DNA of 58,992 nucleotides, the filler included. It is 5 parts of 5 records of this genome, joined end to end, with 100 filler letters (N's around TTAATTAATTAA, not from the genome) between each part and the next. Parts side by side here need not be neighbours in the genome. Positions count along the whole stretch, not along the records: positions 33,576 to 53,097 come from SRR2962707_5028; 4 more parts are not named here. One strand, given 5' to 3'. A model generated the notes under the pieces. The model was not told the DNA's origin. It worked only from the letters and a program-made list of their open reading frames with translations, and did no database searches. Position numbers and translations under genes: made by a program. Below are positions 1-58,992 of this stretch, one piece after another (position 1 is the stretch's first letter; each line of letters starts with the position of its first letter).

Positions 1-27
1 GGTGGTGGTGGTGGTGGTGGTGGTGGT
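1..27. repeat. (GGT)9 microsatellite at contig start
   Basis: Direct reading of the sequence. Confidence 0.95.
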
Positions 28-476
28 TGCCGATTCGTTCTGTGCAGCTGCCTGCCTATGCCCCTGTCCCGTCCCTCTCAAGCTGGCGAGCCAATTGGTT
101 CACAGTTGACGAATGGCGCGGCGCACTCAGTGGTTCTATGGACTGACCGGTGACAAGAGAGTTGACTGATGCGGGCTGAGGGCTGGGTATTGTGAATGTG
201 GAGAGGTGGGTGCTGGTCCCTTGCTTGATGAAGGCTCTCCACTGCAGGAGGAGCTGGTGCAGGCCATGCAACTGGGCAACAAGACGAGTCAATCGTGGGA
301 AAACGCTTGTCCTGTCAAGGTGTTCGACACGCAGGAAACTGAAGAGGCAAAAAAACGAACAGAAGAAAACAGTCGGCACACCATCTTGTGCTGTTGTTGG
401 TGCGAAAACAGTCGCACTCAAACAACTCAGGCCATTCGGCCGAGCCTGTCAATTGAATTCGAACGTTGACGGCAAC

Positions 477-2549
477 ATGGCGACCAATACGCTGTGGCAG
501 CTTGCCGCCATTGCCAAACAGCAGCTTGCATCCAAACATGCACCAACACGGCAACTGAGTTCACGACCTGCTGCTGTAGGTCATCCCACTACAGTTAGTT
601 ATTTGCCCCATCCGGGAACTCACCAGCCGCACCTGCAGCAGCAGCAGCAACAACAGCAGCGAACTCCTGCCACTGGGTCGTCCCCATTCTTTCTTTCGGC
701 TGTCGCAAATATTGCGTCTTTGAGTACTCGTGCAGCCTCGCCTCCCGCCCTCCACCAGGCCTTTTATGGTTCGACACTACCAACCCAACGCATTGCGCAG
801 AGTCACCCAGTGCAGCAAAAATCTAATTTGCCCCAGTCCAGCTTCGCCCCGTACTCTCCGACGCAGCTTCAAACACCCGCTCCGGAGCTGAGCAGCAGAA
901 GTCAAGATGCGGCGCTACGGCCAACGCCGCCGAAATCCCGAAAGCGTAAATCAATCGCGAGGAGCTCCGGCAAGTCACGCTCTCGGCCTCGCACTCCCAC
1001 GGGTACGAGCAGCCGTGCAGACGATGCCGAAGCTGCTGAGCGCAAGCGCCGACGTGCCAGTCAACATTCCAACAAGACTAGTCCTGAGAACAACAAAGGT
1101 AAGTGGACCGAAGAAGAAGATGCTTACCTCCGCAAGTTGGTTACGCAGTTTGGTGATGTCCATCACTGGACGCGAATCAGCGAATTGATGCCTCAGCGGA
1201 ATACAAAGCAGTGCCGCGAACGATGGTGCAAACACCTCGACTACAGTTTGAAACACGGGGGCTGGACGACAGAGGAGGATGCGGCAATTCTCAACCTGCG
1301 GGCTGCTGGCAAAGGCTGGGCTGAAATCTCCCGTCTATTAGAAGGCCGCACGGACAACACCGTCAAGATTCGATGGAACTCGCTCGTGCGCATGCAACGA
1401 CGCTTGGCCAAGCGCGCGGCCAAAGAAGAGCAACTCCGTCTGAAGAAACAGTCCAGAGGCCGTGGGTCGCGAGGCGCCGCTACGTCTGCAGCAAGCCAAC
1501 GATTCGCTGCCAAACAGAAGCAGCTTGCAGAATTGAAATTGAAGCAAGCTCAACTCCGTGATTCTCAACTTGCTGCTGCCGAGGCGGCAGCCGCCAAGGC
1601 AAAGGCCAATTCCAAAAGTGCCGGCCGAATTCAAGCAGCTCGGAGTCGTGAAAAACAATCTCCGCCTGCACCACTGGTCACCACTACTTCAGCTTCGACG
1701 CCAGGACCTTGGTCTGCTCCAGTGCCAGCGGAAGCCAGGATCCACAAAGGTCTACGGCCTCTAGATTTCTCGCCGCTGGACGGGTTGCAAAACACGGCCC
1801 ACAACGTGTCACCGTCGAAATCTGAGCAAGACTGCAACTCAGCTGTTGTCACTCCGTCACCAGACGCTGTCACTGACGTTGGCAAACTCAACTCCTCGCC
1901 AACAGGAGAAAATATCAAACCATCGCTGAGGGATGTGTTGGAACAGCAGTTCGGTCCTGAGGCGGCCAAAGTTGCCGCGGAGGCGGTCGAGGCTGTTTTG
2001 TCGAGCAAGAGTGTCTCGCCTTCACCGCGGCCCTTACCACGGTCGTCGAAGAAATCTTCACTGGCACTACGCCGTGCCTCTCCCACAATAGGTTACAACA
2101 ACAAGGGTAAGTGGCTGCCCGAGGAGGATGCGAAATTGATGCAACTTGTCACCGAAGTTGGGCAGGAGTGGGCATTCATCGCCGCGTCCATCGATGGTAG
2201 GAATGTAAAGCAATGCCGCGAACGATGGTGCAAGCACCTAGATCCATCGCTTCGGCATGGTCAATGGTCCGCAGAAGAGGATGAGATCATTCTCACCGCA
2301 CGCCAGGACCAGAAAGGGTGGGCCGAGATTGCCCGCATGCTGAATGGTCGGACCGACAACAAAGTCAAGATTCGCTGGAACTCACTTGTTCGTGCTAGAG
2401 ACCGAAGTGCTCGGATTGCCGCTGCAAAGCTTCGAGTTCGTTGGGCTAATAAGCAAGCTGGGTCACAAAAGAAAACTTCGCCGATTTCTGCTGCCCAACA
2501 TCGCCTGACCTCGCCGAAATCAGTGCTTTCTGGAGCAACAACCCATTGA
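477..2549 (+). CDS. MYB transcription factor with two R2R3 repeat pairs (4 MYB repeats), apparently intronless
   Basis: Two copies of KGKW..EED...W..I......RN.KQCRERW.KHLD......W..EED.......GWAEI.R.L.GRTDN.VKIRWNS (1089-1391 and 2097-2393). Poly-Q and basic NLS-like stretches are present. First in-frame ATG is 477 inside ORF 192..2549. Confidence 0.85.
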   Translation: MATNTLWQLAAIAKQQLASKHAPTRQLSSRPAAVGHPTTVSYLPHPGTHQPHLQQQQQQQQRTPATGSSPFFLSAVANIASLSTRAASPPALHQAFYGSTLPTQRIAQSHPVQQKSNLPQSSFAPYSPTQLQTPAPELSSRSQDAALRPTPPKSRKRKSIARSSGKSRSRPRTPTGTSSRADDAEAAERKRRRASQHSNKTSPENNKGKWTEEEDAYLRKLVTQFGDVHHWTRISELMPQRNTKQCRERWCKHLDYSLKHGGWTTEEDAAILNLRAAGKGWAEISRLLEGRTDNTVKIRWNSLVRMQRRLAKRAAKEEQLRLKKQSRGRGSRGAATSAASQRFAAKQKQLAELKLKQAQLRDSQLAAAEAAAAKAKANSKSAGRIQAARSREKQSPPAPLVTTTSASTPGPWSAPVPAEARIHKGLRPLDFSPLDGLQNTAHNVSPSKSEQDCNSAVVTPSPDAVTDVGKLNSSPTGENIKPSLRDVLEQQFGPEAAKVAAEAVEAVLSSKSVSPSPRPLPRSSKKSSLALRRASPTIGYNNKGKWLPEEDAKLMQLVTEVGQEWAFIAASIDGRNVKQCRERWCKHLDPSLRHGQWSAEEDEIILTARQDQKGWAEIARMLNGRTDNKVKIRWNSLVRARDRSARIAAAKLRVRWANKQAGSQKKTSPISAAQHRLTSPKSVLSGATTH

Positions 2550-2720
2550 TTCGTGCCTCTGCCAGTCGTGTGATACAGCCACACTGATGCGCAAGGCTCG
2601 CCGACCAAATCAGAGCAACATGCAACAAACATATACTACTTTATCATCGTGTATGATGTAAATTACAACACTGTTCGATTATAATTCTTTCCCAGCCCTT
2701 GTGAAGACCTGCAGTTAGAG

Positions 2721-4120
2721 TCAATTACTGCCGGGCAAAGCCGGAATGATGCATGGAGTTCGCTCCATGTACTGGATGTACTTTGGGTCACTTCCCCATT
2801 TCTTGTTTCCATGATGCTCCAAGAGCGGAACACCAGATACCTGGACAGCAGATCGAACACACATACAACATTGTTACATATTTCCAAACACCAAAATGAA
2901 AAGGACATCACTGAACTGGCGATTCCTCAACCCAGCAGTCGCCCAACGTACTTTCGTTAACAGGACAACGGTGAAAATTGGAGAGAGCCACGCAAGGTAT
3001 CTGTGCAAGCGCAGGAGTCGATCACTGTATGGGTCGGGCTGTTGGCTACACATAGCATGCACGTGTGGAAACAGGTGTTCACAACTCACTGCAGCGGTGA
3101 AGACAAGCTGACTGTTGCCGCAAGGGTAACTCCAACCCACATCACAATCTCTCCAAAGTAATTGGGGTGGCGAGATAAAGCCCATAGACCTGTTGAGCAC
3201 AAGTTTATCGTTGCGATTCAGAGCCGCACAGGAGGAAGTTGCGTATGGAGAAGGTGAGTAACTCCACAACTCACCGGTTGTGATAAATTTGTCTTTGTTA
3301 GTAGAATTTCCCCGAAAAGCAGTTTTCTGCGCGTCAGCAATGACCTCGAAAAAGAAACCGAAAACAAAGGCCCCAAAGCCAACTACGTCCAGCAAGCCGA
3401 AAGAGTCACCTGGGAATAAAAAGGAATCTCCGTCAGCCATACACAATATTCTTCTGTCGTTCTTTCGATGTGCAAAGGAGAAAGCATCGGGGTGCTACAA
3501 ACCACCAGCATCTACATCTTGATCACCGACAACGAGGACTGGAAGCTGGATGAGAAATACCCACAAAGCTTGCACTGTCCATGCTGTTGCGAAGCGAAGG
3601 AAGTTTTTCTTCAAGGAGTCAAAGCGTCCATCCTTCCCATCTTTCATAATACGAGTGAATAAGAAACTACCAAGGCGTGTCATCCAGACGATGGAGCACA
3701 CACCAAGCAGGATTTGCCGCCGGCTGCGATTGGGCTTGACGAGCAGCGAAACGATGACGAGCACGAAGTGCGTCAGCGATCCCGACGCGTCGTAATACTT
3801 TTCGGACGAATACGGGAGTCCGTGTCCAAGAAACACGGCCCACTGGATGCCGAGAGAAATCATAGCATAGCCTTGGAGATCTGTGCCAAGTGGCGACAAA
3901 AAATGCATTGCGCATCGGTGTTAGATAGACTCATACGAAAGCGAGGGTGAAAGTATCAGAGTGCTGGCTTCCTTGTGTACGAACCTAGGAGGTGGGAAAC
4001 TGTGTACAAGACGCCAAGCCCGCCAACGTTCCCAATAATTCCACGGAGCCAAGGATTCATTCCCTTCTTCTGCGCAGTGGATGATGACGTGACCGGCGCT
4101 GCTGCATTGCTGGAGGGCAT
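2721..4120 (-). CDS. DUF1295 / steroid 5-alpha-reductase-like membrane protein, 6 exons (4120-3985, 3880-3503, 3409-3275, 3189-3090, 3000-2952, 2840-2721), 305 aa
   Basis: Manual splicing at GT-AG sites gives a continuous 918-nt frame. It contains [45 protein letters not shown] and SGVPLLE motifs typical of DUF1295. Confidence 0.85.
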
Positions 4121-4205
4121 TGTTCTGTTCTAAAGTTGCTTGTCTGAATCGGAAATAGACTTCCCCTTGTCCAAAAACACGAACCGAAAACACAGAGAGC
4201 ACCCA

Positions 4206-4965
4206 AAAAAAAAAAAAAGATACCGCGTTTTCGCGATTCTCGCACGAGCAAGTCCAGACTCCACTTTCATCCACAGGCAAGCGGGTGAGCGAAAACGAGC
4301 CGAGCCACCGACTGCCCCGACCACACACACGCACGCACACACCACACACACACACAACTCCCACCCACACACTCGCACACACCCACACACTCCCACCCAC
4401 ACACTCGCACGCGAAAATAATAAAGAGCCACGCACACACACACACACTCACTCCCCCCAGCCTGTGAGTGGGCTCGTGTGTGCACGTCACCCCTCCACAA
4501 ACAAGCAAGATCCATGATGACATCATCACCCATCGGGTGGACTCATGACGTCATGCACTGTAATATGACGTGTGTATGGCTGGTTTGTGGGTTGTTGTAT
4601 TCACCGGTAATTTTAAATACCGGTCTGTCCGATCCAACGCCATGCGTGTGCGCGGGCAAGCTGCCACACAGACTCGCTCACTCCTCACTCTCACTCACTC
4701 ACTCACTCGCACCAACACAAAATAATTACACAAAGCACACGAGGGGCACACGCAAACCACACACGCAAACCACACGCGAAGCACACTCACCTTTGCGCAT
4801 ACATCGTGCTCGGGTTCGCTTTGTGGTGGGGCCTTGAGCTGTCGTTGCTTGGCGGGTGAGCCTCGCTCCTTCGTTTTGGTTTTTGTGTGTTGCTTTTTGG
4901 TTTTTTTTTTTTGGGGGTGTGCGTGTGCGTGCGCGTGTGCGTGTTTGTGTGTGTGTGCGTGTGCG
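4206..4965. repeat. Poly-A/poly-T and (CA)n/(GT)n low-complexity tracts in the divergent intergenic region
   Basis: Direct reading: A-run near 4206, CA-rich 4321-4450 and 4670-4790, T-run and GT-rich 4890-4965. Confidence 0.85.
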
Positions 4966-5282
4966 CGGCGGGCGGGGGTCGGGTGCTCTGGTTGCACTTT
5001 TGCCGCACTCTAACTGCGGCCAGCCCTAAGCAAGCCCCATAGACAGCCGTTGTCCGTAACATTCACTCACTTTATTGTCCTTCTCTGTGGCTGCTGCTGC
5101 AGCAGCGAGAGAACTAGAAAGAGGAGGAGAGTCGTTCAACAGAGTGCAGTAAGGGGCGGTCTGTCGATTTCGAAACGGGACTTGGTACTCCAGAGTAGCA
5201 TGCTTAGATAGTGCGTGCAAGATCTTGCCTCTCGTCCTTGTGGCGTGGAGGTAAATTGCCACACACAGTACATACATACATC

Positions 5283-8200
5283 ATGGGCGACCAATCAACT
5301 ATCGGTGCCTCGCTGTGGGTGGAGCAGTTGGAACGCAAGGCCAAAGGCTTTCTGAACCGATCTGTGAAAGGCTGGTTCTACATTGTTGGAGGTGAACTTC
5401 GGCGCACAAAGCCAGGCACCGATCAAGTTGATATTGCAAACGACAAAGTTGTGTGCAAGCTTTTTTTGTCAACTTTCAAAGAGGATGGCTCGAATGGCTT
5501 TCGCTTGGTCACCAACACGGGCAAAGACTATCGATTTCGGGCAACAACAGCTGCACTATACAAGGAGTGGAAGCAACGCATAATTTCAGCGATCGAGCAA
5601 GGTCTGGCCGACTTGCTGCCGGCCAGTGATTCCTCCAATGACGCCCAATTCACACACCGTTTGTCCAAAATTCGTGCTGCCAACAAAACTTGTGCGGATT
5701 GCGGCAAACCTGACCCAGAATGGGCCTCAATTAATCTCGGAATCATGTTTTGCGTTGAGTGTTCTGGCACGCACCGTAATTTGGGAACTGATATTTCGGA
5801 AGTCAGGTCTCTGCGTTTAGACAAAGATTGCTGGACTGATTCTTGCGTTGCATATATGCTGAGTATTGGGAACGAGCGAAGCAATGCTGAGTTTGAAGCC
5901 AGACTCGACCCCGATGACAAGCCAGGTCCTACTTCACCCTTGGAGGAGAAACGAGATTTCGTCTTGTCAAAGTAGGTTCTTCGATCGCTAACCTGCGCCT
6001 TAATTTGGATGCAATGGTGCTGCGCGTGATCTTTTCATAATTTTCTAGCTTTTGCGAGGGAGCCACTTATTTTGCAATGAAGCCTTCCGCCTTCTCCTGT
6101 GCTGTTTTCATACCTGATCCGAAAACTTACGCTGCAAATCCTGTGCTGTTTTCGAACTAGGTATCGAGACCTTAAATTTGCCTCTGTTCCAGCTGTCATG
6201 CGAATGCAAGTCCAACTTGGCAACATCACCCAAGTGGAAGCGGCCCAGGCCCTTCGCGAAATGGGACTTCCACCCGCATTTGGAAAGAGACCCACTGCCC
6301 CGGAAGCACCAAACTCCAATACCCAGATGAACCCCAGTGTTGTTGATACGGCTCCTGCACCACAAGAGAAACCTCGGCGACGCATCGGGACGAACATTGG
6401 CAGTAGCGCAGAAAAGGCAACTAAGGCCCCTCCCAAACCAATTCCACGGCCTCGGCCAGGTAGACCGCCATCGAAGAAACCTCCTCCTCTACCGTCAAAG
6501 CGCCCTCCCATTCACAGTCGCCAAAACCGCTCGCCTACCCAGAATAGCGATCTTGATAAGAGCGACATTGACCAGGACAGCAGTAGCCATAGTTATGAAA
6601 ATGAGAATGACGAAAAAATGGGGGCTTCACTTGAGATCGCAGATTCTGATGATGGCAGCAGCGATAGCGAGCTCGTCGAGTATAACGAGGAAGACGAACT
6701 CATTGCCGACCTCGTTGCGACGTCGAAGCGATATGTTGTTGAACAGCGACGACGGCGATCCTCAGTTCGCGCTGGTTTTGGAAGTTCTGGCCGGTCACCT
6801 GCTGCTTCAAGTGCCCTCGTTGACAGCGATTCGGTAGCTCTTTTGCCGCACATGGCTCTCCCCGGGTCCCCTTCTCCTGCGGTAGTTAATCGGCTCAGGA
6901 GAAACGCAAGTCTTTCTCCCAACACAGCTCGTCTTGCAGCTGCAGCGGCTGCTGCAGCTGCTGCCGTTGATCAAGTTGGTGTTGATAGGCATGGACAAGG
7001 TGGGGAAAGTATCAATGCTTCAATCGTGCACGGGGATCAAACCAATCTTGGGAAACTACCAACTACGCAGGACCAGCAAGTCCCTTTTAATTTGGCGACA
7101 CAGCTTCGCCGGTACTACAATGAACAATTGAAGCACTACCTTCGTGCCATTGGCAAAGAGCCCAATAGCTTGGAGGCAAAATCAGCCTCTCCAGGTTTTG
7201 CAGTTGCTTGCACCCGGGTGGTTCAACCACCAAGTGCCGACTCTTACTTGAACAATTGGACCTCGCGCGCCACCGCAAATGCTGTCGTGGGCAGCCATTT
7301 GTCCCTCTCGAGTGAAATCTTGTTCGAGACCACCTGCGCTCACTATCTTCAGATGGTGAACTACGAGTACGTTCTTGAATAAAAAATCCGGCCCTTGCTA
7401 TTTCCCGGTGGTGGGTGCAATGTTGGATCTGAGTTGGGAACTCTCATGTTGTATTTTATGGTGTGGCTGTTGTTGTGACTGTGTACACGTTTCTGGCTGC
7501 AACAGATACCACGCGACAGATGTAGATCCTGAGTCGGGTGACACCGCACTTCACGTGGCATGCCGAATGGGGGACGACGTGGCTGCAAAGCTCCTTGTCA
7601 GTGCAGCTCCTACTCTGTGCGCCAGTGTAAATCACGATGGCGATACCCCTCTTCAGATTGCCCACACGCGACAGCGGCAGCTGCGTTTGTTTGGAGTAAA
7701 GACGAGTCGAAAAGCAGTCGCAGGCACTGACGAGCAGTCCCAAGCCGAGCATCAGCTTCGGATGTTGTCGGCTCGTTGTGCTCGTCTAGTGCAAGACCTT
7801 TCTCACACTCTTCGTCGACTTACGAGTGGGCGCAATGTGTACCGCCGGGAAGCTACGTCGGTCGAAGTCGTGGCTTGGATTCTTCAGTTCCTCTCGGCCA
7901 CTGAACAGCGTCGCGCAGCTGGAGTGTGCCATGGATGGACATGGGCATCACTTGAGGCGACGCGGCTGTCGCGGTTGGAGATGGAAGAGAATGCGTTAGC
8001 TCGACACAGCGAACTTCGAAAGACCCTTCCTCGCTTGAATTCTGACAAAGTTTACACACCACTAGGCTTGGAGCAGCTGCGTGTAGCTCGCAGCCTCAAC
8101 TTTGACAGCGACGACAGTGAGCACGGCGCAGATGACACCTTGGACCCAGACAGTGATTGGTGTGAATCATTGGACGCTGCATGCCACCGTCAATTGTTTT

Positions 8201-11200
8201 CTCTGCAACCTCGGGCCGGTCAGCTTTCAAGAATTGTGTCGAAAGCAATTTTCAAGGTACGTGGAATGACGCCTGCCGTGTTTATAGTCCTTCGGACCGT
8301 GCCTGAAAAGTTGCTCATAGTGTAAGGGGCATCATATCGTCCTTTTGTATTGGATTGCAGATGAATGCTGACGTTAATTTCAGAGCAGCCCACGGCTTCA
8401 GTCCCTTGCATGTTGCTGCTTTGCGCGCCGAAAGTGAGCCCTCCAATTCAGATGACGGAAGTAGCCCAGACGATCTGCTCAACCGTCTCTACTCTGTAGC
8501 TCGTCGCACGGCCGAGCAAGTGGACGATGAATCGTTTTCTGTATCTGATAGACGTGGAGAAGACGATAGTGTCGTTCGCGTGTTGACTGGAACTGGTGCA
8601 GATGTGGCTCAAGTCAACAACAATGGTGTCTGGCCCGGGATGCTGGCAACTGGGGTTCGTGCTTCATTTGTTCAATGGTCTTGCGGTCATTTGTGAATGC
8701 CATGTTCAACACAGTGCTGCTACCACGAGTGCTCGCTGCTAAGGCTGGAGATTCACTGCATGCACTAATCACTTTAGGCGACTCGGGCTCATTTGTTCCG
8801 CCAGCTTCATCTCCAAGTACTATTCTCTGTACGTCGGAATCCTGAAACCTCACCTCACATAGCTTTTTCCACTGCTGCTGGCTACTCCTTGCGCTCAACG
8901 ACCTCAACAAGGTTGCACGGGCTCCCTCATGCAGTCGGGGACGAAAACGAGCTAGAGCAGGGCAATTCATTTTCGCTGTGGCAAGACGAAGTTCACCCAG
9001 ATGATGATCCTTGGCAGATTGATCTTCGTGACCTTGATCGCTGGATGCTTTTTGCAGCAGCCCCGAATCCTTCTGGTGACGTTGAGTTGGAGGCGCACTT
9101 GCGGACACTGTGTGGTGTGCTGATACTGAGCATTGCTGGAGCACGGTGTATCAACCATCGCAACGCTATCAGCGCTATGCGTCGTGTTCTGGAGGTGCGC
9201 AGTTTTTTCTTAATTGGTTGCACCTGTGGTGCAGTTTTTTTGGGAAATTTATTTCTAAAGTATGCGTGTAGATCGAAGCTATCCGTCGTCGTTGGGATCT
9301 GAACGCGGATTTGACCACCCTTCTAGAGCGTGTGGCCGCAGCCGGTGTGCAACCCTCGGCCTTAAGTATTGGACCCACGGTTGTTTCTGCAGCAGCTGCG
9401 GGTATGTCTAATTCCAACAGCGACGCAACTGACGCCGATACGCCATCTTTTTGTGCAGAACAAGAGTTCGGGGCAGTTTCTTCCACGCGCGAGCCTATTC
9501 GTCGGCGCCAATCCGTCATGATCCGCAGCGTTCAATCATGGCCAGTGTCAGTTGCACTGCTTCAAACACTTGGTGGTCGCACGGCGTTGCAATGCGCCGC
9601 TGCTGCGGGGTCTTCTGCTATGGTGTGTTTTCTACTTGCGCACGGTGCTGATGCGACAAAAGAGCACCGCGCAGTTCCGCCCCACTTTGTACCGGACGCT
9701 GCAGCCAAACTCAATTCAGAGATTTTTTTTGCTCTTGACGTCCCTCGCGAAGAAACTATTGCGCCGTGCACCCTTGCGTGGGCAAGGAACACGCGTTTCT
9801 TTTCGATTCGACCGATCGCTTGTGTGTTGGATAATCCGCAACTCATCAATGTCTTAAGTCCCGCCTGCCCGAAAATTCCTCGATTCCCTCCACTTGCCCT
9901 TGATGATTCTGTTCCGCTTAGTATCAACGAGTTCGATAAGCAGCGGACAATCAACTTCTTCTGCATTGCGGAAAAACGTTTCACTGCCGATGGAGACATG
10001 ACCGGACATCGTATTCTGTGGCGGTATGAACTCGGCACAATTGCTTGGTCAGGCGGGCTATCGTGTGACTGTTGTTCAAAGAAATCACCTCTAAGTCCTT
10101 CATATTGTCAATTTCTTGTTGCTCAGGTATCCTTCGCACGGAGCTGCCGGCGCAGGCTTCGATGAAAATGCCGCGGTGCTTGCGTGTGCCCCTCCTGCGT
10201 TAGTGCGATGCAGTTTTGGTCAGTTTAAGGATGGTGAAAGTGCTCAAATCGGCAGTCGCAGCCAACGTTTGATTTGTCCAACCAAGTATTCCTGTGTCAT
10301 GCACCAAGAAGCTGGACTTCCAGCGGTATACGTGACGTCACTTTCAACGACGATAGGCATCGATACTCTTGGCCATTCTGCCGTACCGCTTAAGCGCGAC
10401 AGTGACGCAACTCACAGTGTATCTGGCGAAACGTGTGTTGTGGCGCTTTGTCTCATTTCAAACTATTGTCGTTTTTCCTTCTACGAAGATGTTCTCCAAG
10501 AACTCTATCAAATTGCTGTGGACGACTTTGAAACTGCGCAGTCGCCTTCGGTTCAACGGGACAGGATAACTTTTGTAGACATGCTCGATGATTCTCAAGT
10601 TTTGCGCTGTGCTGCGTCGGTTGTCGACTCCCTTGAAGAATTCGAGTTTGGGGCATTGCAAAGACTTCACATCAGTCGTCACAATGTGAATGCGGACGAT
10701 CGAAATGCCAGAACCTCGGGTCTAATTCAAATTCCAATTCATTCGCTTGGAATTCCTATTTTTGCGTCCAATGACAACGACACGCCTTTTAATGATGATC
10801 CCAGTTCAAGCGACCTCACGCGCGTGCACCTGAATCTTCAATGGCACACATTGCTGACCTCTCCAGCTCTGCCAGAAGTCGATGCGCAATGTTTCTACGC
10901 GCTCTTCTCCTGCTTATCGGTTTCATCGGTGTTGAAGATAATAGGGCTGTTGCTGACTGATGCAAAAGTCCTTTTGGTATCCAGATCCATTAGTTTGCTC
11001 ACACCAGTCGCAGAGGCACTATCAGCGCTATTATATCCGTGCGTTCATAAGCGTTATGCTTGAAGCCGAGCGCCGTGCCTGCGATGAAGCTTTTGCCAGA
11101 CTTGACTATGCCTCTGCATTTACCCAGGTATGTGTGGCCGAACAATTACATCCCTTTTCTTCCGAGGTCGATGTTCGTGTTCACGGCTTCTCCTGCACCG

Positions 11201-14200
11201 ATTTTTGCTGGAGCGTTGATGGACGATCTCATGAACCTTGTTGATGTAGCCGGTGATGGCATTGGGTATGTGCAAGTAATTCTTGACACTGGTACGTTGA
11301 CCTTGTCTTGCCCGGAAACGTAGCCAGCAACGGTGTTGTGCCTCGGCGTACCATGTTTTGCGTGAACTCTTCCCTGCTGTTGCAACAATCGAATCACAAT
11401 GTTTGCATTTCTACGTGCAGGGAGTGTGGTTCCGCCACCATCTGACATGACCGCCGAAGAGGATTCCGGATCTGAACTCCCACCTGATGTCCGCAGGCAA
11501 CTTTTCCATCGCTTGCGCCCATTAGTGTGCATTTCATCTGCACAGCGCCGTTGTTTCCTGGACTTAGTGCATGTGGAAGGTAGTGTGAACAATGCACTGC
11601 GAACGGTAGGAGTGTTTAGCTCTGAGCTCAAAGGCGACGATCCTAATAGTGGATTCTTCTTGGACATTCCGCGCATCCGTGGTGCTTTTGCAGAAACTCT
11701 TGGAACACTTCTCGGTGATTTCTCGGTATTTGCGCTCAATGAACAGTATGTATCCAATGGCGAAGCGTCGGCATTTCCAGCCACAGTACCAGATGGTTCG
11801 CACCCGTTTCTTCGTCGACACGTGCAAAGCCGTGTTTTTGCAACTTTTTGTGAAGCTGTTTCCCACAGGAATCTGAATCAGCCGATTGATGGTCAAACAA
11901 ATGACCAGATTAGCAGTGGTACTGCCAATGTGGATATCCAAGACGCACTTGTGGAGAGGCGAGCAAGGCTGTTCGCAAGTTGTCGCCGAGACAAACAATT
12001 ACTCAGTCGCTTAGTTGGCCCCATCACGTTTCATGCAGCCCATGCTCGCTACAATGAAATGTTTCACCAGCAACAACCGGAGGCTATGGTGGAAGAAACC
12101 ATTCGACGCTTTTCTCGACGGCTGCAGCAACGTCGTGCTTCGCTTGCGGCTTTAGCGGTTGACACGGCAATGCTTCTCGCTTCACACCCAACTTTCGGTG
12201 AAGAAAATCGCCCACAAGGGGGCGATGAAGCATACGGATCTCCTTCAACACCTCTGAGTGATGATGCTCAATCTGAAGACAACAGTGATAGCGAGAGCAG
12301 GTCATCGTCTGAATTTGATGATGGGGAGGTAGACCTTGACGCAAAACTTTTGCGCACCAGCCACAATTCTGATATGGAACGTAGTCTGTCGACTGACTTG
12401 CCATCTGCTCGCTCTCCATCACTGACCGAGGCAGCGGAACTGCTGGATGCAGCGATTGACGGCTGCGAGCGTTCACGAGATGTCGAAGCGCTTGAACAAG
12501 CATTGGCCACGGTTGCTGGCATGGACCGAAATAGCACCGAGCTGAAGCCCTCCATCGAGGACGCAGAAGAGTTACTGGCTGAACTTCGAGCCGAACAACG
12601 CGTTGTCTCCCAAACTGTTGCTGCTGGAACTGATTATAGCGACGAGGATAATGAGCGCGAAAATATTGGGGATGGTGGCATGGCTCAAATTATTAACGAA
12701 CAATTTCGAGCAGGAGTCATCAGCGCGGAAGAGCGAGACGCCATGCTCCAAGTACAAAAACGAGGCGAGCACGTCTCGGAGTCTGACGAAATGCAGATGT
12801 CGAACACATCTAGTCATGCGATTCACGACAGTCAAGATCCAAATGGACACGATACCGATACTATCGATAGCGACGAAAACAGCAGCGACCTTGCCATGGA
12901 TGAAGATGACTGGCAAGTGGGTGATTCAGTGGCTGTGTTTCCCGATGAACCCGCTGCTTCAGATCCAAATGCAGATTTCCGTGAAGCCACAATTCTTTGC
13001 CTTGGTTTGGGAGAGCAACAGACAATGGTCGAAGTTCGTTTCAACAGTAAACCAGCGACAACTGCAATTGTTCCTGCATCGTGCTTAGTTCTTCTTGGCG
13101 AAGAGGAGGAAGAGGAGGTGGTCGAGAGTGATTCTGGCAGCTTGAGCCTCAGTGTGGGGGATGCTGAGCAAGGCAATCCCTTCGGCTCGGATGAAAGCAG
13201 TGACGATACTAGTGATGATGAAAAACATCGTGACCACAGCAGGACCACGGGGGAGTTGAGCAATGTGGTGCACTCTGACAAAGAATGTCACCCGTCGAGC
13301 GACGAACATTCAGGAAATATGAAGTTGCGCGAGGCACAGGCAGCACTCGACGAGGCCAGTGCTGTCTCACCCACATCGGTTTCATTGCCACACAGCCTAC
13401 AAGACACGGAGTTGTTGGAAGAATGTGAAGCCTTTCCAGCAATCGCTGAGTCTACAGCAGCGAGTCCGAGAGATGCAATCACAAACGTGTACGGTGGCGA
13501 GAAGAGTGCGGTTGGGCAGGTGGCTGCTTGTTCCAAGGACAAAAACGATGTGATGCCAGTACCTTTCAGTGCATTGGAAGTTGGTTCTCGTGTACAGCTT
13601 GTGGAAGATCCTTCTGCAATGCGGCAAGCTCAGGCACGAGCGGATTTGGAATGGGTTCCAGCGCTGGAGGCGAAGTGTGGTGTGTTTGCCACAATCGTGG
13701 ATTGCGATGACAGTGATGACACAGTTCAAGTTGAGTTTGCCGACTGCTCCAACGAATGGTTTCACGTGTCTGCACTTCAACGCCATGTCAATGGCAAAGA
13801 CATTGTGAACCAGAGGGAAGAAGAAGACAAAAAAAGTGAAGCCAGTCATGACTCGCAAGTTGGTGCTTTGGAGTGCAATATTTCGTTTGACCTCGCAGTG
13901 GCCGGGACCGTTGTGTGCTTGGTGCCTGACGCAGCGTTGCTGCGCGAAGCACAAGCCCGCGCGGAGCTAGAGTGGGCACCATCACTCACGAAACAATGTG
14001 GAAAGGAAGCGACGGTAGTGAAGCGCGATCCCAAGGATGAAACAGTGTGCATAAAGTTTGCAGACAATGTTGATGCATGGGTGCACATTTCGGCCATATT
14101 GCGCCCAGCTGCTCGACGAATTGCATGGCCAGCAACGGAGGAGTCGGTCCCACCCAGCGTTGCAAAACGGACTGAAACTGACGATACCAGTCCCGGTGAC

Positions 14201-15244
14201 GATCTTAACGAACCAAAGGAAATTTTGCGTGACAACGTGACTACTCAGGAACCATCGGGTATTCTTACAATCGATGAGGTGGTACTTGGTGCAGCGGTGC
14301 GTGTACTGCCCGACGTCAAGCTTGTTGAACAGGCGCAGGCGAGCGCAGATTTGGAATGGTCCACCCTTTTATCACAACGATGCGGTGCTGACGCGATTGT
14401 TGTTGACCGAGATATGAGTGATGGAACCGTGCAAGTTCAATTTGACGATGGTTGCGAGGAATGGTTTCACGTTTCGGCACTTGCTCAGGAAACACACCTT
14501 TACGAACCAAAATCCGCGTGGGCAGGCACAACAAGCCAGCACACGCCTGCCACATCTGGTGTTGCTGAGACTATGAACCACGAAACAGAAGATAGGGAAA
14601 CAACACTGAGTAGCAGCAATATGAGTGAAAAAGAAAGTGAGAGTGTTTCTCCACATTTTTCACCAATGCAATTCAGCCGTGCTTGTCTCGGAGTCGTTGT
14701 ACAGCTTTCTACAAATGTAGATATTGTGCGCAAGGCTCAGCGTCAAGCCGATCTGGCGTGGTCCCCTAATTTGGCCACTTACTGCGGAACTGAGGCAACA
14801 ATCGTAGATCGTGATGAGTCCGACAGCACACTCCAACTAAAATTTTCTGATGGCCAAGATGAATGGCTTCATATCTCTGCTGTTTGCAAGAGTCCGAATG
14901 GCCCCGACAATGAGAATGCTCAAGTTGACACCAAAGCCGACGGAGGCGCTCACAGTTCTTCAGCTCGGCCTGCCGACAGCGCACTTTGCCAAGCTGACAT
15001 TGACGAAAAAGTTGAGGATCTTCCGCTCAGCTTGCCTCGCAGTGCTGCATACTTCACGAAGCGATTTCGGGAAGTTTTTGGACAGAAGATGCAGGAACTG
15101 CGAGAGCACTACGTGCGCAAGCGCCGACCAGCTTCGCTGCAAGTTCAGTGGTACAACAGCCTCGCGGGCACGGCAAAGTTCATCCAGATGGTATGGCGGC
15201 GCCACCACGTGCGCCAGCGGGGGGGAGTAAAAGAGTCTGAATAA
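5283..15244 (+). CDS. Large multidomain trafficking regulator PH-ArfGAP-Pro-rich-ANK-F-box-like-ANK-DENN-4x Mib SH3 repeat-IQ-like; 9 exons (5283-5971, 6161-7366, 7506-8256, 8361-8654, 8778-9194, 9272-10023, 10127-11038, 11128-11291, 11421-15244), 3002 aa
   Basis: All eight GT-AG introns join consecutive ORFs in phase (9009 nt total). ArfGAP zinc finger CADC-x16-CVECSGTHR; ankyrin motifs GDTALHVAC, GDTPLQIA, GFSPLHVAA, GRTALQCAA; DENN motifs ILWRYP, LLTDAKVLLVS and LLYPYVWPNNYIPFLP. Confidence 0.75.
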
Positions 15245-15704
15245 AATGTGTGCTTCCACGTCTGAAACAAATGACGCGGGAACAGCAGCCTTCTCAGCTG
15301 ACCAAAAGCCAGCCGGTTGTGCTTGACCATTGAAAGTTCCGCACTTGTGCCACAAGTTTTCCTGGTGGGGCCCTTTCGCGCGCAAGTCAACGCACTCCAC
15401 ACTGATACTAACACTCAGCGGCTTGCTTCTGTGGAGCAGCGGTTGGAACCAGTCAGTGTCGCGCTGCGGCACCGAAGCCGAAACTGCAACGAGCTCAAAT
15501 ACGTAAATGCGCCACTCTCGTCGTCTTATTGTGCAATGATGTTGTGAAGGGTGGTCTGTCTGGTCCATTGAAGTTCATAAAAATCCACCTTGAAAATTTA
15601 AACAGTTGACAGTGAGTTTTTTGCACTTACTTATCACCATGTTTCCTTATAAGTGAAATATCTTTAATTAAGCGGTAGTTAAAATAAAGCACCCAGTGTC
15701 CGTT

Positions 15705-15824
15705 TCGCTCCTCCTCTCTCTTATCTCTCTCGTGCTCCTGCTCTCCCTCTCTCCGTCTCTCGCAATCTCTCTCTCTCTCTCTCCCTCCCGCTCGCTCGCT
15801 CGCTCGCTCTCGCGCTCTCTCTCT
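15705..15824. repeat. (CT)n/(CGCT)n low-complexity tract at contig end
   Basis: Direct reading of the sequence. Confidence 0.9.
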
Positions 15825-15924
15825 NNNNNNNNNNNNNNNNNNNNNNNNNNNNNNNNNNNNNNNNNNNNTTAATTAATTAANNNNNNNNNNNNNNNNNNNN
15901 NNNNNNNNNNNNNNNNNNNNNNNN
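15825..15924. other. Artificial contig spacer N44-TTAATTAATTAA-N44
   Basis: Identical 100-nt structure occurs four times; the core has stops in all six frames. Confidence 0.97.
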
Positions 15925-17248
15925 GTTAGATGATGGCTATATAGAGCTTGCAGAGCAATTGATTGTAAATGCGATAATAGACGGCCTTAATACAGCACGT
16001 GCCAGTATATGGTTACTCAATAACGATAATAGCCAGTGCCATTGCCAATTACTGATAGATAAAACCAATGCCGAGATAGATCAGTCATTAATATTAACGC
16101 GGGTTAATTTTCCTGCTTATTTTAGTGCACTCGATTCGCAGCGTGTGATCATTGCTAATAACGCGCATACTGATCTCGCTACATCTGAATTTTCTGAGCA
16201 TTATTTAACACCCCTTGGTATTCATTCCATGTTGGATGCGCCACTGCGCTTTAAAGGCAAAATGATCGGCATTTTTTGTTGTGAACACACCGGAAGTTTC
16301 CGGCAATGGGCAGACGATGAATGTACGTTTCTTTGTGGATTGGCTGATCTTTATGGCCGGGCACTGTCGGCGCAGGAGAGCCGATTAGTAAAACAAGAGT
16401 TAGAAGCTGCAAATCGCTACCTTGAAGAACGTGTTGTTGAGCGCACCAATACGCTACAAAAAACCTTAGAAGCGCTCACTGGCACGCAAGAAAAACTAAT
16501 CGAGTCTGAAAAAATGGCCGCATTAGGAAATCTCGTTGCAGGGGTTGCCCACGAAGTAAACACACCGATCGGTGTTGCCGTTACTGCCAATAGTTCAGCA
16601 ACCGATAACCTCAAACAACTAAAGCAGCAGCTAGCGGCTAATACGTTATCGAAAAAGAGCTTAATGAGCTCTCTTGAGCATATTGATGAGTGTTTAACGA
16701 TCGCAAGTAGCAACCTCGATAGGGCGGCAGCTTTGATCTGTAATTTTAAACAAACAGCCGTTGACCAATCATCATTAGATATTAGTACTGTGCTGCTAAA
16801 GGATTATTTGGCTAATACCATCCATAGCCTCACGCCATTAACCCGCAGCCATCATATCAGCACTGCAATTGACTGCGACGAAACACTTAGCTTAGTGACG
16901 GTATCCGGTGCTTTAAGCCAAATTCTTATGAATCTAGTAAGTAATAGCTGCGTGCATGGCTTTAAAGAACGAACCAATAACCAGATCAACATTACCGTCC
17001 AAGTAGATAACCAGCAGGGCAATTATACGTTATGCTATCGCGATAACGGCCATGGCATGACGACTAACGTTTTACAAAGTGTGTTCGAACCTTTCTTTAC
17101 CACCACTCGTGGCAAAGGTGGCAGTGGTTTAGGCATGGCGATTGTTTATAACCTTGCAACTCAAGCGCTGCAAGGCGATGTAAAAGTACACAGCCAACCG
17201 CAGCAAGGTATAACCGTCACCTTTACTTTTCCCCTTAGTTTGAGCTGA
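15925..17248 (+). CDS. GAF-domain sensor histidine kinase (5' truncated by contig edge)
   Basis: GAF (SMLDAPL..GK.IGIFCCEH), coiled coil, H-box VAHEVNTP, N-box NLVSNS..HG, DNGHG, FFTT and GSGLG. Confidence 0.9.
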
Positions 17249-17307
17249 GTGAAAAACAGCTCGTTTGTGGAAGATTTATTCTGGTGACGGGTAATATAAA
17301 CCAGTCT

Positions 17308-20300
17308 TTAGGATTGATTTAATGAGCTTTTATACTTTGTAAGGCAATCACTCAGCGCGGTTATTTTCAGCTCACATAATGCAGCTTGCTGCTGTTTAGC
17401 TGCATCTTCTAACTCGCTTGCCAGTTCACTTAATGTGTTTGCCATCACCATTTGCGCCGCTCCTTTGAAGCGATGGGCTATCGCGCTCAGTTGTGTAAAA
17501 TCAGTTTGGGCGTATGCATCACTAAGTTCGCTTATATCGATATTTGCACTGGCAATAAACTCTGCAAGTAGTTCCAATACAGATTCTTTAGCGCCAAACA
17601 TGTGTTGTAATTCAGCAATATTAAACTGCATTTCGCTTACCTTGTCAGTGGGTACGTTACTGTGCGCAGTCACTGGCGCGAGGGACGGTAAATATTTATT
17701 AAGTTTAGCCTGTAGCACGCTTTGGCTCACCGGTTTGCTTAGGTAGCCGTTCATTCCAAGCTCAATACAGTGCTGTGCTTCACCAGTTAATGCATTTGCG
17801 GTAAATGCAATGATTGGTATAGTACAGCCTTGTTGGCGCAGTTGCTTAGTAAGTCCGTAGCCATCGAGTTCCGGCATATGGCAGTCAGTGATCAGTAAAT
17901 TGTAATCTTGCTTTCCAATGGCTTCGAGCGCTTGTACACCGTTTTCAACATAATCGGCTTGATAGCCTAAGCTTTCGAGTTGACGCTTAATCACTCTACG
18001 ATTAGTCGGGTGATCCTCGGCAACCAAAATTAAGCGGCCACTGGCAATGGCTTGCTGTTTGGTTTGCAGCACAATCTTTTGCTCTTGTGTGGTGCCCGTA
18101 AAGTTCATTAACTGATTATCGTAAGCCTTAGCAAGAATATTAAGTAAGGGCGACAGCAACAATGGATTGGCGGGTAAAAAGTAATCGGCATCGAGATCAC
18201 TGTTTGCCACGGCGCACAGTTTAACCCATACATTACTGCTATCAGCCGTTTTTAACCGCTGAATATGATTGAGTTGGTTATGATAAATAATCACGCAATC
18301 ACTGTGTTGTTGCGGGTTAAGCCATACCGTTGGGTTATTGGTGTTCGGTTCATGAATAAATGCCACCTGCCAACGCTTTAAATAATGCATCACCTGTTTA
18401 ATACATTCACTGCCATCATCAAGTAGCAGTAATGATTTGTGCAACGGTGTTTTTGGTAACGTAGAGACCGCATATGATTCAAGCGGGATCACAAAACTAA
18501 ACGCACTGCCTTTACCCAAGTCACTTTTTAATGAGATCTCACCACCAAGGCGGTTTACCAGCATGCGACAAATTGATAGCCCTAAACCTGTGCCACCGTA
18601 TTGACGATTAGTAGAGCTTTCCGCTTGCATGAATGGCGTAAACAACTTGCTTTGATTTTCCTGCGCAATGCCTAGGCCATTATCAGTCACTGTAAACTCT
18701 ACCTGTTGGATATTGCCATCGCTATGTAGTGGCTTTACCGCCATTGCGATATTTCCTTGCTCAGTAAACTTAACCGCGTTACTCAGTAAGTTTGAGAGCA
18801 CTTGTTGTAAACGGACCGGATCTGTTTCAATCAAGCGTTGTAGTTGTGGATCAAAATCAAAACTCATCTGTAAGTTTTTAGCTTGGGCATTGGCAACATG
18901 AGCACGCATTGCATTTTCAACAATATCGAGTAAATCACATTCTACTTTTTCAATGGCAAACTGCTGCTCTTCCATTTTTGTATGATCCAATACATCGTTG
19001 AGAATATGCAGTAAGTTATTCGCTGATGTTGTAATGGTATTGATGTCATCACGTTGCTGATAATCCAAAGATGATTGTGATAACAGCTCTGCGGTGGTAA
19101 TAACTCCGCTCAATGGGGTGCGAATTTCATGGCTCATCATGGCTAAAAAACGCGATTTAGCAATGGCTGCTTGCTCAGCTTTGGTCTTTTCTTCACTGAG
19201 TGCGATTTCTTGCTCTTTACGTTGGCTTATCTCAAGTAATACACCGCTCCATTCGCAGTCATCATCTGCAGTAGTAGGAAACGCCACCAAATTTAGCCAA
19301 TTACTGTAAGGCGCATTAAGCACAAACTCAAAATCAATGCCTTGTTTATCTTCTAAAGCTTGCTGAGCGGCATTAATTAACTGCTGTATTTGCGGTTGTG
19401 AGATCAATTTAAAAAAGTCACTGTCACCGCTTTTGATGGTATGTTTTGCCGATAAATTGATTTGTTTAAAGGGCGTAAAACGCTCAATCCCTTGGCTGGC
19501 GTAACTAAAAATCAGTTGCTTATTATCAATCCGAAATTGCACCACAGCCCCAGGTATCGCATTGGCTATTGATGTCAGCTTTTGCTCTGCTTGCAACGCT
19601 CGCTGCTGCGCTATCCGTCGAAAACGGATCTCTTGGCGTAATGTTTGATTCCAGTATAAAAAGCCTGCCACAACCAATAAAAATAGCGCACCGGCAACAA
19701 TACTATAATAGATGATTTTTTTTATTGTCACGCCTTGGTTTGCAGTAAGCTCAATCCAACTGCGAGAAAGTGATTCAAGCTCTTCATAGCCAATTGCATC
19801 CAGCGCTTGATTTACCAGCTCAAGTAAAAGTGGCGCTTGTTTTGAGATACCAAGTTGCACATCAATATTGTTGTTAATCGAAAAGTTTTGCTGCAGTTTA
19901 TAAGCATGCTCAGTGTCTTGTGCAAGCCAAGATTGTGATGTTGCTAATGTGGTAAATATAGCGTCAACCTTGTTATTGTTCAGTAATTGCAGGCTTTTTT
20001 CCATGCTGCCTTGAACATTAAATTGACTCTCAGGAAAGTAATCTTGCAGAATTGCTCTGGCGTAATCACCATTTGGCGAAACAATTTTATAGTTACCATA
20101 GCGTAGCTTAGTAATATTAAGTGAGCTATTTTTCAGCGTGACTAAACTCCAAGGAGTACTGAGGTAAGGGTCTGAAAAATTCATTAAAGCCGAGCGCTCG
20201 TTGGTACGCAGCATCGCTGGAATAATATCGATTTTACCGGCCGTTAACAGCGCCATAGCCTCTTCATAGGAGCTACTTGGCACATACTCTAAGGTCACCC

Positions 20301-21270
20301 CCAGTAACGTTGCAATACGATTTAACACGCTAATTGATAAGCCCATTGGTTTATTTGCTTTATCGCGCATCGTAATGGTATGCCAATTAGCTAAAGTGGT
20401 ATAGCGCAACACCGAATGCTGAGCCAACCAGTCTTGTTGGCTGGGCGTGATCAACATCACCGACTTTTTATCGCGGCGTTGCCATTTACTGGCGTGGGAT
20501 ACCATCGTTGAGATTGTCACAGGATCGGTTTTATCAATTAGCGCATTAATTTTTTGATTGAGCGCCGTGTTACTTTTTAATAAGGGGATATGCCACTTTT
20601 TATCAGCAATCGTATCTTGGGCTACAACAGTAAATGACCCCGGCGAGAGGGTTGACGCCAAATATTGATTGGTTAATGAATCATTAAAATGCGCGTTAGC
20701 TAAGTTGTAGGTGAGTGCAGGGATAATATCGTTTTGATGCTGTAGCTCAAATATTTCAAGGTTAGGAAACTGCTTAGCGATGTAGTCTTTTTGTACATCA
20801 GTTTTTGAGACCGCTAATTTTATATTGTTTTTATCTTTTAAAATAAAAGGTTTACTTACCAGTTCTGTTTTAAGTAGCAAATTACGAGGGGTAGATAAAA
20901 TAGTATGGCTGAGGATAAGGTAATCTGCGCGTTGTGGCGTTAATTGTAATCCCAAGGCAATATCGATACGCTTATTTTGTGCCGCCGTTTCAAGTTCAGT
21001 CACCGAATCATAAATTTGGTATTGTACTTGTAGGTGCAACGACTGCGCTAAATGTTCAATGTATTCAGGGTATAAGCCAGCAATTTGGTTGTCATCGTTA
21101 ATAGCAAAATAAGGAACATGGTTCGCTTTCAGTGCGCCCACTAAGAGTACTTTTTTGTCCAGCAGTGGCTCTACAGGCTTATCCAGAGCATAGCTATTAA
21201 AGCTACTAATACACAGAAAAATCAGGCTAACCGCATGTATTAATATTGAATAAGCGTATCGTTTGCTCAT
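17308..21270 (-). CDS. Hybrid sensor kinase, BvgS/EvgS/VieS-like (2 periplasmic binding domains-TM-PAS-like-HisKA-HATPase-REC-Hpt)
   Basis: MMSHEIRTP, NAVKFT, GGTGLGL, LLITDCHMP and Hpt AHRFKGAA motifs; N-terminal signal and substrate-binding-like repeats. Confidence 0.92.
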   Translation of the reverse strand: MSKRYAYSILIHAVSLIFLCISSFNSYALDKPVEPLLDKKVLLVGALKANHVPYFAINDDNQIAGLYPEYIEHLAQSLHLQVQYQIYDSVTELETAAQNKRIDIALGLQLTPQRADYLILSHTILSTPRNLLLKTELVSKPFILKDKNNIKLAVSKTDVQKDYIAKQFPNLEIFELQHQNDIIPALTYNLANAHFNDSLTNQYLASTLSPGSFTVVAQDTIADKKWHIPLLKSNTALNQKINALIDKTDPVTISTMVSHASKWQRRDKKSVMLITPSQQDWLAQHSVLRYTTLANWHTITMRDKANKPMGLSISVLNRIATLLGVTLEYVPSSSYEEAMALLTAGKIDIIPAMLRTNERSALMNFSDPYLSTPWSLVTLKNSSLNITKLRYGNYKIVSPNGDYARAILQDYFPESQFNVQGSMEKSLQLLNNNKVDAIFTTLATSQSWLAQDTEHAYKLQQNFSINNNIDVQLGISKQAPLLLELVNQALDAIGYEELESLSRSWIELTANQGVTIKKIIYYSIVAGALFLLVVAGFLYWNQTLRQEIRFRRIAQQRALQAEQKLTSIANAIPGAVVQFRIDNKQLIFSYASQGIERFTPFKQINLSAKHTIKSGDSDFFKLISQPQIQQLINAAQQALEDKQGIDFEFVLNAPYSNWLNLVAFPTTADDDCEWSGVLLEISQRKEQEIALSEEKTKAEQAAIAKSRFLAMMSHEIRTPLSGVITTAELLSQSSLDYQQRDDINTITTSANNLLHILNDVLDHTKMEEQQFAIEKVECDLLDIVENAMRAHVANAQAKNLQMSFDFDPQLQRLIETDPVRLQQVLSNLLSNAVKFTEQGNIAMAVKPLHSDGNIQQVEFTVTDNGLGIAQENQSKLFTPFMQAESSTNRQYGGTGLGLSICRMLVNRLGGEISLKSDLGKGSAFSFVIPLESYAVSTLPKTPLHKSLLLLDDGSECIKQVMHYLKRWQVAFIHEPNTNNPTVWLNPQQHSDCVIIYHNQLNHIQRLKTADSSNVWVKLCAVANSDLDADYFLPANPLLLSPLLNILAKAYDNQLMNFTGTTQEQKIVLQTKQQAIASGRLILVAEDHPTNRRVIKRQLESLGYQADYVENGVQALEAIGKQDYNLLITDCHMPELDGYGLTKQLRQQGCTIPIIAFTANALTGEAQHCIELGMNGYLSKPVSQSVLQAKLNKYLPSLAPVTAHSNVPTDKVSEMQFNIAELQHMFGAKESVLELLAEFIASANIDISELSDAYAQTDFTQLSAIAHRFKGAAQMVMANTLSELASELEDAAKQQQAALCELKITALSDCLTKYKSSLNQS

Positions 21271-22883
21271 ACCGCGACCTCAATATCAGTGTGTAAAAAA
21301 GCAACCGTGGATTCAATATAGCGGCAGTATTTAAAGTACAGCTCATTATTTTGTTGTGCTGTATTGGTGGTTAAGCAGTGCTTTGCTAATTGGTAATAAT
21401 GTTTTAGTTTTACAGGCGCGATATCCAGCGGGATTGCTTTGCTAAAACCACGAATTAAGGCTTTCGCAAGGCTGATATTAATACCATACTTATCAACGGT
21501 ATTTAGGCAAAGATGAACTGCTTGCATATGTAATCCTTTACTATCAAGGGTCTTTATTGAACGAAGCTGCGCATTAAGTTGCTGCTGATACATTGTTGTG
21601 TAGCGCAAACTATTTTGTAACAACAAAGCCTGGCTCTGCTCTGGTTTAGCCAGTTGCGCAATAAAGCTTGGCAAAGGGCGCATTAATCGGCGATATAAAT
21701 GCACAATATCAAGTTGGCAATAAAAAGGTAGCTCAATATAGCGTTCATACTCAGTGTAGCGCGCTATTATTTGAACTGCTTGCTGGCGTTCGTTTTTACA
21801 TAGCGCCAAACGAGCATCTAAAACGTGCAGAATACTCTGAATGTGCGCCGCTCGTGGGTTTTGCAATATCAGCAAACGTTGTTGTAAGTAATCGCGTTCA
21901 AGGCGAGTAAACGCAGCGTCAGCGGTATTTTTAGCTAACGCTTCTAATTGCACTAACAAGCACCGTAATAGATTAAAGTGGCAGTCAATATTCAGCCAGC
22001 TAAGATGGCGGGTGGCTTTTTGGTAGCGGATAACGCTTTGCTGCATTTGCTCATAGTTGTTTAATATTGTTGCTAGATTAAACTGGATCAATAACCGCTG
22101 CGGGTTAGCTGGAGATATTTCATTCATTTGGCTCAAATAATCATAGGCGTGTTGCAGTTTGCCTTGTGTTAAGCAGCTATAGGCACAAACTTCCAATGCG
22201 CTGAGCCGTAAACGGTTATCCGATAGCAGTGGCTGGGCCAAACTAAATGCGTCAACAGGAGCGTTTTGAGCTAACAACCAGTTGGCATAATTGAGCACAG
22301 CGGTAACATCTCCCTCAGCCATCCGAGTGCTCAGCAAGGCTTTTGCGGCTGTGATCTGCCCATCCCACGTTAGTAACTGTATTTTATAATCTATGTAGTA
22401 AGGTTTGTCGTGTAAGCGCTGCAAGTAGTTGCTCGCGGCAGTCATTCCGGTTTTTAAAAAGTGTGCTTCTAATTCGATTAATGCCTGCTTTTTTTTGTAA
22501 CACGCCACCATGCGCGGCAAAATATGATTAATATTAAAGGGCTTAACTAAGTAGCCGTCAGGGTTCCATTCACTAAAGCCATGCACAACCTGGCGGATTT
22601 GTTCGGCGGTGACAATGTAAATAACACAATGCTTAGCAATTAATTGCGCCATCGTTAAATAGGCAAGTAGTTGCAGGCCATCGGCACCTTGACCTAAATT
22701 GTAATCAAATAGGATAAAATCGAAGGCGCGGGTTTGGCAGGCGTTAATGGTTGTTTTAGCGTTTTTTGCCAGAATGATATTAGACGACTGCGCCCCTTTT
22801 TTTAGCAGCATTAGCTTAATTGCAGATAAAATTAAGCTACTATCGTCAACCACTAACACGCGTTTATCAGCGAGAAAGCTCAC
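21267..22883 (-). CDS. Response regulator REC + TPR-like helical domain (VieB-like)
   Basis: VLVVDD...FILFDYNLGQGADG...YLVKPF receiver followed by a long helical region; 4-nt overlap with the kinase gene. Confidence 0.75.
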   Translation of the reverse strand: MSFLADKRVLVVDDSSLILSAIKLMLLKKGAQSSNIILAKNAKTTINACQTRAFDFILFDYNLGQGADGLQLLAYLTMAQLIAKHCVIYIVTAEQIRQVVHGFSEWNPDGYLVKPFNINHILPRMVACYKKKQALIELEAHFLKTGMTAASNYLQRLHDKPYYIDYKIQLLTWDGQITAAKALLSTRMAEGDVTAVLNYANWLLAQNAPVDAFSLAQPLLSDNRLRLSALEVCAYSCLTQGKLQHAYDYLSQMNEISPANPQRLLIQFNLATILNNYEQMQQSVIRYQKATRHLSWLNIDCHFNLLRCLLVQLEALAKNTADAAFTRLERDYLQQRLLILQNPRAAHIQSILHVLDARLALCKNERQQAVQIIARYTEYERYIELPFYCQLDIVHLYRRLMRPLPSFIAQLAKPEQSQALLLQNSLRYTTMYQQQLNAQLRSIKTLDSKGLHMQAVHLCLNTVDKYGINISLAKALIRGFSKAIPLDIAPVKLKHYYQLAKHCLTTNTAQQNNELYFKYCRYIESTVAFLHTDIEVAV

Positions 22884-24112
22884 GCCCTTAATGCTTCAGA
22901 AGATTGTGCTCTGATCACTTTATAGCTGTTTTGCCATAAAGGCAGCCAAGCTACAAGTTTGTGCGGCTGCATTGGCTTTGCGCATAAAAAACCTTGGCAA
23001 ATATCTGCGCCAAGCAGTTGCATACATTGCCACTGAGCGTGCGTTTCAACGCCCTCAACCACGACTTTCATGTGCAGTTTGTTTGCCAATTGAATCGCCA
23101 TATCCACAATCGCCGCAGATTGCGTATCGTTAGTGGCCTGCGATACAAAGCTGCGGTCGAGCTTTATTTCGTTAAAAGGGTATTGGCTTAGCTGTTGTAG
23201 CGATGAATAGCCGGTACCAAAATCATCGACTGATAAGTTAAAACCATTCATCCGCAAACGCGATAGCAGCTCTAACGACAAGCTGTCACTGAGTAATTCT
23301 GTTTGCTCTGTTATTTCAAACGAAATTCGCTTTTGTTTGGCAAGGGCCATTAGAGACTGATCTGCCAAAATAGTGTTAATAATGTCGCTGGTTAAACACG
23401 ATGGCGTTAAATTGATTGATAACTTAGTGTTTGCAAACTCCGCAGGTAAAGCTTGCAGCGCCTGCACACTTTGCGCAATTATCGACAAGGTTAATTGCGC
23501 CATTAAACCCGCTTGCTCAATTTCATCAATAAAAAAGTAAGGCGATAGCAAGCCGTGATCAGGGTGCTGCCAGCGACACAGTGCTTCAAGCCCCACACAT
23601 TCACCGCTACTAAAAGCGATTTGTGGCTGAAAAACAGGAATAAACTGTTTATTGTCCAGCGCGTTTTGTAACACCGCTCTACTGCTATCTACATTTAGCT
23701 GCGAGGTTGTATGGGTATGCGTATAACGTTGCTGATGTTGCGTAAAAAAATGCGTTAACTGTTGCTGCGAGCTAGGTTTTGGCATCACACCTAATAAATT
23801 AAGTCCAAACGCGGTGACTAAATTAGCAGCGGCACGAAGTAAGCTCGCATCTGAGGCACTAGATAAAATAACACTGCCAGTAAATTGCTGGTTCGACAGC
23901 TCCCTTAGTAGGGCAAGGCCATCCATATTCGGCATCGCTAAATCACAAATTATAATGTCAGGCATTGCAGTTGCAATAAAGCGCATTGCATCGTCGCCGT
24001 CACTTGCATGGGTTATTTGATGAGTACCAAGTTGGCTGATCATCGTAGTGAGCGCACGGCGCACAAACGCATGGTCATCGACTATCAAAATATTCATACC
24101 AGTATCAATCAT
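22880..24112 (-). CDS. REC-EAL c-di-GMP phosphodiesterase response regulator (RocR/VieA-like)
   Basis: ILIVDD, ICDLAMP receiver; EALCRW, DDFGTGYSS, KLDRSFV and EGVET EAL motifs. Confidence 0.92.
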   Translation of the reverse strand: MIDTGMNILIVDDHAFVRRALTTMISQLGTHQITHASDGDDAMRFIATAMPDIIICDLAMPNMDGLALLRELSNQQFTGSVILSSASDASLLRAAANLVTAFGLNLLGVMPKPSSQQQLTHFFTQHQQRYTHTHTTSQLNVDSSRAVLQNALDNKQFIPVFQPQIAFSSGECVGLEALCRWQHPDHGLLSPYFFIDEIEQAGLMAQLTLSIIAQSVQALQALPAEFANTKLSINLTPSCLTSDIINTILADQSLMALAKQKRISFEITEQTELLSDSLSLELLSRLRMNGFNLSVDDFGTGYSSLQQLSQYPFNEIKLDRSFVSQATNDTQSAAIVDMAIQLANKLHMKVVVEGVETHAQWQCMQLLGADICQGFLCAKPMQPHKLVAWLPLWQNSYKVIRAQSSEALRA

Positions 24113-24139
24113 AATTACGCCCTCAGTAAGTTTGGTGAT

Positions 24140-24180
24140 ATTTTAATCACTCGAGCTGTATATTATTTGATCTAAATCAA
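24140..24180 (-). promoter_or_regulatory. FNR box TTGAT-CTAA-ATCAA (24167-24180) with -10 TAAAAT (24145-24140), class II geometry
   Basis: Perfect FNR consensus centred about 41 nt upstream of the start inferred from the -10 hexamer; GAGG RBS before ATG 24112. Confidence 0.7.
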
Positions 24181-24532
24181 TTTGAACGGTGTGTTATGTG
24201 ACTGCTCTGAACGGTTTTGTAATCAATAATTACAGCTGTATAAAAAACAGTCGCTTTTAAACGCATTTGTTGCGCATTAAGTAAACAAAATGCAGTGAAA
24301 ACCTTTGTTAATCAGGCGTTCAGCTAGTTTTTTAGTATGGAAAAAAGGCTGTTAAAGGTATCGAAAAGCAGGCACATTCAGCACCCGATTTAGTATTTTT
24401 TACATAAATCAGTTAAAACCATTTTACATACTGCGGGCAATGGGCAATGGGCAACGAGCTGCGGCTAATCTTAGCGCTTCCATGTAGGTCGTCATTCATG
24501 GCGACAATGTCTAATATTGAAAATTGACGCGC

Positions 24533-24632
24533 NNNNNNNNNNNNNNNNNNNNNNNNNNNNNNNNNNNNNNNNNNNNTTAATTAATTAANNNNNNNNNNNN
24601 NNNNNNNNNNNNNNNNNNNNNNNNNNNNNNNN
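24533..24632. other. Artificial contig spacer
   Basis: N44-TTAATTAATTAA-N44. Confidence 0.97.
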
Positions 24633-25187
24633 GATAATGGCGCCGATGCTGGAGCCGGCAATCACCTGCGGCAAAAGGCCTTTCTCCCAGAGCGCCTTGA
24701 TAACCCCAAAATGGAACATGCCCAGACTGGCGCCACCACTCAACAGTAAGGTGGGCCGCCCGTAGCTTGTCAGGGTGTCGCGGAAAAACTGCAGTTTGTC
24801 ATACACCGGAAAGCCAGGGACCGGGTGGTCACAGAGGTAATCCAGCGACTCACAGACCTGAGTGATATATTCTTCAATCAGGTGTTTGGTACCGACGCGG
24901 GAGCGGGTGTACAGCGCCGGATTCCCCATGTTACCAAGGTCGTGATGCAACCCTTCCCTGAGCGCGCGCTTCAGGCGCTCGAAATCATTCTGTTGGCGAT
25001 ACTGCTTGAGATTGGACAGGCGATCATAGATCAGCTCGTAATGATAAAGATCGGAGGCAAAATCTTCTTTCCACTCCGCATTGCCCTCAAGAAAATCCAG
25101 CTCCAGTGCGGCCGCTTTCCACTGTTCATAATTCGTGGCCTGCGCCAGCATTTTTCGGAAACGGGTTATTCTCGGGTCCTTGATCAC
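24633..25187 (-). CDS. DUF3336/patatin-like lipase (3' truncated)
   Basis: N-terminal YEQWKAAALELD..WK region, LSGGASLG oxyanion motif and GSSIG nucleophile motif. Confidence 0.85.
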
Positions 25188-25210
25188 CTGTCGCCTCCCG
25201 GCTTGTACAC

Positions 25211-25993
25211 TCAGAAATCGTCGAGCATCAGATCGTCATCATCACTCGCGAAAGGATCTTCGGTGATCTTACCATCGTTAATCAGGAATTCACGACGCTG
25301 CAGGAAGGCATTGCGCATAAACGTGTACCGATCCCCGGAAATGAAATTCTCCGCCGGGATCAGATCTGCCCGCTTGTCCACAATCTGGAGCATTCGCAGG
25401 TAATACCATTCGGGGTTCTCGACCGAGTCCCACGCCGAAGGCAGCATGAATCCGTCCGCCGCCATACCCGTGAAATACCGGGGCGTGGACGGCCCTAGCA
25501 ACGGCAGCATCAGGTAAGGACCGGAATCCACGCCCCAGGTTGCCAGGGTCTGGCCGAAATCCTCCGGCCGCTCGGGCAGCTCGAAGGCGTTGGCAACATC
25601 AAAGAAACCACCAAGACCGAAAACCGTGTTGTAGGTAAAACGGCCAACCGCCACAACCGCAGACTCACCCTTCAGCTGCAGAAGGCTGTTGGTGAAGTTA
25701 CGGATTTCGGTCAGGTTATTGAAAAAATTGGTAATCCCCCGGTCCACCAGATCTGGAGTGACAGTGCGATAGCCCTTGGCTACCGGCCGGAGAAACCACC
25801 GGTCAATAGCATCATTAAAGGCGAAGACCTTTCGGTTCCAGTTTTCATAGGGATCGCCGGTTTCAACCGGCATAGTCTGTTCACCCGGGGGCTCCTGGAG
25901 ATTCTGGGCCATGGCCGGATTAAAGACCGCCAGGGCCGGGAAAACTGCGATGACCATCCAGGATGACCAGCGCCGGGACTTACGCTCTTTCAT
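25211..25993 (-). CDS. mlaA: VacJ/MlaA family phospholipid asymmetry protein
   Basis: DPYENWNRKVFAFN, EDFGQTLATWG, GPYLMLPLLGPST motifs. Confidence 0.9.
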   Translation of the reverse strand: MKERKSRRWSSWMVIAVFPALAVFNPAMAQNLQEPPGEQTMPVETGDPYENWNRKVFAFNDAIDRWFLRPVAKGYRTVTPDLVDRGITNFFNNLTEIRNFTNSLLQLKGESAVVAVGRFTYNTVFGLGGFFDVANAFELPERPEDFGQTLATWGVDSGPYLMLPLLGPSTPRYFTGMAADGFMLPSAWDSVENPEWYYLRMLQIVDKRADLIPAENFISGDRYTFMRNAFLQRREFLINDGKITEDPFASDDDDLMLDDF

Positions 25994-26081
25994 GTCGCTC
26001 TCTTGGGTTGTTTAACCTGTTCAGTTTCGTCAACAATACCGGCGCTTTATTATTATTTTTCAACCTTCCGGAGGAAATCCG

Positions 26082-26489
26082 ATGTCAGTACCGGGAAATC
26101 CCGTCAGCTCCCTCACCATGGCACTGCGATGGGGTGATATGGATGCATACGGCCACGCCAATAACACAGTTTACTTTCGTTTCTTTGAAGAAGCCCGGAT
26201 TGTCTGGCTTGCCTCACTGGAACTCGGTGGTGCCGAAGACGCCACCGGGCCGGTCATTATAAAGACCAGCGCCACATTCCTGAAGGAGCTGACTCACCCC
26301 GCCAATGTGGTGGTGGAAACTTACGCGGACAAAGCCGGAAATACCAGCCTGGACACTTACCACCTGTTGAAAGACAAGGATACCGGAGATATCTACGCGG
26401 AAGGCTATGCGAAAATCGTCTGGACGGACCGGGCGACACGCAAATCCACCCCGCTGCCAGACACCTTGCGGGCGCTGGCAGCGAGATAA
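26082..26489 (+). CDS. Acyl-CoA thioesterase (4HBT/YbgC-like hotdog fold)
   Basis: RWGDMDAYGHANNTVYFRFFEEAR motif. Confidence 0.9.
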   Translation: MSVPGNPVSSLTMALRWGDMDAYGHANNTVYFRFFEEARIVWLASLELGGAEDATGPVIIKTSATFLKELTHPANVVVETYADKAGNTSLDTYHLLKDKDTGDIYAEGYAKIVWTDRATRKSTPLPDTLRALAAR

Positions 26490-26495
26490 ACAGGC

Positions 26496-27617
26496 TCAGC
26501 GGTGGCGAACCACGACGCTGCCAATGGAATAGCCGGCGCCGAATGAGCAGATCACGCCCAGATCACCGGCTTTCAGATCGTCCTTGTATTTGTGGAACGC
26601 GATAATGGACCCTGCGGAACTGGTGTTAGCGTATTCGTCCAGAATCACCGGAGCCTCTTCCACACTGGCATCGCGACCCAGAACCTTACGCGCAATTAAC
26701 TGGTTCATGTTCAGGTTGGCCTGATGCAGCCACATCCGGGTGAGATTATCCGGGCTGAGGGAAAGGGATGCCAGGTGGCCCTGAATGGTCTCGGCCACCA
26801 GGGGCGAGACTTCCTTGAACACCTTCCGCCCTTGCTGGATAAACAGTTTGTCCGCCTTGCCAATGCCGGATTCATCGGCACGATTGAGGAAGCCGAAGTT
26901 ATTCCGGATGTTGTTGGAAAACTTGGTTTTCAGACGAGTACCCAGAATTTCAAAACCCTGGCCGGCTTTAGTGTCTTCCTCACGCTCAACCAGTATCGCC
27001 GTGCAGGCATCACCGAAGATAAAGTGGCTGTCCCGATCCCTGAAATTCAAGTGGCCGGAGCAGATTTCCGGGCTGACCACCAGCACCGAACGTGCTGCAC
27101 CATTTTCGACCGAGTTGACTGCCGCCTGCAGGCCGAAAGTGGCAGAACTGCACGCCACGTTCATGTCATAGGCAAAGCCTTCAATACCCAGGGCTTCCTG
27201 CACTTCAATGGCGATGGCCGGATACGGCCTTTGCAGGTTGGAACAGGCAACAATGACGGCATCGACATCGGCCGCCGTTTTACCCGCCTGGGCCAGGGCT
27301 TCCTTGCTCGCGGCCACCGCCATATCGCACTGTACCGACGGTTCATCGTTGCTGCGCTCCGGAATGTAGGGGGTCATCCGGTGGGGATCAAGAATACCAT
27401 CTCGATCAATAACATGCCGGCGCTTGATACCGGAGGCTTTTTCGATAAAGGCAGAAGACGAGGGTTGCAGGGCAGCGACCTCACCACGGGCAATTTCGTC
27501 GGCATGCTCGTTGTTGAACAGCTCCACGTACTGATTGAACGCTTCAACCAGTTCATCATTCTCGATAATGGCGGGCGGCGTATACAGGCCGGTTCCGCTG
27601 ATGACGGCTTTAATCAC
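26496..27617 (-). CDS. fabH: Beta-ketoacyl-ACP synthase III family (long FabH-like type)
   Basis: Cys-His-Asn triad: VACSSA, LHQAN, YANTSSAG; C-terminal SFGAG. Confidence 0.88.
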   Translation of the reverse strand: MIKAVISGTGLYTPPAIIENDELVEAFNQYVELFNNEHADEIARGEVAALQPSSSAFIEKASGIKRRHVIDRDGILDPHRMTPYIPERSNDEPSVQCDMAVAASKEALAQAGKTAADVDAVIVACSNLQRPYPAIAIEVQEALGIEGFAYDMNVACSSATFGLQAAVNSVENGAARSVLVVSPEICSGHLNFRDRDSHFIFGDACTAILVEREEDTKAGQGFEILGTRLKTKFSNNIRNNFGFLNRADESGIGKADKLFIQQGRKVFKEVSPLVAETIQGHLASLSLSPDNLTRMWLHQANLNMNQLIARKVLGRDASVEEAPVILDEYANTSSAGSIIAFHKYKDDLKAGDLGVICSFGAGYSIGSVVVRHR

Positions 27618-27743
27618 AATAACCCCACGTCACAATTATAAAAACGGTTTCTGACATCACGATGTCAGAAATACTAACACAGTCCGGCAGAATTGCCCGT
27701 GGGACTATCGTCCAGTGGCCCCGTTATAGTGCATCCAAAAACC

Positions 27744-30700
27744 TTATATACGGGTCTTTTCCCATTGTTTATCCAGCCGCTTCGCCGAAACGGTCATGAC
27801 CGTGCCCAGTTGTTGGGCAAAAAACGACACCCGGAACTCCTCCATCATCCAGCGGTAGGTTTCAAGCTCCGGGTCGCGTACACCCTGACGCTTCTGCTGC
27901 TCCAGTTTGGCGGCGTACCGGGCCCATAATGGTTCGATGGTGTGAAGAAATTCCCGCTCACGGCCCATTTCCCGCGCCATTTTTTCCAACCGGATGTCCG
28001 CCGCTTCAAAATAGGTTCCGAACCGTTCCAGCCACTGAACCGGGGTATTGACCAGGAAACCCGGATATACCAGATGTTGCAACTGGAACTTGAGGTCGGC
28101 CATGCTTGCTGCCAGCGCCAGATTAATCTTGCCCTTGAGCTGTTTCGCGACTTTCTGGTAGCCGTTCATGGCCTGAAACAGGCGCTCATCAGCAGCTTCC
28201 AGAGCAGGAATGAAGTCACCCCGGTGGAGGTCGAACAGCTCTGCGAACGCCTGTTCGGTTCTGGGCAGTTGGTCCGCCAGAAAATGCTGCATAACCGTCG
28301 ACAACACCAGATCATCCAGCATTCCCTTTGCCTGGCCGATCGGTGCAAACATCAACGCAGACTGCTTGAACCGAGGCAGCTTTCGTTCAAGATCCGCCAG
28401 GGTATTGCCGAACCGGTTCACAATCAGCCGCGCAACGCCGCGACGATGGGCATCCTCTGCGGTGAGCTTGTCCAGACAACGAGAAGCCCGCACCTTATTA
28501 CCCAGATCTTCCAGAGCCGGGTACACCGTGACCTGCATACCGCCTTTTTCTGTTTGAACCTGCTCCGGGAAGTTGCCGAATTGCCAGTCGGTGTATTCAC
28601 CCGCCTGTTTTTTCCCGGGTTCATCTCTCGTCGCCGAGGCCAGCGCTTCTTCGGCCCGGCCCTCCAGTCTGGCCTGGAGCTCATCGGTGTCTCGGCTTTC
28701 GGCGATGACCTTGCCTTTATCGCCGGTCACCCTCAGGTTCATCCTCAGGTGGCGGGGCAGCTCCTCCTCCGGCCAGGCATCCGGATCAATCTGGACCCCG
28801 GTCATTCGTCGCAGCTGTTCACCCAGTTTGATCGCCAGAGGCTCGTTGCCTGGCTGCAGGTTGGCCAGAGCCGCGTCGACAAAGTCCGGTACCGGCACAA
28901 AATTCCGGCGCAACGCTTTCGGCAGCCCCTTGACCAGGGCAATGCATTTTTCCCGAAGCAGCCCCGGCACCAGCCACTCCAGACGCCGGGCGGGGATCTG
29001 TCGCAAAGCCATCAAGGGCACGTTGAGGGTGACACCGTCGCGCTCACTGGTGGGTTCAAATTCATAACTCAGAGGGTATTTCACCCCCTCCCATTCCAGG
29101 TAGTCGGGGTACTGCTGGGCCGAGGTCTCATCCAGAGGCCTTTGCAGTACGTCGGCCTCTGTCAGCTCCAGCTTCTTCAATTCTTCGGCAGATAATCCTT
29201 TCCACCAGGATTCAAAATGTCGGCCACTAACGATATCCGATGGCAGTCTCTGGTCGTAGAAAGCCACCAAAACTTCATCATCCACCAAAAGATCCCGCCG
29301 CCGGGTCTTCTTCTCCAGATTCTCGACCGTATCCAGCATTTCGCGGTTACGGGCAATGAACGGCGCCCTGGACTGGAAATCCCCCTCAACCAGGGCACGG
29401 CGAATAAACAGATTCCGGCACTCGGCGGGGTCTACCTTGGCGTAGGGAATACGGCGCTTGGGGACCACATCCAGGCCATAAAGTGTGACCTTCTCGTACC
29501 CCATCACCTGGGCACGCTTCTGCTCCCAGTGGGGTTCAAAATAGTGGTGCTTTACCACGTGGCCTGCCAGCGGCTCCACCCATTCGGGCTGAATGGCCGC
29601 CACCATTCGGGCAAACACCTTGCTGGTTTCGACGATCTCGGCCGCCACAATCCACTTGGGTGCCGTCTTGCCAACTTTGGAACCCGGGAAAATCATTACC
29701 TTGCGGTTTCGGGTGGCCAGATACTCCCGCTTTTCCACTTTCACCGCCACCTGGCCAAGCAAGCCGGCCAGAATGGCTTTATGCACTGCGTCGTAGTTGG
29801 CCGGCTGGTTATTCAATGTCAGCTTCTGTTCCCGGCAGATCAGGGTGAGCTGGCGGTGAATGTCCCGCCACTCACGCATTCGCATCCAGCTCAGGAAAGT
29901 TTTCTGGCACAGTTTCTTGAGCTGGTTCTGGGACAATTCCTGGCGCTGCTCTTCGAACCAGTTCCAGATATTCAGCAGGGTGGCGAAATCCGATTCCTTG
30001 TCGTTGAACGGTGCGTGAGCCTGGTCGGCCGCCTGCTGCTTGTCCTGTGGGCGTTCCCTGGGGTCCTGAACGCTCAGGCCGGCAATCACAATCAACACTT
30101 CCACCAGACTGCCCTGCTCTGCTGAGGTCACCAGCATCCGGGCTAACCGGGGATCCAGCGGCAATCGGGCCATGGTGCGCCCAAGCCTGGTGACACGCCG
30201 TTTGTCATCGACGGCGCTAAGCTCTTCCAGCAGCTTGTAACCATCGTTGACCTGACGACGATCCGGCGCCTCAAGAAACGGAAAATGCCGGATCTCACCC
30301 AGTCCGGATGTCGCCATTTGCAGGATAACGGAGGCCAGGTTGGTTCTCAGGATTTCGGGATCGGTGTATTCCGGGCGGTTCAAAAAGTCCGTTTCGTCGT
30401 ACAGACGGAAACAGATACCCGGCGCCACACGGCCACACCGACCTGCCCGCTGATTGGCACTGGCCTGGGAAATCGGTTCAATTGGCAGCCGCTGTATTTT
30501 CGAGCGCACACTGTACCGGCTGATGCGCGCAACGCCAGTATCAATCACGTAGCGAATACCGGGCACGGTCAGCGAGGTCTCAGCCACGTTGGTGGACAAC
30601 ACAATCCGTCGTCCCTTGTGGCCCTGAAACACCCGGTTCTGTTCCTGGTTGCTCAGGCGGGAATACAACGGCAACACTTCGGTATGACGCAGGTCGGCGT

Positions 30701-31685
30701 GGCGCAGCACCTTGCTCAGGGCCCGGATCTCGCGCTCGCCTGGCAGAAAAACCAGTACATCGCCCGGAGGCTGCTTTTCCTGCCGTTCATGCTGTTCAAT
30801 CTCGTCCAATGCCGAGAGAACACCGTCGGTCCAGCCCTGATCCCTGTCGTCCTCGTCTCCAACCAGGGGGCGATATCGAATATCTACCGGAAAGGTACGA
30901 CCGCTGACTTCAATCACCGGCGCTTCGTTGAAAAACTCGCTGAAGCGCTCCACCTCGATGGTGGCCGAGGTGATGATGACTTTCAGATCCGGGCGCTTCG
31001 GCAACAGTTGCTTGAGATAGCCGAGCAGAAAATCAATATTCAGGCTGCGCTCGTGGGCCTCATCGATAATCAGCGTGTCATAGCGATCCAGAAAACGGTC
31101 ATGCTGCACTTCTGCCAGAAGGATGCCGTCGGTCATTACCTTGACCCGGGACGATTCCGAGGTGTTGTCGGTAAACCGCACCTGGTACCCGACCTGCTGG
31201 CCTACCGTCTCACCCAGTTCTTCGGCAATCCGGCTGGAAACACTGCGCGCGGCGATACGCCGGGGCTGGGTATGACCAATAAGCCCGCGGGTGCCCCGCC
31301 CCAGGTTCAGGCAAATCTTCGGAATCTGAGTGGTTTTACCGGACCCGGTCTCACCAGCAATGATCACCACCTGATGGTTGTTGATGGCATCACTGATGTC
31401 CTCGACGCGATCGCTGACCGGCAACCCGGCGGGAAAGGTCGCCGGCTTGTGCAATGCCTGACGCTTACGCACCTTGTCGAGCCCCTGATCCAGCCATTGC
31501 GCCATCTTTTCCAGGTCCTTGTTACCAGGGTTACCCTTGCAACGGCTTACACGACGAATGATGCGGGCGGCCTCCTGCTGGTTGCAGGCGCCCAGCTGGC
31601 TCATCATCGCTTTGACAGCGGCCCGGGAATCAACGGGAGTTTCGGAACGAGTGTTGTCAGTCATTAACAGCTGCAGGCTCATCAA
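27744..31685 (-). CDS. hrpA: ATP-dependent RNA helicase HrpA
   Basis: GETGSGKTTQ, DEAHERS, SAT and QRAGRCGR motifs; C-terminal RWMMEEFRVSFFAQ. Exact start codon uncertain. Confidence 0.95.
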   Translation of the reverse strand: MMSLQLLMTDNTRSETPVDSRAAVKAMMSQLGACNQQEAARIIRRVSRCKGNPGNKDLEKMAQWLDQGLDKVRKRQALHKPATFPAGLPVSDRVEDISDAINNHQVVIIAGETGSGKTTQIPKICLNLGRGTRGLIGHTQPRRIAARSVSSRIAEELGETVGQQVGYQVRFTDNTSESSRVKVMTDGILLAEVQHDRFLDRYDTLIIDEAHERSLNIDFLLGYLKQLLPKRPDLKVIITSATIEVERFSEFFNEAPVIEVSGRTFPVDIRYRPLVGDEDDRDQGWTDGVLSALDEIEQHERQEKQPPGDVLVFLPGEREIRALSKVLRHADLRHTEVLPLYSRLSNQEQNRVFQGHKGRRIVLSTNVAETSLTVPGIRYVIDTGVARISRYSVRSKIQRLPIEPISQASANQRAGRCGRVAPGICFRLYDETDFLNRPEYTDPEILRTNLASVILQMATSGLGEIRHFPFLEAPDRRQVNDGYKLLEELSAVDDKRRVTRLGRTMARLPLDPRLARMLVTSAEQGSLVEVLIVIAGLSVQDPRERPQDKQQAADQAHAPFNDKESDFATLLNIWNWFEEQRQELSQNQLKKLCQKTFLSWMRMREWRDIHRQLTLICREQKLTLNNQPANYDAVHKAILAGLLGQVAVKVEKREYLATRNRKVMIFPGSKVGKTAPKWIVAAEIVETSKVFARMVAAIQPEWVEPLAGHVVKHHYFEPHWEQKRAQVMGYEKVTLYGLDVVPKRRIPYAKVDPAECRNLFIRRALVEGDFQSRAPFIARNREMLDTVENLEKKTRRRDLLVDDEVLVAFYDQRLPSDIVSGRHFESWWKGLSAEELKKLELTEADVLQRPLDETSAQQYPDYLEWEGVKYPLSYEFEPTSERDGVTLNVPLMALRQIPARRLEWLVPGLLREKCIALVKGLPKALRRNFVPVPDFVDAALANLQPGNEPLAIKLGEQLRRMTGVQIDPDAWPEEELPRHLRMNLRVTGDKGKVIAESRDTDELQARLEGRAEEALASATRDEPGKKQAGEYTDWQFGNFPEQVQTEKGGMQVTVYPALEDLGNKVRASRCLDKLTAEDAHRRGVARLIVNRFGNTLADLERKLPRFKQSALMFAPIGQAKGMLDDLVLSTVMQHFLADQLPRTEQAFAELFDLHRGDFIPALEAADERLFQAMNGYQKVAKQLKGKINLALAASMADLKFQLQHLVYPGFLVNTPVQWLERFGTYFEAADIRLEKMAREMGREREFLHTIEPLWARYAAKLEQQKRQGVRDPELETYRWMMEEFRVSFFAQQLGTVMTVSAKRLDKQWEKTRI

Positions 31686-31741
31686 TGGGTAGGTGGAACG
31701 TCAGGGCGAAACAGTCTAACGAAAACCGGAGCCAAGAAACA

Positions 31742-31769
31742 CAAAGACCCCGCCGAAGCAGGGTCTTTG
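31742..31769 (-). terminator. Probable intrinsic terminator after fadD
   Basis: CAAAGACCC...GGGTCTTTG inverted repeat just downstream of the fadD stop. Confidence 0.6.
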
Positions 31770-31791
31770 GTTGGTATGCGGGCCTCGCCTG

Positions 31792-33474
31792 TTACTTGGC
31801 GTTGGCCTCGTCCCGCAGCTCACGGCGCAGGATCTTGCCCACGTTGCTCTTTGGCAGTTCATCACGGAACTCAAAGTGCTTGGGTACCTTGTAGGCGGTC
31901 AGACGCTCCCGACAGAACTCCTTGAGTTCGTTGGCGGTTACACCTTCTTTGGTGGGCACGACATAAACCTTCACCGCTTCGCCGCTCTTGGCATCGGGGA
32001 TCCCCACGGCGGCACACTCCACCACTTTCGGGTGTGTGGTCACAACATCTTCGATTTCGTTCGGGAACACGTTAAAACCGGACACAATGATCATGTCCTT
32101 TTTACGATCCACAATGCGGATATAGCCATCTTCCTGGATCAGGGCCACATCGCCGGTCTTCAGGAAACCGTCATCGGTGAACGACTTCTGGGTATCATCG
32201 GGACGCTGCCAGTAACCGCGCATCACCTGCGGGCCTTTCACGCACAGTTCGCCCGGCTCGCCGACCGGCGTTTCGTTGCCGTCGTCGTCAATGGTTTTGA
32301 CCACAGTGGACGGAATCGGCAGACCGATGGTGCCGATCTGGATGGCGCTGCGGGGATTGAAGGTAACCACCGGAGAAGTCTCGGTCATACCGTAGCCTTC
32401 GCTGATTTCGCAACCGGTCACACGCTGCCACATTTTCGCGGTATCACTGGTCAGAGCCATACCACCAGAGGCAGTCAGCTTGAGGCCAGAGAAGTCCAGA
32501 TCCTGGAAGTCCTCGTTGTTGCACAGGGCCACAAACAAGGTATTCAGGCCAATAAAGGCAGAGAACTTCTGCTTCTGCAGCTCTTTAACAAAGCCGGGGA
32601 TATCACGCGGGTTAGGAATCAGAACGTTATGGGCACCTGCTTCCAGCATAATGCCGCAGTTCAGGGTGAAGGAGTAAATGTGGTACAGCGGCAGCGGTGC
32701 AATCACCACTTCCTTGCCCTCTTCCACCTGATCTTCCAGCATTGGCCGGACTTGTGTCAGGTTGGCCACCAGGTTGGCGTGAGTCAGCATGGCACCCTTG
32801 GCAACACCAGTGGTACCGCCGGTGTACTGCAGCACGGCCAGATCATCCAGCTTGATGTCGACCGGGGTAAACTTTTCACGGGCACCGGCGCTGAGTACCG
32901 CCGGCAGCTTATGAGCACCCGGAATGTTGAACGCCGGAACCATCTTCTTGAGGTGCTTCACCGCGGCATTCATCAGGGTACGCTTGATGGGGGAATGCAT
33001 ATCGGCAATCTCGGTCACGATCACGTGCTCGATGCCGGTATGGGGCAAAACCTTCTCCGCGTTGTCGGCCATATTGGCCAGAACAACCAGTGCCTTTGCG
33101 CCAGAATCGTTAAACTGGTGCTCCATCTCACGAGTGGTGTACAGGGGGTTGGTGTTCACCACAATCAGACCAGCGCGCATGGCCCCGAACACAACCACCG
33201 GATACTGGGTTACGTTCGGCATCTGCACCGCAATGCGGTCGCCCGGTTTCAGGTCAGTTTTGTTCTGCAGCCAGGCCGCGAAGTTACGGCTCTGAGTATC
33301 AAGATCCCGATAGGTCAGGGTAACGCCAACTGCTGTAAACGCAGGCTTGTCTGCAAACTTCTGTACCGCCTGCTCAAAAACATCCACCATGTTCTTGTAT
33401 TTATTGAGATCGATTTCCCGGGGGATGCCAGCTGGGTATTTGTCTTGATAGAACTGCTCAAAATCCATCACCAT
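31792..33474 (-). CDS. fadD: Long-chain fatty acid-CoA ligase
   Basis: YTGGTTGVAKG, EGYGMTETSP, KTGD, DRKKDMI and LPKSNVGK motifs. Start lies near the contig edge (ATG 33468 or 33474). Confidence 0.93.
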   Translation of the reverse strand: MVMDFEQFYQDKYPAGIPREIDLNKYKNMVDVFEQAVQKFADKPAFTAVGVTLTYRDLDTQSRNFAAWLQNKTDLKPGDRIAVQMPNVTQYPVVVFGAMRAGLIVVNTNPLYTTREMEHQFNDSGAKALVVLANMADNAEKVLPHTGIEHVIVTEIADMHSPIKRTLMNAAVKHLKKMVPAFNIPGAHKLPAVLSAGAREKFTPVDIKLDDLAVLQYTGGTTGVAKGAMLTHANLVANLTQVRPMLEDQVEEGKEVVIAPLPLYHIYSFTLNCGIMLEAGAHNVLIPNPRDIPGFVKELQKQKFSAFIGLNTLFVALCNNEDFQDLDFSGLKLTASGGMALTSDTAKMWQRVTGCEISEGYGMTETSPVVTFNPRSAIQIGTIGLPIPSTVVKTIDDDGNETPVGEPGELCVKGPQVMRGYWQRPDDTQKSFTDDGFLKTGDVALIQEDGYIRIVDRKKDMIIVSGFNVFPNEIEDVVTTHPKVVECAAVGIPDAKSGEAVKVYVVPTKEGVTANELKEFCRERLTAYKVPKHFEFRDELPKSNVGKILRRELRDEANAK

Positions 33475-33475
33475 C

Positions 33476-33575
33476 NNNNNNNNNNNNNNNNNNNNNNNNN
33501 NNNNNNNNNNNNNNNNNNNTTAATTAATTAANNNNNNNNNNNNNNNNNNNNNNNNNNNNNNNNNNNNNNNNNNNN
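33476..33575. other. Artificial contig spacer
   Basis: N44-TTAATTAATTAA-N44. Confidence 0.97.
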
Positions 33576-33822
33576 AAAGTCGAAGAGAAATCTTCGGCTT
33601 TTTTTGTTCTAAATCCACCCTAAAAAAGGGTCGAGTACAACATTTTGATATTTTTGCTGCCCAAATATTTTTTTTAGAATATGAAGGCATTTAATATCAT
33701 TCCATATTATATTTCAAATTTAAAAAGAAATATCATTGATCCTTTAATAACTTAAAAAGACCACAAGTAGATATTTAAAAATCCAAATAATCAGAATATT
33801 ATTTTTCTCATTTGATTTTTAT

Positions 33823-33866
33823 GTAACATCTGTTACCGAAAATCAAATCAATTCCTTGTATTTTTG
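33823..33866 (+). promoter_or_regulatory. Regulon site 1: GTAAC-ATCT-GTTAC (33823-33836) + 22 nt + TATTTTTG (-7 box, 33859-33866)
   Basis: Counted directly; upstream of the DUF983-crp/fnr pair. Confidence 0.8.
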
Positions 33867-33890
33867 CCTAAAATTTAGGTAGGCTTTCAA

Positions 33891-34289
33891 TTGAAGAAGA
33901 CAAAATTATATAGCATCTTATTCCTAAAATGTCCACAGTGCCGTCAAGGGGAATTTCTGGAGGGACATCCTTATAGACTTTCAAATGTGAATAAAGTAAG
34001 GGAATGCTGTCCAAAATGTAAGTTAAAATATCATATAGAACCAAGCTTTTATACCGGGTCTATGTATGTTTCTTATGGCGTTGGTATTGCGGTGGCTGTG
34101 GCAGCTTATGTGCTTACGCTCATATTTGGTTTGGATTTCGGTCCAACAGGAATAATGCTAAGTATTGTCGCCGCGTTGCTTATTACAATGCCCTACATAG
34201 GAGCAGTTTCAAAATCCATTTGGGCGCACCTATTTTTAAAATTTAATGCAGAAATAGCCAAAAAGGTAAGCGATGATTCAAGAACTTAA
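33891..34289 (+). CDS. DUF983-like zinc-ribbon membrane protein
   Basis: CPQC...CPKC, EPSFYTGSMYVSY and two TM helices; TTG start. Confidence 0.8.
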   Translation: MKKTKLYSILFLKCPQCRQGEFLEGHPYRLSNVNKVRECCPKCKLKYHIEPSFYTGSMYVSYGVGIAVAVAAYVLTLIFGLDFGPTGIMLSIVAALLITMPYIGAVSKSIWAHLFLKFNAEIAKKVSDDSRT

Positions 34290-34899
34290 AAAATATTATG
34301 GCTCACTATTTGAACTTGCACTTTTGGAAGAAATCAACCAAGTTGGTACTTTTATGGAAGTTCCGGAAGGACAAGACTTAATGAAACCAGGGCAATACAT
34401 AAAGTCAATACCTTTACTATTGTCTGGTAGTATCAAAATTATGCGACCTGATGGCGATGGTGATGAATTGTTGCTTTATCATCTTGAAAAAGGTGACACC
34501 TGTGCAATGACAATGAGTTGCTGCATCGGAAATGCCAAAAGTGAAATACACGCTGTGTCTGAAACGGACATTAAACTTCTAATGGTCCCTGTAGGTATGA
34601 TGGAAGAATGGTCTCGCAAATACAAGTCTTGGCGAAACTTTGTTTTTTCTAGCTATCACGCACGTATGATGGAAATGCTTGAAAGTATTGATAATATTGC
34701 ATTTAATAATATGGATGAACGTTTGGAAAACTATATTCAAAATAAAATTGTCCTAATTAACAGTAAGCATATCTATACAACCCATAAGGAAATTGCTTCA
34801 GATTTACATACTAGCCGTGTCGTAGTTTCTAGACTACTCAAAAAAATGGAAATCAGTAAAAAAATAAAATTACACCGTAGTTTTATTGAAGTCCTGTAA
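34273..34899 (+). CDS. Crp/Fnr family transcriptional regulator
   Basis: cNMP-binding-like barrel (LLSGSIKI, LLLYHLEKGDTCA), C-helix, HTH THKEIASDLHTSRVVVSRLLKK. Confidence 0.92.
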   Translation: MIQELKKYYGSLFELALLEEINQVGTFMEVPEGQDLMKPGQYIKSIPLLLSGSIKIMRPDGDGDELLLYHLEKGDTCAMTMSCCIGNAKSEIHAVSETDIKLLMVPVGMMEEWSRKYKSWRNFVFSSYHARMMEMLESIDNIAFNNMDERLENYIQNKIVLINSKHIYTTHKEIASDLHTSRVVVSRLLKKMEISKKIKLHRSFIEVL

Positions 34900-34939
34900 C
34901 ATCGGTTACCAAACTTGTTTAATATGCCCTTTACATTTG
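34896..34939 (+). promoter_or_regulatory. Regulon site 2: GTAAC-ATCG-GTTAC (34896-34909) + 22 nt + TACATTTG (34932-34939)
   Basis: Counted directly; overlaps the crp/fnr stop codon and lies upstream of tauE. Confidence 0.8.
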
Positions 34940-34950
34940 TTCTATCATTA

Positions 34951-34970
34951 GATAGATAGATAGATAGATA
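34951..34970 (+). repeat. (GATA)5 simple sequence repeat 1 nt before the tauE ATG
   Basis: Direct reading of the sequence. Confidence 0.9.
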
Positions 34971-34971
34971 A

Positions 34972-35778
34972 ATGGACATTATAGAAATTTTCGGTTATGC
35001 AGGTGCGCTATTTATTGGGATTGTGTTAGGATTGATAGGTGGTGGTGGTTCAATCTTAACTGTGCCCATTTTGGTTTATGCCTTATCATTTAATCCAGTA
35101 ATTGCTACAGCATACTCATTATTTGTAGTGGGTACAACTTCACTCGTAGGAGCACTTAAAAATATGATGAAGGGTAAGGTAGATTTCAAAACCGCTATCA
35201 TTTTTGCCGTTCCCGCTTTTACAGCTGTATATTTAACAAGAGCTTATTTAATCCCTGTAATTCCAGAACGACTTTTTGAAGTTAATGATTTTATGGTCAC
35301 AAAAAATTTGGCTATTATGCTATTTTTTGCCATTATAATGCTTTTGGCATCCATTACTATGATTCGCAATGGAAATCGGCAACTTAATACCGAAATAGTT
35401 GAAAAAAAATCTAATCACCTCTTGTTGATGGTGCAGGGTTTTTTCATTGGAATTGTAACTGGAATGGTTGGCGCAGGAGGTGGGTTTTTAATTATTCCGG
35501 CATTGGTCCTTTTGGCCAAATTACCGATGAAAAAAGCGGTGGCCACCTCTCTTTTTATAATTGCTATTAATTCATTGATAGGATTTTTGGGAGATGTACA
35601 AAACTATGATATAGACTGGTTGTTTTTGCTGCTATTTACTTCAATATCAGTAGTGGGTATATTTATAGGCATTTGGCTTAATAAATTTATAGATGGTAAA
35701 AAACTTAAAAAGGCATTTGGCTGGTTTGTGCTTCTAATGGGAATTTATATTATATACAAGGAAATTTCCAATCAATAG
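34972..35778 (+). CDS. Sulfite exporter TauE/SafE family protein
   Basis: LGLIGGGGSILTVP and GMVGAGGGFLIIPAL repeats, KKAVATSL, multiple TM helices. Confidence 0.9.
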   Translation: MDIIEIFGYAGALFIGIVLGLIGGGGSILTVPILVYALSFNPVIATAYSLFVVGTTSLVGALKNMMKGKVDFKTAIIFAVPAFTAVYLTRAYLIPVIPERLFEVNDFMVTKNLAIMLFFAIIMLLASITMIRNGNRQLNTEIVEKKSNHLLLMVQGFFIGIVTGMVGAGGGFLIIPALVLLAKLPMKKAVATSLFIIAINSLIGFLGDVQNYDIDWLFLLLFTSISVVGIFIGIWLNKFIDGKKLKKAFGWFVLLMGIYIIYKEISNQ

Positions 35779-35780
35779 CA

Positions 35781-36656
35781 ATGGGGAAATACATTGACAT
35801 AATAGAGCGTTCTTTTTCAGGTTACTTCAATTACCTAATTAAGGAAATTTCCAATCCCTCTTGGACTAATTATTTTTATTGGTTATTAGGTCTTTCTATT
35901 CTTGTGTTTTTATTTGAAATCATCGTTCCTTGGCGTAAGAAACAGTCAGTCATTAGAAAAGGGTTTTGGCTCGATACTTTTTACATCCTCTTTAATTTTT
36001 TCCTGTTTTCATTAATTGGTTACAACGCTCTTTCAAATGTAGGGGTCGAATTATTTAATGACTGCTTGGGCATATTTGGCATCAAAAATATTGTTGCAGT
36101 AGAAGTACAGGATTTTCCTGTATGGATGCAGCTTTTTATTATGTTCATAGTAGCAGATTTTGTGCAATGGAATGTGCACAGAATGCTGCATCGGGTTCCG
36201 TGGATGTGGAAATTCCATAAAGTGCACCACAGCGTAAAGGAAATGGGTTTTGCTGCTCAATTTCGATTTCATTTTTTGGAAACTATCGTATATAAATCCA
36301 TTCAATACATTCCTTTGGCAATGATAGGTTTTGGTATTGAACAATTTTTTGTTGTACATATGTTTACTGTTTTTGTTGGGCATCTTAATCACGCAAATCT
36401 CGACTGGAGCTATGGGAAATTTGGTTATATATTCAACAATCCTCGAATGCATATTTGGCATCACGCCAAAGCATTACCAGCTGAACGCCCTTACGGAATG
36501 AACTTTGGGCTTACCTTGAGTATTTGGGATTACCTGTTCGGGACTGCATACGTTCCTGACAGTGGCCGTGATATCGAATTGGGGTTTGAAGATGACGCTA
36601 ACTTTCCTAATACTTTTATAAAACAAATGAAGTATCCCTTCAAAAAAGATAAGTAG
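35781..36656 (+). CDS. Sterol desaturase / fatty acid hydroxylase superfamily membrane di-metal enzyme
   Basis: His boxes HRMLH, HKVHHS, HLNHAN and HIWHH; NFG...IWDYLFGT. Confidence 0.88.
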   Translation: MGKYIDIIERSFSGYFNYLIKEISNPSWTNYFYWLLGLSILVFLFEIIVPWRKKQSVIRKGFWLDTFYILFNFFLFSLIGYNALSNVGVELFNDCLGIFGIKNIVAVEVQDFPVWMQLFIMFIVADFVQWNVHRMLHRVPWMWKFHKVHHSVKEMGFAAQFRFHFLETIVYKSIQYIPLAMIGFGIEQFFVVHMFTVFVGHLNHANLDWSYGKFGYIFNNPRMHIWHHAKALPAERPYGMNFGLTLSIWDYLFGTAYVPDSGRDIELGFEDDANFPNTFIKQMKYPFKKDK

Positions 36657-36657
36657 C

Positions 36658-36701
36658 GTAACAATGGTTACTGACAAACAGAAAAATCTCTTATAATTTT
36701 A
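36658..36701 (+). promoter_or_regulatory. Regulon site 3: GTAAC-AATG-GTTAC (36658-36671) + 22 nt + TAATTTTA (36694-36701)
   Basis: Counted directly; upstream of the first persulfide dioxygenase-rhodanese gene. Confidence 0.8.
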
Positions 36702-36790
36702 AATCTATAATTCCCGCTCAAGTTTATGTTTAATGCAGTTGAATTGCGAAAGCATAATTTAAAATAGCGATAACTTAAAACATAAAAATT

Positions 36791-38209
36791 ATGAAAATAG
36801 AACAGATTTACACAGGGTGTTTGGCACAAGGTGCCTATTATATTGAAAGCAAGGGAGAAGTGGCTATTATTGACCCATTGCGCGAAGTGCAACCTTACAT
36901 AGACAAAGCTGAAGCGGCTGGTGCAAAAATCAAATATATTTTTGAAACCCACTTTCACGCTGATTTTGTCTCGGGACACGTTACCCTTTCAGAAAAAACC
37001 GATGCAACTATCATTTATGGGCCAAAAGCAAATCCAAATTTTGAAGCCACTACAGCAAAAGATGGACAGGAATTCAAACTGGGCGAACTGACATTTATCG
37101 TGCTTCACACACCAGGACACACAATGGAAAGTACCACTTATTTATTGAGGGATAAAGATGGGAAAAATCACGCCTTGTTTACAGGTGATACATTATTTCT
37201 TGGAGATGTAGGACGACCAGACCTGGCACAAAAGGCTGCATATATGACCCAAGAGCAACTTGCAGAAACGCTATACGATAGCCTTCGTAATAAAATTATG
37301 CCGCTTGCAGATGATATAATGGTATATCCGGCTCACGGTGCAGGTTCAGCCTGTGGTAAAAATATGATGAAGGAAACTGTCGATACTTTGGGACACCAAA
37401 AAGAAATGAACTATGCCTTACGTGCTGATATGACCAAGGAAGAGTTTGTAAGGGAAGTGACTGATGGGTTGTTACCGCCACCAGCATATTTCCCTATGAA
37501 TGTAAAAATGAACAAAGAAGGTTATAAAAATATAAACGAAGTTATCGCTCAAGGCGAAAATGCGCTAGCACCAGATGTTTTTGAAGCCGTAGCCAACGAA
37601 ACAGGAGCTGTGGTGCTGGATGTAAGGCACCAAAACGATTTTGCAAAAGGGCATATTCCAGGGTCAATTTTTATAGGTATTGACGGAAGCTTTGCACCTT
37701 GGGTGGGCGATTTGATAAAAGATGTAAAGCAACCCATCTTGTTGATTGCCGATAAAGACCGTATCGAAGAAACCATCACAAGATTATCGCGTGTCGGGTT
37801 TGATAATACCATTGGATATTTAGAGGGTGGTTTTGAAGCTTGGAAAAAATCTGCAAAGGAATATGATACAGTCACTTCCATTCCCGCAAGTGAATTCAAA
37901 CAAATTGAAGATGATACTCGGAATGATGTTCCAGTATTTGATGTAAGAAAGCCTTCCGAGTTTCAAAGCGAACACGTGCTCAACGCAAACAATACATCTT
38001 TATCAACTATAAACGACCATTTGGCAGAATATCCGAAAAACGAAACCTTTTATGTGCATTGTGCTGGAGGCTATCGAAGTATGATTGCGGCCTCTATTTT
38101 AAAAAGCCGTGGCATCCATAATTTAATTGATATCCAAGGTGGCTTTACTGCCATAAAAGATGCAGGCGTTGAAACTACAGAATATGTGTGTCCATCAACA
38201 TTGAAATAA
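36791..38209 (+). CDS. MBL-fold persulfide dioxygenase fused to two rhodanese domains (CstB-like)
   Basis: ETHFHADFVSG, TPGHT, TGDTLF.GDVGRPDL, PAHGAGSACG; C-terminal rhodanese active loop HCAGGYRS. Confidence 0.88.
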   Translation: MKIEQIYTGCLAQGAYYIESKGEVAIIDPLREVQPYIDKAEAAGAKIKYIFETHFHADFVSGHVTLSEKTDATIIYGPKANPNFEATTAKDGQEFKLGELTFIVLHTPGHTMESTTYLLRDKDGKNHALFTGDTLFLGDVGRPDLAQKAAYMTQEQLAETLYDSLRNKIMPLADDIMVYPAHGAGSACGKNMMKETVDTLGHQKEMNYALRADMTKEEFVREVTDGLLPPPAYFPMNVKMNKEGYKNINEVIAQGENALAPDVFEAVANETGAVVLDVRHQNDFAKGHIPGSIFIGIDGSFAPWVGDLIKDVKQPILLIADKDRIEETITRLSRVGFDNTIGYLEGGFEAWKKSAKEYDTVTSIPASEFKQIEDDTRNDVPVFDVRKPSEFQSEHVLNANNTSLSTINDHLAEYPKNETFYVHCAGGYRSMIAASILKSRGIHNLIDIQGGFTAIKDAGVETTEYVCPSTLK

Positions 38210-38235
38210 ATATCATCTTCAAAGAAAAGACAAAA

Positions 38236-38858
38236 ATGAACAGTACAAAGGAAATAGATCGCAAACAACATTGGGAAAAAGTGTATGAAACCAAAAATCC
38301 CGACCAAGTAAGTTGGACCCAAGAAAAGCCCATAACATCATTGGATTTTTTAGATTCTTTTATGTTAGATAAAGATGCTAAAATAATTGATGTAGGTGGT
38401 GGAGACAGTAAGTTGGTAGACTATTTACTTCTGGAAGGATATAGTGATATAACCATTCTTGATATTTCAGCCAAAGCTTTGGAAAAAGCAAAGGCTAGGC
38501 TTAGGGATAAATCCAAAAAAATCAAATGGATAACAGTGATATTATCGATTTTAAACCTACAGAAACGTATGATGTTTGGCACGATAGAGCGACTTTTCAT
38601 TTTCTTACATCAACACAAGAGCGCGATAAATATTTACAACTTGTAAAAAGATATGTTACCCATCATTTAATAATTGGAACATTTTCGAAAGATGGACCGG
38701 AAAAATGCAGCGGACTAAAAATTAAACAGTATTGTGAGCAGGAGCTTAAAGAGTTTTTTAGCGATGATTTTGAAAAAATCACTTGCTTAAATAATAATCA
38801 TATAACACCATTTAATAAGTTACAAAACTTTCTTTTTTGTAGCTTCAAAAAGAAATGA
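38236..38858 (+). pseudogene. Class I SAM-dependent methyltransferase split by a frameshift near 38533
   Basis: IIDVGGGDS motif in one frame; DIIDF..YDVWHDRATFHFL continues in another frame. Confidence 0.75.
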
Positions 38859-38859
38859 A

Positions 38860-39453
38860 TCAAAACATTTTCTGAAGCACCAGCGTGGTCATCGCTCGTT
38901 CATCTTTAACATTGGTTGTTTTAATAGGTTCTATCAACTCAATATTAAATTCAGTTATTAAATCAGCAATACGTTCGCGAGTGAGATAGTAGTTGCCTTT
39001 TTTTCCATTGTCTTTGAAGATAATTTCAGGGGCATTGCCATCCAAACCTATATTTGATGCCATCCTAATGAGCAGCATTCCATCAGGTTTCAGCACGCGG
39101 ATTAATTCTGAAAACATAGCCGTAAAATGGGTTCCACTTTCTGCGAAATGCAATACAGCACAACATAAAATGTGGTCAAAACTGTTTTCGTCGTAAGGCA
39201 AATCATCTAATGTTCCTGTGATAAAATTGCCTTCCGTTTTTGGGTATTGCGCTTTCGCAAAAGAGAGAAATTCTGCATCTGCATCTATTCCAAATATCTC
39301 ATAATCGTTTTGATAAAACCACTTCAGGTTTCGCCCTTTTCCACAACCAGCATCTAAGATAGATTGCCCATTTTGATATTGACCTTTTAAAATTTGGTCG
39401 ATTACATAAATATCAACGTTTCCCAATGCGTCAAAAGTGGTTTTGTAATCCAT
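38860..39453 (-). CDS. Class I SAM-dependent methyltransferase
   Basis: ILDAGCGKGRN, FDHILCCAVLHF and VLKPDG motifs. Confidence 0.9.
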   Translation of the reverse strand: MDYKTTFDALGNVDIYVIDQILKGQYQNGQSILDAGCGKGRNLKWFYQNDYEIFGIDADAEFLSFAKAQYPKTEGNFITGTLDDLPYDENSFDHILCCAVLHFAESGTHFTAMFSELIRVLKPDGMLLIRMASNIGLDGNAPEIIFKDNGKKGNYYLTRERIADLITEFNIELIEPIKTTNVKDERAMTTLVLQKMF

Positions 39454-39506
39454 AAAATCCTTGATTTAATGTTTCTGCAAGATATCTAAAATTATTCCTT
39501 CTTTGT

Positions 39507-39550
39507 GTAACGCTTGTTACCGTCATTGGTTAGGGGTATCCATATTTTTA
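39507..39550 (+). promoter_or_regulatory. Regulon site 4: GTAAC-GCTT-GTTAC (39507-39520) + 22 nt + TATTTTTA (39543-39550)
   Basis: Counted directly; upstream of the peroxiredoxin gene. Confidence 0.8.
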
Positions 39551-39574
39551 TATCACAATATAAACATAAGCACT

Positions 39575-40237
39575 ATGGATAATACAACAATTGAAAATAA
39601 TGTGACTTCTATGCCTCGAATAGGCGATAAGGCACCCGATTTTAAAGCGAAAACAACTAAAGGGGATATGCAAATGGCTGAATTTGCAAAAGATAAATGG
39701 ATTGTGATGTTCTCGCACCCTGCAGATTTTACACCTGTGTGCACAACTGAAATGAGTGGCTTTGCAGTTCGTAAAGATGAATTTACCGCACTCAATACAG
39801 AATTGCTGGGATTAAGCATCGACAGCATTCACTCGCATTTGGGATGGGTAAACAACGTAAGAGAGAAAACCGGTGTCTATTTTGATTTCCCAATCATTGC
39901 AGATATTGATATGAAGGTGTCAAAACTCTATGGAATGCTACAACCCAATGAGAGCGAAACCGCAGCCGTACGCGCTGTTTTCTTTATAGACCCAAAAAAG
40001 AAAATACGCTTGATAATGTACTACCCGCTAAACGTAGGTAGAAATATGGATGAGATTTTGAGAGCACTGGAAGCCTTACAGGTTTCAGATGAACATAAGG
40101 TCGCAATGCCATTAGATTGGAAAAAGGGTGATAAGGTTATCGTGCCACCGCCAAAAACATTGGATGAAATGAATGCAAGAATTGCAGATGATAGCTGTGA
40201 GAAAGTAGATTTCTATCTCGCCAAAAAATCATTGTAA
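39575..40237 (+). CDS. Peroxiredoxin (Prx6-type)
   Basis: FSHPADFTPVCTTE, YYP..VGRNMDEILR; start moved to ATG 39575, downstream of the promoter. Confidence 0.92.
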   Translation: MDNTTIENNVTSMPRIGDKAPDFKAKTTKGDMQMAEFAKDKWIVMFSHPADFTPVCTTEMSGFAVRKDEFTALNTELLGLSIDSIHSHLGWVNNVREKTGVYFDFPIIADIDMKVSKLYGMLQPNESETAAVRAVFFIDPKKKIRLIMYYPLNVGRNMDEILRALEALQVSDEHKVAMPLDWKKGDKVIVPPPKTLDEMNARIADDSCEKVDFYLAKKSL

Positions 40238-40273
40238 TCAACAAAATTAGTTTTTAGTTAAGGTTGGTTAGTG

Positions 40274-40304
40274 AAAAAGCGGCGAGTAATCGTCGCTTTT
40301 TTTT
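40274..40304 (+). terminator. Intrinsic terminator after the peroxiredoxin gene
   Basis: AAAAAGCGGCGA-GTAA-TCGTCGCTTTTTTTT. Confidence 0.75.
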
Positions 40305-40312
40305 GTATTACT

Positions 40313-40356
40313 GTAACATAGGTTACTAACTTCTTATAGTTACATCCTTAAATTGG
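40313..40356 (+). promoter_or_regulatory. Regulon site 5: GTAAC-ATAG-GTTAC (40313-40326) + 22 nt + TAAATTGG (40349-40356)
   Basis: Counted directly; upstream of the rhodanese-cbb3 operon. Confidence 0.75.
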
Positions 40357-40370
40357 TAGAGAGTGAAACA

Positions 40371-40745
40371 ATGAATAAAATCCTATTAATCATAATAATT
40401 ATGAGCAGTCTATTCGGCGCAAAGGCGTAACAAAATAATACTATAGAAATCCTATCATCTTCAGAGTTTAATGAAGCCATTTCAAATGATAACATCCAAT
40501 TGGTTGATGTGCGTACGGAGAAAGAATTTAAAGAAGGCGCCATAGAAGGGGCTTTAAATATAGATTTCTTTAAGCAGGACAATTTCACTGAAGAATTCAA
40601 CAAGTTAGATAAAAAAGAACCTATCTATCTCTACTGTCGTTCAGGGAATCGAAGCCAACAAGCCGCTGCAAAGTTGCAGGAAATGGGGTTTACAAAAATC
40701 TATGATTTACGGGGAGGTTATATGGGTTGGCCATTTAAAAAATAA
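40371..40745 (+). pseudogene. Exported single-domain rhodanese with an in-frame TAA at 40428-40430
   Basis: MNKILLIIIIMSSLFGAKA*QNN.. continues in frame to LVDVRT..EF..G.I.GA.NI and YCRSGNRS. Confidence 0.8.
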
Positions 40746-40749
40746 GATT

Positions 40750-40965
40750 ATGGACAATACACTTGTAATTTGGGCACTGGTAATTGCCTTCTTGGTTCTA
40801 GCTTTCGTGGGCGTGTATATATATCGATTACGATTAGTGGCAGATGAGTATGAAGAGCTAAAAAGACTCTCCAGCCATAATTTAAAAGATAAGATATCCC
40901 GTTTTTTAGATAAGATGGACAGCAAGCAATTAGACATCTTGAATAAGGCCTTAAATAAGAAATAA
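40750..40965 (+). CDS. Small single-TM hypothetical protein upstream of ccoN
   Basis: ATG 40750, hydrophobic N-terminus, tight operon spacing. Confidence 0.55.
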   Translation: MDNTLVIWALVIAFLVLAFVGVYIYRLRLVADEYEELKRLSSHNLKDKISRFLDKMDSKQLDILNKALNKK

Positions 40966-40979
40966 TAAGAACTACTAAC

Positions 40980-42818
40980 GTGAGGAAATCAATATTTTAT
41001 AGCATTCTCTTTTTAATGATACCCTCAATGGTATTGGCTCAAGAGCAGACCCCTGATGAAGTATCATTATGGAGTTCGCCAGGAGTATTGATAACCATAG
41101 TACTTATAGCTATTCCTATGATTTTAGGAATTATCATTCTTACGATGAAATCGTATAGGATTGCAAAGCAAATTAGAAATAAGGAAACTCTCAAACAGGC
41201 CAAAATTTTAGCAGAAGAAATTGTTAGAAACAAGGCCAGCTTAAATCCGGAACAAATAGCAGAGAAAAAACGACGACTGGAATATAAATTGTCAAATGCG
41301 GAACTTTCTGGAAAGCAACCCGCAAAGGATGTTCGCGGTTTAATACAGAACCCTACCAATGAATTGATTAATTCATTCTTTGCCAGAAAGAGCCAACCAC
41401 CCAAGCGTCCTAAAATAGATAAAAACCTGACAAAGCTGGTGCTTTGGTTTTTGGGTTCTGCCATATTCTGGTTGTTGTTGGGAACGAGTGTTGGTGAATA
41501 TTTAGGCATTAAATTTCTTGTACCTGATGCGGATTCAGTAAGTTGGTTAAGTTTTGGGCGTTTGCGTCCTGTACATACAAATCTGGTCTTTTGGGGATGG
41601 TCTTCCCTTGCAATGTTAGGGTTGGGATATTATACAGTACCACGAGTGGGTAACACGAGTATCGCCAGTTTAAAATTAGGATGGTATTCGCTCTATTTTA
41701 TAAACGCATCCCATATCATTGGTACAATTTCGTTGATGGCAGGAATAAACAATGGTGGTGGCGAATATCGCGAATATATCTGGCCGGTAATGTTGTTGTT
41801 TGTTATTGGTTTAATGTTGAGTCTTTTCAATTATTACAAGACTGTAGCCATTAGGAAAACCAAAGAAATTTACATATCAAACTGGTATATAATAGCAGCT
41901 GTTATCTTCATTAACATCATTGCTGTAGTATCGTATCTTCCTTTTTGGCAAGATGGACTTGGAGAAACCATTATACAAGGGTATTATATGCACCAGGCCG
42001 TAGGGCTTTGGTTTATGATGTTTGTATTGGGGCTGTTATATTATTTTCTTCCCCAGCAATTAAATAAACCCATTTATTCGTATAGTTTGGGCATATTGGC
42101 ATTTTGGACGCAAATTTTGTTCTATACCCTAATTGGCACGCACCATTTCGTATTTAGTTCCCTGCCTTGGTGGTTGCAAACCGTTGCAATTGTGGGTAGT
42201 GTGGGTATGTTGATACCCGTTGCGGCAGGAACAATAAACTTTTTGATGACTTTCAAAGGTTCTTGGAACAAGGTGGCCAGTAGTTACTCTCTACCTTTTT
42301 TCCTTGTTGGGGTTATTTATTATTTCACAGGCTCGCTTCAAGGGACTGCGGAAGCGTTTAGGTTTACCAATCTATTATGGCATTTTACTGATTTTACCAT
42401 AGCACATTCCCACATCACAATGTATGGGATTATAACATTTACCCTGTTTGCAGGCGTCTATGCTATTGTACCAAGATTGACAGGCAAGGAACCGACCCAA
42501 CTATGGGTAGGAGCACACTTCTGGATGGCCTTGGTAGGGCTTCAATTTTATACAATACCTCTTATGATAGGTGGGACGCTCAAAGGACTTTCTTGGGGAG
42601 ATGGAGAACCTTTTATAAACTCTGTAGTATTGATGGAGCCTTATTGGCTATGGCGTGCCATAGGCGGGACATTGATGTGGTTATCCCATATTGTATTTGC
42701 CTATAATTTCTATAAAATGGTACGAGTGGAAAAAGAAGTTGATATCCATGAAGTGACATTGCAGTTATTGCAAAACGACAATAAGGAAAGTGAAATTGAA
42801 GAAGACCTAAAGACATAG
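40980..42818 (+). CDS. ccoN: cbb3-type (C-family) heme-copper oxidase subunit I with N-terminal extension
   Basis: FGRLRPVHTN, YYMHQAVGLW, YYFLP...KPIYSY, FYTLIGTHHF (helix VII Tyr) and AHSH ligand motifs. Confidence 0.85.
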   Translation: MRKSIFYSILFLMIPSMVLAQEQTPDEVSLWSSPGVLITIVLIAIPMILGIIILTMKSYRIAKQIRNKETLKQAKILAEEIVRNKASLNPEQIAEKKRRLEYKLSNAELSGKQPAKDVRGLIQNPTNELINSFFARKSQPPKRPKIDKNLTKLVLWFLGSAIFWLLLGTSVGEYLGIKFLVPDADSVSWLSFGRLRPVHTNLVFWGWSSLAMLGLGYYTVPRVGNTSIASLKLGWYSLYFINASHIIGTISLMAGINNGGGEYREYIWPVMLLFVIGLMLSLFNYYKTVAIRKTKEIYISNWYIIAAVIFINIIAVVSYLPFWQDGLGETIIQGYYMHQAVGLWFMMFVLGLLYYFLPQQLNKPIYSYSLGILAFWTQILFYTLIGTHHFVFSSLPWWLQTVAIVGSVGMLIPVAAGTINFLMTFKGSWNKVASSYSLPFFLVGVIYYFTGSLQGTAEAFRFTNLLWHFTDFTIAHSHITMYGIITFTLFAGVYAIVPRLTGKEPTQLWVGAHFWMALVGLQFYTIPLMIGGTLKGLSWGDGEPFINSVVLMEPYWLWRAIGGTLMWLSHIVFAYNFYKMVRVEKEVDIHEVTLQLLQNDNKESEIEEDLKT

Positions 42819-42820
42819 CT

Positions 42821-43840
42821 ATGGATATATTCAGCAATCATAAAAGACTCTTTCTATTAGTGATACTGTTATTCGGTACGCTTACTGTTTTCGTGGCTAT
42901 TTTCCCTGCTTTAAACAACCAATACAGCTACGAACCCTTACCCGATTCTATACCCTTGACCGAAATAGAACAGCGTGGTAAAATGGTATATATTGGCAAT
43001 GGCTGTGTTGCCTGCCACACGCAACAGGTGCGTAATGTGGAAATAGATAAGGTTTGGGGAAGCCGCCCCAACGTCGCAGCGGATTATGCAGGTATAGAAC
43101 GGACTAATTTCTGGGTAAATACGGCCACCTTAATGGGCACAGAAAGAACAGGTCCCGACTTGACCAATATAGGAAAAAGACAACCAAGCGAAGATTGGCA
43201 TTTAACACACCTTTACCAGCCAAGAGCAGTAGTAGAAAATTCAGTTATGGCACCTTACCCTTGGTTATTTGAACTTAAGGATTCTATCAAGATTACGGAA
43301 AAGGACAAAATAGTCAATCTACCAGCTAGATACATCAAGGACAAAAGCAAAAAGGTAGTCGCCACCGAAGATGCCATTGCACTGGTCGCCTATTTAAAAT
43401 CACTGCAACAGGTTAAACTTCCAGATGGAACGCCTAGCCCAGAATTTTTATACAAAAGGGAACAGAAAAAACATGGAGCTAACGAATCTGGAGGTTCTTC
43501 CGCTTTAGACGGAGCAGAATTATATACCAATTATTGCGCCAGTTGCCACCAAACCGATGGCAAAGGGGTTAGCGGTGCGTTCCCACCATTGGACGGAAGT
43601 GCCATCGTGCAGGGCATAGACCCAACCTCTATGGTCAATATCATAATGTATGGCTATAATGCAAGGGAAGAATACGGCGAAATGCCCGCAATCGGCCAAA
43701 TTAATGACCTATCGCTAGAAGAATTGGTTGCATTGATGAACCACGAACGTACCAGTTGGAGCAATGACGCACCTGAAGTAAGCCTAGAAGAAATCAATAA
43801 AATTCTGGAAGAACTTAAAAAGCAGAACGAAAATCAATGA
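42821..43840 (+). CDS. ccoO: cbb3-type oxidase subunit II fused to a second cytochrome c domain
   Basis: GCVACHTQQVR, G.ERTGPDL, SVMAPYPWL; second CASCH with FPPL and MP motifs. Confidence 0.85.
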   Translation: MDIFSNHKRLFLLVILLFGTLTVFVAIFPALNNQYSYEPLPDSIPLTEIEQRGKMVYIGNGCVACHTQQVRNVEIDKVWGSRPNVAADYAGIERTNFWVNTATLMGTERTGPDLTNIGKRQPSEDWHLTHLYQPRAVVENSVMAPYPWLFELKDSIKITEKDKIVNLPARYIKDKSKKVVATEDAIALVAYLKSLQQVKLPDGTPSPEFLYKREQKKHGANESGGSSALDGAELYTNYCASCHQTDGKGVSGAFPPLDGSAIVQGIDPTSMVNIIMYGYNAREEYGEMPAIGQINDLSLEELVALMNHERTSWSNDAPEVSLEEINKILEELKKQNENQ

Positions 43841-44103
43841 TTATGAAAAAAGGACATTTTTTAATTGTGACATTGTTATTGCCTTTAGCCGCTATGGCCT
43901 GCCCAGAATGTGAACGCAGTCAACCTGGAATATTGAAAGGTATTGGACACGGTGCAGGACCACAACAGCAATGGGATTACGTCATTGTAATTCTAACATC
44001 CATTATAGTCCTTATATCTCTTTATTATTCCATAAAATGGATTATAAAACCAGGAGAAACAAAACCATCGCACATCAAGCGTAAAATATTGAATTTTGAC
44101 TAA
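43837..44103 (+). CDS. Small membrane protein with CPEC motif, in the cbb3 cluster
   Basis: Signal-like N-terminus, ACPECE, one TM helix; overlaps ccoO stop. Confidence 0.65.
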   Translation: MIMKKGHFLIVTLLLPLAAMACPECERSQPGILKGIGHGAGPQQQWDYVIVILTSIIVLISLYYSIKWIIKPGETKPSHIKRKILNFD

Positions 44104-44506
44104 GACAATGGAAAGCAATAAGGTCATAATATTTTTGGATGAAGAGCCAATACCTATTGGAGAATATGAGGTGCCTATAAATTTTGAACTCGACACAACC
44201 AAAATGGTGGATGGCGAGCATACTTTAAAAATTATCAGTAAAGACCCTTATGGCAAAGAGGGTATTAAGAAAGTAGATTTTATAGTGCGTAATGGCCCAG
44301 CTATCGATATTGACGGTATAAAACAAAATGCAATTGTAGATGGTAAAGTGCCCGTTATGATTAACGCTTATGGAAAAGGAGGAAAAAAACACTTTCTTAT
44401 TGAGGGAAGCGAAACTCCACAAAGCATACCCTCTTGGCTGTGGGCAGGGATAATCATATTTGCTGCTTGGGCAATTTACTACTTGATAACCTCATTAACT
44501 TTATAA
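44096..44506 (+). CDS. Hypothetical beta-rich protein with C-terminal TM anchor, in the cbb3 cluster
   Basis: LDTTKMVDGEHTLKI Ig-like segment and C-terminal hydrophobic helix; start may be ATG 44108. Confidence 0.65.
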   Translation: MTKTMESNKVIIFLDEEPIPIGEYEVPINFELDTTKMVDGEHTLKIISKDPYGKEGIKKVDFIVRNGPAIDIDGIKQNAIVDGKVPVMINAYGKGGKKHFLIEGSETPQSIPSWLWAGIIIFAAWAIYYLITSLTL

Positions 44507-44514
44507 ACTACACT

Positions 44515-44663
44515 ATGATTGACAAAGAAGTTTATCATAAAATTGAGAAAGAGGTACATAATAATGATAGCCCTTTAGGTATCGACCCAACAAAACACAT
44601 ATCACCATCATAAAGAAGTTTATACTAATAGAAGAACGATTAATAAATCTAGAAAATAAATAA
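44515..44663 (+). pseudogene. Possible frameshifted small ORF (about 49 aa)
   Basis: MIDKEVYHKIEKEVHNNDSPLGIDPTK, then a shifted frame THITIIKKFILIEERLINLENK* ending 1 nt before the next ATG. Confidence 0.45.
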
Positions 44664-44664
44664 A

Positions 44665-44937
44665 ATGAAAACAACACTTAAATTACAAAACATTAAATGT
44701 GGCGGCTGTACAAATGGCATTGCTGTTCGGCTACTGAAGTTATCAGGTATAAATAACGTGCAGGTAAGCGATGAGACTTCAGAGGTCAGTTTTAGCTATG
44801 AAACCGTAAATGACCTTGCCATAGCAGAACGAATGCTTACACAAATGGGCTATCCACCAGAAGGTGTTGATAATACAGTCGTAAATAAGGCAAAATCTCT
44901 TATAAGCTGTGCGACAGGAAAATTGAACATTGCTTAA
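44665..44937 (+). CDS. Heavy-metal-associated (HMA, CopZ-like) domain protein
   Basis: NIKCGGC motif and GY at the end of the HMA fold. Confidence 0.85.
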   Translation: MKTTLKLQNIKCGGCTNGIAVRLLKLSGINNVQVSDETSEVSFSYETVNDLAIAERMLTQMGYPPEGVDNTVVNKAKSLISCATGKLNIA

Positions 44938-44979
44938 ATTAGTACACTTGATGCGAGCCAGCCAATAGTTGGTTAGGTT

Positions 44980-45010
44980 AAGGGGCAGACTATTAAGGTC
45001 TGCCCTTTTT
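44980..45010 (+). terminator. Intrinsic terminator
   Basis: AAGGGGCAGAC-loop-GTCTGCCCTTTTT followed by a long T tract. Confidence 0.75.
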
Positions 45011-45043
45011 CTTTTTTTCTTTTTTTTCGAAATGTTGACTTCT

Positions 45044-45087
45044 GTAACAGGGGTTACCTTTTTCTCTCGTTGCATACTATATTTTTG
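45044..45087 (+). promoter_or_regulatory. Regulon site 6: GTAAC-AGGG-GTTAC (45044-45057) + 22 nt + TATTTTTG (45080-45087)
   Basis: Counted directly; upstream of the DUF2490 gene. Confidence 0.8.
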
Positions 45088-45106
45088 GCTAAACAAACAT
45101 TTATAG

Positions 45107-45817
45107 ATGAGATATAGTTTACTAATAGGTCTCTTGTTTTTTGTAGGGACTACAAGAGCACAACAGGAGCAATTTGAGCACAGTAGCAGTTGGAACACCT
45201 TCACAGTTAAGGCAGCTATAAATGAAAATTGGTTTGTAAAATCTGAATTCAATTTTAGACGTACAAATTTTCTTCAAGATTGGGAACAGTTTGTACTACG
45301 GCCTTCAATTCAGCACAAGGTCAATCCATTTATTACAGTTGGCATAGGTTATACATTTATTCAAAATTATTCTTATTCAGAGTTTTCAACACCCATAGAT
45401 ACGCAAGAAAACAATCTTTGGCAGCAATTATTTATCAAACAGCCATTTCATTCATTTACCTTATCTCATAGGTTACGATTTGAAGAGCGCTTTCAAGATA
45501 AAATAGCTACAATAGAGGACCACTCTGAAATTACAGGCAGTAATTATGGCAATAGATTACGTTATCGATTTATTATAGAGGTACCAGTTTTTAAAAAGCC
45601 CAAAATTTCAGTTTTGGCTTACGATGAAGTATTTCTTGATTTTAAAAAAAGACTACAGCCCAAAAAACTAGACCAAAACTGGATGTTTCTCGGTTTACGC
45701 TTTCAGGAAAATGAGTATATTACTATCACATCAGGATATCATTATATTAATATCCCGAGAACTGAAATCGTTATCAATAACCATATTTGGGAAACCTCTG
45801 TAATGTTTACACTATAA
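45107..45817 (+). CDS. DUF2490-like outer-membrane beta-barrel protein
   Basis: Signal peptide (TRA|Q), ENNLWQQ, HRLRFEERF, RLRYR, YDEVF and DQN motifs. Confidence 0.8.
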   Translation: MRYSLLIGLLFFVGTTRAQQEQFEHSSSWNTFTVKAAINENWFVKSEFNFRRTNFLQDWEQFVLRPSIQHKVNPFITVGIGYTFIQNYSYSEFSTPIDTQENNLWQQLFIKQPFHSFTLSHRLRFEERFQDKIATIEDHSEITGSNYGNRLRYRFIIEVPVFKKPKISVLAYDEVFLDFKKRLQPKKLDQNWMFLGLRFQENEYITITSGYHYINIPRTEIVINNHIWETSVMFTL

Positions 45818-45848
45818 AGATTATAGCGAATAGTAAATCCTAATTTGT

Positions 45849-45892
45849 GTAACAAAGGTTACAAACTTTCAAATGTTCATCCTATATCTTTA
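45849..45892 (+). promoter_or_regulatory. Regulon site 7: GTAAC-AAAG-GTTAC (45849-45862) + 22 nt + TATCTTTA (45885-45892)
   Basis: Counted directly; upstream of sqr. Confidence 0.8.
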
Positions 45893-45914
45893 TTAGGATA
45901 AAAACTATACAACT

Positions 45915-47162
45915 ATGGCAACGCATCATCAAGTGCTTATCATTGGCGGCGGAACCGCTGGAATAATGACAGCATCACAGCTTATAACGCAAAAGAAAAC
46001 CAAAGATATCGCAATTATAGAACCAGCCGATACCCATTATTATCAGCCAGCTTGGACACTGGTAGGTGCTGGAACCTATGATTATGAAAAAACAGGAAAG
46101 CCAATGGCTGATGTAATGCCTAATGGCGCTAAATGGATTAAGGATAAAGCTACAGCTTTCGACCCAGAAAATAATTTGGTAAGTACAGCCAATTCTGGCA
46201 ATATCACGTATGATTATCTCGTGGTAGCATCAGGTCTTGCCTACGATTTTAGTCTCGTGTCCGGGTTGGGTGATGCAATTGATAAAGGTGTGGTGTGCAG
46301 CAACTATACAGACCCAAAGCACACGTGGGACGTTGTGAAGAATTTTAAAGGAGGTACTGCATTATTTACACAGCCTACAACGCCTATTAAATGCGGTGGG
46401 GCACCACAAAAAATTATGTACTTGGCCGAGAGCCATTGGGCGAAAAGCAAAACACGTTCAAAAACTGATGTTGTTTTTGCCACCGCCGGAACAGTAATTT
46501 TTGGCGTAAAGGAAATTGCTAAAACTTTAATGGAAGTTGTAGATAGAAAAGATATCAATTTACGTTTTGGGTATCAACTAAAGAAAATAGACGGAGCAAA
46601 TAAAATTGCTTGGTATTCATTTGCAGAGCACGAAAAAGAATATAACCATAAGAATGTGAAAATTGAAAAAGACGGGAATTTAACAGGTATTCATTATGAT
46701 ATGCTACATACCGCACCACCAAGTGTTGCACCAGATTTTGTAAGTAAATCAACTTTGGTAAACGAAGCGGGATGGTTGGATGTAGATAAGCACACAATGC
46801 AACACAATAGGTACGCAAATATTTTTGGTCTCGGCGATGTCGCCGGATTGCCCACTGCTAAAACCGGAGCAGCGATCAGAAAACAAGTGCCTGTGGTTGT
46901 GGATAACCTTGGCTTGCTTATCAACCACGATAAAATGGGGAATAAATCGTACAACGGCTACTCATCTTGCCCATTAGTTACCGATTATGGAAAAATGGTT
47001 TTGGCAGAATTTGATTATAACAATAATTTTACCCCTGATCCTAAACTTAAACAAATGTTTATTTCAGATAGTTCAAAAGAACATTGGCGTTTGTGGATGC
47101 TGAAAAAATACGGCCTTCCCTATCTATACTGGAATAAAATGTTAAAGGGTAAAGATGTATAG
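45915..47162 (+). CDS. sqr: Sulfide:quinone oxidoreductase (type II-like)
   Basis: GGGTAG FAD motif, HYYQPAWTLVG, catalytic cysteines in IKCGGAPQK and YSSCPLVT, AKTGAAIRKQ, LAEFDY. Confidence 0.9.
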   Translation: MATHHQVLIIGGGTAGIMTASQLITQKKTKDIAIIEPADTHYYQPAWTLVGAGTYDYEKTGKPMADVMPNGAKWIKDKATAFDPENNLVSTANSGNITYDYLVVASGLAYDFSLVSGLGDAIDKGVVCSNYTDPKHTWDVVKNFKGGTALFTQPTTPIKCGGAPQKIMYLAESHWAKSKTRSKTDVVFATAGTVIFGVKEIAKTLMEVVDRKDINLRFGYQLKKIDGANKIAWYSFAEHEKEYNHKNVKIEKDGNLTGIHYDMLHTAPPSVAPDFVSKSTLVNEAGWLDVDKHTMQHNRYANIFGLGDVAGLPTAKTGAAIRKQVPVVVDNLGLLINHDKMGNKSYNGYSSCPLVTDYGKMVLAEFDYNNNFTPDPKLKQMFISDSSKEHWRLWMLKKYGLPYLYWNKMLKGKDV

Positions 47163-47265
47163 CATTGGATAAACAGAAAACAAAAAAGCTTCTTATAGTA
47201 TGTGTGTTGTGTATCATTATAATAACTGCTGTGGTGCTATTTATTGAATTTTTAAACTAAATATT

Positions 47266-47469
47266 ATGAAAAAAAATATGGGCGGTGCAGACCGCATAAT
47301 TAGAATTATCATCGCTATTGTAATAGGTATCCTCTACTGGCAGGGTATCATAGAAGGAACCTTGGCTTATGTATTAATCGCAGTTGCGGCGGTTTTCCTG
47401 TTGACCAGCTTTGTGAGCTTTTGTCCATTATACAAATTAGTGGGTCTTAATACCTGTCCAAGAAAATAG
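47266..47469 (+). CDS. DUF2892 (YgaP-like membrane domain) small protein
   Basis: MKKNMG..DRIIR, two TM helices, FCPLY...GLNTC. Confidence 0.85.
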   Translation: MKKNMGGADRIIRIIIAIVIGILYWQGIIEGTLAYVLIAVAAVFLLTSFVSFCPLYKLVGLNTCPRK

Positions 47470-47488
47470 CTAGATAAATTGAACTTAT

Positions 47489-47532
47489 GTATCAAAGGTT
47501 ACAGCTATTTGCTGTAACCTTTTTTATTTTTA
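47489..47532 (+). promoter_or_regulatory. Regulon site 8: GTATC-AAAG-GTTAC (47489-47502, one mismatch) + 22 nt + TATTTTTA (47525-47532)
   Basis: Counted directly; upstream of the second persulfide dioxygenase-rhodanese gene. Confidence 0.7.
47494..47525 (+). terminator. Intrinsic terminator hairpin overlapping regulon site 8
   Basis: AAAGGTTACAGC-TATTT-GCTGTAACCTTT perfect 12-bp stem running into a T tract. Confidence 0.7.
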
Positions 47533-47548
47533 TATAAAATTTAAAATT

Positions 47549-48880
47549 ATGAATATCAAACAATTTGAATATAAGCCACTATCACATTATTCCTATGCTA
47601 TTGTGAGTAATGGCAAGATGGCGGTTATAGACCCAGAACGAAATCCCGAGCAGTATTATGATTTTGCGAAAGCAAACAATGCAGAAATTGTTGCGGTAAT
47701 CGAAACGCACCCACACGCAGATTTTGTAAGCTCACATCTCGAAATACATAAAAAAACGGGAGCTACTATATACAATAGTGAAAAGTTGGGTGCAGACTAT
47801 CCACACACTTCATTTGATGAAGGCGATAGTATCCAGTTAGGAAATGTAACCCTTAAAGCGATTAACACACCAGGGCATTCACCAGACAGTATTACCGTGA
47901 TAGCTAAGGAAGGGAATGAAACAGCTTTATTTACTGGCGACACCTTATTCATAGGCGATGTTGGACGTCCTGACTTACGTGAAAAGGCGGGTAATATGAA
48001 AGCCAAACGCGAAGAACTGGCTGAAATGATGTATAACACCATTCAAAATAAATTTACAGACTTGCCAGATGATGCATTGGTTTATCCGGCTCACGGTGCA
48101 GGTTCACTCTGCGGAAAGAACTTAAGCGACGCTGCCAGCAGTACTTTGGGCAATGAGCGAATGGGGAATTGGGCGTTCAAAAAGCAATCCAAGAAAGAAT
48201 ATATGGATACCATTCTTGATGGGCAACCCTTTATTCCTCATTATTTTGGATTTGATGTCGATACGAACAAAACCGGAGCTGATAATTTACAACCGTCCAT
48301 TGAAAAAATACCTTTTACTGAAAGTTCAACTTCCGAAGGTCTTATCGTTGATATGCGTGATGAAGGAACGTTTAAAAAAGGGCATTTAAAAGGAAGTTTC
48401 AATATACAGGCAGTTTCTGAAAATGCAAAATTTGAAACTTGGCTAGGTTCCATCATCAAGCCAGAAGAAACATTTACGCTGGTTATCGATAGCAAAGAAA
48501 ACAAAGACACCATGTTGCACCGTGTGGCAAAAATTGGCTACGAAAAACTGCTCAACAAAGTGATTACGATTTCAGACGAAGATTTGGTTACTACTGAAAA
48601 ACTGGATTTAGCAGATTTCAAAAAAAATCCGGACAGCTATACCATTGTGGACATCCGTAATACCAGCGAAGTGGAAGAAGGCAAGTTTTTTGACAATGCG
48701 ATATCACATCCATTGAATGAATTGCGTGATACGGCGGGACAAATACCTACAGATAAACCTATTGTTGTACATTGTGCAGGTGGATACAGAAGTGCGGCGG
48801 GAAGTAGCATCCTTCAAAAAAAATTGAAAGGTGTGACTGTGTACGATTTAAGTGAGAATATTAACGATTTTAAACAATAA
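47549..48880 (+). CDS. Second MBL-fold persulfide dioxygenase-rhodanese fusion
   Basis: ETHPHADFVSS, TPGHS, GDVGRPDL, PAHGAGSLCG and HCAGGYRS motifs. Confidence 0.88.
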   Translation: MNIKQFEYKPLSHYSYAIVSNGKMAVIDPERNPEQYYDFAKANNAEIVAVIETHPHADFVSSHLEIHKKTGATIYNSEKLGADYPHTSFDEGDSIQLGNVTLKAINTPGHSPDSITVIAKEGNETALFTGDTLFIGDVGRPDLREKAGNMKAKREELAEMMYNTIQNKFTDLPDDALVYPAHGAGSLCGKNLSDAASSTLGNERMGNWAFKKQSKKEYMDTILDGQPFIPHYFGFDVDTNKTGADNLQPSIEKIPFTESSTSEGLIVDMRDEGTFKKGHLKGSFNIQAVSENAKFETWLGSIIKPEETFTLVIDSKENKDTMLHRVAKIGYEKLLNKVITISDEDLVTTEKLDLADFKKNPDSYTIVDIRNTSEVEEGKFFDNAISHPLNELRDTAGQIPTDKPIVVHCAGGYRSAAGSSILQKKLKGVTVYDLSENINDFKQ

Positions 48881-48883
48881 ATT

Positions 48884-49363
48884 ATGGACACTAAAAACAA
48901 TAATAACATTGGTTTAAATATAGAAAAATCAAAAAAAGTAGCTGAAAATCTGAATGATTTACTTTCAAATTATCAATTGTTCTATATGAACTTGAGAGGG
49001 TTTCATTGGAACATCAAGGGGAAAAAATTCTTTGAATTGCACCTTAAATTTGAAGAGCTATATAATGACGCATTGATTAAGGTAGATGAAATTGCAGAAC
49101 GCATACTTACTTTAAGTGAAACGCCATTTCATTCCTTCAAAAAATATCTGGATACTACCGAAATAAAAGCTGCCGAAAACATAAAAGTTGGTGAAGAAGC
49201 AATTAATATAATTCTTGACGCTTTAAAAATCTTATTGGCAAAAGAACGAACGATATTAACTATGGCTTCCGAAGCAAATGATGAAGGTACTGTTGCTTTA
49301 ATGAGTGATTACATCGTTGAGCAAGAAAAATTGGTCTGGATGCTTTCATCCTATTTGGAATAA
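48884..49363 (+). CDS. dps: Dps family DNA protection / ferritin-like protein
   Basis: FHWNIKG..FFELHLKFEELY, DEIAERI and EK..WML motifs. Confidence 0.93.
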   Translation: MDTKNNNNIGLNIEKSKKVAENLNDLLSNYQLFYMNLRGFHWNIKGKKFFELHLKFEELYNDALIKVDEIAERILTLSETPFHSFKKYLDTTEIKAAENIKVGEEAINIILDALKILLAKERTILTMASEANDEGTVALMSDYIVEQEKLVWMLSSYLE

Positions 49364-49392
49364 AAACCAACCATTTTATTAGTTAAAAGCTA

Positions 49393-49845
49393 TTGAAAAT
49401 AAATAAGCTTTCATATCAAGACTATCTATTCGTAGCACTTCAATTTTTGATATTTGCCACCTATTTTGTGCCTTTTAAAATAATATCAATCAGCATTCCC
49501 GAATGGTTGCGCTATTCGGGATTGGTTGTTACGGGGATGGCCTTAATTTTAGGAACAACTGCATTGCTTCAACTCAACACTAAAATATCACCTTTTCCAA
49601 CACCAGTTTCAAACGGAAAGTTAATTAGAACTGGAGCCTTTTCAGTTTCCAGGCATCCCATTTACACAGCTTTGGTTTTTTCGGCACTAGGGTTTACGAT
49701 ATATCAGGAATCTTTAGTTAAGCTATTGATTACATTGGTGTTATTTACCTTATTTTATTACAAGTCAAGATATGAAGAAAAGTTGCTTGGCCAAACATTT
49801 TCCGAATATGAAGATTATAAAAAGAAAACACGACGATTTATTTAG
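49393..49845 (+). CDS. Isoprenylcysteine carboxyl methyltransferase family membrane protein
   Basis: L.RTGAF..SRHPIYT, YEEKLL...F.EY..YKKKT.RFI. Confidence 0.85.
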   Translation: MKINKLSYQDYLFVALQFLIFATYFVPFKIISISIPEWLRYSGLVVTGMALILGTTALLQLNTKISPFPTPVSNGKLIRTGAFSVSRHPIYTALVFSALGFTIYQESLVKLLITLVLFTLFYYKSRYEEKLLGQTFSEYEDYKKKTRRFI

Positions 49846-49851
49846 GGAACT

Positions 49852-50454
49852 ATGAAACAATACCCAGCTGAATTTTGGAACGAACGCTTCGGTCACCAAG
49901 AATATATCTACGGCACAGCGCCAAATAAATTCTTTAAGGAACAGATTGACAAGTTAAAACCTGGCAGTATCCTCTTGCCTGCCGAAGGTGAAGGGCGTAA
50001 TGCAATATATGCCGCTTCACTAGGTTGGGACGTGGTTGCCTTTGATATAAGTGAAAAAGGTAAAGAAAAAGCATTGGGTTTGGCAGCTGAAAATCAAGTT
50101 TCTATCCACTATAAAATTTCGGATATTCTAGAATTTCAGAGCGACGCCCAGTTTGATGCCATTGGCTTTTGCTACGCCCATTTTCCCGCAGAAATACGCA
50201 ACCAAGCTCATCTGCATTTGATGAAATTTTTAAAACCTGATGGCATTGTGATTTTTGAAGCGTTTGCAAAAGCACAATTGGGAAATGCTTCTGGTGGTCC
50301 AAAAAATGAAGCAATGTTATTTTCCATTGAGGAAATAAAAACAGAATTCCCGCAACTCGACTTTAAATTATTAAAGGAAGGAACCATTGAGCTTTCCGAA
50401 GGTAATCATCATCAGGGAATTGCTGAAGTGATTCGATTTGTGGGAATAAAGTAG
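49852..50454 (+). CDS. Class I SAM-dependent methyltransferase
   Basis: FWNERF...YIYG..PN.F, ILLPAEGEGRNA, LKPDG. Confidence 0.88.
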   Translation: MKQYPAEFWNERFGHQEYIYGTAPNKFFKEQIDKLKPGSILLPAEGEGRNAIYAASLGWDVVAFDISEKGKEKALGLAAENQVSIHYKISDILEFQSDAQFDAIGFCYAHFPAEIRNQAHLHLMKFLKPDGIVIFEAFAKAQLGNASGGPKNEAMLFSIEEIKTEFPQLDFKLLKEGTIELSEGNHHQGIAEVIRFVGIK

Positions 50455-50475
50455 AGAGTGTACTTTGATATAAAT

Positions 50476-50513
50476 AAAAACCGCATTGTATGAATTAAAC
50501 AGTGCGGTTTTTT
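50476..50513. terminator. Bidirectional terminator between convergent genes
   Basis: AAAAACCGCATTGT...ACAGTGCGGTTTTTT. Confidence 0.7.
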
Positions 50514-50529
50514 ATTTTGCAGTAGAAAT

Positions 50530-51147
50530 TTACTTTAAACTATTAAGAAAGTTTTTAAATTCCGGGTCACTGTAATCAGCCATACCTTTATGCGTTAAAG
50601 CAAGGTTTCCTTTCGCATCAATTACATAGGTTGTAGGTAAGGCAGATGATTGAAACATAGCTGGAAGATTGCTCGCAGGAGCATAGATGGGTAAATTATA
50701 GCCTTTTCGTTTATCAAAAGCTTTGGCTTTTTCAAAATCATCATCAAATGATAATAATACAAAAGCAACATCATCACCCATTTCTTCGTGTAACTTATCA
50801 ATGCTCGGCATTTCGGCTACGCAAGGTGGGCACCAAGTTGCCCAGAAGTTTAAAAATATTACTTTGCCCTTAAACTCTTCCAACGAATGTATGTTACCAT
50901 CCCGGTCAGTCAATTTTAGATTATAATCTCCTTCAGTAAGGCTTAGCTTTTCAGTAATCGCTTCGGTGTTTTCATTGTTTCTTGCTTGCGCTATTTCAGC
51001 TACATCAGGATTCATCAAGCCAGTTGCCAATAGTCCACGCTGTGCAAAACCAATAACTTCGGTATGTAGTCCGGTTGCGTAAAGGAAAATCGCCACCACA
51101 GCAAAAATGCCATACTGAATCCAAGTTTTCTTTTTCTTCTTATCCAT
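50530..51147 (-). CDS. TlpA/ResA-like membrane-anchored thiol-disulfide oxidoreductase
   Basis: FLNFWATWCPPCVAEMP, LPTTYVID; the true start is ATG 51147 because upstream codons lie in the TSD and IS. Confidence 0.9.
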   Translation of the reverse strand: MDKKKKKTWIQYGIFAVVAIFLYATGLHTEVIGFAQRGLLATGLMNPDVAEIAQARNNENTEAITEKLSLTEGDYNLKLTDRDGNIHSLEEFKGKVIFLNFWATWCPPCVAEMPSIDKLHEEMGDDVAFVLLSFDDDFEKAKAFDKRKGYNLPIYAPASNLPAMFQSSALPTTYVIDAKGNLALTHKGMADYSDPEFKNFLNSLK

Positions 51148-51156
51148 AATTTTATT

Positions 51157-52467
51157 CATTAGTGGGCGCTTAAAACCCATTGATTTTCAGTTGTTTATTT
51201 TTTAGTTCATTGACACCTTTGTAATCGTGTCTTGTAAGTATCTCTCTTACAGGTGTTTTATCGAGTAGCGATATGCTCAGAATCTGTAAAATTTCGTAGA
51301 TTCTCCACTCCACTTTCAAGGTGTTCGCTATGATGGCAACCAAACAGTAAGCAATAATCGCACAGTAAATCTGGATTTTAACAGCATTTAGGGTCGTACC
51401 CCAAAAGGATTTGATTTTTAAATGTTGTTTCATCCACTTGAAAAACAGTTCAACCTCCCACCGTTTTTTGTACAACAGGGCGATTTCCAAGGCGTCCAGC
51501 TCGGTGTTGTTGGTCAAGAAAACAAACTCTTTTTGTGTTTCTTCATCATAATATTTTATCCGGCGCAGTTTGTCCGGAAAGGCCTTTCGGGAATAATATC
51601 CTTCCAGTTTGCCTATCTGGTCATATTTCACGCCTGCTGCTTTATCGGTCGGGTTGGAGTACATCAGCTTGAACCGCATATTGTCCTTGGCCCGGGTAAC
51701 GAAAAAGGCTTCTTTACCGTGGAGTTTGTACAAGCGTTCAAAGTCTATGTAGGCTTTGTCGAGTACCTAAAAACCCCCTGGTTCAAAAGGGATGATGTCC
51801 AAAACGTTCACATCGTGTAAACTGGCATTGGATATGTGAAGGAAACTCGGGATGGAAGTTTTTACATCATACAGCGTATGGATCTTTATCCCGCCCTTGG
51901 CCTTTCTGAACTCTGCCCACCAAAACACGTTCAAGCACAGGTCTATGGTGGTGGAGTCCAGGGCATACACATTGCCTTCAACCTTAACCTCAAAATCGTT
52001 CCGATAATAGCTCTTTCTAGCCTGTTCAATCAGGACGATGGCAAACTCCTCAAAGATTTTGCTGCTGCGTTTTTCGTTGGCCTTGCCCAGGTTGCGCCTT
52101 GAAATTGATTTTCCGAAACCCAGATGATAATATTTCGAGTGATGGGCTTCCAAGCTTAGCATCAGGTCCCGCATGCTCTCCCTGGAGGTGAGCTGACCAA
52201 ATACCATACAGAGCATTTGGTTCCAGCAGGTAAAGCTTCGGACATATTTGTTCCCATCGTGCTTTTTGACAATGCGGTCAAACACGCGACGGGGCAAGAA
52301 TTCGGTCAACTGAGCAAAAATGTATTTACCTTGATTCATTGGATGTGGATTTTGCAACAGCAAAAATCCTGAACCCAATTCAAATCGTCACCGTGTTAAA
52401 AAACGCCGTAACCTCGATATACAAAGAATTTAAAAGAACTTGATTTATATTTTAGTGCCCATTAGTG
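51157..52467 (-). mobile_element. IS4-family insertion sequence, 1311 bp, with 9-bp target duplication AATTTTATT
   Basis: Terminal inverted repeats CATTAGTGGGCGCTTAAAA and CACTAATGGGCACTAAAA; AATTTTATT at 51148-51156 and 52468-52476. Confidence 0.9.
51170..52339 (-). pseudogene. IS4-family DDE transposase interrupted by an in-frame TAG (51767-51769)
   Basis: ALDSTTIDL...GGF*VLDKAYIDF...YKKRWEVELFFKWMKQ in a single frame; YREK motif of IS4. Confidence 0.88.
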
Positions 52468-52478
52468 AATTTTATTCT

Positions 52479-53097
52479 TTATTGAAATTTATAATCGGTT
52501 TTGGGTACGGTAGAAAAGGAATACTCGCCAAGATATTCGCAATAGGCCCTGCCTTCTAATGTTGGCGATACTGGCGAGTTTTCTTTTAAATATTCTTCCA
52601 CCACATCGTGAATGGTATAATCCTTTACTTCAACATCCTTAACATTGGGCATCCTACAAAGATTATCGATAGGGTCACCGGGACGCACACAGGCAGAGAT
52701 GGTATAATACTGGTCATCTTGCATTGGCTCGCCGTTTACGGTTATGCTATGGATTCGTTTGCGCTTTTCATTTTGGCTATTGAAGTTGACCTTCATTCCT
52801 GAAAAGCGTACTAACCAACCCCCAAAACGTTCGGTCGGGTTTTGAGAAAAGGCATTGTGCATTTCTTTTTCCAACCAGTCCTTTATCTGTTTTCCAGTAG
52901 CTTTTCCTGTTTTTACCTTTTCATTTACCGGGAGCAAGTTCCACAGATTGGCTCTCGTAATCGGTGCCGGTTTTCCATTTTGGGGCACAATGGGGTTACC
53001 AAACCGAAACCCATTTGAAATAGCGATATCTGCACCCGTTTTCCATCGAGCGGCATCGGTTATCATATTGTCCATCGGGTTTTCTACCGTTAAATAT
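52479..53097 (-). CDS. C-terminal domain of a 5'-nucleotidase/SoxB-like protein (5' truncated)
   Basis: DNMITDA...ADIAISNGFRFG, TG.QIKDWLE, F..NP..RFGGWLVR.SGM resemble the SoxB/5'-nucleotidase C-domain. Confidence 0.7.
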
Positions 53098-53197
53098 NNN
53101 NNNNNNNNNNNNNNNNNNNNNNNNNNNNNNNNNNNNNNNNNTTAATTAATTAANNNNNNNNNNNNNNNNNNNNNNNNNNNNNNNNNNNNNNNNNNNN
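53098..53197. other. Artificial contig spacer
   Basis: N44-TTAATTAATTAA-N44. Confidence 0.97.
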
Positions 53198-53198
53198 A

Positions 53199-53483
53199 AT
53201 GGCAGAACTATCCATAAAAATCAGAATTGGGAACAGGGAGTATCCCATGAGAGTGAAAGCGGAAGATGAAGAACGGATTAGAAGAGCAGGAAAACTTTTA
53301 AATGAGAAAATAAAAAATTACCAAAACCAGTTCGGTATAGATGACACACAAGACCTGGTGGCAATGGTAGCTTTTGATTGTCTGGTAGAGAAGCTTAAAA
53401 GAGAAGAATCATCTGATGCTTCGGATGATTTTGCTCTGGGAGAAATCTCAAAACTAAACCAGCTTATCACGAACTCGATCTGA
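53199..53483 (+). CDS. zapA: Cell division protein ZapA
   Basis: IKIRIGNREYPM...EERIRRAGKLLNEKI...QDLVAM; conserved position before rny. Confidence 0.9.
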   Translation: MAELSIKIRIGNREYPMRVKAEDEERIRRAGKLLNEKIKNYQNQFGIDDTQDLVAMVAFDCLVEKLKREESSDASDDFALGEISKLNQLITNSI

Positions 53484-53548
53484 TTATATCGCCCTTGATC
53501 TAGACACACCTGACTGTCCTGTTATTTGAATCACTCAAATACACACAG

Positions 53549-55114
53549 ATGGACACCACAATTATTATCGTAATAGCCACCGTAGCAGGGGCTGTAGTAG
53601 GCCTGCTGATCGGACGCTCTATGCAAGGCAAGAATGCCAGCAAGAAAGTAAAAGAGGCTGAGGAACAAAGTAAGTTGATCCTAAAAGAAGCAGAAGTCAC
53701 TGCGGAGAGTATTAAAAAAGATAAAATTCATGAAGGAAAAGAGCAGCTCTTCAAGCTGAGAAGTGAGTTTGAAGAAGAGTCTGCACGAAAGAAAAACATT
53801 CTTTTGACCAATGAGCAAAAGCTCAAGCAGAAGGAATCAAACCTCAACAAGCAATTTGAGCAAGTCAAACGAAAAGAAGATGAACTGGATAGCCTAAAGG
53901 AAACGCTAGCAAATCAGATGGAAATTGCTCGTCAGCGTAAGGAAGAATTTGAAAAAATGCAGAAACAGCAAGTTGCCATTTTAGAAAAGGCGGCAAACCT
54001 TCCCGCTGAAGAAGCCAAAGCTCAATTAATGGAAGCGTTAAAAGATGAAGCCCGAACCAGTGCCTCTGCTCACATTAAAGAGATCGTAGAAGAAGCAAAA
54101 ATGACTGCCACCAAAGAGGCAAAGAAGGTGGTTGTAGAAGCCATACAGCGCACAGCAACCGAGCATGCCATTGAAAACACAGTCTCTGTATTCAATATCG
54201 AGAGTGATGATATCAAAGGAAAAATTATTGGTCGTGAGGGGCGAAATATTCGTGCACTTGAAGCTGCCACGGGTGTTGAGATTATTGTGGATGATACACC
54301 GGAGGCTATCATCATTTCCGGCTTTGATCCGGTGAGAAGAGAAATAGCCAGACTTTCCCTTCATCGATTGGTTCAGGATGGAAGAATACACCCGGCCAGA
54401 ATCGAAGAGATTGTAAACAAGACGACCAAGAATATCGGTGATGAAATCGTAGAAATAGGTGAAAGAACGGTCATCGACTTGGGTATCCATGGATTACATC
54501 CTGAATTGATCAAGATGGTTGGTCGTATGCGTTTCCGATCATCTTACGGACAAAATCTCCTGCAGCACTCCAGAGAGGTAGCAAATCTTTGCGCTACATT
54601 GGCATCTGAGCTTGGCCTAAACCCCAAACTGGCTAAGAGAGCAGGGTTACTCCATGATATTGGCAAGGTATGGCCGGATGAACCAGAGAAGCCTCACGCA
54701 ATTATCGGAATGGAGCTGGCGCAGAAGTACAAAGAAAACGCAGAGATATGCAATGCCATTGGTGCGCACCATGATGAGATAGAGATGACATCTATGATCT
54801 CCCCGATTGTCCAGGCATGTGATGCAATCTCAGGATCACGTCCGGGAGCAAGGCGTGAAATCATGGAGCAATACCTGAAGAGACTGAAAGACCTGGAAGG
54901 TATCGCGCTAAATTTCGAGGGAGTGAACAAATGCTATGCAATACAGGCAGGACGTGAATTACGTGTTTTGGTCGACGCAGAGAACGTGGACGACAAGCAC
55001 GCAAGCGATCTATCGTTTAATATCTCACAAAAAATAGAGAAGGACATGCAATATCCGGGACAAATAAAAGTAACTGTTATAAGGGAAACACGTGCCGTGG
55101 CTTTTGCTAAGTAG
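53549..55114 (+). CDS. rny: Ribonuclease Y
   Basis: TM anchor, coiled coil, KH domain [15 protein letters not shown] domain LLHDIGK. Confidence 0.97.
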
Positions 55115-55258
55115 CATAACCCAATTAGAAAATAGATTAACTTTATTTTTAATTCTTCTGTCTTTCAATGAATTATAAAATAAAATTTTGCTAGTTGTAA
55201 GGGTATATGATGAACAATTTTTTGTTAAGGTATATTTATCTTTAAAAGGGGTTACTTC

Positions 55259-55816
55259 ATGAAAAAATTACTACTTATACTTTCAATATCCTTCATCGCT
55301 TCATGTGGAAAGGATGATGCCGTTGAGATTGAAGCGGGGCTATCAGGTACTTTAATGTTTAATGGAAATTCAATCACAATCTCTGACGGTCTTTTTGGTG
55401 AACTATCAGAAGATGGACAATACGCTGCTACGTTCCTTTTATCCGATGCTCCAGTTAGCTATGATACTGAAAATGAGCAAGCCAGTTTTGAAGGAGATTA
55501 TTTAATCAATGTTGTTATATATGCTGAAGGTGACGCCTTTGAAGCCGGTAACTATAATGTTGCTACATTAGATAGTCCCATTGAAGATAAAACAGCTTTT
55601 GTAGTTGTTGCAGATGCAGATAATGCAAGCTCAGGAGGAGCACTTGCTATTGATGGAACCATCAATATACAGGGTTCCGGCAATGAATTTACGCTGACTT
55701 TTGCTGTCGATTTTGAAAATGAAGTTGAATTAGTCGGGAGCACTTCAGGTGACTTTGAGGTGGTGATTATCCCAAATGATGAACAAACGCTGGTAAAACC
55801 ACATTTAAACCTATGA
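55259..55816 (+). CDS. Hypothetical lipoprotein
   Basis: Signal peptide with lipobox IASC followed by GKDD. Confidence 0.75.
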   Translation: MKKLLLILSISFIASCGKDDAVEIEAGLSGTLMFNGNSITISDGLFGELSEDGQYAATFLLSDAPVSYDTENEQASFEGDYLINVVIYAEGDAFEAGNYNVATLDSPIEDKTAFVVVADADNASSGGALAIDGTINIQGSGNEFTLTFAVDFENEVELVGSTSGDFEVVIIPNDEQTLVKPHLNL

Positions 55817-56316
55817 GACAAGTATTAATTTCAATATCCGTCCTATCCCTACTCATCATTTCTTCATGTGGCAAAGATGATGGAGTATCTGTGAGTAATC
55901 AAATTACCATTGGTGATCAAACCTACGACATTGAGGGTGCTGGTTTTTTGAGCGTCGGTGATACCGATGGTATTTCTGAAGGAGTTTTTGCTTTGTCAGA
56001 TGCAAATGTTTCCATCTCAGGAAGTTCATTTTCAATATCTACAAGTTCAGACATTAGAGTTATCTTCAATTTGGCTTCTTTAGGGGATGGCGGGTTGGAC
56101 TCAGGGGACTATAGTGAAGGGGATGTATTGAGTCCTGACGCTGGTAAGGTGTTTTTCATTCAATTGATCCAAGCGGATGGGACAACATATTCCGTAACCG
56201 GAGGGAAAATTAAGCTAAGTGGGTCGAGTCCAAATTTCACAGTTAGCTTCAATCTTAACCTCGACGGAGGAGACAAGCTAACTGGAGGATTCTCAGGAGA
56301 ATTTGCTACTAACTAG
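55813..56316 (+). CDS. Hypothetical lipoprotein (probable paralog of the upstream gene)
   Basis: Lipobox ISSC-GKDD; shared F.LSDA.VS and G.I..SGS...FT..F motifs. Confidence 0.75.
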   Translation: MRQVLISISVLSLLIISSCGKDDGVSVSNQITIGDQTYDIEGAGFLSVGDTDGISEGVFALSDANVSISGSSFSISTSSDIRVIFNLASLGDGGLDSGDYSEGDVLSPDAGKVFFIQLIQADGTTYSVTGGKIKLSGSSPNFTVSFNLNLDGGDKLTGGFSGEFATN

Positions 56317-56446
56317 TTTTTTTAGATATTTTTGACGCATGATAAAAAGCTGGACAGATAAAATGAGAAAATCTGATAAGAAATCTAAACGATTTCTCTA
56401 GGTCCGGCCATTGATTAGATTTTATTTAAAAACCAATAATATTTTC

Positions 56447-56478
56447 AAGAACCGGAGCATCAAGCTTCGGTTCTTTTT
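56447..56478 (+). terminator. Probable intrinsic terminator
   Basis: AAGAACCGGAGC-loop-GCTTCGGTTCTTTTT. Confidence 0.6.
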
Positions 56479-56506
56479 GTTTTAACCCTTTTGTAAAATT
56501 CTTAAA

Positions 56507-57715
56507 ATGGAAAATGCAAGTTTAATCCGTGCCACAGAAAATTATGGCTCACCACTTTATGTCTATGATGCCAATCAAATGAAGAAGAACTATAACCAGT
56601 TCATTAAAGCATTCAAAGTGGATCAGTTAAAAGTGCATTATGCCTGCAAGGCACTCAATAATCAAGCTATCCTGAAGCTTTTTAGATCATTGGGAGCTGG
56701 TCTGGATTGTGTCTCCATTGAAGAGGTGCATTTAGGCTTGCATGCCGGATTTCCCGCTGAAGATATTCTGTTTACACCAAACAATATTTCCACTGAAGAA
56801 TATGAAGAGGCGATTGCACTGGGAGTAAAAATCAATGTAGATAACCTATATACACTCGAATACTTTGGGATCAACCATCCGGATGTTCCTATTTATATCC
56901 GAATCAACCCACACTTAATGGCTGGAGGAAATCAGAAGATTTCCGTAGGCCATATCGATTCCAAGTTCGGGATTTCCATTCACCAGGTTCCCAACGTGGA
57001 GCGGATTGTTAAGAAACTAAACATCAATGTCATGGGTATCCATGTACATACCGGATCTGATATCCTCGATGCGGATATTTTCATTAAAGCAGCAGAGCTC
57101 GTTTTTAGCGTTGTAGAAAAATTTGACACTGTCACCCACATTGACTTTGGTAGTGGATTTAAAGTAGCCTATAAACCAGATGACCTTCATACTGACATTG
57201 GTCGTTTCGGTAAAAAATTCAGTAAAGCCTTTAATGATTTTTGCGAAAAGCAGGGCAAGAACTACACGTTAGAATTTGAGCCCGGAAAATATATGGTGAG
57301 TAATGCCGGTTATTTTCTTGCTAAAGTAAACCTGATAAAGCAGACCACTTCGTGCACATTTGTTGGCCTGGATACGGGTTTTAATCACTTCATCCGACCG
57401 ATGTTTTATTACGCTTATCACCATATCGAAAACCTCTCCAATCCGAATGGAGAAAAGAAAGTCTATAATGTAGTGGGTTATGTATGTGAAACTGATTCTT
57501 TCGCCTCTGATCGAATCATTCCAGAAGTACGTAAGGGTGATTTATTGGTATTTAAAAATGCGGGAGCCTATTGCTCCACGATGGCTTCCAATTATAACTC
57601 TCGCCCCAGGCCGGCTGAAGTACTGGTCCTTGATGGGAAAGATCATCTGATTAGAAGAAGAGAAACAATAGAGGATTTGTTGAGTACACAGGTAGACGCT
57701 GAGATCAACTATTGA
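56507..57715 (+). CDS. lysA: Diaminopimelate decarboxylase
   Basis: YACKAL (PLP Lys), SKFG, HVHTGS, EPGKY, VCETD, GAY..MASNYNSRPRP. Confidence 0.93.
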   Translation: MENASLIRATENYGSPLYVYDANQMKKNYNQFIKAFKVDQLKVHYACKALNNQAILKLFRSLGAGLDCVSIEEVHLGLHAGFPAEDILFTPNNISTEEYEEAIALGVKINVDNLYTLEYFGINHPDVPIYIRINPHLMAGGNQKISVGHIDSKFGISIHQVPNVERIVKKLNINVMGIHVHTGSDILDADIFIKAAELVFSVVEKFDTVTHIDFGSGFKVAYKPDDLHTDIGRFGKKFSKAFNDFCEKQGKNYTLEFEPGKYMVSNAGYFLAKVNLIKQTTSCTFVGLDTGFNHFIRPMFYYAYHHIENLSNPNGEKKVYNVVGYVCETDSFASDRIIPEVRKGDLLVFKNAGAYCSTMASNYNSRPRPAEVLVLDGKDHLIRRRETIEDLLSTQVDAEINY

Positions 57716-58752
57716 TTCTCAAACTCATGCTTCAGTAGCCATTTTTTTCTATGGACACCTCCCCCATAGCCTACAATGCTACCATCTGAGCCAATGATTC
57801 TGTGGCAAGGGATAATGATCGCGATTCTGTTTTCGCCATTGGCTCTTGCCACAGCTCTAACGGCTTTTACGTCACCAACGACATCTGCCTGCTGTTTGTA
57901 AGATCTTGTTATGCCATAAGGAATCTTCAGAAGCGCATTCCAAACCCGCTGTTGAAATTCAGTACCACTGACCACCAGAGGTATATCAAAATCCTTTCGA
58001 CTGCCTGAAAAGTATTCATTCAATTGATTTGTGACCTTATTAATCATTGGATGCTTTCCTGTGACCAGTTCACATCTCATTCGTTTTTTCAGTACATCAA
58101 TTTGGGTCTCCAGCATCTTTCTGTCTGTAAATTCCAATAGACACAACCCTTCATCGGTTACTCCTACCATCATGGGACCCAGGGGTGTAGGTATTCTATT
58201 AATAGTCACCATATTCCCTTCTTTTCCTGGTGAGAATCCGGCCAAATTTTTAAATGTTTCTGAAAACCCACTCAGTGAGTCATATCCTTGTTCATACGCT
58301 GATTGGGTCACCGTTTGCCCTTCCTTTATTTTGAGGAAAGCCCCATTTATCCTACTCATTCTAAGGTAAGCCTGAAAGGTAATGCCATGCGTCTTTTTGA
58401 AATACCTTCTTACACGCGAAGGACTAAAGCCCATTTCTGTTAGCTCATAATCCCGCCATTTCTTTTCCGGCTTGTCTTCCACTCGTTTCAGAAGGGGAAC
58501 CAGCCATTCCGGTGATTCCTCATATTGCTTCATCGGTCTGCATACTTTACAGGCTCGATATCCATTTGCTAGCGCATCTTTCGCAGAAGAAAAGAACTCC
58601 ACATTTTCCTGCTTGGGCTTTCTGGCCGTACATGTCGGTCTGCAGAAAATTCCCGTAGTTCTTACCTCTACTACAAAAACTCCTTCATAATGTGAGTCCT
58701 TATCCAAAAGAGCCTGGTACATTTCATCTATAGTCGGAAGTGTGGTTTTCAT
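57709..58752 (-). CDS. ada: Bifunctional Ada: Zn methylphosphotriester domain, AraC HTH and O6-methylguanine-DNA methyltransferase
   Basis: TTGIFCRPTC, GYRACKVC and IPCHRI active site. Confidence 0.93.
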   Translation of the reverse strand: MKTTLPTIDEMYQALLDKDSHYEGVFVVEVRTTGIFCRPTCTARKPKQENVEFFSSAKDALANGYRACKVCRPMKQYEESPEWLVPLLKRVEDKPEKKWRDYELTEMGFSPSRVRRYFKKTHGITFQAYLRMSRINGAFLKIKEGQTVTQSAYEQGYDSLSGFSETFKNLAGFSPGKEGNMVTINRIPTPLGPMMVGVTDEGLCLLEFTDRKMLETQIDVLKKRMRCELVTGKHPMINKVTNQLNEYFSGSRKDFDIPLVVSGTEFQQRVWNALLKIPYGITRSYKQQADVVGDVKAVRAVARANGENRIAIIIPCHRIIGSDGSIVGYGGGVHRKKWLLKHEFENQ

Positions 58753-58899
58753 GGCATAAAAGTAGAAAGACGTTCATTCAGTGGACAACCGAAATTTGAA
58801 CAATCATTTTAAAAGGACCATCGCCCGTTCGGGTGATTTTAATAAAATAGTTTTTAACTTTTAAAAGACAATTTATCATTGACCTAAAATAACCCTATT

Positions 58900-58992
58900 A
58901 TGAAATACACCCTTGAAATCGTGATTGACAAACCTCGGGATGAGGTGGTCAAACTTTTTGACAATTCGGATAATATGAAATACTGGCAAAAA
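58900..58992 (+). CDS. SRPBCC family protein, N-terminus (runs off the window)
   Basis: MKYTLEIVIDKPRDEVVKLFDNSDNMKYWQ matches the typical SRPBCC start. Confidence 0.65.
   Translation, partial: MKYTLEIVIDKPRDEVVKLFDNSDNMKYWQK

What the first reader, a model, noticed from the sequence alone, without database searches (positions are those of the whole stretch)
5283..15244. Predicted 3002-aa protist protein fusing an Arf GAP and a DENN (Rab GEF-type) module
Seen: nine ORF pieces splice in phase through canonical GT-AG introns (77-189 nt) with no intergenic gap. The order is PH-ArfGAP(C4 Zn finger, catalytic Arg in GTHR)-Pro-rich-ANK-F-box-like-ANK-uDENN/cDENN/dDENN-acidic-SH3-like repeats-IQ-like. 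Established: ArfGAPs switch Arf off and DENN domains switch Rabs on; in animals and fungi these are separate proteins. Inference: a single-chain Arf-off/Rab-on cascade switch with possible ubiquitin and calmodulin inputs. I do not recognise this architecture.
Basis: partly seen in the sequence, partly recalled or inferred. Interest (0 to 1): 0.75.

Follow-up and report, generated by a model that had tools for sequence, protein, structure and literature searches.

The report
Giant Arf-GAP plus DENN fusion gene
A marine protist gene really does encode one 3002-residue protein that joins an Arf-switch-off domain to a Rab-exchange-factor-like DENN module, but similar joins already sit unremarked in public oomycete and diatom proteomes, so it is a new variant rather than a new kind.

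Summary
Window 5283-15244 (+) gives a nine-exon, 9009-nt, 3002-aa reading frame with eight GT..AG introns of 77-189 nt, exactly as described. Contigs of a public run skip 7 of the 8 introns at the predicted bases. A diverged homologue in a seawater metagenome contig (L001) has 5 of the 8 intron positions as continuous open frame and shares the other 3 at the same codon positions.

ArfGap (E 2.7e-31) and DENN (E 3.4e-13) are confirmed by Pfam. The whole longin-DENN-dDENN module of the homologue folds like the DENND1A/B Rab35 GEF domain (Z 22.2). The F-box-like and IQ-like motifs stay below Pfam cut-offs.

The architecture is not unique: 12 of the 150 best DENN hits also carry ArfGap, among them Phytophthora and diatom proteins. 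The window protein differs from them. It joins a PH-ArfGAP-ANK (centaurin-type) half to an ANK-DENN protist family, and the DENN tree rejects a common origin (p-AU 0.00014). No paper describing either fusion turned up.

The proposed function, coupled Arf-off and Rab-on, is plausible but untested. Interest is moderate.

The parts
5283..15244 (+). Whole coding region: 9 exons, 8 introns, 3002 codons plus stop
   Evidence: model. (7 of 8 introns skipped by X1 contigs). (homologue L001).
5283..5971 (+). Exon 1: start codon, PH-like domain (about 5310-5627) and most of the ArfGAP domain (from 5658)
   Evidence: ArfGap E 2.7e-31 and PH E 0.011; alignments to AGAP/ARAP/ACAP proteins cover 76-90% of the homologous 258 aa, including the PH part.
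5691..5777 (+). ArfGAP zinc finger CX2CX16CX2C followed by the GTHR arginine
   Evidence: pattern located. Identical motif in L001.
5972..6160 (+). Intron 1, 189 nt, GT..AG
   Evidence: X1 joint 5971->6161. Absent in L001, which has continuous ORF there.
6161..7366 (+). Exon 2: end of the ArfGAP domain, then a Pro/Ser/Arg-rich, acidic, low-complexity linker (about 6192-7271)
   Evidence: composition. No Pfam family. 38% identity to L001 with 102 gap positions.
7367..7505 (+). Intron 2, 139 nt, GT..AG
   Evidence: X1 joint 7366->7506. Absent in L001.
7506..8256 (+). Exon 3: first ankyrin block (about 7519-7665), the F-box-like island (7846-7992) and a poorly conserved tail
   Evidence: Ank_2 5.7e-6 and Ank 1.5e-5. 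F-box-like E 0.023, below the cut-off; the island is 65% identical to L001, against 24-39% in its flanks.
8257..8360 (+). Intron 3, 104 nt, GT..AG, phase 0. This is the junction between the two ancestral halves.
   Evidence: X1 joint 8254->8359 (cut +2), but with only 22 nt on the shorter side. L001 has a phase-0 intron at the same position.
8361..8654 (+). Exon 4: ankyrin-like repeat
   Evidence: Ank E 0.01, weak. The GFxPLHxAAL motif is conserved in L001. One 1185-nt X1 contig joins exons 4, 5 and 6.
8655..8777 (+). Intron 4, 123 nt, GT..AG, phase 0
   Evidence: X1 joint with 255 nt on the shorter side. Same position in L001.
8778..9194 (+). Exon 5: conserved region with no known family
   Evidence: No Pfam hit. 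54% identical to L001, starting from the first codon after the acceptor.
9195..9271 (+). Intron 5, 77 nt, GT..AG, phase 0
   Evidence: X1 joint with 255 nt on the shorter side. Same position in L001.
9272..10023 (+). Exon 6: last ankyrin repeat (9575-9655) and the start of the longin/uDENN subdomain (from about 9941)
   Evidence: Ank 1.8e-4; longin fold in the L001 model; alignment to the window.
10024..10126 (+). Intron 6, 103 nt, GT..AG
   Evidence: X1 joint. Absent in L001 (P0001) and in P0004.
10127..11038 (+). Exon 7: rest of the longin/uDENN subdomain (to about 10538), a linker, and the first part of the core DENN (from about 10815)
   Evidence: DENN 3.4e-13, profile positions 76-136. 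cDENN is 80% identical to L001.
11039..11127 (+). Intron 7, 89 nt, GT..AG. Not seen spliced in RNA contigs.
   Evidence: X1 contig 10564-11124 runs into it. The splice is supported by the intronless L001 sequence across this point and by Pfam DENN profile continuity, 136 to 135.
11128..11291 (+). Exon 8: second part of the core DENN
   Evidence: DENN profile 135-165, E 0.025; alignment to DENND1A/B.
11292..11420 (+). Intron 8, 129 nt, GT..AG
   Evidence: X1 joint 11290->11420 (cut +1). Absent in L001.
11421..15244 (+). Exon 9: dDENN helical subdomain (to about 12145), an acidic Ser/Asp/Glu-rich region, SH3-like repeats, the C-terminal IQ-like motif and the stop codon
12908..13099 (+). Divergent SH3/Tudor-like unit (rep0)
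   Evidence: No Pfam hit. 33% identical to the equivalent unit in L001. By eye only.
13565..14896 (+). Four tandem units of about 75 aa, Mind-bomb-type SH3 (SH3_15): 13565-13789, 13886-14110, 14273-14494, 14672-14896
   Evidence: SH3_15 at 33.2 bits against a cut-off of 24 for the whole exon; single units give 5.4e-4, none, 0.013 and none; 42-47% pairwise identity; L001 has one unit.
15173..15220 (+). IQ-like motif (IQxVWRxxHxxxR) at the C-terminus
   Evidence: IQ E 0.11, 12.8 bits, below the cut-off of 20.3. A similar motif lies at the C-terminus of P0001 (by eye).

Best explanation
Window 5283-15244 is one real, spliced eukaryotic gene on a 15.8-kb contig of a mixed marine assembly. Its 3002-aa product is a fusion of two recognisable ancestral proteins.

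- The N-terminal half is a centaurin/AZAP-type Arf GAP: PH, then ArfGAP with an intact zinc finger and arginine, a long disordered linker, then ankyrin repeats.
- The C-terminal half belongs to an ANK-DENN family of marine protists: ankyrin repeats, a longin-DENN-dDENN module of the DENND1 Rab-GEF fold, then peptide-binding SH3-like repeats.

Most likely mechanism (inferred, not shown): the protein sits on an endocytic or recycling membrane through its PH domain and its SH3_15/ANK contacts. There it stimulates GTP hydrolysis on an Arf-family GTPase while its DENN module loads GTP on a Rab. This would hard-wire in one chain the kind of Rab-to-Arf counter-regulation that animals run with separate proteins: DENND1 activates Rab35, Rab35 recruits ACAP2, and ACAP2 switches Arf6 off.

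Shown: gene structure, splicing, domain identities, the catalytic motifs of the ArfGAP, the DENN fold, and conservation of the whole arrangement in a second organism.

Inferred: GEF activity, the substrates, membrane localisation and the coupling.
For: Gene structure:
- The model has no internal stop.
- X1 contigs skip 7 of 8 introns at the exact bases, and one contig joins exons 4-5-6 plus 22 nt of exon 3.
- L001 keeps the same domain order in 4 exons, with 5 of the window's 8 intron sites as open frame and 3 shared phase-0 introns.
- L002, an independent contig, is 3327 of 3327 identical to L001 across those three junctions.
- Exons 4, 5 and 6 are conserved from their first codon, and in L001 they have no usable upstream ATG.

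Domains:
- ArfGap E 2.7e-31 and DENN 3.4e-13.
- Zinc finger and arginine present.
- The best non-self relatives of the PH-ArfGAP part are AGAP, ARAP and ACAP proteins at about 110 bits.
- DENND1A/B are the best PDB sequence matches.
- Fold matches are Foldseek E 7.4e-13 and VIA Z 22.2 with 351 of 375 residues aligned.
- The cDENN falls in a 23-row clade (SH-aLRT 93) in which 8 of 9 tested members are ANK+DENN.
- There is no conserved arginine in the longin beta4-beta5 loop, so it does not fit the Avl9-type DENN-GAP criterion.

Precedent for coupling:
- Rab35 acts through its effector ACAP2 to switch off Arf6, and DENND1A-C are Rab35 GEFs (PMC4004601, abstract and passages).
- The mirror fusion TBS (Sec7 Arf GEF + TBC Rab GAP) arose at least twice and was proposed as an Arf-Rab crosstalk site (PMC6727740, passages).
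Against: - No single contig or read spans the whole gene.
- The junction between the two ancestral halves (intron 3) is bridged by only 22 nt on one side, below the tool's 31-nt rule.
- Intron 7 was seen unspliced, not spliced.
- X1 is only guessed to be RNA.
- uDENN and dDENN give no Pfam hit in the window or in L001. The fold evidence comes from the homologue, which is 45-80% identical, not from the window protein itself.
- The best match to DENND1 may simply reflect that few classical DENN GEF domains are solved, so it does not assign the Rab35-GEF subfamily.
- Some DENN proteins are GAPs or have no detectable GEF activity.
- In canonical AZAP proteins the ANK repeats follow the ArfGAP domain directly. 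Here about 370 disordered residues intervene.
- No GTPase of this organism is available, so no substrate prediction was possible.
Confidence: 0.6

Rival explanations
1. Two neighbouring genes, or two alternative messages, rather than one protein. A PH-ArfGAP-ANK gene would end by read-through into intron 3, and an ANK-DENN gene would start in exon 4. The 3002-aa product would then be rare or absent.
For: - The two halves each resemble free-standing families: AZAP Arf GAPs and ANK-DENN proteins.
- In the window, exon 4 begins with ATG right after the acceptor.
- The X1 bridge over intron 3 has only 22 nt on one side.
- Intron retention occurs in this run, at intron 7.
- No contig spans the whole gene.
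Against: - The 22 nt fit exactly at the predicted GT..AG donor.
- L001 has no ATG at the start of exon 4. Its first in-frame ATG lies after the conserved ankyrin GFTPLH motif.
- The intron position and phase are shared by two species whose introns no longer align.
- The read-through tails after the donor are not conserved.
- The arrangement is reproduced in an independent contig, L002.
Confidence: 0.12
2. It is one protein, but the DENN module is not a Rab GEF. It would act as a GAP or as a non-catalytic GTPase-binding platform, for instance for an Arf-family GTPase. The protein would then be a double Arf regulator or scaffold rather than an Arf-off/Rab-on switch.
For: - Avl9 and DENND6A are monomeric DENN proteins with GAP activity on Arf1 and ARL8B, and no detectable Rab GEF activity. 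The authors warn against assuming GEF function (bioRxiv 10.64898/2026.01.05.697756, passages).
- The cDENN sits on a long branch, and Pfam matches only profile positions 76-165 of 186.
- DENND10 and the FLCN/SMCR8 structures also align to the model, at Z 13.4 and 9-11.
Against: - The longin beta4-beta5 loop, where DENN GAPs carry their arginine finger, varies in length. Its arginine is missing in 1 of 3 orthologues.
- Pfam assigns the classical DENN family.
- The closest solved sequences and folds are the Rab35 GEFs DENND1A/B, well above the rest: Z 22.2 and 21.1 against 13.4.
Confidence: 0.2
3. The window protein is simply a diverged member of the oomycete/diatom ArfGAP-uDENN-DENN-dDENN-IQ family. 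That would mean a single ancient fusion, not a separate event.
For: - The order is the same: ArfGAP, then DENN, then an IQ or IQ-like motif.
- The ArfGAP-domain tree does not reject putting them together (p-AU 0.41).
- All known carriers with a name are stramenopiles, and the window's nearest named DENN relative is also a stramenopile, Hondaea.
Against: - The cDENN tree places all 12 ArfGAP-DENN proteins on a 47-row side (SH-aLRT 88) and the window family in a different 23-row clade (SH-aLRT 93).
- The AU test rejects their union: p 0.00014, lnL difference 79.9. The group was named after a first tree had been seen.
- The other family has no PH or ANK hit in any of the 12 proteins scanned, and seven of the 12 carry the ArfGAP domain within the first 30 residues; several carry DUF3490.
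- The window's PH-ArfGAP scores about 110 bits to AGAP proteins but about 51 bits to P0121.
Confidence: 0.08

Closest known systems
AZAP/centaurin-type Arf GAPs (AGAP, ARAP, ACAP: PH-ArfGAP-ANK)
   Same: PH directly before the ArfGAP domain, CX2CX16CX2C plus a catalytic arginine, and ankyrin repeats downstream. These are the best non-self sequence matches (about 110 bits, 39% identity, 76% coverage). The nearest rows in the ArfGAP tree are BAR-PH-ArfGAP-ANK proteins.
   Different: No BAR, GTPase-like, RhoGAP or SH3 domain. About 370 disordered residues separate ArfGAP from ANK. The chain continues into a DENN module, which 0 of the 96 hits possess.
DENND1A/DENND1B (connecdenn) Rab35 GEF domain, PDB 6EKK and 3TW8
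   Same: Best solved sequence matches (E 3.5e-9 and 1.7e-8). The whole longin-DENN-dDENN fold superposes (Z 22.2 and 21.1, rmsd 3.5 A, 351 of 375 and 348 of 362 residues).
   Different: Only 13-17% identity in the structural alignment. Large low-confidence insertions lie in the longin and linker regions. Subfamily membership and Rab35 specificity are not established. DENND1 proteins have no ArfGAP, ANK or SH3_15 parts.
ANK-DENN proteins of marine protists (e.g. Hondaea fermentalgiana GBG26769.1, annotated 'DENND1C')
   Same: The cDENN clusters with them (23-row clade, SH-aLRT 93). 8 of 9 tested carry ankyrin repeats before DENN, as the window protein does. One (P0011) also has an SH3-like domain after DENN.
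   Different: They are 700-1300 aa and none of the 9 tested has an ArfGAP or PH domain. The window family sits on its own long branch.
Oomycete/diatom ArfGAP-uDENN-DENN-dDENN(-IQ-DUF3490) proteins (Phytophthora capsici KAG1703165.1, Epithemia clementina KAL7579118.1, EukProt GILJ01009697)
   Same: ArfGap and DENN in one chain, in the same order, with IQ motifs after the DENN module.
   Different: The ArfGAP lies in the N-terminal part of the protein (within the first 30 residues in seven of the 12 scanned), with no PH or ANK hit in any of the 12. All three DENN subdomains score strongly in Pfam. Several carry DUF3490. The cDENN tree and AU test separate them from the window family. They are uncharacterised: no paper was found.
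TBS (TBC-Sec7) proteins of alveolates and haptophytes
   Same: A single chain joins a regulator of Arf to a regulator of Rab. It arose by independent fusions and was proposed as an Arf-Rab crosstalk site (PMC6727740, passages).
   Different: Opposite polarity (Arf GEF + Rab GAP) and unrelated catalytic domains (Sec7 and TBC).
Mind bomb REP / SH3_15 repeats
   Same: Pfam SH3_15 at 33.2 bits over a cut-off of 24. Tandem units of about 75 aa.
   Different: No MIB/HERC2, ZZ or RING domains. That these repeats bind cytosolic tails of membrane proteins is recalled from the Mind bomb literature and was not checked here.

Membership tests
ArfGAP domain (Pfam PF01412) | Profile score above the curated cut-off | tested here: met
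   108.5 bits against 28.7 in the window. 109.3 bits in L001.
ArfGAP domain (Pfam PF01412) | C4 zinc finger CX2CX16CX2C and the catalytic arginine just after it | tested here: met
   Pattern at residues 137-160 with GTHR at 162-165. Conserved in L001. The consensus itself is recalled.
ArfGAP domain (Pfam PF01412) | Stimulates GTP hydrolysis on an Arf | not testable with these tools
   Needs a biochemical assay.
AZAP-type Arf GAP (PH-ArfGAP-ANK) | PH domain immediately N-terminal to ArfGAP | tested here: inconclusive
   Pfam PH scores 16.7 and 18.1 bits, below the cut-off of 25.1. However, alignments to AGAP/ARAP/ACAP proteins cover 76-90% of the 258-aa PH-ArfGAP query.
AZAP-type Arf GAP (PH-ArfGAP-ANK) | Ankyrin repeats C-terminal to ArfGAP | tested here: met
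   Ank_2 at 27.3 bits and Ank at 25.4 bits in exon 3. They lie after a linker of about 370 aa, which is atypical.
Tripartite DENN module | Core DENN profile above the cut-off | tested here: met
   50.4 bits against 23.4 in exon 7. 74 bits in L001.
Tripartite DENN module | N-terminal longin (uDENN) subdomain | tested here: met
   No Pfam uDENN hit. The AF2 model of the L001 orthologue has the beta-beta-alpha-beta-beta-beta-alpha longin fold at pLDDT 74-92. That fold aligns with the DENND1A/B longin and with free longin domains at Z 9-10. This was tested on the homologue, not on the window protein.
Tripartite DENN module | C-terminal helical dDENN subdomain | tested here: met
   No Pfam dDENN hit. 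The model range 97-632 aligns to DENND1A residues 7-390, the whole GEF domain. This was tested on the homologue.
Tripartite DENN module | Rab GDP-GTP exchange activity | not testable with these tools
   No GTPase of this organism is at hand. Needs an assay.
Monomeric DENN GAPs (Avl9 type) | Conserved arginine finger in the longin beta4-beta5 loop | tested here: not met
   The loop differs in length in the 3 orthologues, and the Lys-Arg found in the window and P0004 is Lys-Val in L001. The criterion is taken from bioRxiv 10.64898/2026.01.05.697756.
ANK-DENN protist family | cDENN groups with the family, and ankyrin repeats precede DENN | tested here: met
   23-row clade with SH-aLRT 93. 8 of 9 tested members are ANK+DENN. 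The window has an Ank hit in exon 6 before the longin domain. It was a quick tree, and the window family sits on a long branch.
Oomycete/diatom ArfGAP-DENN-IQ family | cDENN monophyletic with that family | tested here: not met
   AU test p 0.00014. The ArfGAP domain alone is undecided, p 0.41.
F-box | Profile score above the cut-off, or an F-box fold | tested here: inconclusive
   F-box-like scores 14.9 bits against 24.3 (E 0.023). The AF2 model of the region has pLDDT 41.8, so it is unusable. The motif is nevertheless a conserved island, 65% identical.
IQ calmodulin-binding motif | Profile score above the cut-off | tested here: inconclusive
   12.8 bits against 20.3 (E 0.11). A similar C-terminal motif is present in P0001 (by eye).
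SH3_15 (Mind bomb REP) | Profile score above the cut-off | tested here: met
   33.2 bits against 24 for exon 9. Single units score 20.6 and 16.2 bits, and two units give no hit.

The most novel reading that the evidence does not exclude
ArfGAP-DENN fusion has arisen at least twice independently in stramenopile-like protists: once from a centaurin-type PH-ArfGAP-ANK protein plus an ANK-DENN protein (this gene), and once from an N-terminal ArfGAP plus a classical DENN-IQ protein (oomycetes and diatoms). Together with the mirror-image TBC-Sec7 fusions, this would make single-chain Arf/Rab counter-regulators a recurrent solution. It would also serve as a 'Rosetta stone' predicting that AZAP-type Arf GAPs and DENN Rab GEFs work on the same membrane in general, as Rab35-ACAP2-Arf6 do in animals.
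Probability: 0.35. Interest if true: 0.6.

Novelty: new variant of a known kind. Interest (0 to 1): 0.45.

Why it matters
Arf and Rab GTPases are usually regulated by separate proteins, and how their cycles are coordinated on one membrane is an active question. A natural chain that carries an Arf GAP and a DENND1-like module gives a direct, testable prediction of which Arf and which Rab are coupled in that organism.

Its apparently independent recurrence in oomycetes and diatoms suggests that the coupling is selected and not accidental. Those proteins are already in public databases but, as far as my searches reach, undescribed.

The practical value is modest. The organism is unidentified and uncultured as far as I can tell, all catalytic domains are known kinds, and no activity has been measured.

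Tried and rejected
- RNA runs: no RNA holder listed. The only holder, X1, is labelled 'RNA?' by guess. I treat it as spliced RNA only because its contigs skip GT..AG introns.
- Intron 7: no spliced contig was found. One contig runs into the intron.
- Own assembly: not held. The nearest held genome, G001, has no match to the gene or to window 15925-33475.
- ESM Atlas with P0001: best scores were 0.82 or lower, only ankyrin and IQ clusters, and no structure search. Uninformative.
- Third word-index homologue search with the 681-aa DENN module: only P0004 was returned, so no named relatives for subfamily assignment.
- AF2 of the ANK/F-box-like region from a 2-sequence alignment: pLDDT 41.8 and pTM 0.30, so no fold search was made.
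- Pfam on single pieces: no family for exon 2, exon 5, rep0, rep2 or rep4. No uDENN or dDENN hit in the window or L001.
- ArfGAP-domain tree: the AU test is undecided, p 0.41.
- Earlier findings of this scan: none for this genome, none for 'ArfGAP DENN', and no look-alike stretch.
- Literature: 'ArfGAP'+'DENN domain'+'fusion' gave 21 papers, of which 15 were listed and none is on such a protein by title or abstract. 'ArfGAP'+'DENN'+'oomycete' gave 0. 'ArfGap'+'uDENN' gave 2 unrelated papers. 'Arf GAP'+'DENN'+'Phytophthora' gave 0. 'PF01412'+'PF02141' gave 0.
- The DENN survey PMC3521125 (passages) and the Sec7 survey PMC6727740 ('DENN' occurs 0 times) do not mention the fusion.
- The key Arf GAP survey (Schlacht et al. 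2013, PMC3660519) is not held and may describe it. Supplements were not consulted.
- Taxon: not determined. 'Stramenopile-like' rests only on the named relatives of single domains.
- Complex prediction was not used, because no partner GTPase from this organism is available.

Full report
**1. What is in the sequence**

On the + strand between 5208 and 15244 there is a chain of stop-to-stop open frames. Joining them through GT..AG introns of 189, 139, 104, 123, 77, 103, 89 and 129 nt gives nine exons: 5283-5971, 6161-7366, 7506-8256, 8361-8654, 8778-9194, 9272-10023, 10127-11038, 11128-11291 and 11421-15244. Together they make 9009 nt and 3002 codons, with one stop at the end.

The ATG at 5283 is the first in its frame after an upstream stop. 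It lies about 1.4 kb from a divergently oriented DUF1295 gene, across a CA-rich low-complexity stretch.

**2. Is the splicing real?**

Two independent lines say yes.

(a) RNA-type evidence. The only public run holding the stretch, X1, is coded, kept as contigs and labelled 'RNA?' by guess. It gave 16 laid contigs, all 99% or more identical. Seven joints coincide with the predicted introns 1, 2, 3, 4, 5, 6 and 8 once the stated cut offsets are applied. One 1185-nt contig joins exons 4, 5 and 6 and carries 22 nt of exon 3.

Two weak points need stating:
- Intron 7 was not seen spliced. A 561-nt contig (10564-11124) runs 86 nt into it.
- The bridge over intron 3 has only 22 nt on its shorter side, below the tool's 31-nt rule.

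No contig spans the whole gene.

(b) Comparative evidence. A word-index search with exon 7 found P0001, 1319 aa and 45% identical. A metagenome scan placed it on L001, a 48-kb seawater contig. In L001 the PH-ArfGAP-linker-ANK-F-box-like part is one 894-codon open frame, and the ANK-DENN-SH3-IQ part is another 1320-codon open frame. The positions of window introns 1, 2, 6, 7 and 8 are therefore read straight through.

Between those two frames lie two short exons. The three L001 introns (103, 93 and 72 nt, GT..AG, phase 0) sit at the same codon positions as window introns 3, 4 and 5. The L001 model has 4 exons and 2387 aa. At the DNA level the two loci align only in the most conserved coding pieces, at 67-77% identity.

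Several further points support one gene:
- Exons 4, 5 and 6 are conserved from their first codon.
- In L001, exon 4 has no ATG before the conserved ankyrin motif.
- The read-through tails after the intron-3 donor are unrelated in the two species.
- L002, a contig from another collection, is 3327 of 3327 identical to L001 4847-8173, which spans all three junctions. The L001 arrangement is therefore not an assembly accident.

I put the one-gene reading at close to 0.9.

**3. Domains**

| Feature | Evidence | Status |
|---|---|---|
| ArfGap | E 2.7e-31; CX2CX16CX2C at residues 137-160, GTHR at 162-165, identical in L001 | Confirmed |
| PH | E 0.011, below cut-off | Indirect support only (section 5) |
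| Ank | Hits in exons 3, 4 and 6 | Confirmed |
| DENN core | 3.4e-13 in exon 7 (profile 76-136), continuing in exon 8 (profile 135-165) | Confirmed |
| uDENN, dDENN | No Pfam hit in the window or in L001 | Supported by fold of the homologue |
| SH3_15 | 33.2 bits over a cut-off of 24 | Confirmed |
| F-box-like | 14.9 bits against 24.3 | Lead only |
| IQ-like | 12.8 bits against 20.3 | Lead only |

Because uDENN and dDENN gave no Pfam hit, I folded the intron-free L001 module: 681 aa, a 42-row alignment, pLDDT 68.9, pTM 0.62. It has a confident longin fold, an alpha/beta core and a helical C-terminal lobe.
- Foldseek ranks the DENND1B-Rab35 and DENND1A-Rab35 GEF domains first: E 7.4e-13 and 9.1e-12, target TM 0.69 and 0.66.
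- VIA-align gives Z 22.2 (rmsd 3.5 A, 351 of 375 residues, model 97-632 on chain 7-390) and Z 21.1. The next entries are DENND10 at 13.4 and FLCN/SMCR8-type chains at 9-11.
- By sequence, DENND1A and DENND1B are also the best solved matches, at 3.5e-9 and 1.7e-8.

The SH3_15 region consists of four units of about 75 aa, 42-47% identical to each other. L001 has one such unit.

The F-box-like piece is a conserved island, 65% identical against 24-39% in its flanks. An AF2 model of that region was unusable, at pLDDT 41.8. The F-box and IQ claims remain leads.

**4. Is ArfGAP+DENN unknown?**

No. An exhaustive HMMER search of 1.84 billion representatives with the L001 DENN region gave 1836 hits at E up to 1e-3, but only 4 at E up to 1e-30.
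- Those four, and the next two close hits, are fragments.
- Three of them (P0005, P0007, P0008) read the same as the window's own open frames where they overlap (compared by eye).
- P0004, P0006 and P0017 come from other organisms.

So the family is rare, and it has no annotated full-length member in that collection.

Among the 150 listed DENN hits, however, 12 also match an ArfGAP query. All 12 of 12 are confirmed by Pfam as ArfGap + uDENN + DENN. Most also have dDENN, some have IQ, and several have DUF3490. Named members include:
- Phytophthora capsici KAG1703165.1 (hypothetical protein)
- Phytophthora oleae KAL3673689.1
- the diatom Epithemia clementina KAL7579118.1
- one EukProt transcript

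Six literature searches and passages of two survey papers turned up no description of such proteins. The main Arf GAP survey, Schlacht et al. 2013, could not be read.

**5. Where the two halves come from**

The PH-ArfGAP part (258 aa of L001) finds 96 proteins at E up to 1e-10.
- After L001's own ORF, the best are AGAP/centaurin-gamma, ARAP and ACAP proteins, at about 110 bits and 76-90% coverage including the PH region.
- 0 of the 96 carry DENN.

In a cDENN tree of 146 rows (4 rows of the window's own or tiny fragments were dropped), the window and L001 form a 100%-supported pair inside a 23-row clade with SH-aLRT 93. All 12 ArfGAP-DENN proteins lie on a different 47-row side with SH-aLRT 88.

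Of 9 tested members of the 23-row clade, 8 have ankyrin repeats followed by DENN. One of these also has an SH3-like domain, and one has a WW domain. One member is Hondaea fermentalgiana GBG26769.1, a labyrinthulomycete.

On a 57-row subset (5 long or odd rows dropped, 24 of the remaining rows drawn at random, mixture model), the AU test rejects joining the window family with the 12 ArfGAP-DENN proteins: p 0.00014, lnL difference 79.9. The caveat is that the grouping was framed after a first tree.

The short ArfGAP domain is undecided. Its nearest rows are ACAP-type, but the AU test gives p 0.41 for the union.

My reading is that this gene is a fusion of a centaurin-type PH-ArfGAP-ANK protein with an ANK-DENN protein, joined around the F-box-like region and intron 3. 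It probably arose separately from the oomycete/diatom ArfGAP-DENN-IQ proteins. The shared order ArfGAP, DENN, IQ-like is the main point against independence.

**6. How it most likely works**

Shown:
- an ArfGAP domain with all recognisable catalytic features
- a complete DENN module of the Rab-GEF fold
- ankyrin and SH3-type interaction modules
- conservation of the arrangement in a second species, with ArfGAP 74% and cDENN 80% identical

Inferred: on one membrane the protein switches an Arf off and a Rab on.

Two precedents exist:
- In animals DENND1 proteins activate Rab35, and Rab35 uses its effector ACAP2, a PH-ArfGAP-ANK protein, to switch off Arf6 (PMC4004601, abstract and passages).
- The mirror fusion TBS (Sec7-PH-TBC) arose at least twice, and its authors propose Arf-Rab crosstalk (PMC6727740).

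The main caution is that monomeric DENN proteins such as Avl9 and DENND6A are GAPs for Arf-family GTPases (bioRxiv 10.64898/2026.01.05.697756). The criterion given there is a conserved arginine in the longin beta4-beta5 loop. It is not met here, because the loop is variable and the arginine is absent in L001. That mildly favours the GEF reading. Substrates cannot be named.

**7. Context**

The window is not one piece of DNA. Runs of 44 N flank the linker TTAATTAATTAA at four places, and composition jumps at each. The piece 33576-53097 is 97% identical to a bacterial genome, G001. The gene's piece (1-15824) and 15925-33475 have no match there. The gene therefore lies on a 15.8-kb eukaryotic contig in a mixed assembly. 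The organism is unidentified, and 'protist' is reasonable. A stramenopile affinity is only hinted at by the named relatives of single domains.

**8. Verdict**

All the catalytic parts are known kinds. The ArfGAP+DENN combination already exists in public stramenopile proteomes, though apparently undescribed. This particular architecture, PH-ArfGAP-ANK joined to ANK-DENN-SH3_15, has no annotated counterpart and looks like a second, independent fusion. I rate it a new variant of a known kind, of moderate interest.

Noticed in passing
window 15825-15924, 24533-24632, 33476-33575, 53098-53197: Each site is 44 N, then TTAATTAATTAA (stops in all six frames), then 44 N. Base composition jumps at each site. 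The window is therefore a chain of unrelated contigs joined by an artificial linker, not one locus.
   Followed up: yes
window 33576-53097: This low-GC piece (about 0.36) is 97% identical over its full length to the held bacterial genome G001. The assembly therefore mixes bacterial and eukaryotic DNA.
   Followed up: partly
window 15881-17245 (+): The next contig opens with a GAF plus histidine-kinase ATPase protein (Pfam). It looks bacterial and is unrelated to the finding.
   Followed up: partly
window 180-2546 (+): The upstream neighbour is a 789-codon open frame with four Myb DNA-binding repeats in two pairs (Pfam E 8.6e-47).
   Followed up: partly
window 2877-3920 (-): Two adjacent minus-strand open frames both hit DUF1295 (profile 10-109 and 115-167). 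This is probably one gene split by an intron or a frameshift, divergent from the ArfGAP-DENN gene.
   Followed up: no
window 4100-5100: The stretch between the divergent genes is CA/TG-rich and low-complexity. X1 contigs have loose ends at 4673 and 4708 there.
   Followed up: no
window 11039-11127: Intron 7 is the only intron not seen spliced. An X1 contig (10564-11124) reads into it, which suggests intron retention, pre-mRNA or DNA in that run.
   Followed up: partly
window 13565-14896 versus L001 model residues 2219-2293: The SH3_15 unit is present once in the L001 homologue but four times in the window (42-47% pairwise identity). This is a lineage-specific repeat expansion.
   Followed up: partly
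proteins P0121, P0028, P0080, P0083, P0139: The oomycete/diatom ArfGAP-DENN proteins also carry DUF3490. From memory, I know this domain from plant kinesin-like proteins. The combination seems undescribed.
   Followed up: no

Follow-up and report, generated by a model that had tools for sequence, protein, structure and literature searches.

A short palindrome, GTAACNNNNGTTAC (GTAAC-N4-GTTAC), recurs through a sulfide-oxidising gene cluster of a marine flavobacterium, and the question that this locus raises is which protein reads it and in response to what. The window, i.e. the whole stretch of 58,992 nt that was analysed, consists of five contigs with N/stop linkers between them and contains seven exact copies of the palindrome, where shuffling gives an expectation of 0.02 and none of 100 shuffles produced seven. 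Allowing one mismatch added two further copies, at 47489 (GTATC...GTTAC) and at 31521, with 1.06 matches of this kind expected by chance; the copy at 31521 lies on a different contig without a box and was discarded as a chance match. Behind each of the eight remaining copies, at a distance of exactly 22 nt, stands the sequence TAnnTT(T/G)(G/A) (Table 1), so that the positions from 33823 to 47489, the fixed spacing and the individual boxes that had been claimed in the initial annotation were all recovered. No additional site-plus-box was found in the window outside 33.8-47.6 kb on either strand with up to two mismatches and spacings of 20 to 24 nt. The sulfur island makes up an entire separate contig of 19.5 kb (33576-53097), near-identical to Galbibacter orientalis, and its true flanks are therefore not visible in the window.

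Table 1. Predicted promoters, genes and terminator-like hairpins of the sulfur island (window coordinates).
Feature	Position	Strand	Description
Promoter 1	33823..33866	+	exact palindrome, 22 nt, TATTTTTG; heads DUF983-like and regulator genes
Promoter 2	34896..34939	+	exact palindrome, 22 nt, TACATTTG; heads tauE and fatty-acid hydroxylase gene
Promoter 3	36658..36701	+	exact palindrome, 22 nt, TAATTTTA; heads pdo1
Promoter 4	39507..39550	+	exact palindrome, 22 nt, TATTTTTA; heads 1-Cys peroxiredoxin gene
Possible ninth, divergent promoter	39477..39520	-	palindrome of promoter 4 read on the minus strand, 22 nt, TATCTTGC
Promoter 5	40313..40356	+	exact palindrome, 22 nt, TAAATTGG; heads rhodanese-to-HMA unit
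Promoter 6	45044..45087	+	exact palindrome, 22 nt, TATTTTTG; heads DUF2490 gene
Promoter 7	45849..45892	+	exact palindrome, 22 nt, TATCTTTA; heads sqr and DUF2892/YgaP-TM gene
Promoter 8	47489..47532	+	palindrome with one mismatch (GTATC), 22 nt, TATTTTTA; heads pdo2, dps
DUF983-like membrane protein	33891..34289	+	zinc-ribbon motif; C14, C17, C40, C43 invariant
Crp/Fnr-family regulator, 208 aa	34273..34899	+	cNMP-type beta-roll; C77-x5-C83-C84; recognition helix SRVVVSR
tauE (sulfite exporter family) and fatty-acid hydroxylase/OlsE-like gene	34972..36656	+	Pfam/NCBIfam
pdo1 and split methyltransferase	36791..38858	+	pdo1: persulfide-dioxygenase-type MBL with two rhodanese domains
1-Cys peroxiredoxin (prx)	39575..40237	+	289 bits vs 211-bit cut-off
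Rhodanese/oxidase/HMA unit	40371..44937	+	Pfam/NCBIfam
DUF2490 protein	45107..45817	+	Pfam/NCBIfam
sqr and DUF2892/YgaP-like TM protein	45915..47469	+	nearest SQR model: type III
pdo2 unit	47549..50454	+	pdo2 (MBL and rhodanese), Dps/ferritin-like, PEMT/ICMT-like and TehB-like methyltransferases
Terminator-like hairpin	40273..40302	+	ends prx unit; 13 pairs and T run
Terminator-like hairpin	44980..45008	+	ends oxidase/HMA unit; 12 pairs and T run

The gene labels given in the initial annotation hold by Pfam and NCBIfam, with caveats for the DUF983 gene, the rhodanese, the cbb3 oxidase and site 8. The DUF983-like protein scores slightly below the Pfam cut-off (21.2 vs 22.6 bits), and its gene overlaps that of the regulator by 17 nt. 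In the unit behind promoter 5 the rhodanese frame starting at ATG 40371 is interrupted by an in-frame stop at codon 20; it is followed by an 87-aa TM protein, a CcoN-like C-family haem-copper oxidase subunit I of 612 aa, a CcoO-cytochrome c fusion, two small ORFs and an HMA/CopZ-like protein. The protein labelled cbb3 is a divergent member of the C-family oxidases (250 bits vs a ccoN cut-off of 583 bits). The methyltransferase after pdo1 is broken up into two frames that overlap (38188-38646 and 38526-38858), the prx start codon is likely ATG 39575, and the unit behind promoter 8 probably takes in both methyltransferase-like genes. The two terminator-like hairpins precede promoters 5 and 6, and the palindrome of promoter 2 overlaps the stop codon of the regulator gene.

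The arrangement is widespread among Flavobacteriaceae, in which the initial annotation had proposed to scan for it: the site-plus-box was present in 109 of 151 genomes (150 genera), with 317 matches compared to 8 for the reversed control, the latter figure counted by hand from the result table. Cross-tabulated by hand over these 151 genomes, which are related and thus not independent samples, the pattern was present in 107 and absent in 22 of the 129 genomes with the regulator, while it was present in 2 and absent in 20 of the 22 without it. The two exceptions are genomes of 73% and 83% completeness, and 7 of the 22 regulator-bearing genomes without an exact site-plus-box have weak regulator matches only (E > 1e-40). 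In 80 loci picked by regulator homology alone we counted 131 palindromes, 108 of them with TAnnTTT[GA] exactly 22 nt further on; by offset, boxes lay at 22 nt in 109 cases, at 23 nt in 25 cases and at any other distance at most three times. A -33 TTTG at the expected place was seen in only 5 of 109 such promoters. The near-identical genome of Galbibacter orientalis (G001) carries 14 exact palindromes, nine of them inside a 25-kb island and one next to a paralogous regulator; of these ten, nine show a gene-facing box at 22 nt, the tenth (61692) has only the near-box CATATTTG, facing a YeeE-like gene, and the remaining four are scattered and without box.

Across genera the genes downstream of the sites are mostly sulfur-related. 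At 83 of 96 exact sites (45 loci) the first downstream ORF belonged to sulfur/redox reference families, which had themselves been taken from the loci tallied here; of the other 13 sites, eight were without ORF by a crude finder and five were unclassified. The commonest first gene was PDO (18+2 of 96), some of these being rhodanese-only proteins, and sqr and prx came first in nine and five cases, respectively. By Pfam and NCBIfam, the families following the sites include PDO-rhodanese, TauE, SQR, YeeE/YedE, DoxX-DsrE-SoxB-like proteins, SorA-like sulfite dehydrogenase, Phs/Ttr-like Mo enzyme, SulP, thioredoxins, cytochrome c peroxidase, RND efflux and CydAB (cytochrome bd). In the accessible text of a 2026 review, the usual regulon of a reactive-sulfur sensor comprises SQR, PDO, sulfurtransferases, TauE and YedE/YeeE, and a switch to sulfide-resistant respiration is described. 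Prx, Dps, terminal oxidases, DUF2490 and the fatty-acid hydroxylase are regulon members that are not sulfur-specific, and they would equally fit a hypoxia or general redox response. Regulator homologues of 36-42% identity from other Bacteroidota families adjoin the same site and sulfur genes as well, namely SulP, Mo enzyme, PDO and YeeE at one locus, DsrE at a second, and Trx, OsmC and a Cys/Met PLP enzyme at a third.

The protein encoded at 34273-34899 very probably controls these promoters, with the 14-bp palindrome as its operator. Its recognition helix R182-V-V-V-S-R187 aligns with R180-E-T-V-G-R185 of CRP and with RVTVTR of NtcA; it is of the NtcA type, which fits GTA-N8-TAC. In most loci, moreover, the regulator gene has a site directly beside it: where tauE comes after the regulator (67 loci), 52 carry the site between the two genes, 30 of the 80 loci have a DUF983-like gene ahead of the regulator, many of these 30 with the site in front of it, and promoter 1 has an orthologous site in G001, G016, G140 and G042. 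The palindrome could alternatively be bound by another factor, or be a structural repeat such as part of a terminator, and site 8 does overlap a 12-bp terminator-like hairpin (47494-47522). Yet strong hairpin overlap occurs at only one of the eight sites, and in G140 the hairpin at site 8 decays from -18.8 to -6.7 kcal/mol while the 14-mer, the spacing and a box persist; pdo2 orthologues in other genomes have exact sites. Together with the fit of the helix to the half-sites, the adjacency of site and regulator gene, and the pattern being found in only 2 of 22 genomes without the regulator, this makes an origin other than the operator highly improbable.

The sequence of the site suggests a further candidate, a point absent from the earlier reading of this DNA: the island 14-mer equals letter for letter GTAACnnnnGTTAC, the consensus given for HcpR2 of Bacteroides, Clostridia, Thermotogales and Treponema in the relevant section of Rodionov et al. 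2005 (PMC1274295). The regulator might thus be an HcpR2-type regulator of nitrosative stress with the sulfur genes as a side branch of the NO response, and in G214, from another Bacteroidota family, one hcp gene is indeed preceded by an exact site, 22 nt and TAGCTTGG. However, in the same section the HcpR2 motif goes together with Pro at CRP position 181, where the island regulator has Val, and hcp (PF03063) was found in none of four regulon-bearing genomes and none of six Flavobacteriaceae of the phylum sample, with positive controls matched in both searches (nine distinct flavobacterial genomes, as G001 is in both sets). Neither is there an hcp gene among the 96 site-adjacent genes, nor a homologue of the island regulator at E <= 1e-8 in G214 and G204, the genomes with both hcp and site. 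The lack of hcp in these nine genomes and the residue at position 181 largely refute this assignment, and we regard it as scarcely credible.

How would the regulator act on these promoters? Sites, spacing, conservation, gene content and co-occurrence with the regulator are computed directly; from them we infer that the regulator binds and that it activates instead of repressing, as well as where transcription starts and what the signal is. At each site a dimer would bind, centred 29.5 bp upstream of the initial T in the Bacteroidota -7 box and thereby at about -40.5 to -41.5 relative to the predicted start, where it would replace the missing -33 element and recruit RNA polymerase, resembling the class II activation by FNR, CRP and NtcA, whose promoters have matching spacing. 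Crp/Fnr proteins bound here classically act as activators. Promoter 1 heads the regulator's own gene and would therefore be autoregulatory; eight (perhaps nine) promoters would be turned on together, with positive feedback through the regulator operon. The expected output is sulfide oxidation by SQR, sulfite export by TauE and persulfide removal by two PDO-rhodanese fusions and a rhodanese, along with thiol/peroxide protection (Prx, Dps, HMA) and an alternative terminal oxidase. That a single Crp/Fnr activator covers the -33 region of all these units, its own gene included, had been suggested initially, and every computational test run agrees with it: the fixed spacing, the scarcity of -33 TTTG, the co-occurrence of site and regulator, the site between regulator gene and tauE, the sulfur gene content and the NtcA-type helix. 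An activator answering a sulfur-compound signal thus appears probable from these sequence comparisons. Alternatively the protein might sit over the -33 region as a repressor, blocking RNA polymerase until released by a sulfide-derived species, as in the case of CstR, SqrR and BigR. The site does cover the position where a -33 element would be, and among known sensors dedicated to reactive sulfur most act as repressors that cysteine modification releases, according to the accessible text of the 2026 review. This is nevertheless improbable: a distance fixed at 22 nt over 150 genera typically reflects an activator making stereo-specific contact, whereas repressors usually have sites at variable positions, and promoters that so rarely have a -33 TTTG should be weak unaided. 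Activation of the island in response to sulfur, with the palindrome as the regulator's operator, is the best and a likely explanation of the whole.

The inducer would most likely be sulfide-derived sulfane sulfur (persulfide or polysulfide) acting on C77, C83 and C84, none of which varies among 44 sequences with identities as low as 49%. Their aligned counterparts in CRP are I70, F76 and E77, and S90 aligns with CRP S83; the C-x5-CC motif occupies the place of CRP's cAMP phosphate-binding cassette. Only 52 of 142 wider-family representatives have all three cysteines, and distant homologues that still adjoin sulfur genes have lost C83 and C84; the triple-Cys motif can therefore not be the whole sensing story, and sensing by cysteine persulfidation or bridging is a tentative proposal to which we give somewhat less than an even chance. 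The same regulator and regulon might instead receive the signal through a cofactor, either a haem with a Cys (or Met) axial ligand as of the CooA/HcpR type or an FNR-like Fe-S cluster, reporting sulfide or low oxygen, or through a small-anion pocket that binds sulfite or thiosulfate as NtcA binds 2-oxoglutarate. NtcA uses a long-helix arginine for this ligand, and R131 on the long helix is kept in 124 of 142 wider-family representatives, C77 alone being near-universal (140/142). Also in line with such a signal are the nearly invariant M79 of close orthologues, the loop 80-83 with pLDDT < 50 in the AlphaFold model, poorly modelled without ligand, and the conserved core regulator-tauE-pdo, which makes and exports sulfite, while oxidases, Prx and Dps would suit a redox or oxygen signal. 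On the other hand, the first cysteine of the regulator is C77 and an N-terminal FNR-type cysteine cluster is lacking, no cofactor is visible from sequence, the wider family has M79 in no more than 62 of 142 representatives, three cysteines unchanged in all 44 sequences exceed what an anion pocket needs, and the regulon consists chiefly of sulfur enzymes rather than typical anaerobic respiration genes. We consider a signal of this kind rather unlikely.

As for the proposed sulfur-responsive activator, the initial annotation knew of no Crp/Fnr sulfide regulon described in Flavobacteria, and our literature search and the accessible portions of two reviews agree, containing no Crp/Fnr sulfide regulon. 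The island may point to a kind of sulfide switch in bacteria of which we found no published description.

A ninth, divergent promoter is a tentative candidate. Read on the minus strand, the palindrome of promoter 4 is followed by the weak box TATCTTGC, which faces the methyltransferase gene at 38860-39453, and the same divergent arrangement exists in G001, where TATATTGC precedes the methyltransferase ATG by 23 nt.

The palindrome GTAACNNNNGTTAC occurs in seven exact copies in the 58,992 nt of the window (sites 1 to 7 in the table below), while dinucleotide shuffling gave a mean expectation of 0.02 copies and seven or more were reached in none of 100 shuffles. Allowing one mismatch added two palindromes, one of which is site 8. 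In all eight named copies the flanks contain the Bacteroidota -7 element TAnnTT(T/G)(G/A) exactly 22 nt downstream. The initial annotation had proposed these eight sites with a fixed distance to the box, and every copy and every quoted box was recovered in the window sequence. A search of the whole window on both strands, with up to 2 mismatches and spacings of 20–24 nt, yielded no further site-plus-box outside 33.8–47.6 kb. The other one-mismatch palindrome, which has no box and lies on a different contig, was discarded as a chance match. Read in the reverse direction, the palindrome of site 4 has the box TATCTTGC at 22 nt, pointing towards a divergent methyltransferase gene. Reverse-strand boxes were also seen by the tauE site (at 23 nt in the window), but these lie inside the regulator coding sequence and were taken as a by-product of its conserved C-terminal codons. 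A scan for sigma-70-type promoters gave 71 matches in the window compared with 68.2 in shuffles, and at this level is uninformative for Bacteroidota. The right half of site 8, which has one mismatch in the palindrome, is located within a 12-bp hairpin followed by a T run. Its counterpart in genome G140 retains an unchanged 14-mer at 22 nt from a box while the hairpin has weakened from -18.8 to -6.7 kcal/mol, and pdo2 orthologues in other genomes have perfect sites. Because of this conservation we accept site 8 as a promoter overlapping the terminator of the preceding unit.

Coordinates of the features discussed, in the window unless another genome or locus is named
Feature	Position	Remark
Contig joints	15825-15924; 24533-24632; 33476-33575; 53098-53197	
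Discarded palindrome	31521	one mismatch
Island contig	33576-53097	
Island contig, left part	33576-43933	95.0% identity to G001
Island contig, right part	43934-53097	99.99% identity to G001
Stretch sampled in sequencing runs	33700-43600	
Site 1	33823	exact
DUF983-like gene	33891-34289	
Regulator gene	34273-34899 (+)	208 aa
Site 2	34896	exact
Site 3	36658	exact
Methyltransferase frames 3' of pdo1	38188-38858	152 and 110 aa
Site 4	39507	exact
Site 5	40313	exact
Rhodanese frame	40371-40745	
Oxidase	40980-43840	612 aa
Site 6	45044	exact
Site 7	45849	exact
Site 8	47489	GTATC...GTTAC; heads pdo2
Redoxin and transposase genes	50530-53097	
Tenth regulator-linked palindrome of G. orientalis	G001, 61692	
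Second regulator locus of G. orientalis	L038, G001:C1:2450000-2456000	
CydAB locus of the congeneric genome	G002, L051:5730-8146	
hcp locus with exact site	L170, G214:C19:677488-682107	

The promoter geometry was examined in 80 loci that had been fetched by regulator homology alone, which avoids selection on spacing. These loci contain 131 exact palindromes, and for 108 of them a TAnnTTT[GA] lies precisely 22 nt away on at least one side. Over the range of 5–44 nt the box was found 109 times at 22 nt and 25 times at 23 nt, with no other offset exceeding three occurrences. A -33-type TTTG was present at the expected place in 5 of 109 promoters. The palindrome centre is 29.5 bp away from the T that opens the box. 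In FNR-dependent class II promoters of E. coli the site is centred at -41.5 (-48 to -35) and the -10 hexamer extends from -12 to -7, so that the operator-centre-to-hexamer distance is the same as in our promoters, where start sites are deduced from the box. With the box centred at -7, the middle of the site would come to lie near -40.5. An activator is favoured over a repressor by three features of these promoters: the constant distance to the box, the lack of a -33 element and the placement of the operator.

The local regulator belongs to the Crp/Fnr superfamily, with a cNMP-type beta-roll, a long dimerisation helix and a C-terminal winged HTH. In Pfam the cNMP_binding model scored 31.4 bits (above the cut-off of 27.5) and HTH_Crp_2 23.5 bits (below the cut-off of 27). 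The closest solved structures are PDB 3dv8, followed by NtcA (2xgx), with CRP also among them. An AlphaFold (AF2) model built with 44 orthologues had a mean pLDDT of 86.5, dropping below 50 at residues 80–83, and Foldseek with this model returned 3dv8 on top together with CRP, FNR and NtcA (E about 1e-13). In the profile alignment, R182-V183-V184-V185-S186-R187 of the regulator correspond to CRP R180-E181-T182-V183-G184-R185, C77 to I70, M79 to E72, C83/C84 to F76/E77, K89 to R82 and S90 to S83. The alignment thus places three cysteines at the cAMP phosphate-binding cassette of CRP; they are the only ones in the protein, none preceding residue 77. These cysteines and the R182-V-V-x-S-R187 motif, Val183 included, are invariant in 44 sequences with identities down to 49%, a set which includes Fluviicola and Chitinophagales records, and distant homologues (31–42% identity) keep C77 and have often lost C83/C84. 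A profile search of 1.84 billion representatives yielded 409 clusters (E <= 1e-30). Of the 142 best representatives with full length, 140 have C77 and 52 the complete set of cysteines, and position 183 is occupied by Val in 47 (RV type) and by Glu in 89 (RE type). Proteins with Val-183 and the triple cysteine therefore form one branch of a larger, uncharacterised C77 family, in which RV- and RE-type helices presumably have different operators. The regulator gene is overlapped by 17 nt by the DUF983-like gene, which was found in 30 of the 80 related loci. Its product has two predicted TM helices and an invariant zinc-ribbon pattern, C14-x2-C17...C40-x2-C43 (row L074, with a stop inside its frame, was left out of this alignment), and could be a membrane-bound partner or co-sensor of the regulator.

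The nearest genome, Galbibacter orientalis DSM 19592 (G001, 4.5 Mb), contains 14 exact palindromes. Nine are within 25 kb of a 97%-identical regulator, one is adjacent to a 48%-identical paralogue and four are scattered. Nine of the ten regulator-linked palindromes have a gene-facing -7 box at 22 nt and the tenth has a near-box only, CATATTTG, towards a YeeE-like gene; all four scattered ones are without a box. The paralogue carries the same C-x5-CC arrangement and RVVVSR helix and is followed by an exact site, 22 nt and TACCTTTG, heading YeeE(split)-tauE-pdo. As the two paralogues share one operator, cross-talk between them is implied.

To follow the pattern through the family, the site, 22 N and TANNTTT were combined to a 43-nt query, which matched in 109 of 151 same-family genomes (150 genera). 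There were 317 matches, against 8 (by hand count) for the reversed control. In the same 151 genomes the regulator was searched at E <= 1e-25 and found in 129. According to our hand cross-tabulation the pattern is present in 107 and absent from 22 of the genomes with the regulator, while it is present in 2 and absent from 20 of the 22 genomes without it; we give counts and no P value, since related genomes are not independent. Both genomes with pattern and no regulator are incomplete (73% and 83% complete). The counts hence do not bear out the possibility, considered in the initial annotation, of finding the motif just as often where the regulator is missing. In a phylum-wide sample the pattern occurred in 8 of 14 genomes of the same family, in the single genome of another family of the same order not at all (0/1), in 6 of 35 from other families of the class and in 6 of 151 from the remainder of the phylum, with 7 matches in total for the reversed control. 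Those outlying matches that were examined adjoin a regulator homologue or sulfur genes. In G371 these are SulP, a Mo enzyme, PDO (persulfide dioxygenase) and YeeE with a 42%-identical regulator; in G297 a glyoxalase-fold protein and DsrE, then a 36%-identical regulator; in G344 a 37%-identical regulator is followed by the site and then by Trx, OsmC and a Cys/Met PLP enzyme; in G181 the match adjoins TauE.

The gene labels of the initial annotation agree with Pfam and NCBIfam, the DUF983 match being weak. Besides this protein and the regulator, the island encodes TauE, a fatty-acid hydroxylase, a 1-Cys peroxiredoxin, an HMA protein, DUF2490, SQR (sulfide:quinone oxidoreductase), a YgaP-TM/DUF2892 protein, Dps, a divergent CcoN-like oxidase, a CcoO-cytochrome c fusion and two metallo-beta-lactamase-plus-rhodanese proteins of the persulfide-dioxygenase type. 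For the downstream genes in relatives we evaluated 25 loci and 20 more scattered sites from 10 genomes, classed the genes by BLAST against the window proteins and named the unclassified ones with Pfam/NCBIfam. Recurrently site-linked genes that also occur in the window are tauE, PDO-rhodanese, rhodanese, sqr, prx, the HMA gene and the DUF983-regulator pair. Site-linked in relatives and not present in the window are split YeeE/YedE sulfur transporters, a DoxX-DsrE-SoxB-like operon (255 bits to SoxB, under the cut-off), a SorA-like sulfite dehydrogenase accompanied by a cytochrome, a molybdopterin enzyme with Fe-S/NrfD that is closest to thiosulfate/tetrathionate reductases, SulP permeases, thioredoxins, RND efflux pumps, CydAB (in the congeneric G002), a cytochrome c / Tll0287-like protein and a di-haem peroxidase. 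Conserved as the core is the order regulator-[site]-tauE-PDO: in 67 of 80 loci the regulator gene is succeeded by tauE, with an exact site-plus-box between the two in 52 of these 67 (hand count). The first ORF after 96 exact sites falls into the sulfur/redox reference families in 83 cases, was not found in 8 and is unclassified in 5, a tally for which most loci were picked for having sites and the reference set stems from the same loci, the Pfam names being independent. The ORF finder used here accepted ATG starts only, up to 260 nt from the site. One of the unclassified ORFs is an M28 peptidase at a distance of 209 nt, which is a doubtful target. The oxidase of the island is a C-family haem-copper enzyme that is extended by 150 aa at the N terminus and reaches 250 bits where the ccoN cut-off is 583 bits, and in G002 it is cytochrome bd (CydAB), known to be sulfide-resistant, that stands behind a site. 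Judged by their sites, such alternative terminal oxidases would belong to the predicted regulon, the divergent C-family type here and CydAB in G002. According to the accessible part of a 2026 review, reactive-sulfur sensors usually control SQR, PDO, sulfurtransferases, TauE and YedE/YeeE, and a switch to sulfide-resistant respiration is also mentioned there; by site placement the predicted regulon matches this target list.

As the same operator is on record for another branch of the family, we considered whether the regulator is an HcpR2. In the part of Rodionov et al. (2005; PMC1274295) available to us, HcpR2 is a Crp/Fnr branch located by hcp genes in Bacteroides, Clostridia, Thermotogales and Treponema; its consensus GTAACnnnnGTTAC is identical to the 14-mer described here, its predicted regulon comprises hcp only and its specificity is linked to a Pro at CRP position 181. 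Both operator and occurrence in Bacteroidota are thus shared, as far as that part of the paper goes. The two differ in that our regulator has Val183 at the position of CRP Glu-181 and a predicted regulon of sulfur genes with many promoters instead of hcp alone. No hcp gene (PF03063) was found in nine distinct Flavobacteriaceae genomes, made up of 4/4 regulon-bearing genomes and 6/6 Flavobacteriaceae of a second sample with G001 in both, whereas the positive controls matched, and none is among the 96 site-adjacent genes. Out of 12 hcp loci of other Bacteroidota, G214 has an exact and G204 a one-mismatch site. The G214 locus, from another family, reads GTAACAATTGTTAC, 22 nt and TAGCTTGG before hcp, and no homologue of the regulator was detected in G214 or G204 at E <= 1e-8. 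Membership in HcpR2 was rejected because hcp was not found in the genomes searched, Val stands in place of Pro and no homologue was detected in these two genomes, and since hcp sites exist in genomes with no regulator homologue at this threshold, two different Crp/Fnr branches appear to share operator and promoter geometry in Bacteroidota.

Regarding the mode of action, NtcA is a close parallel. NtcA binds GTA-N8-TAC and activates class II promoters from -41.5. It matches the regulator with E 7e-10 as a single sequence and 5e-14 as a profile, and the recognition helix R-V-x-V-x-R is common to both (RVTVTR in NtcA, RVVVSR here). The GTA/TAC half-sites are likewise 8 nt apart (here GTA-AC-N4-GT-TAC), with the site centre about 41 bp upstream, as predicted from the box in our case. 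However, the regulator reached only 37.8 bits with the NtcA equivalog model TIGR03697 (cut-off 244.95), C-x5-CC stands in place of the effector-pocket residues, the regulon of NtcA concerns nitrogen assimilation and not, as predicted here, sulfur oxidation, and its promoters have a -10 hexamer instead of the Bacteroidota -7 box. We know of no PipX-like partner of the regulator. With E. coli FNR and CRP at class II promoters it shares the fold, the 14-bp palindrome in 5-4-5 format, the 22 bp between operator and polymerase-contact element and a weak or absent upstream promoter element. Half-site sequence, sigma factor and promoter type differ, the latter being of the Bacteroidota type. The N-terminal Cys cluster, which in FNR ligates [4Fe-4S] together with a central Cys, is missing, and so are the cAMP contacts of CRP (E72 is M79 and R82 is K89). 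The best solved relative, 3dv8 (EUBREC_1222 from Eubacterium rectale; E 1e-12 with single sequence, 2.7e-20 with profile), has cysteines aligned with C77 and C84, but it comes from a different phylum and its recognition helix is REVITR, with Glu at 181; it is a structural genomics entry with function and regulon not described.

The known sulfide regulators CstR (CsoR), SqrR/BigR (ArsR) and FisR (sigma-54 activator) resemble the system in their targets, which in the accessible part of the 2026 review are the same genes as those predicted here (sqr, PDO-rhodanese, TauE-type, YeeE/YedE and sulfurtransferases), in the location of the regulator gene next to its targets and in conserved cysteines as the putative sensor. 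They differ in having folds unrelated to Crp/Fnr, in acting as repressors or sigma-54 enhancer-binding proteins where our regulator probably activates transcription together with the housekeeping sigma factor, and in their taxa, the regulator being from Flavobacteriaceae. From these comparisons, the system would have the class II mode of action of NtcA or FNR and would in purpose resemble CstR, SqrR, BigR and FisR, being a member of none of them. The initial annotation had suggested that one Crp/Fnr activator drives the units including its own gene, and comparative genomics supports this: the local protein probably binds the sites and activates from the class II position, its own operon included. 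The initial annotation knew of no described Crp/Fnr sulfide regulon in Flavobacteria, and in agreement with this we found no description for Flavobacteria or Bacteroidetes in the full-text literature, in which subscription journals are thinly covered and supplements are left aside. Within its accessible part the 2026 review assigns dedicated reactive-sulfur sensors solely to the CsoR, ArsR and Fis superfamilies, with Crp appearing just as a persulfidated protein in Acinetobacter, and nothing relevant on Crp, Fnr or Bacteroidetes stands in the corresponding part of a 2022 review.

Least secure in the proposed mechanism is the signal. Most likely it is a sulfide-derived sulfur compound, above all sulfane sulfur on cysteines, with the conserved C77/C83/C84 as the candidate sensor. 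Sensing through a haem or Fe-S cofactor, or of an anion such as sulfite, would be compatible as well. C83/C84 are dispensable in distant homologues, and oxidases, Prx and Dps in the regulon would suit a redox signal. Staying with the cysteines, we tentatively propose, at somewhat less than even chances, that the regulator represents a fourth structural class of dedicated reactive-sulfur sensor, a Crp/Fnr scaffold in which the cAMP pocket has been rebuilt as a C-x5-CC thiol switch. Persulfide or polysulfide arising from sulfide would turn it into a class II activator at the Bacteroidota -7 promoter, which would switch on the pathway from sulfide to sulfite together with sulfite handling and thiol protection and would bring about a change of terminal oxidase; the translationally coupled Zn-ribbon DUF983-like membrane protein may act as co-sensor, and the system would operate in most marine Flavobacteriaceae. 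The evidence supports a Crp/Fnr class II activator with a putatively new sensory pocket and a new predicted regulon, widespread in marine Flavobacteriaceae and undescribed within the literature searched.

Flavobacteriaceae are major marine degraders of algal and particle-bound organic matter and meet sulfide on particles and in sediments. The sensor families to which the accessible part of the 2026 review is confined do not account for sulfide sensing in Bacteroidota. The fixed operator would offer a computational marker for putatively sulfide-responsive genes in most of the sampled genera (109/151 genomes) and flags DUF2490, DUF983, DUF2892, the fatty-acid hydroxylase and the divergent haem-copper oxidase as candidate parts of the sulfide response. 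The system would further provide a defined case in which class II activation takes place at the unusual -33/-7 promoters of Bacteroidota, and a candidate new thiol-switch design within a very well understood allosteric scaffold.

The contig joints consist of paired 44-nt N runs around the stop-codon linker ttaattaattaa, which means that the window is five contigs end to end and not one piece of DNA. The three left-hand contigs have a G+C content of 41–59% and carry genes for HrpA, EAL and hybrid-kinase proteins as well as for a protein containing four Myb repeats. The island contig (34–42% G+C) and the last contig (about 40%), on which RNase Y is located, are Bacteroidota-like. Because of the differing G+C content and encoded proteins of the first three contigs the assembly looks mixed, and we therefore treated the island contig as Galbibacter-like and took the wider context from G001. 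A near-identical match to the island was found in G. orientalis only. A recent transfer of the island between genera was rejected, as the regulator of an Aequorivita record is 95% identical while the DNA is only 82% identical over 1.6 kb. At the end of the island contig only the last 198 codons of a SoxB-like gene are present, and G001 has a full DoxX-DsrE-SoxB-like operon with its own site at the same place. By this comparison the window misses at least three further regulon promoters (DoxX operon, RND efflux and YeeE). The terminal part of the island contig also contains a redoxin gene and a DDE transposase in two ORFs (DUF4372 and DDE_Tnp_1).

Two genes of the island are irregular. The rhodanese frame after promoter 5 begins with a signal-peptide-like start, MNKILLIIIIMSSLFGAKA, and has an in-frame stop at codon 20, after which the rhodanese domain keeps the active-site loop CRSGNRS; G001 is also without an intact long frame, and the gene is either broken or uses an internal start. 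The methyltransferase 3' of pdo1 is split into two overlapping frames, either by a frameshift or by a sequencing error. Finally, 99–100% of the words sampled from a 10-kb stretch in the left part of the island were found in five sequencing runs (X1–X5) with five organism codes from two studies, and 14 runs in all, seawater and marine metagenomes among them, contain at least half of these words.
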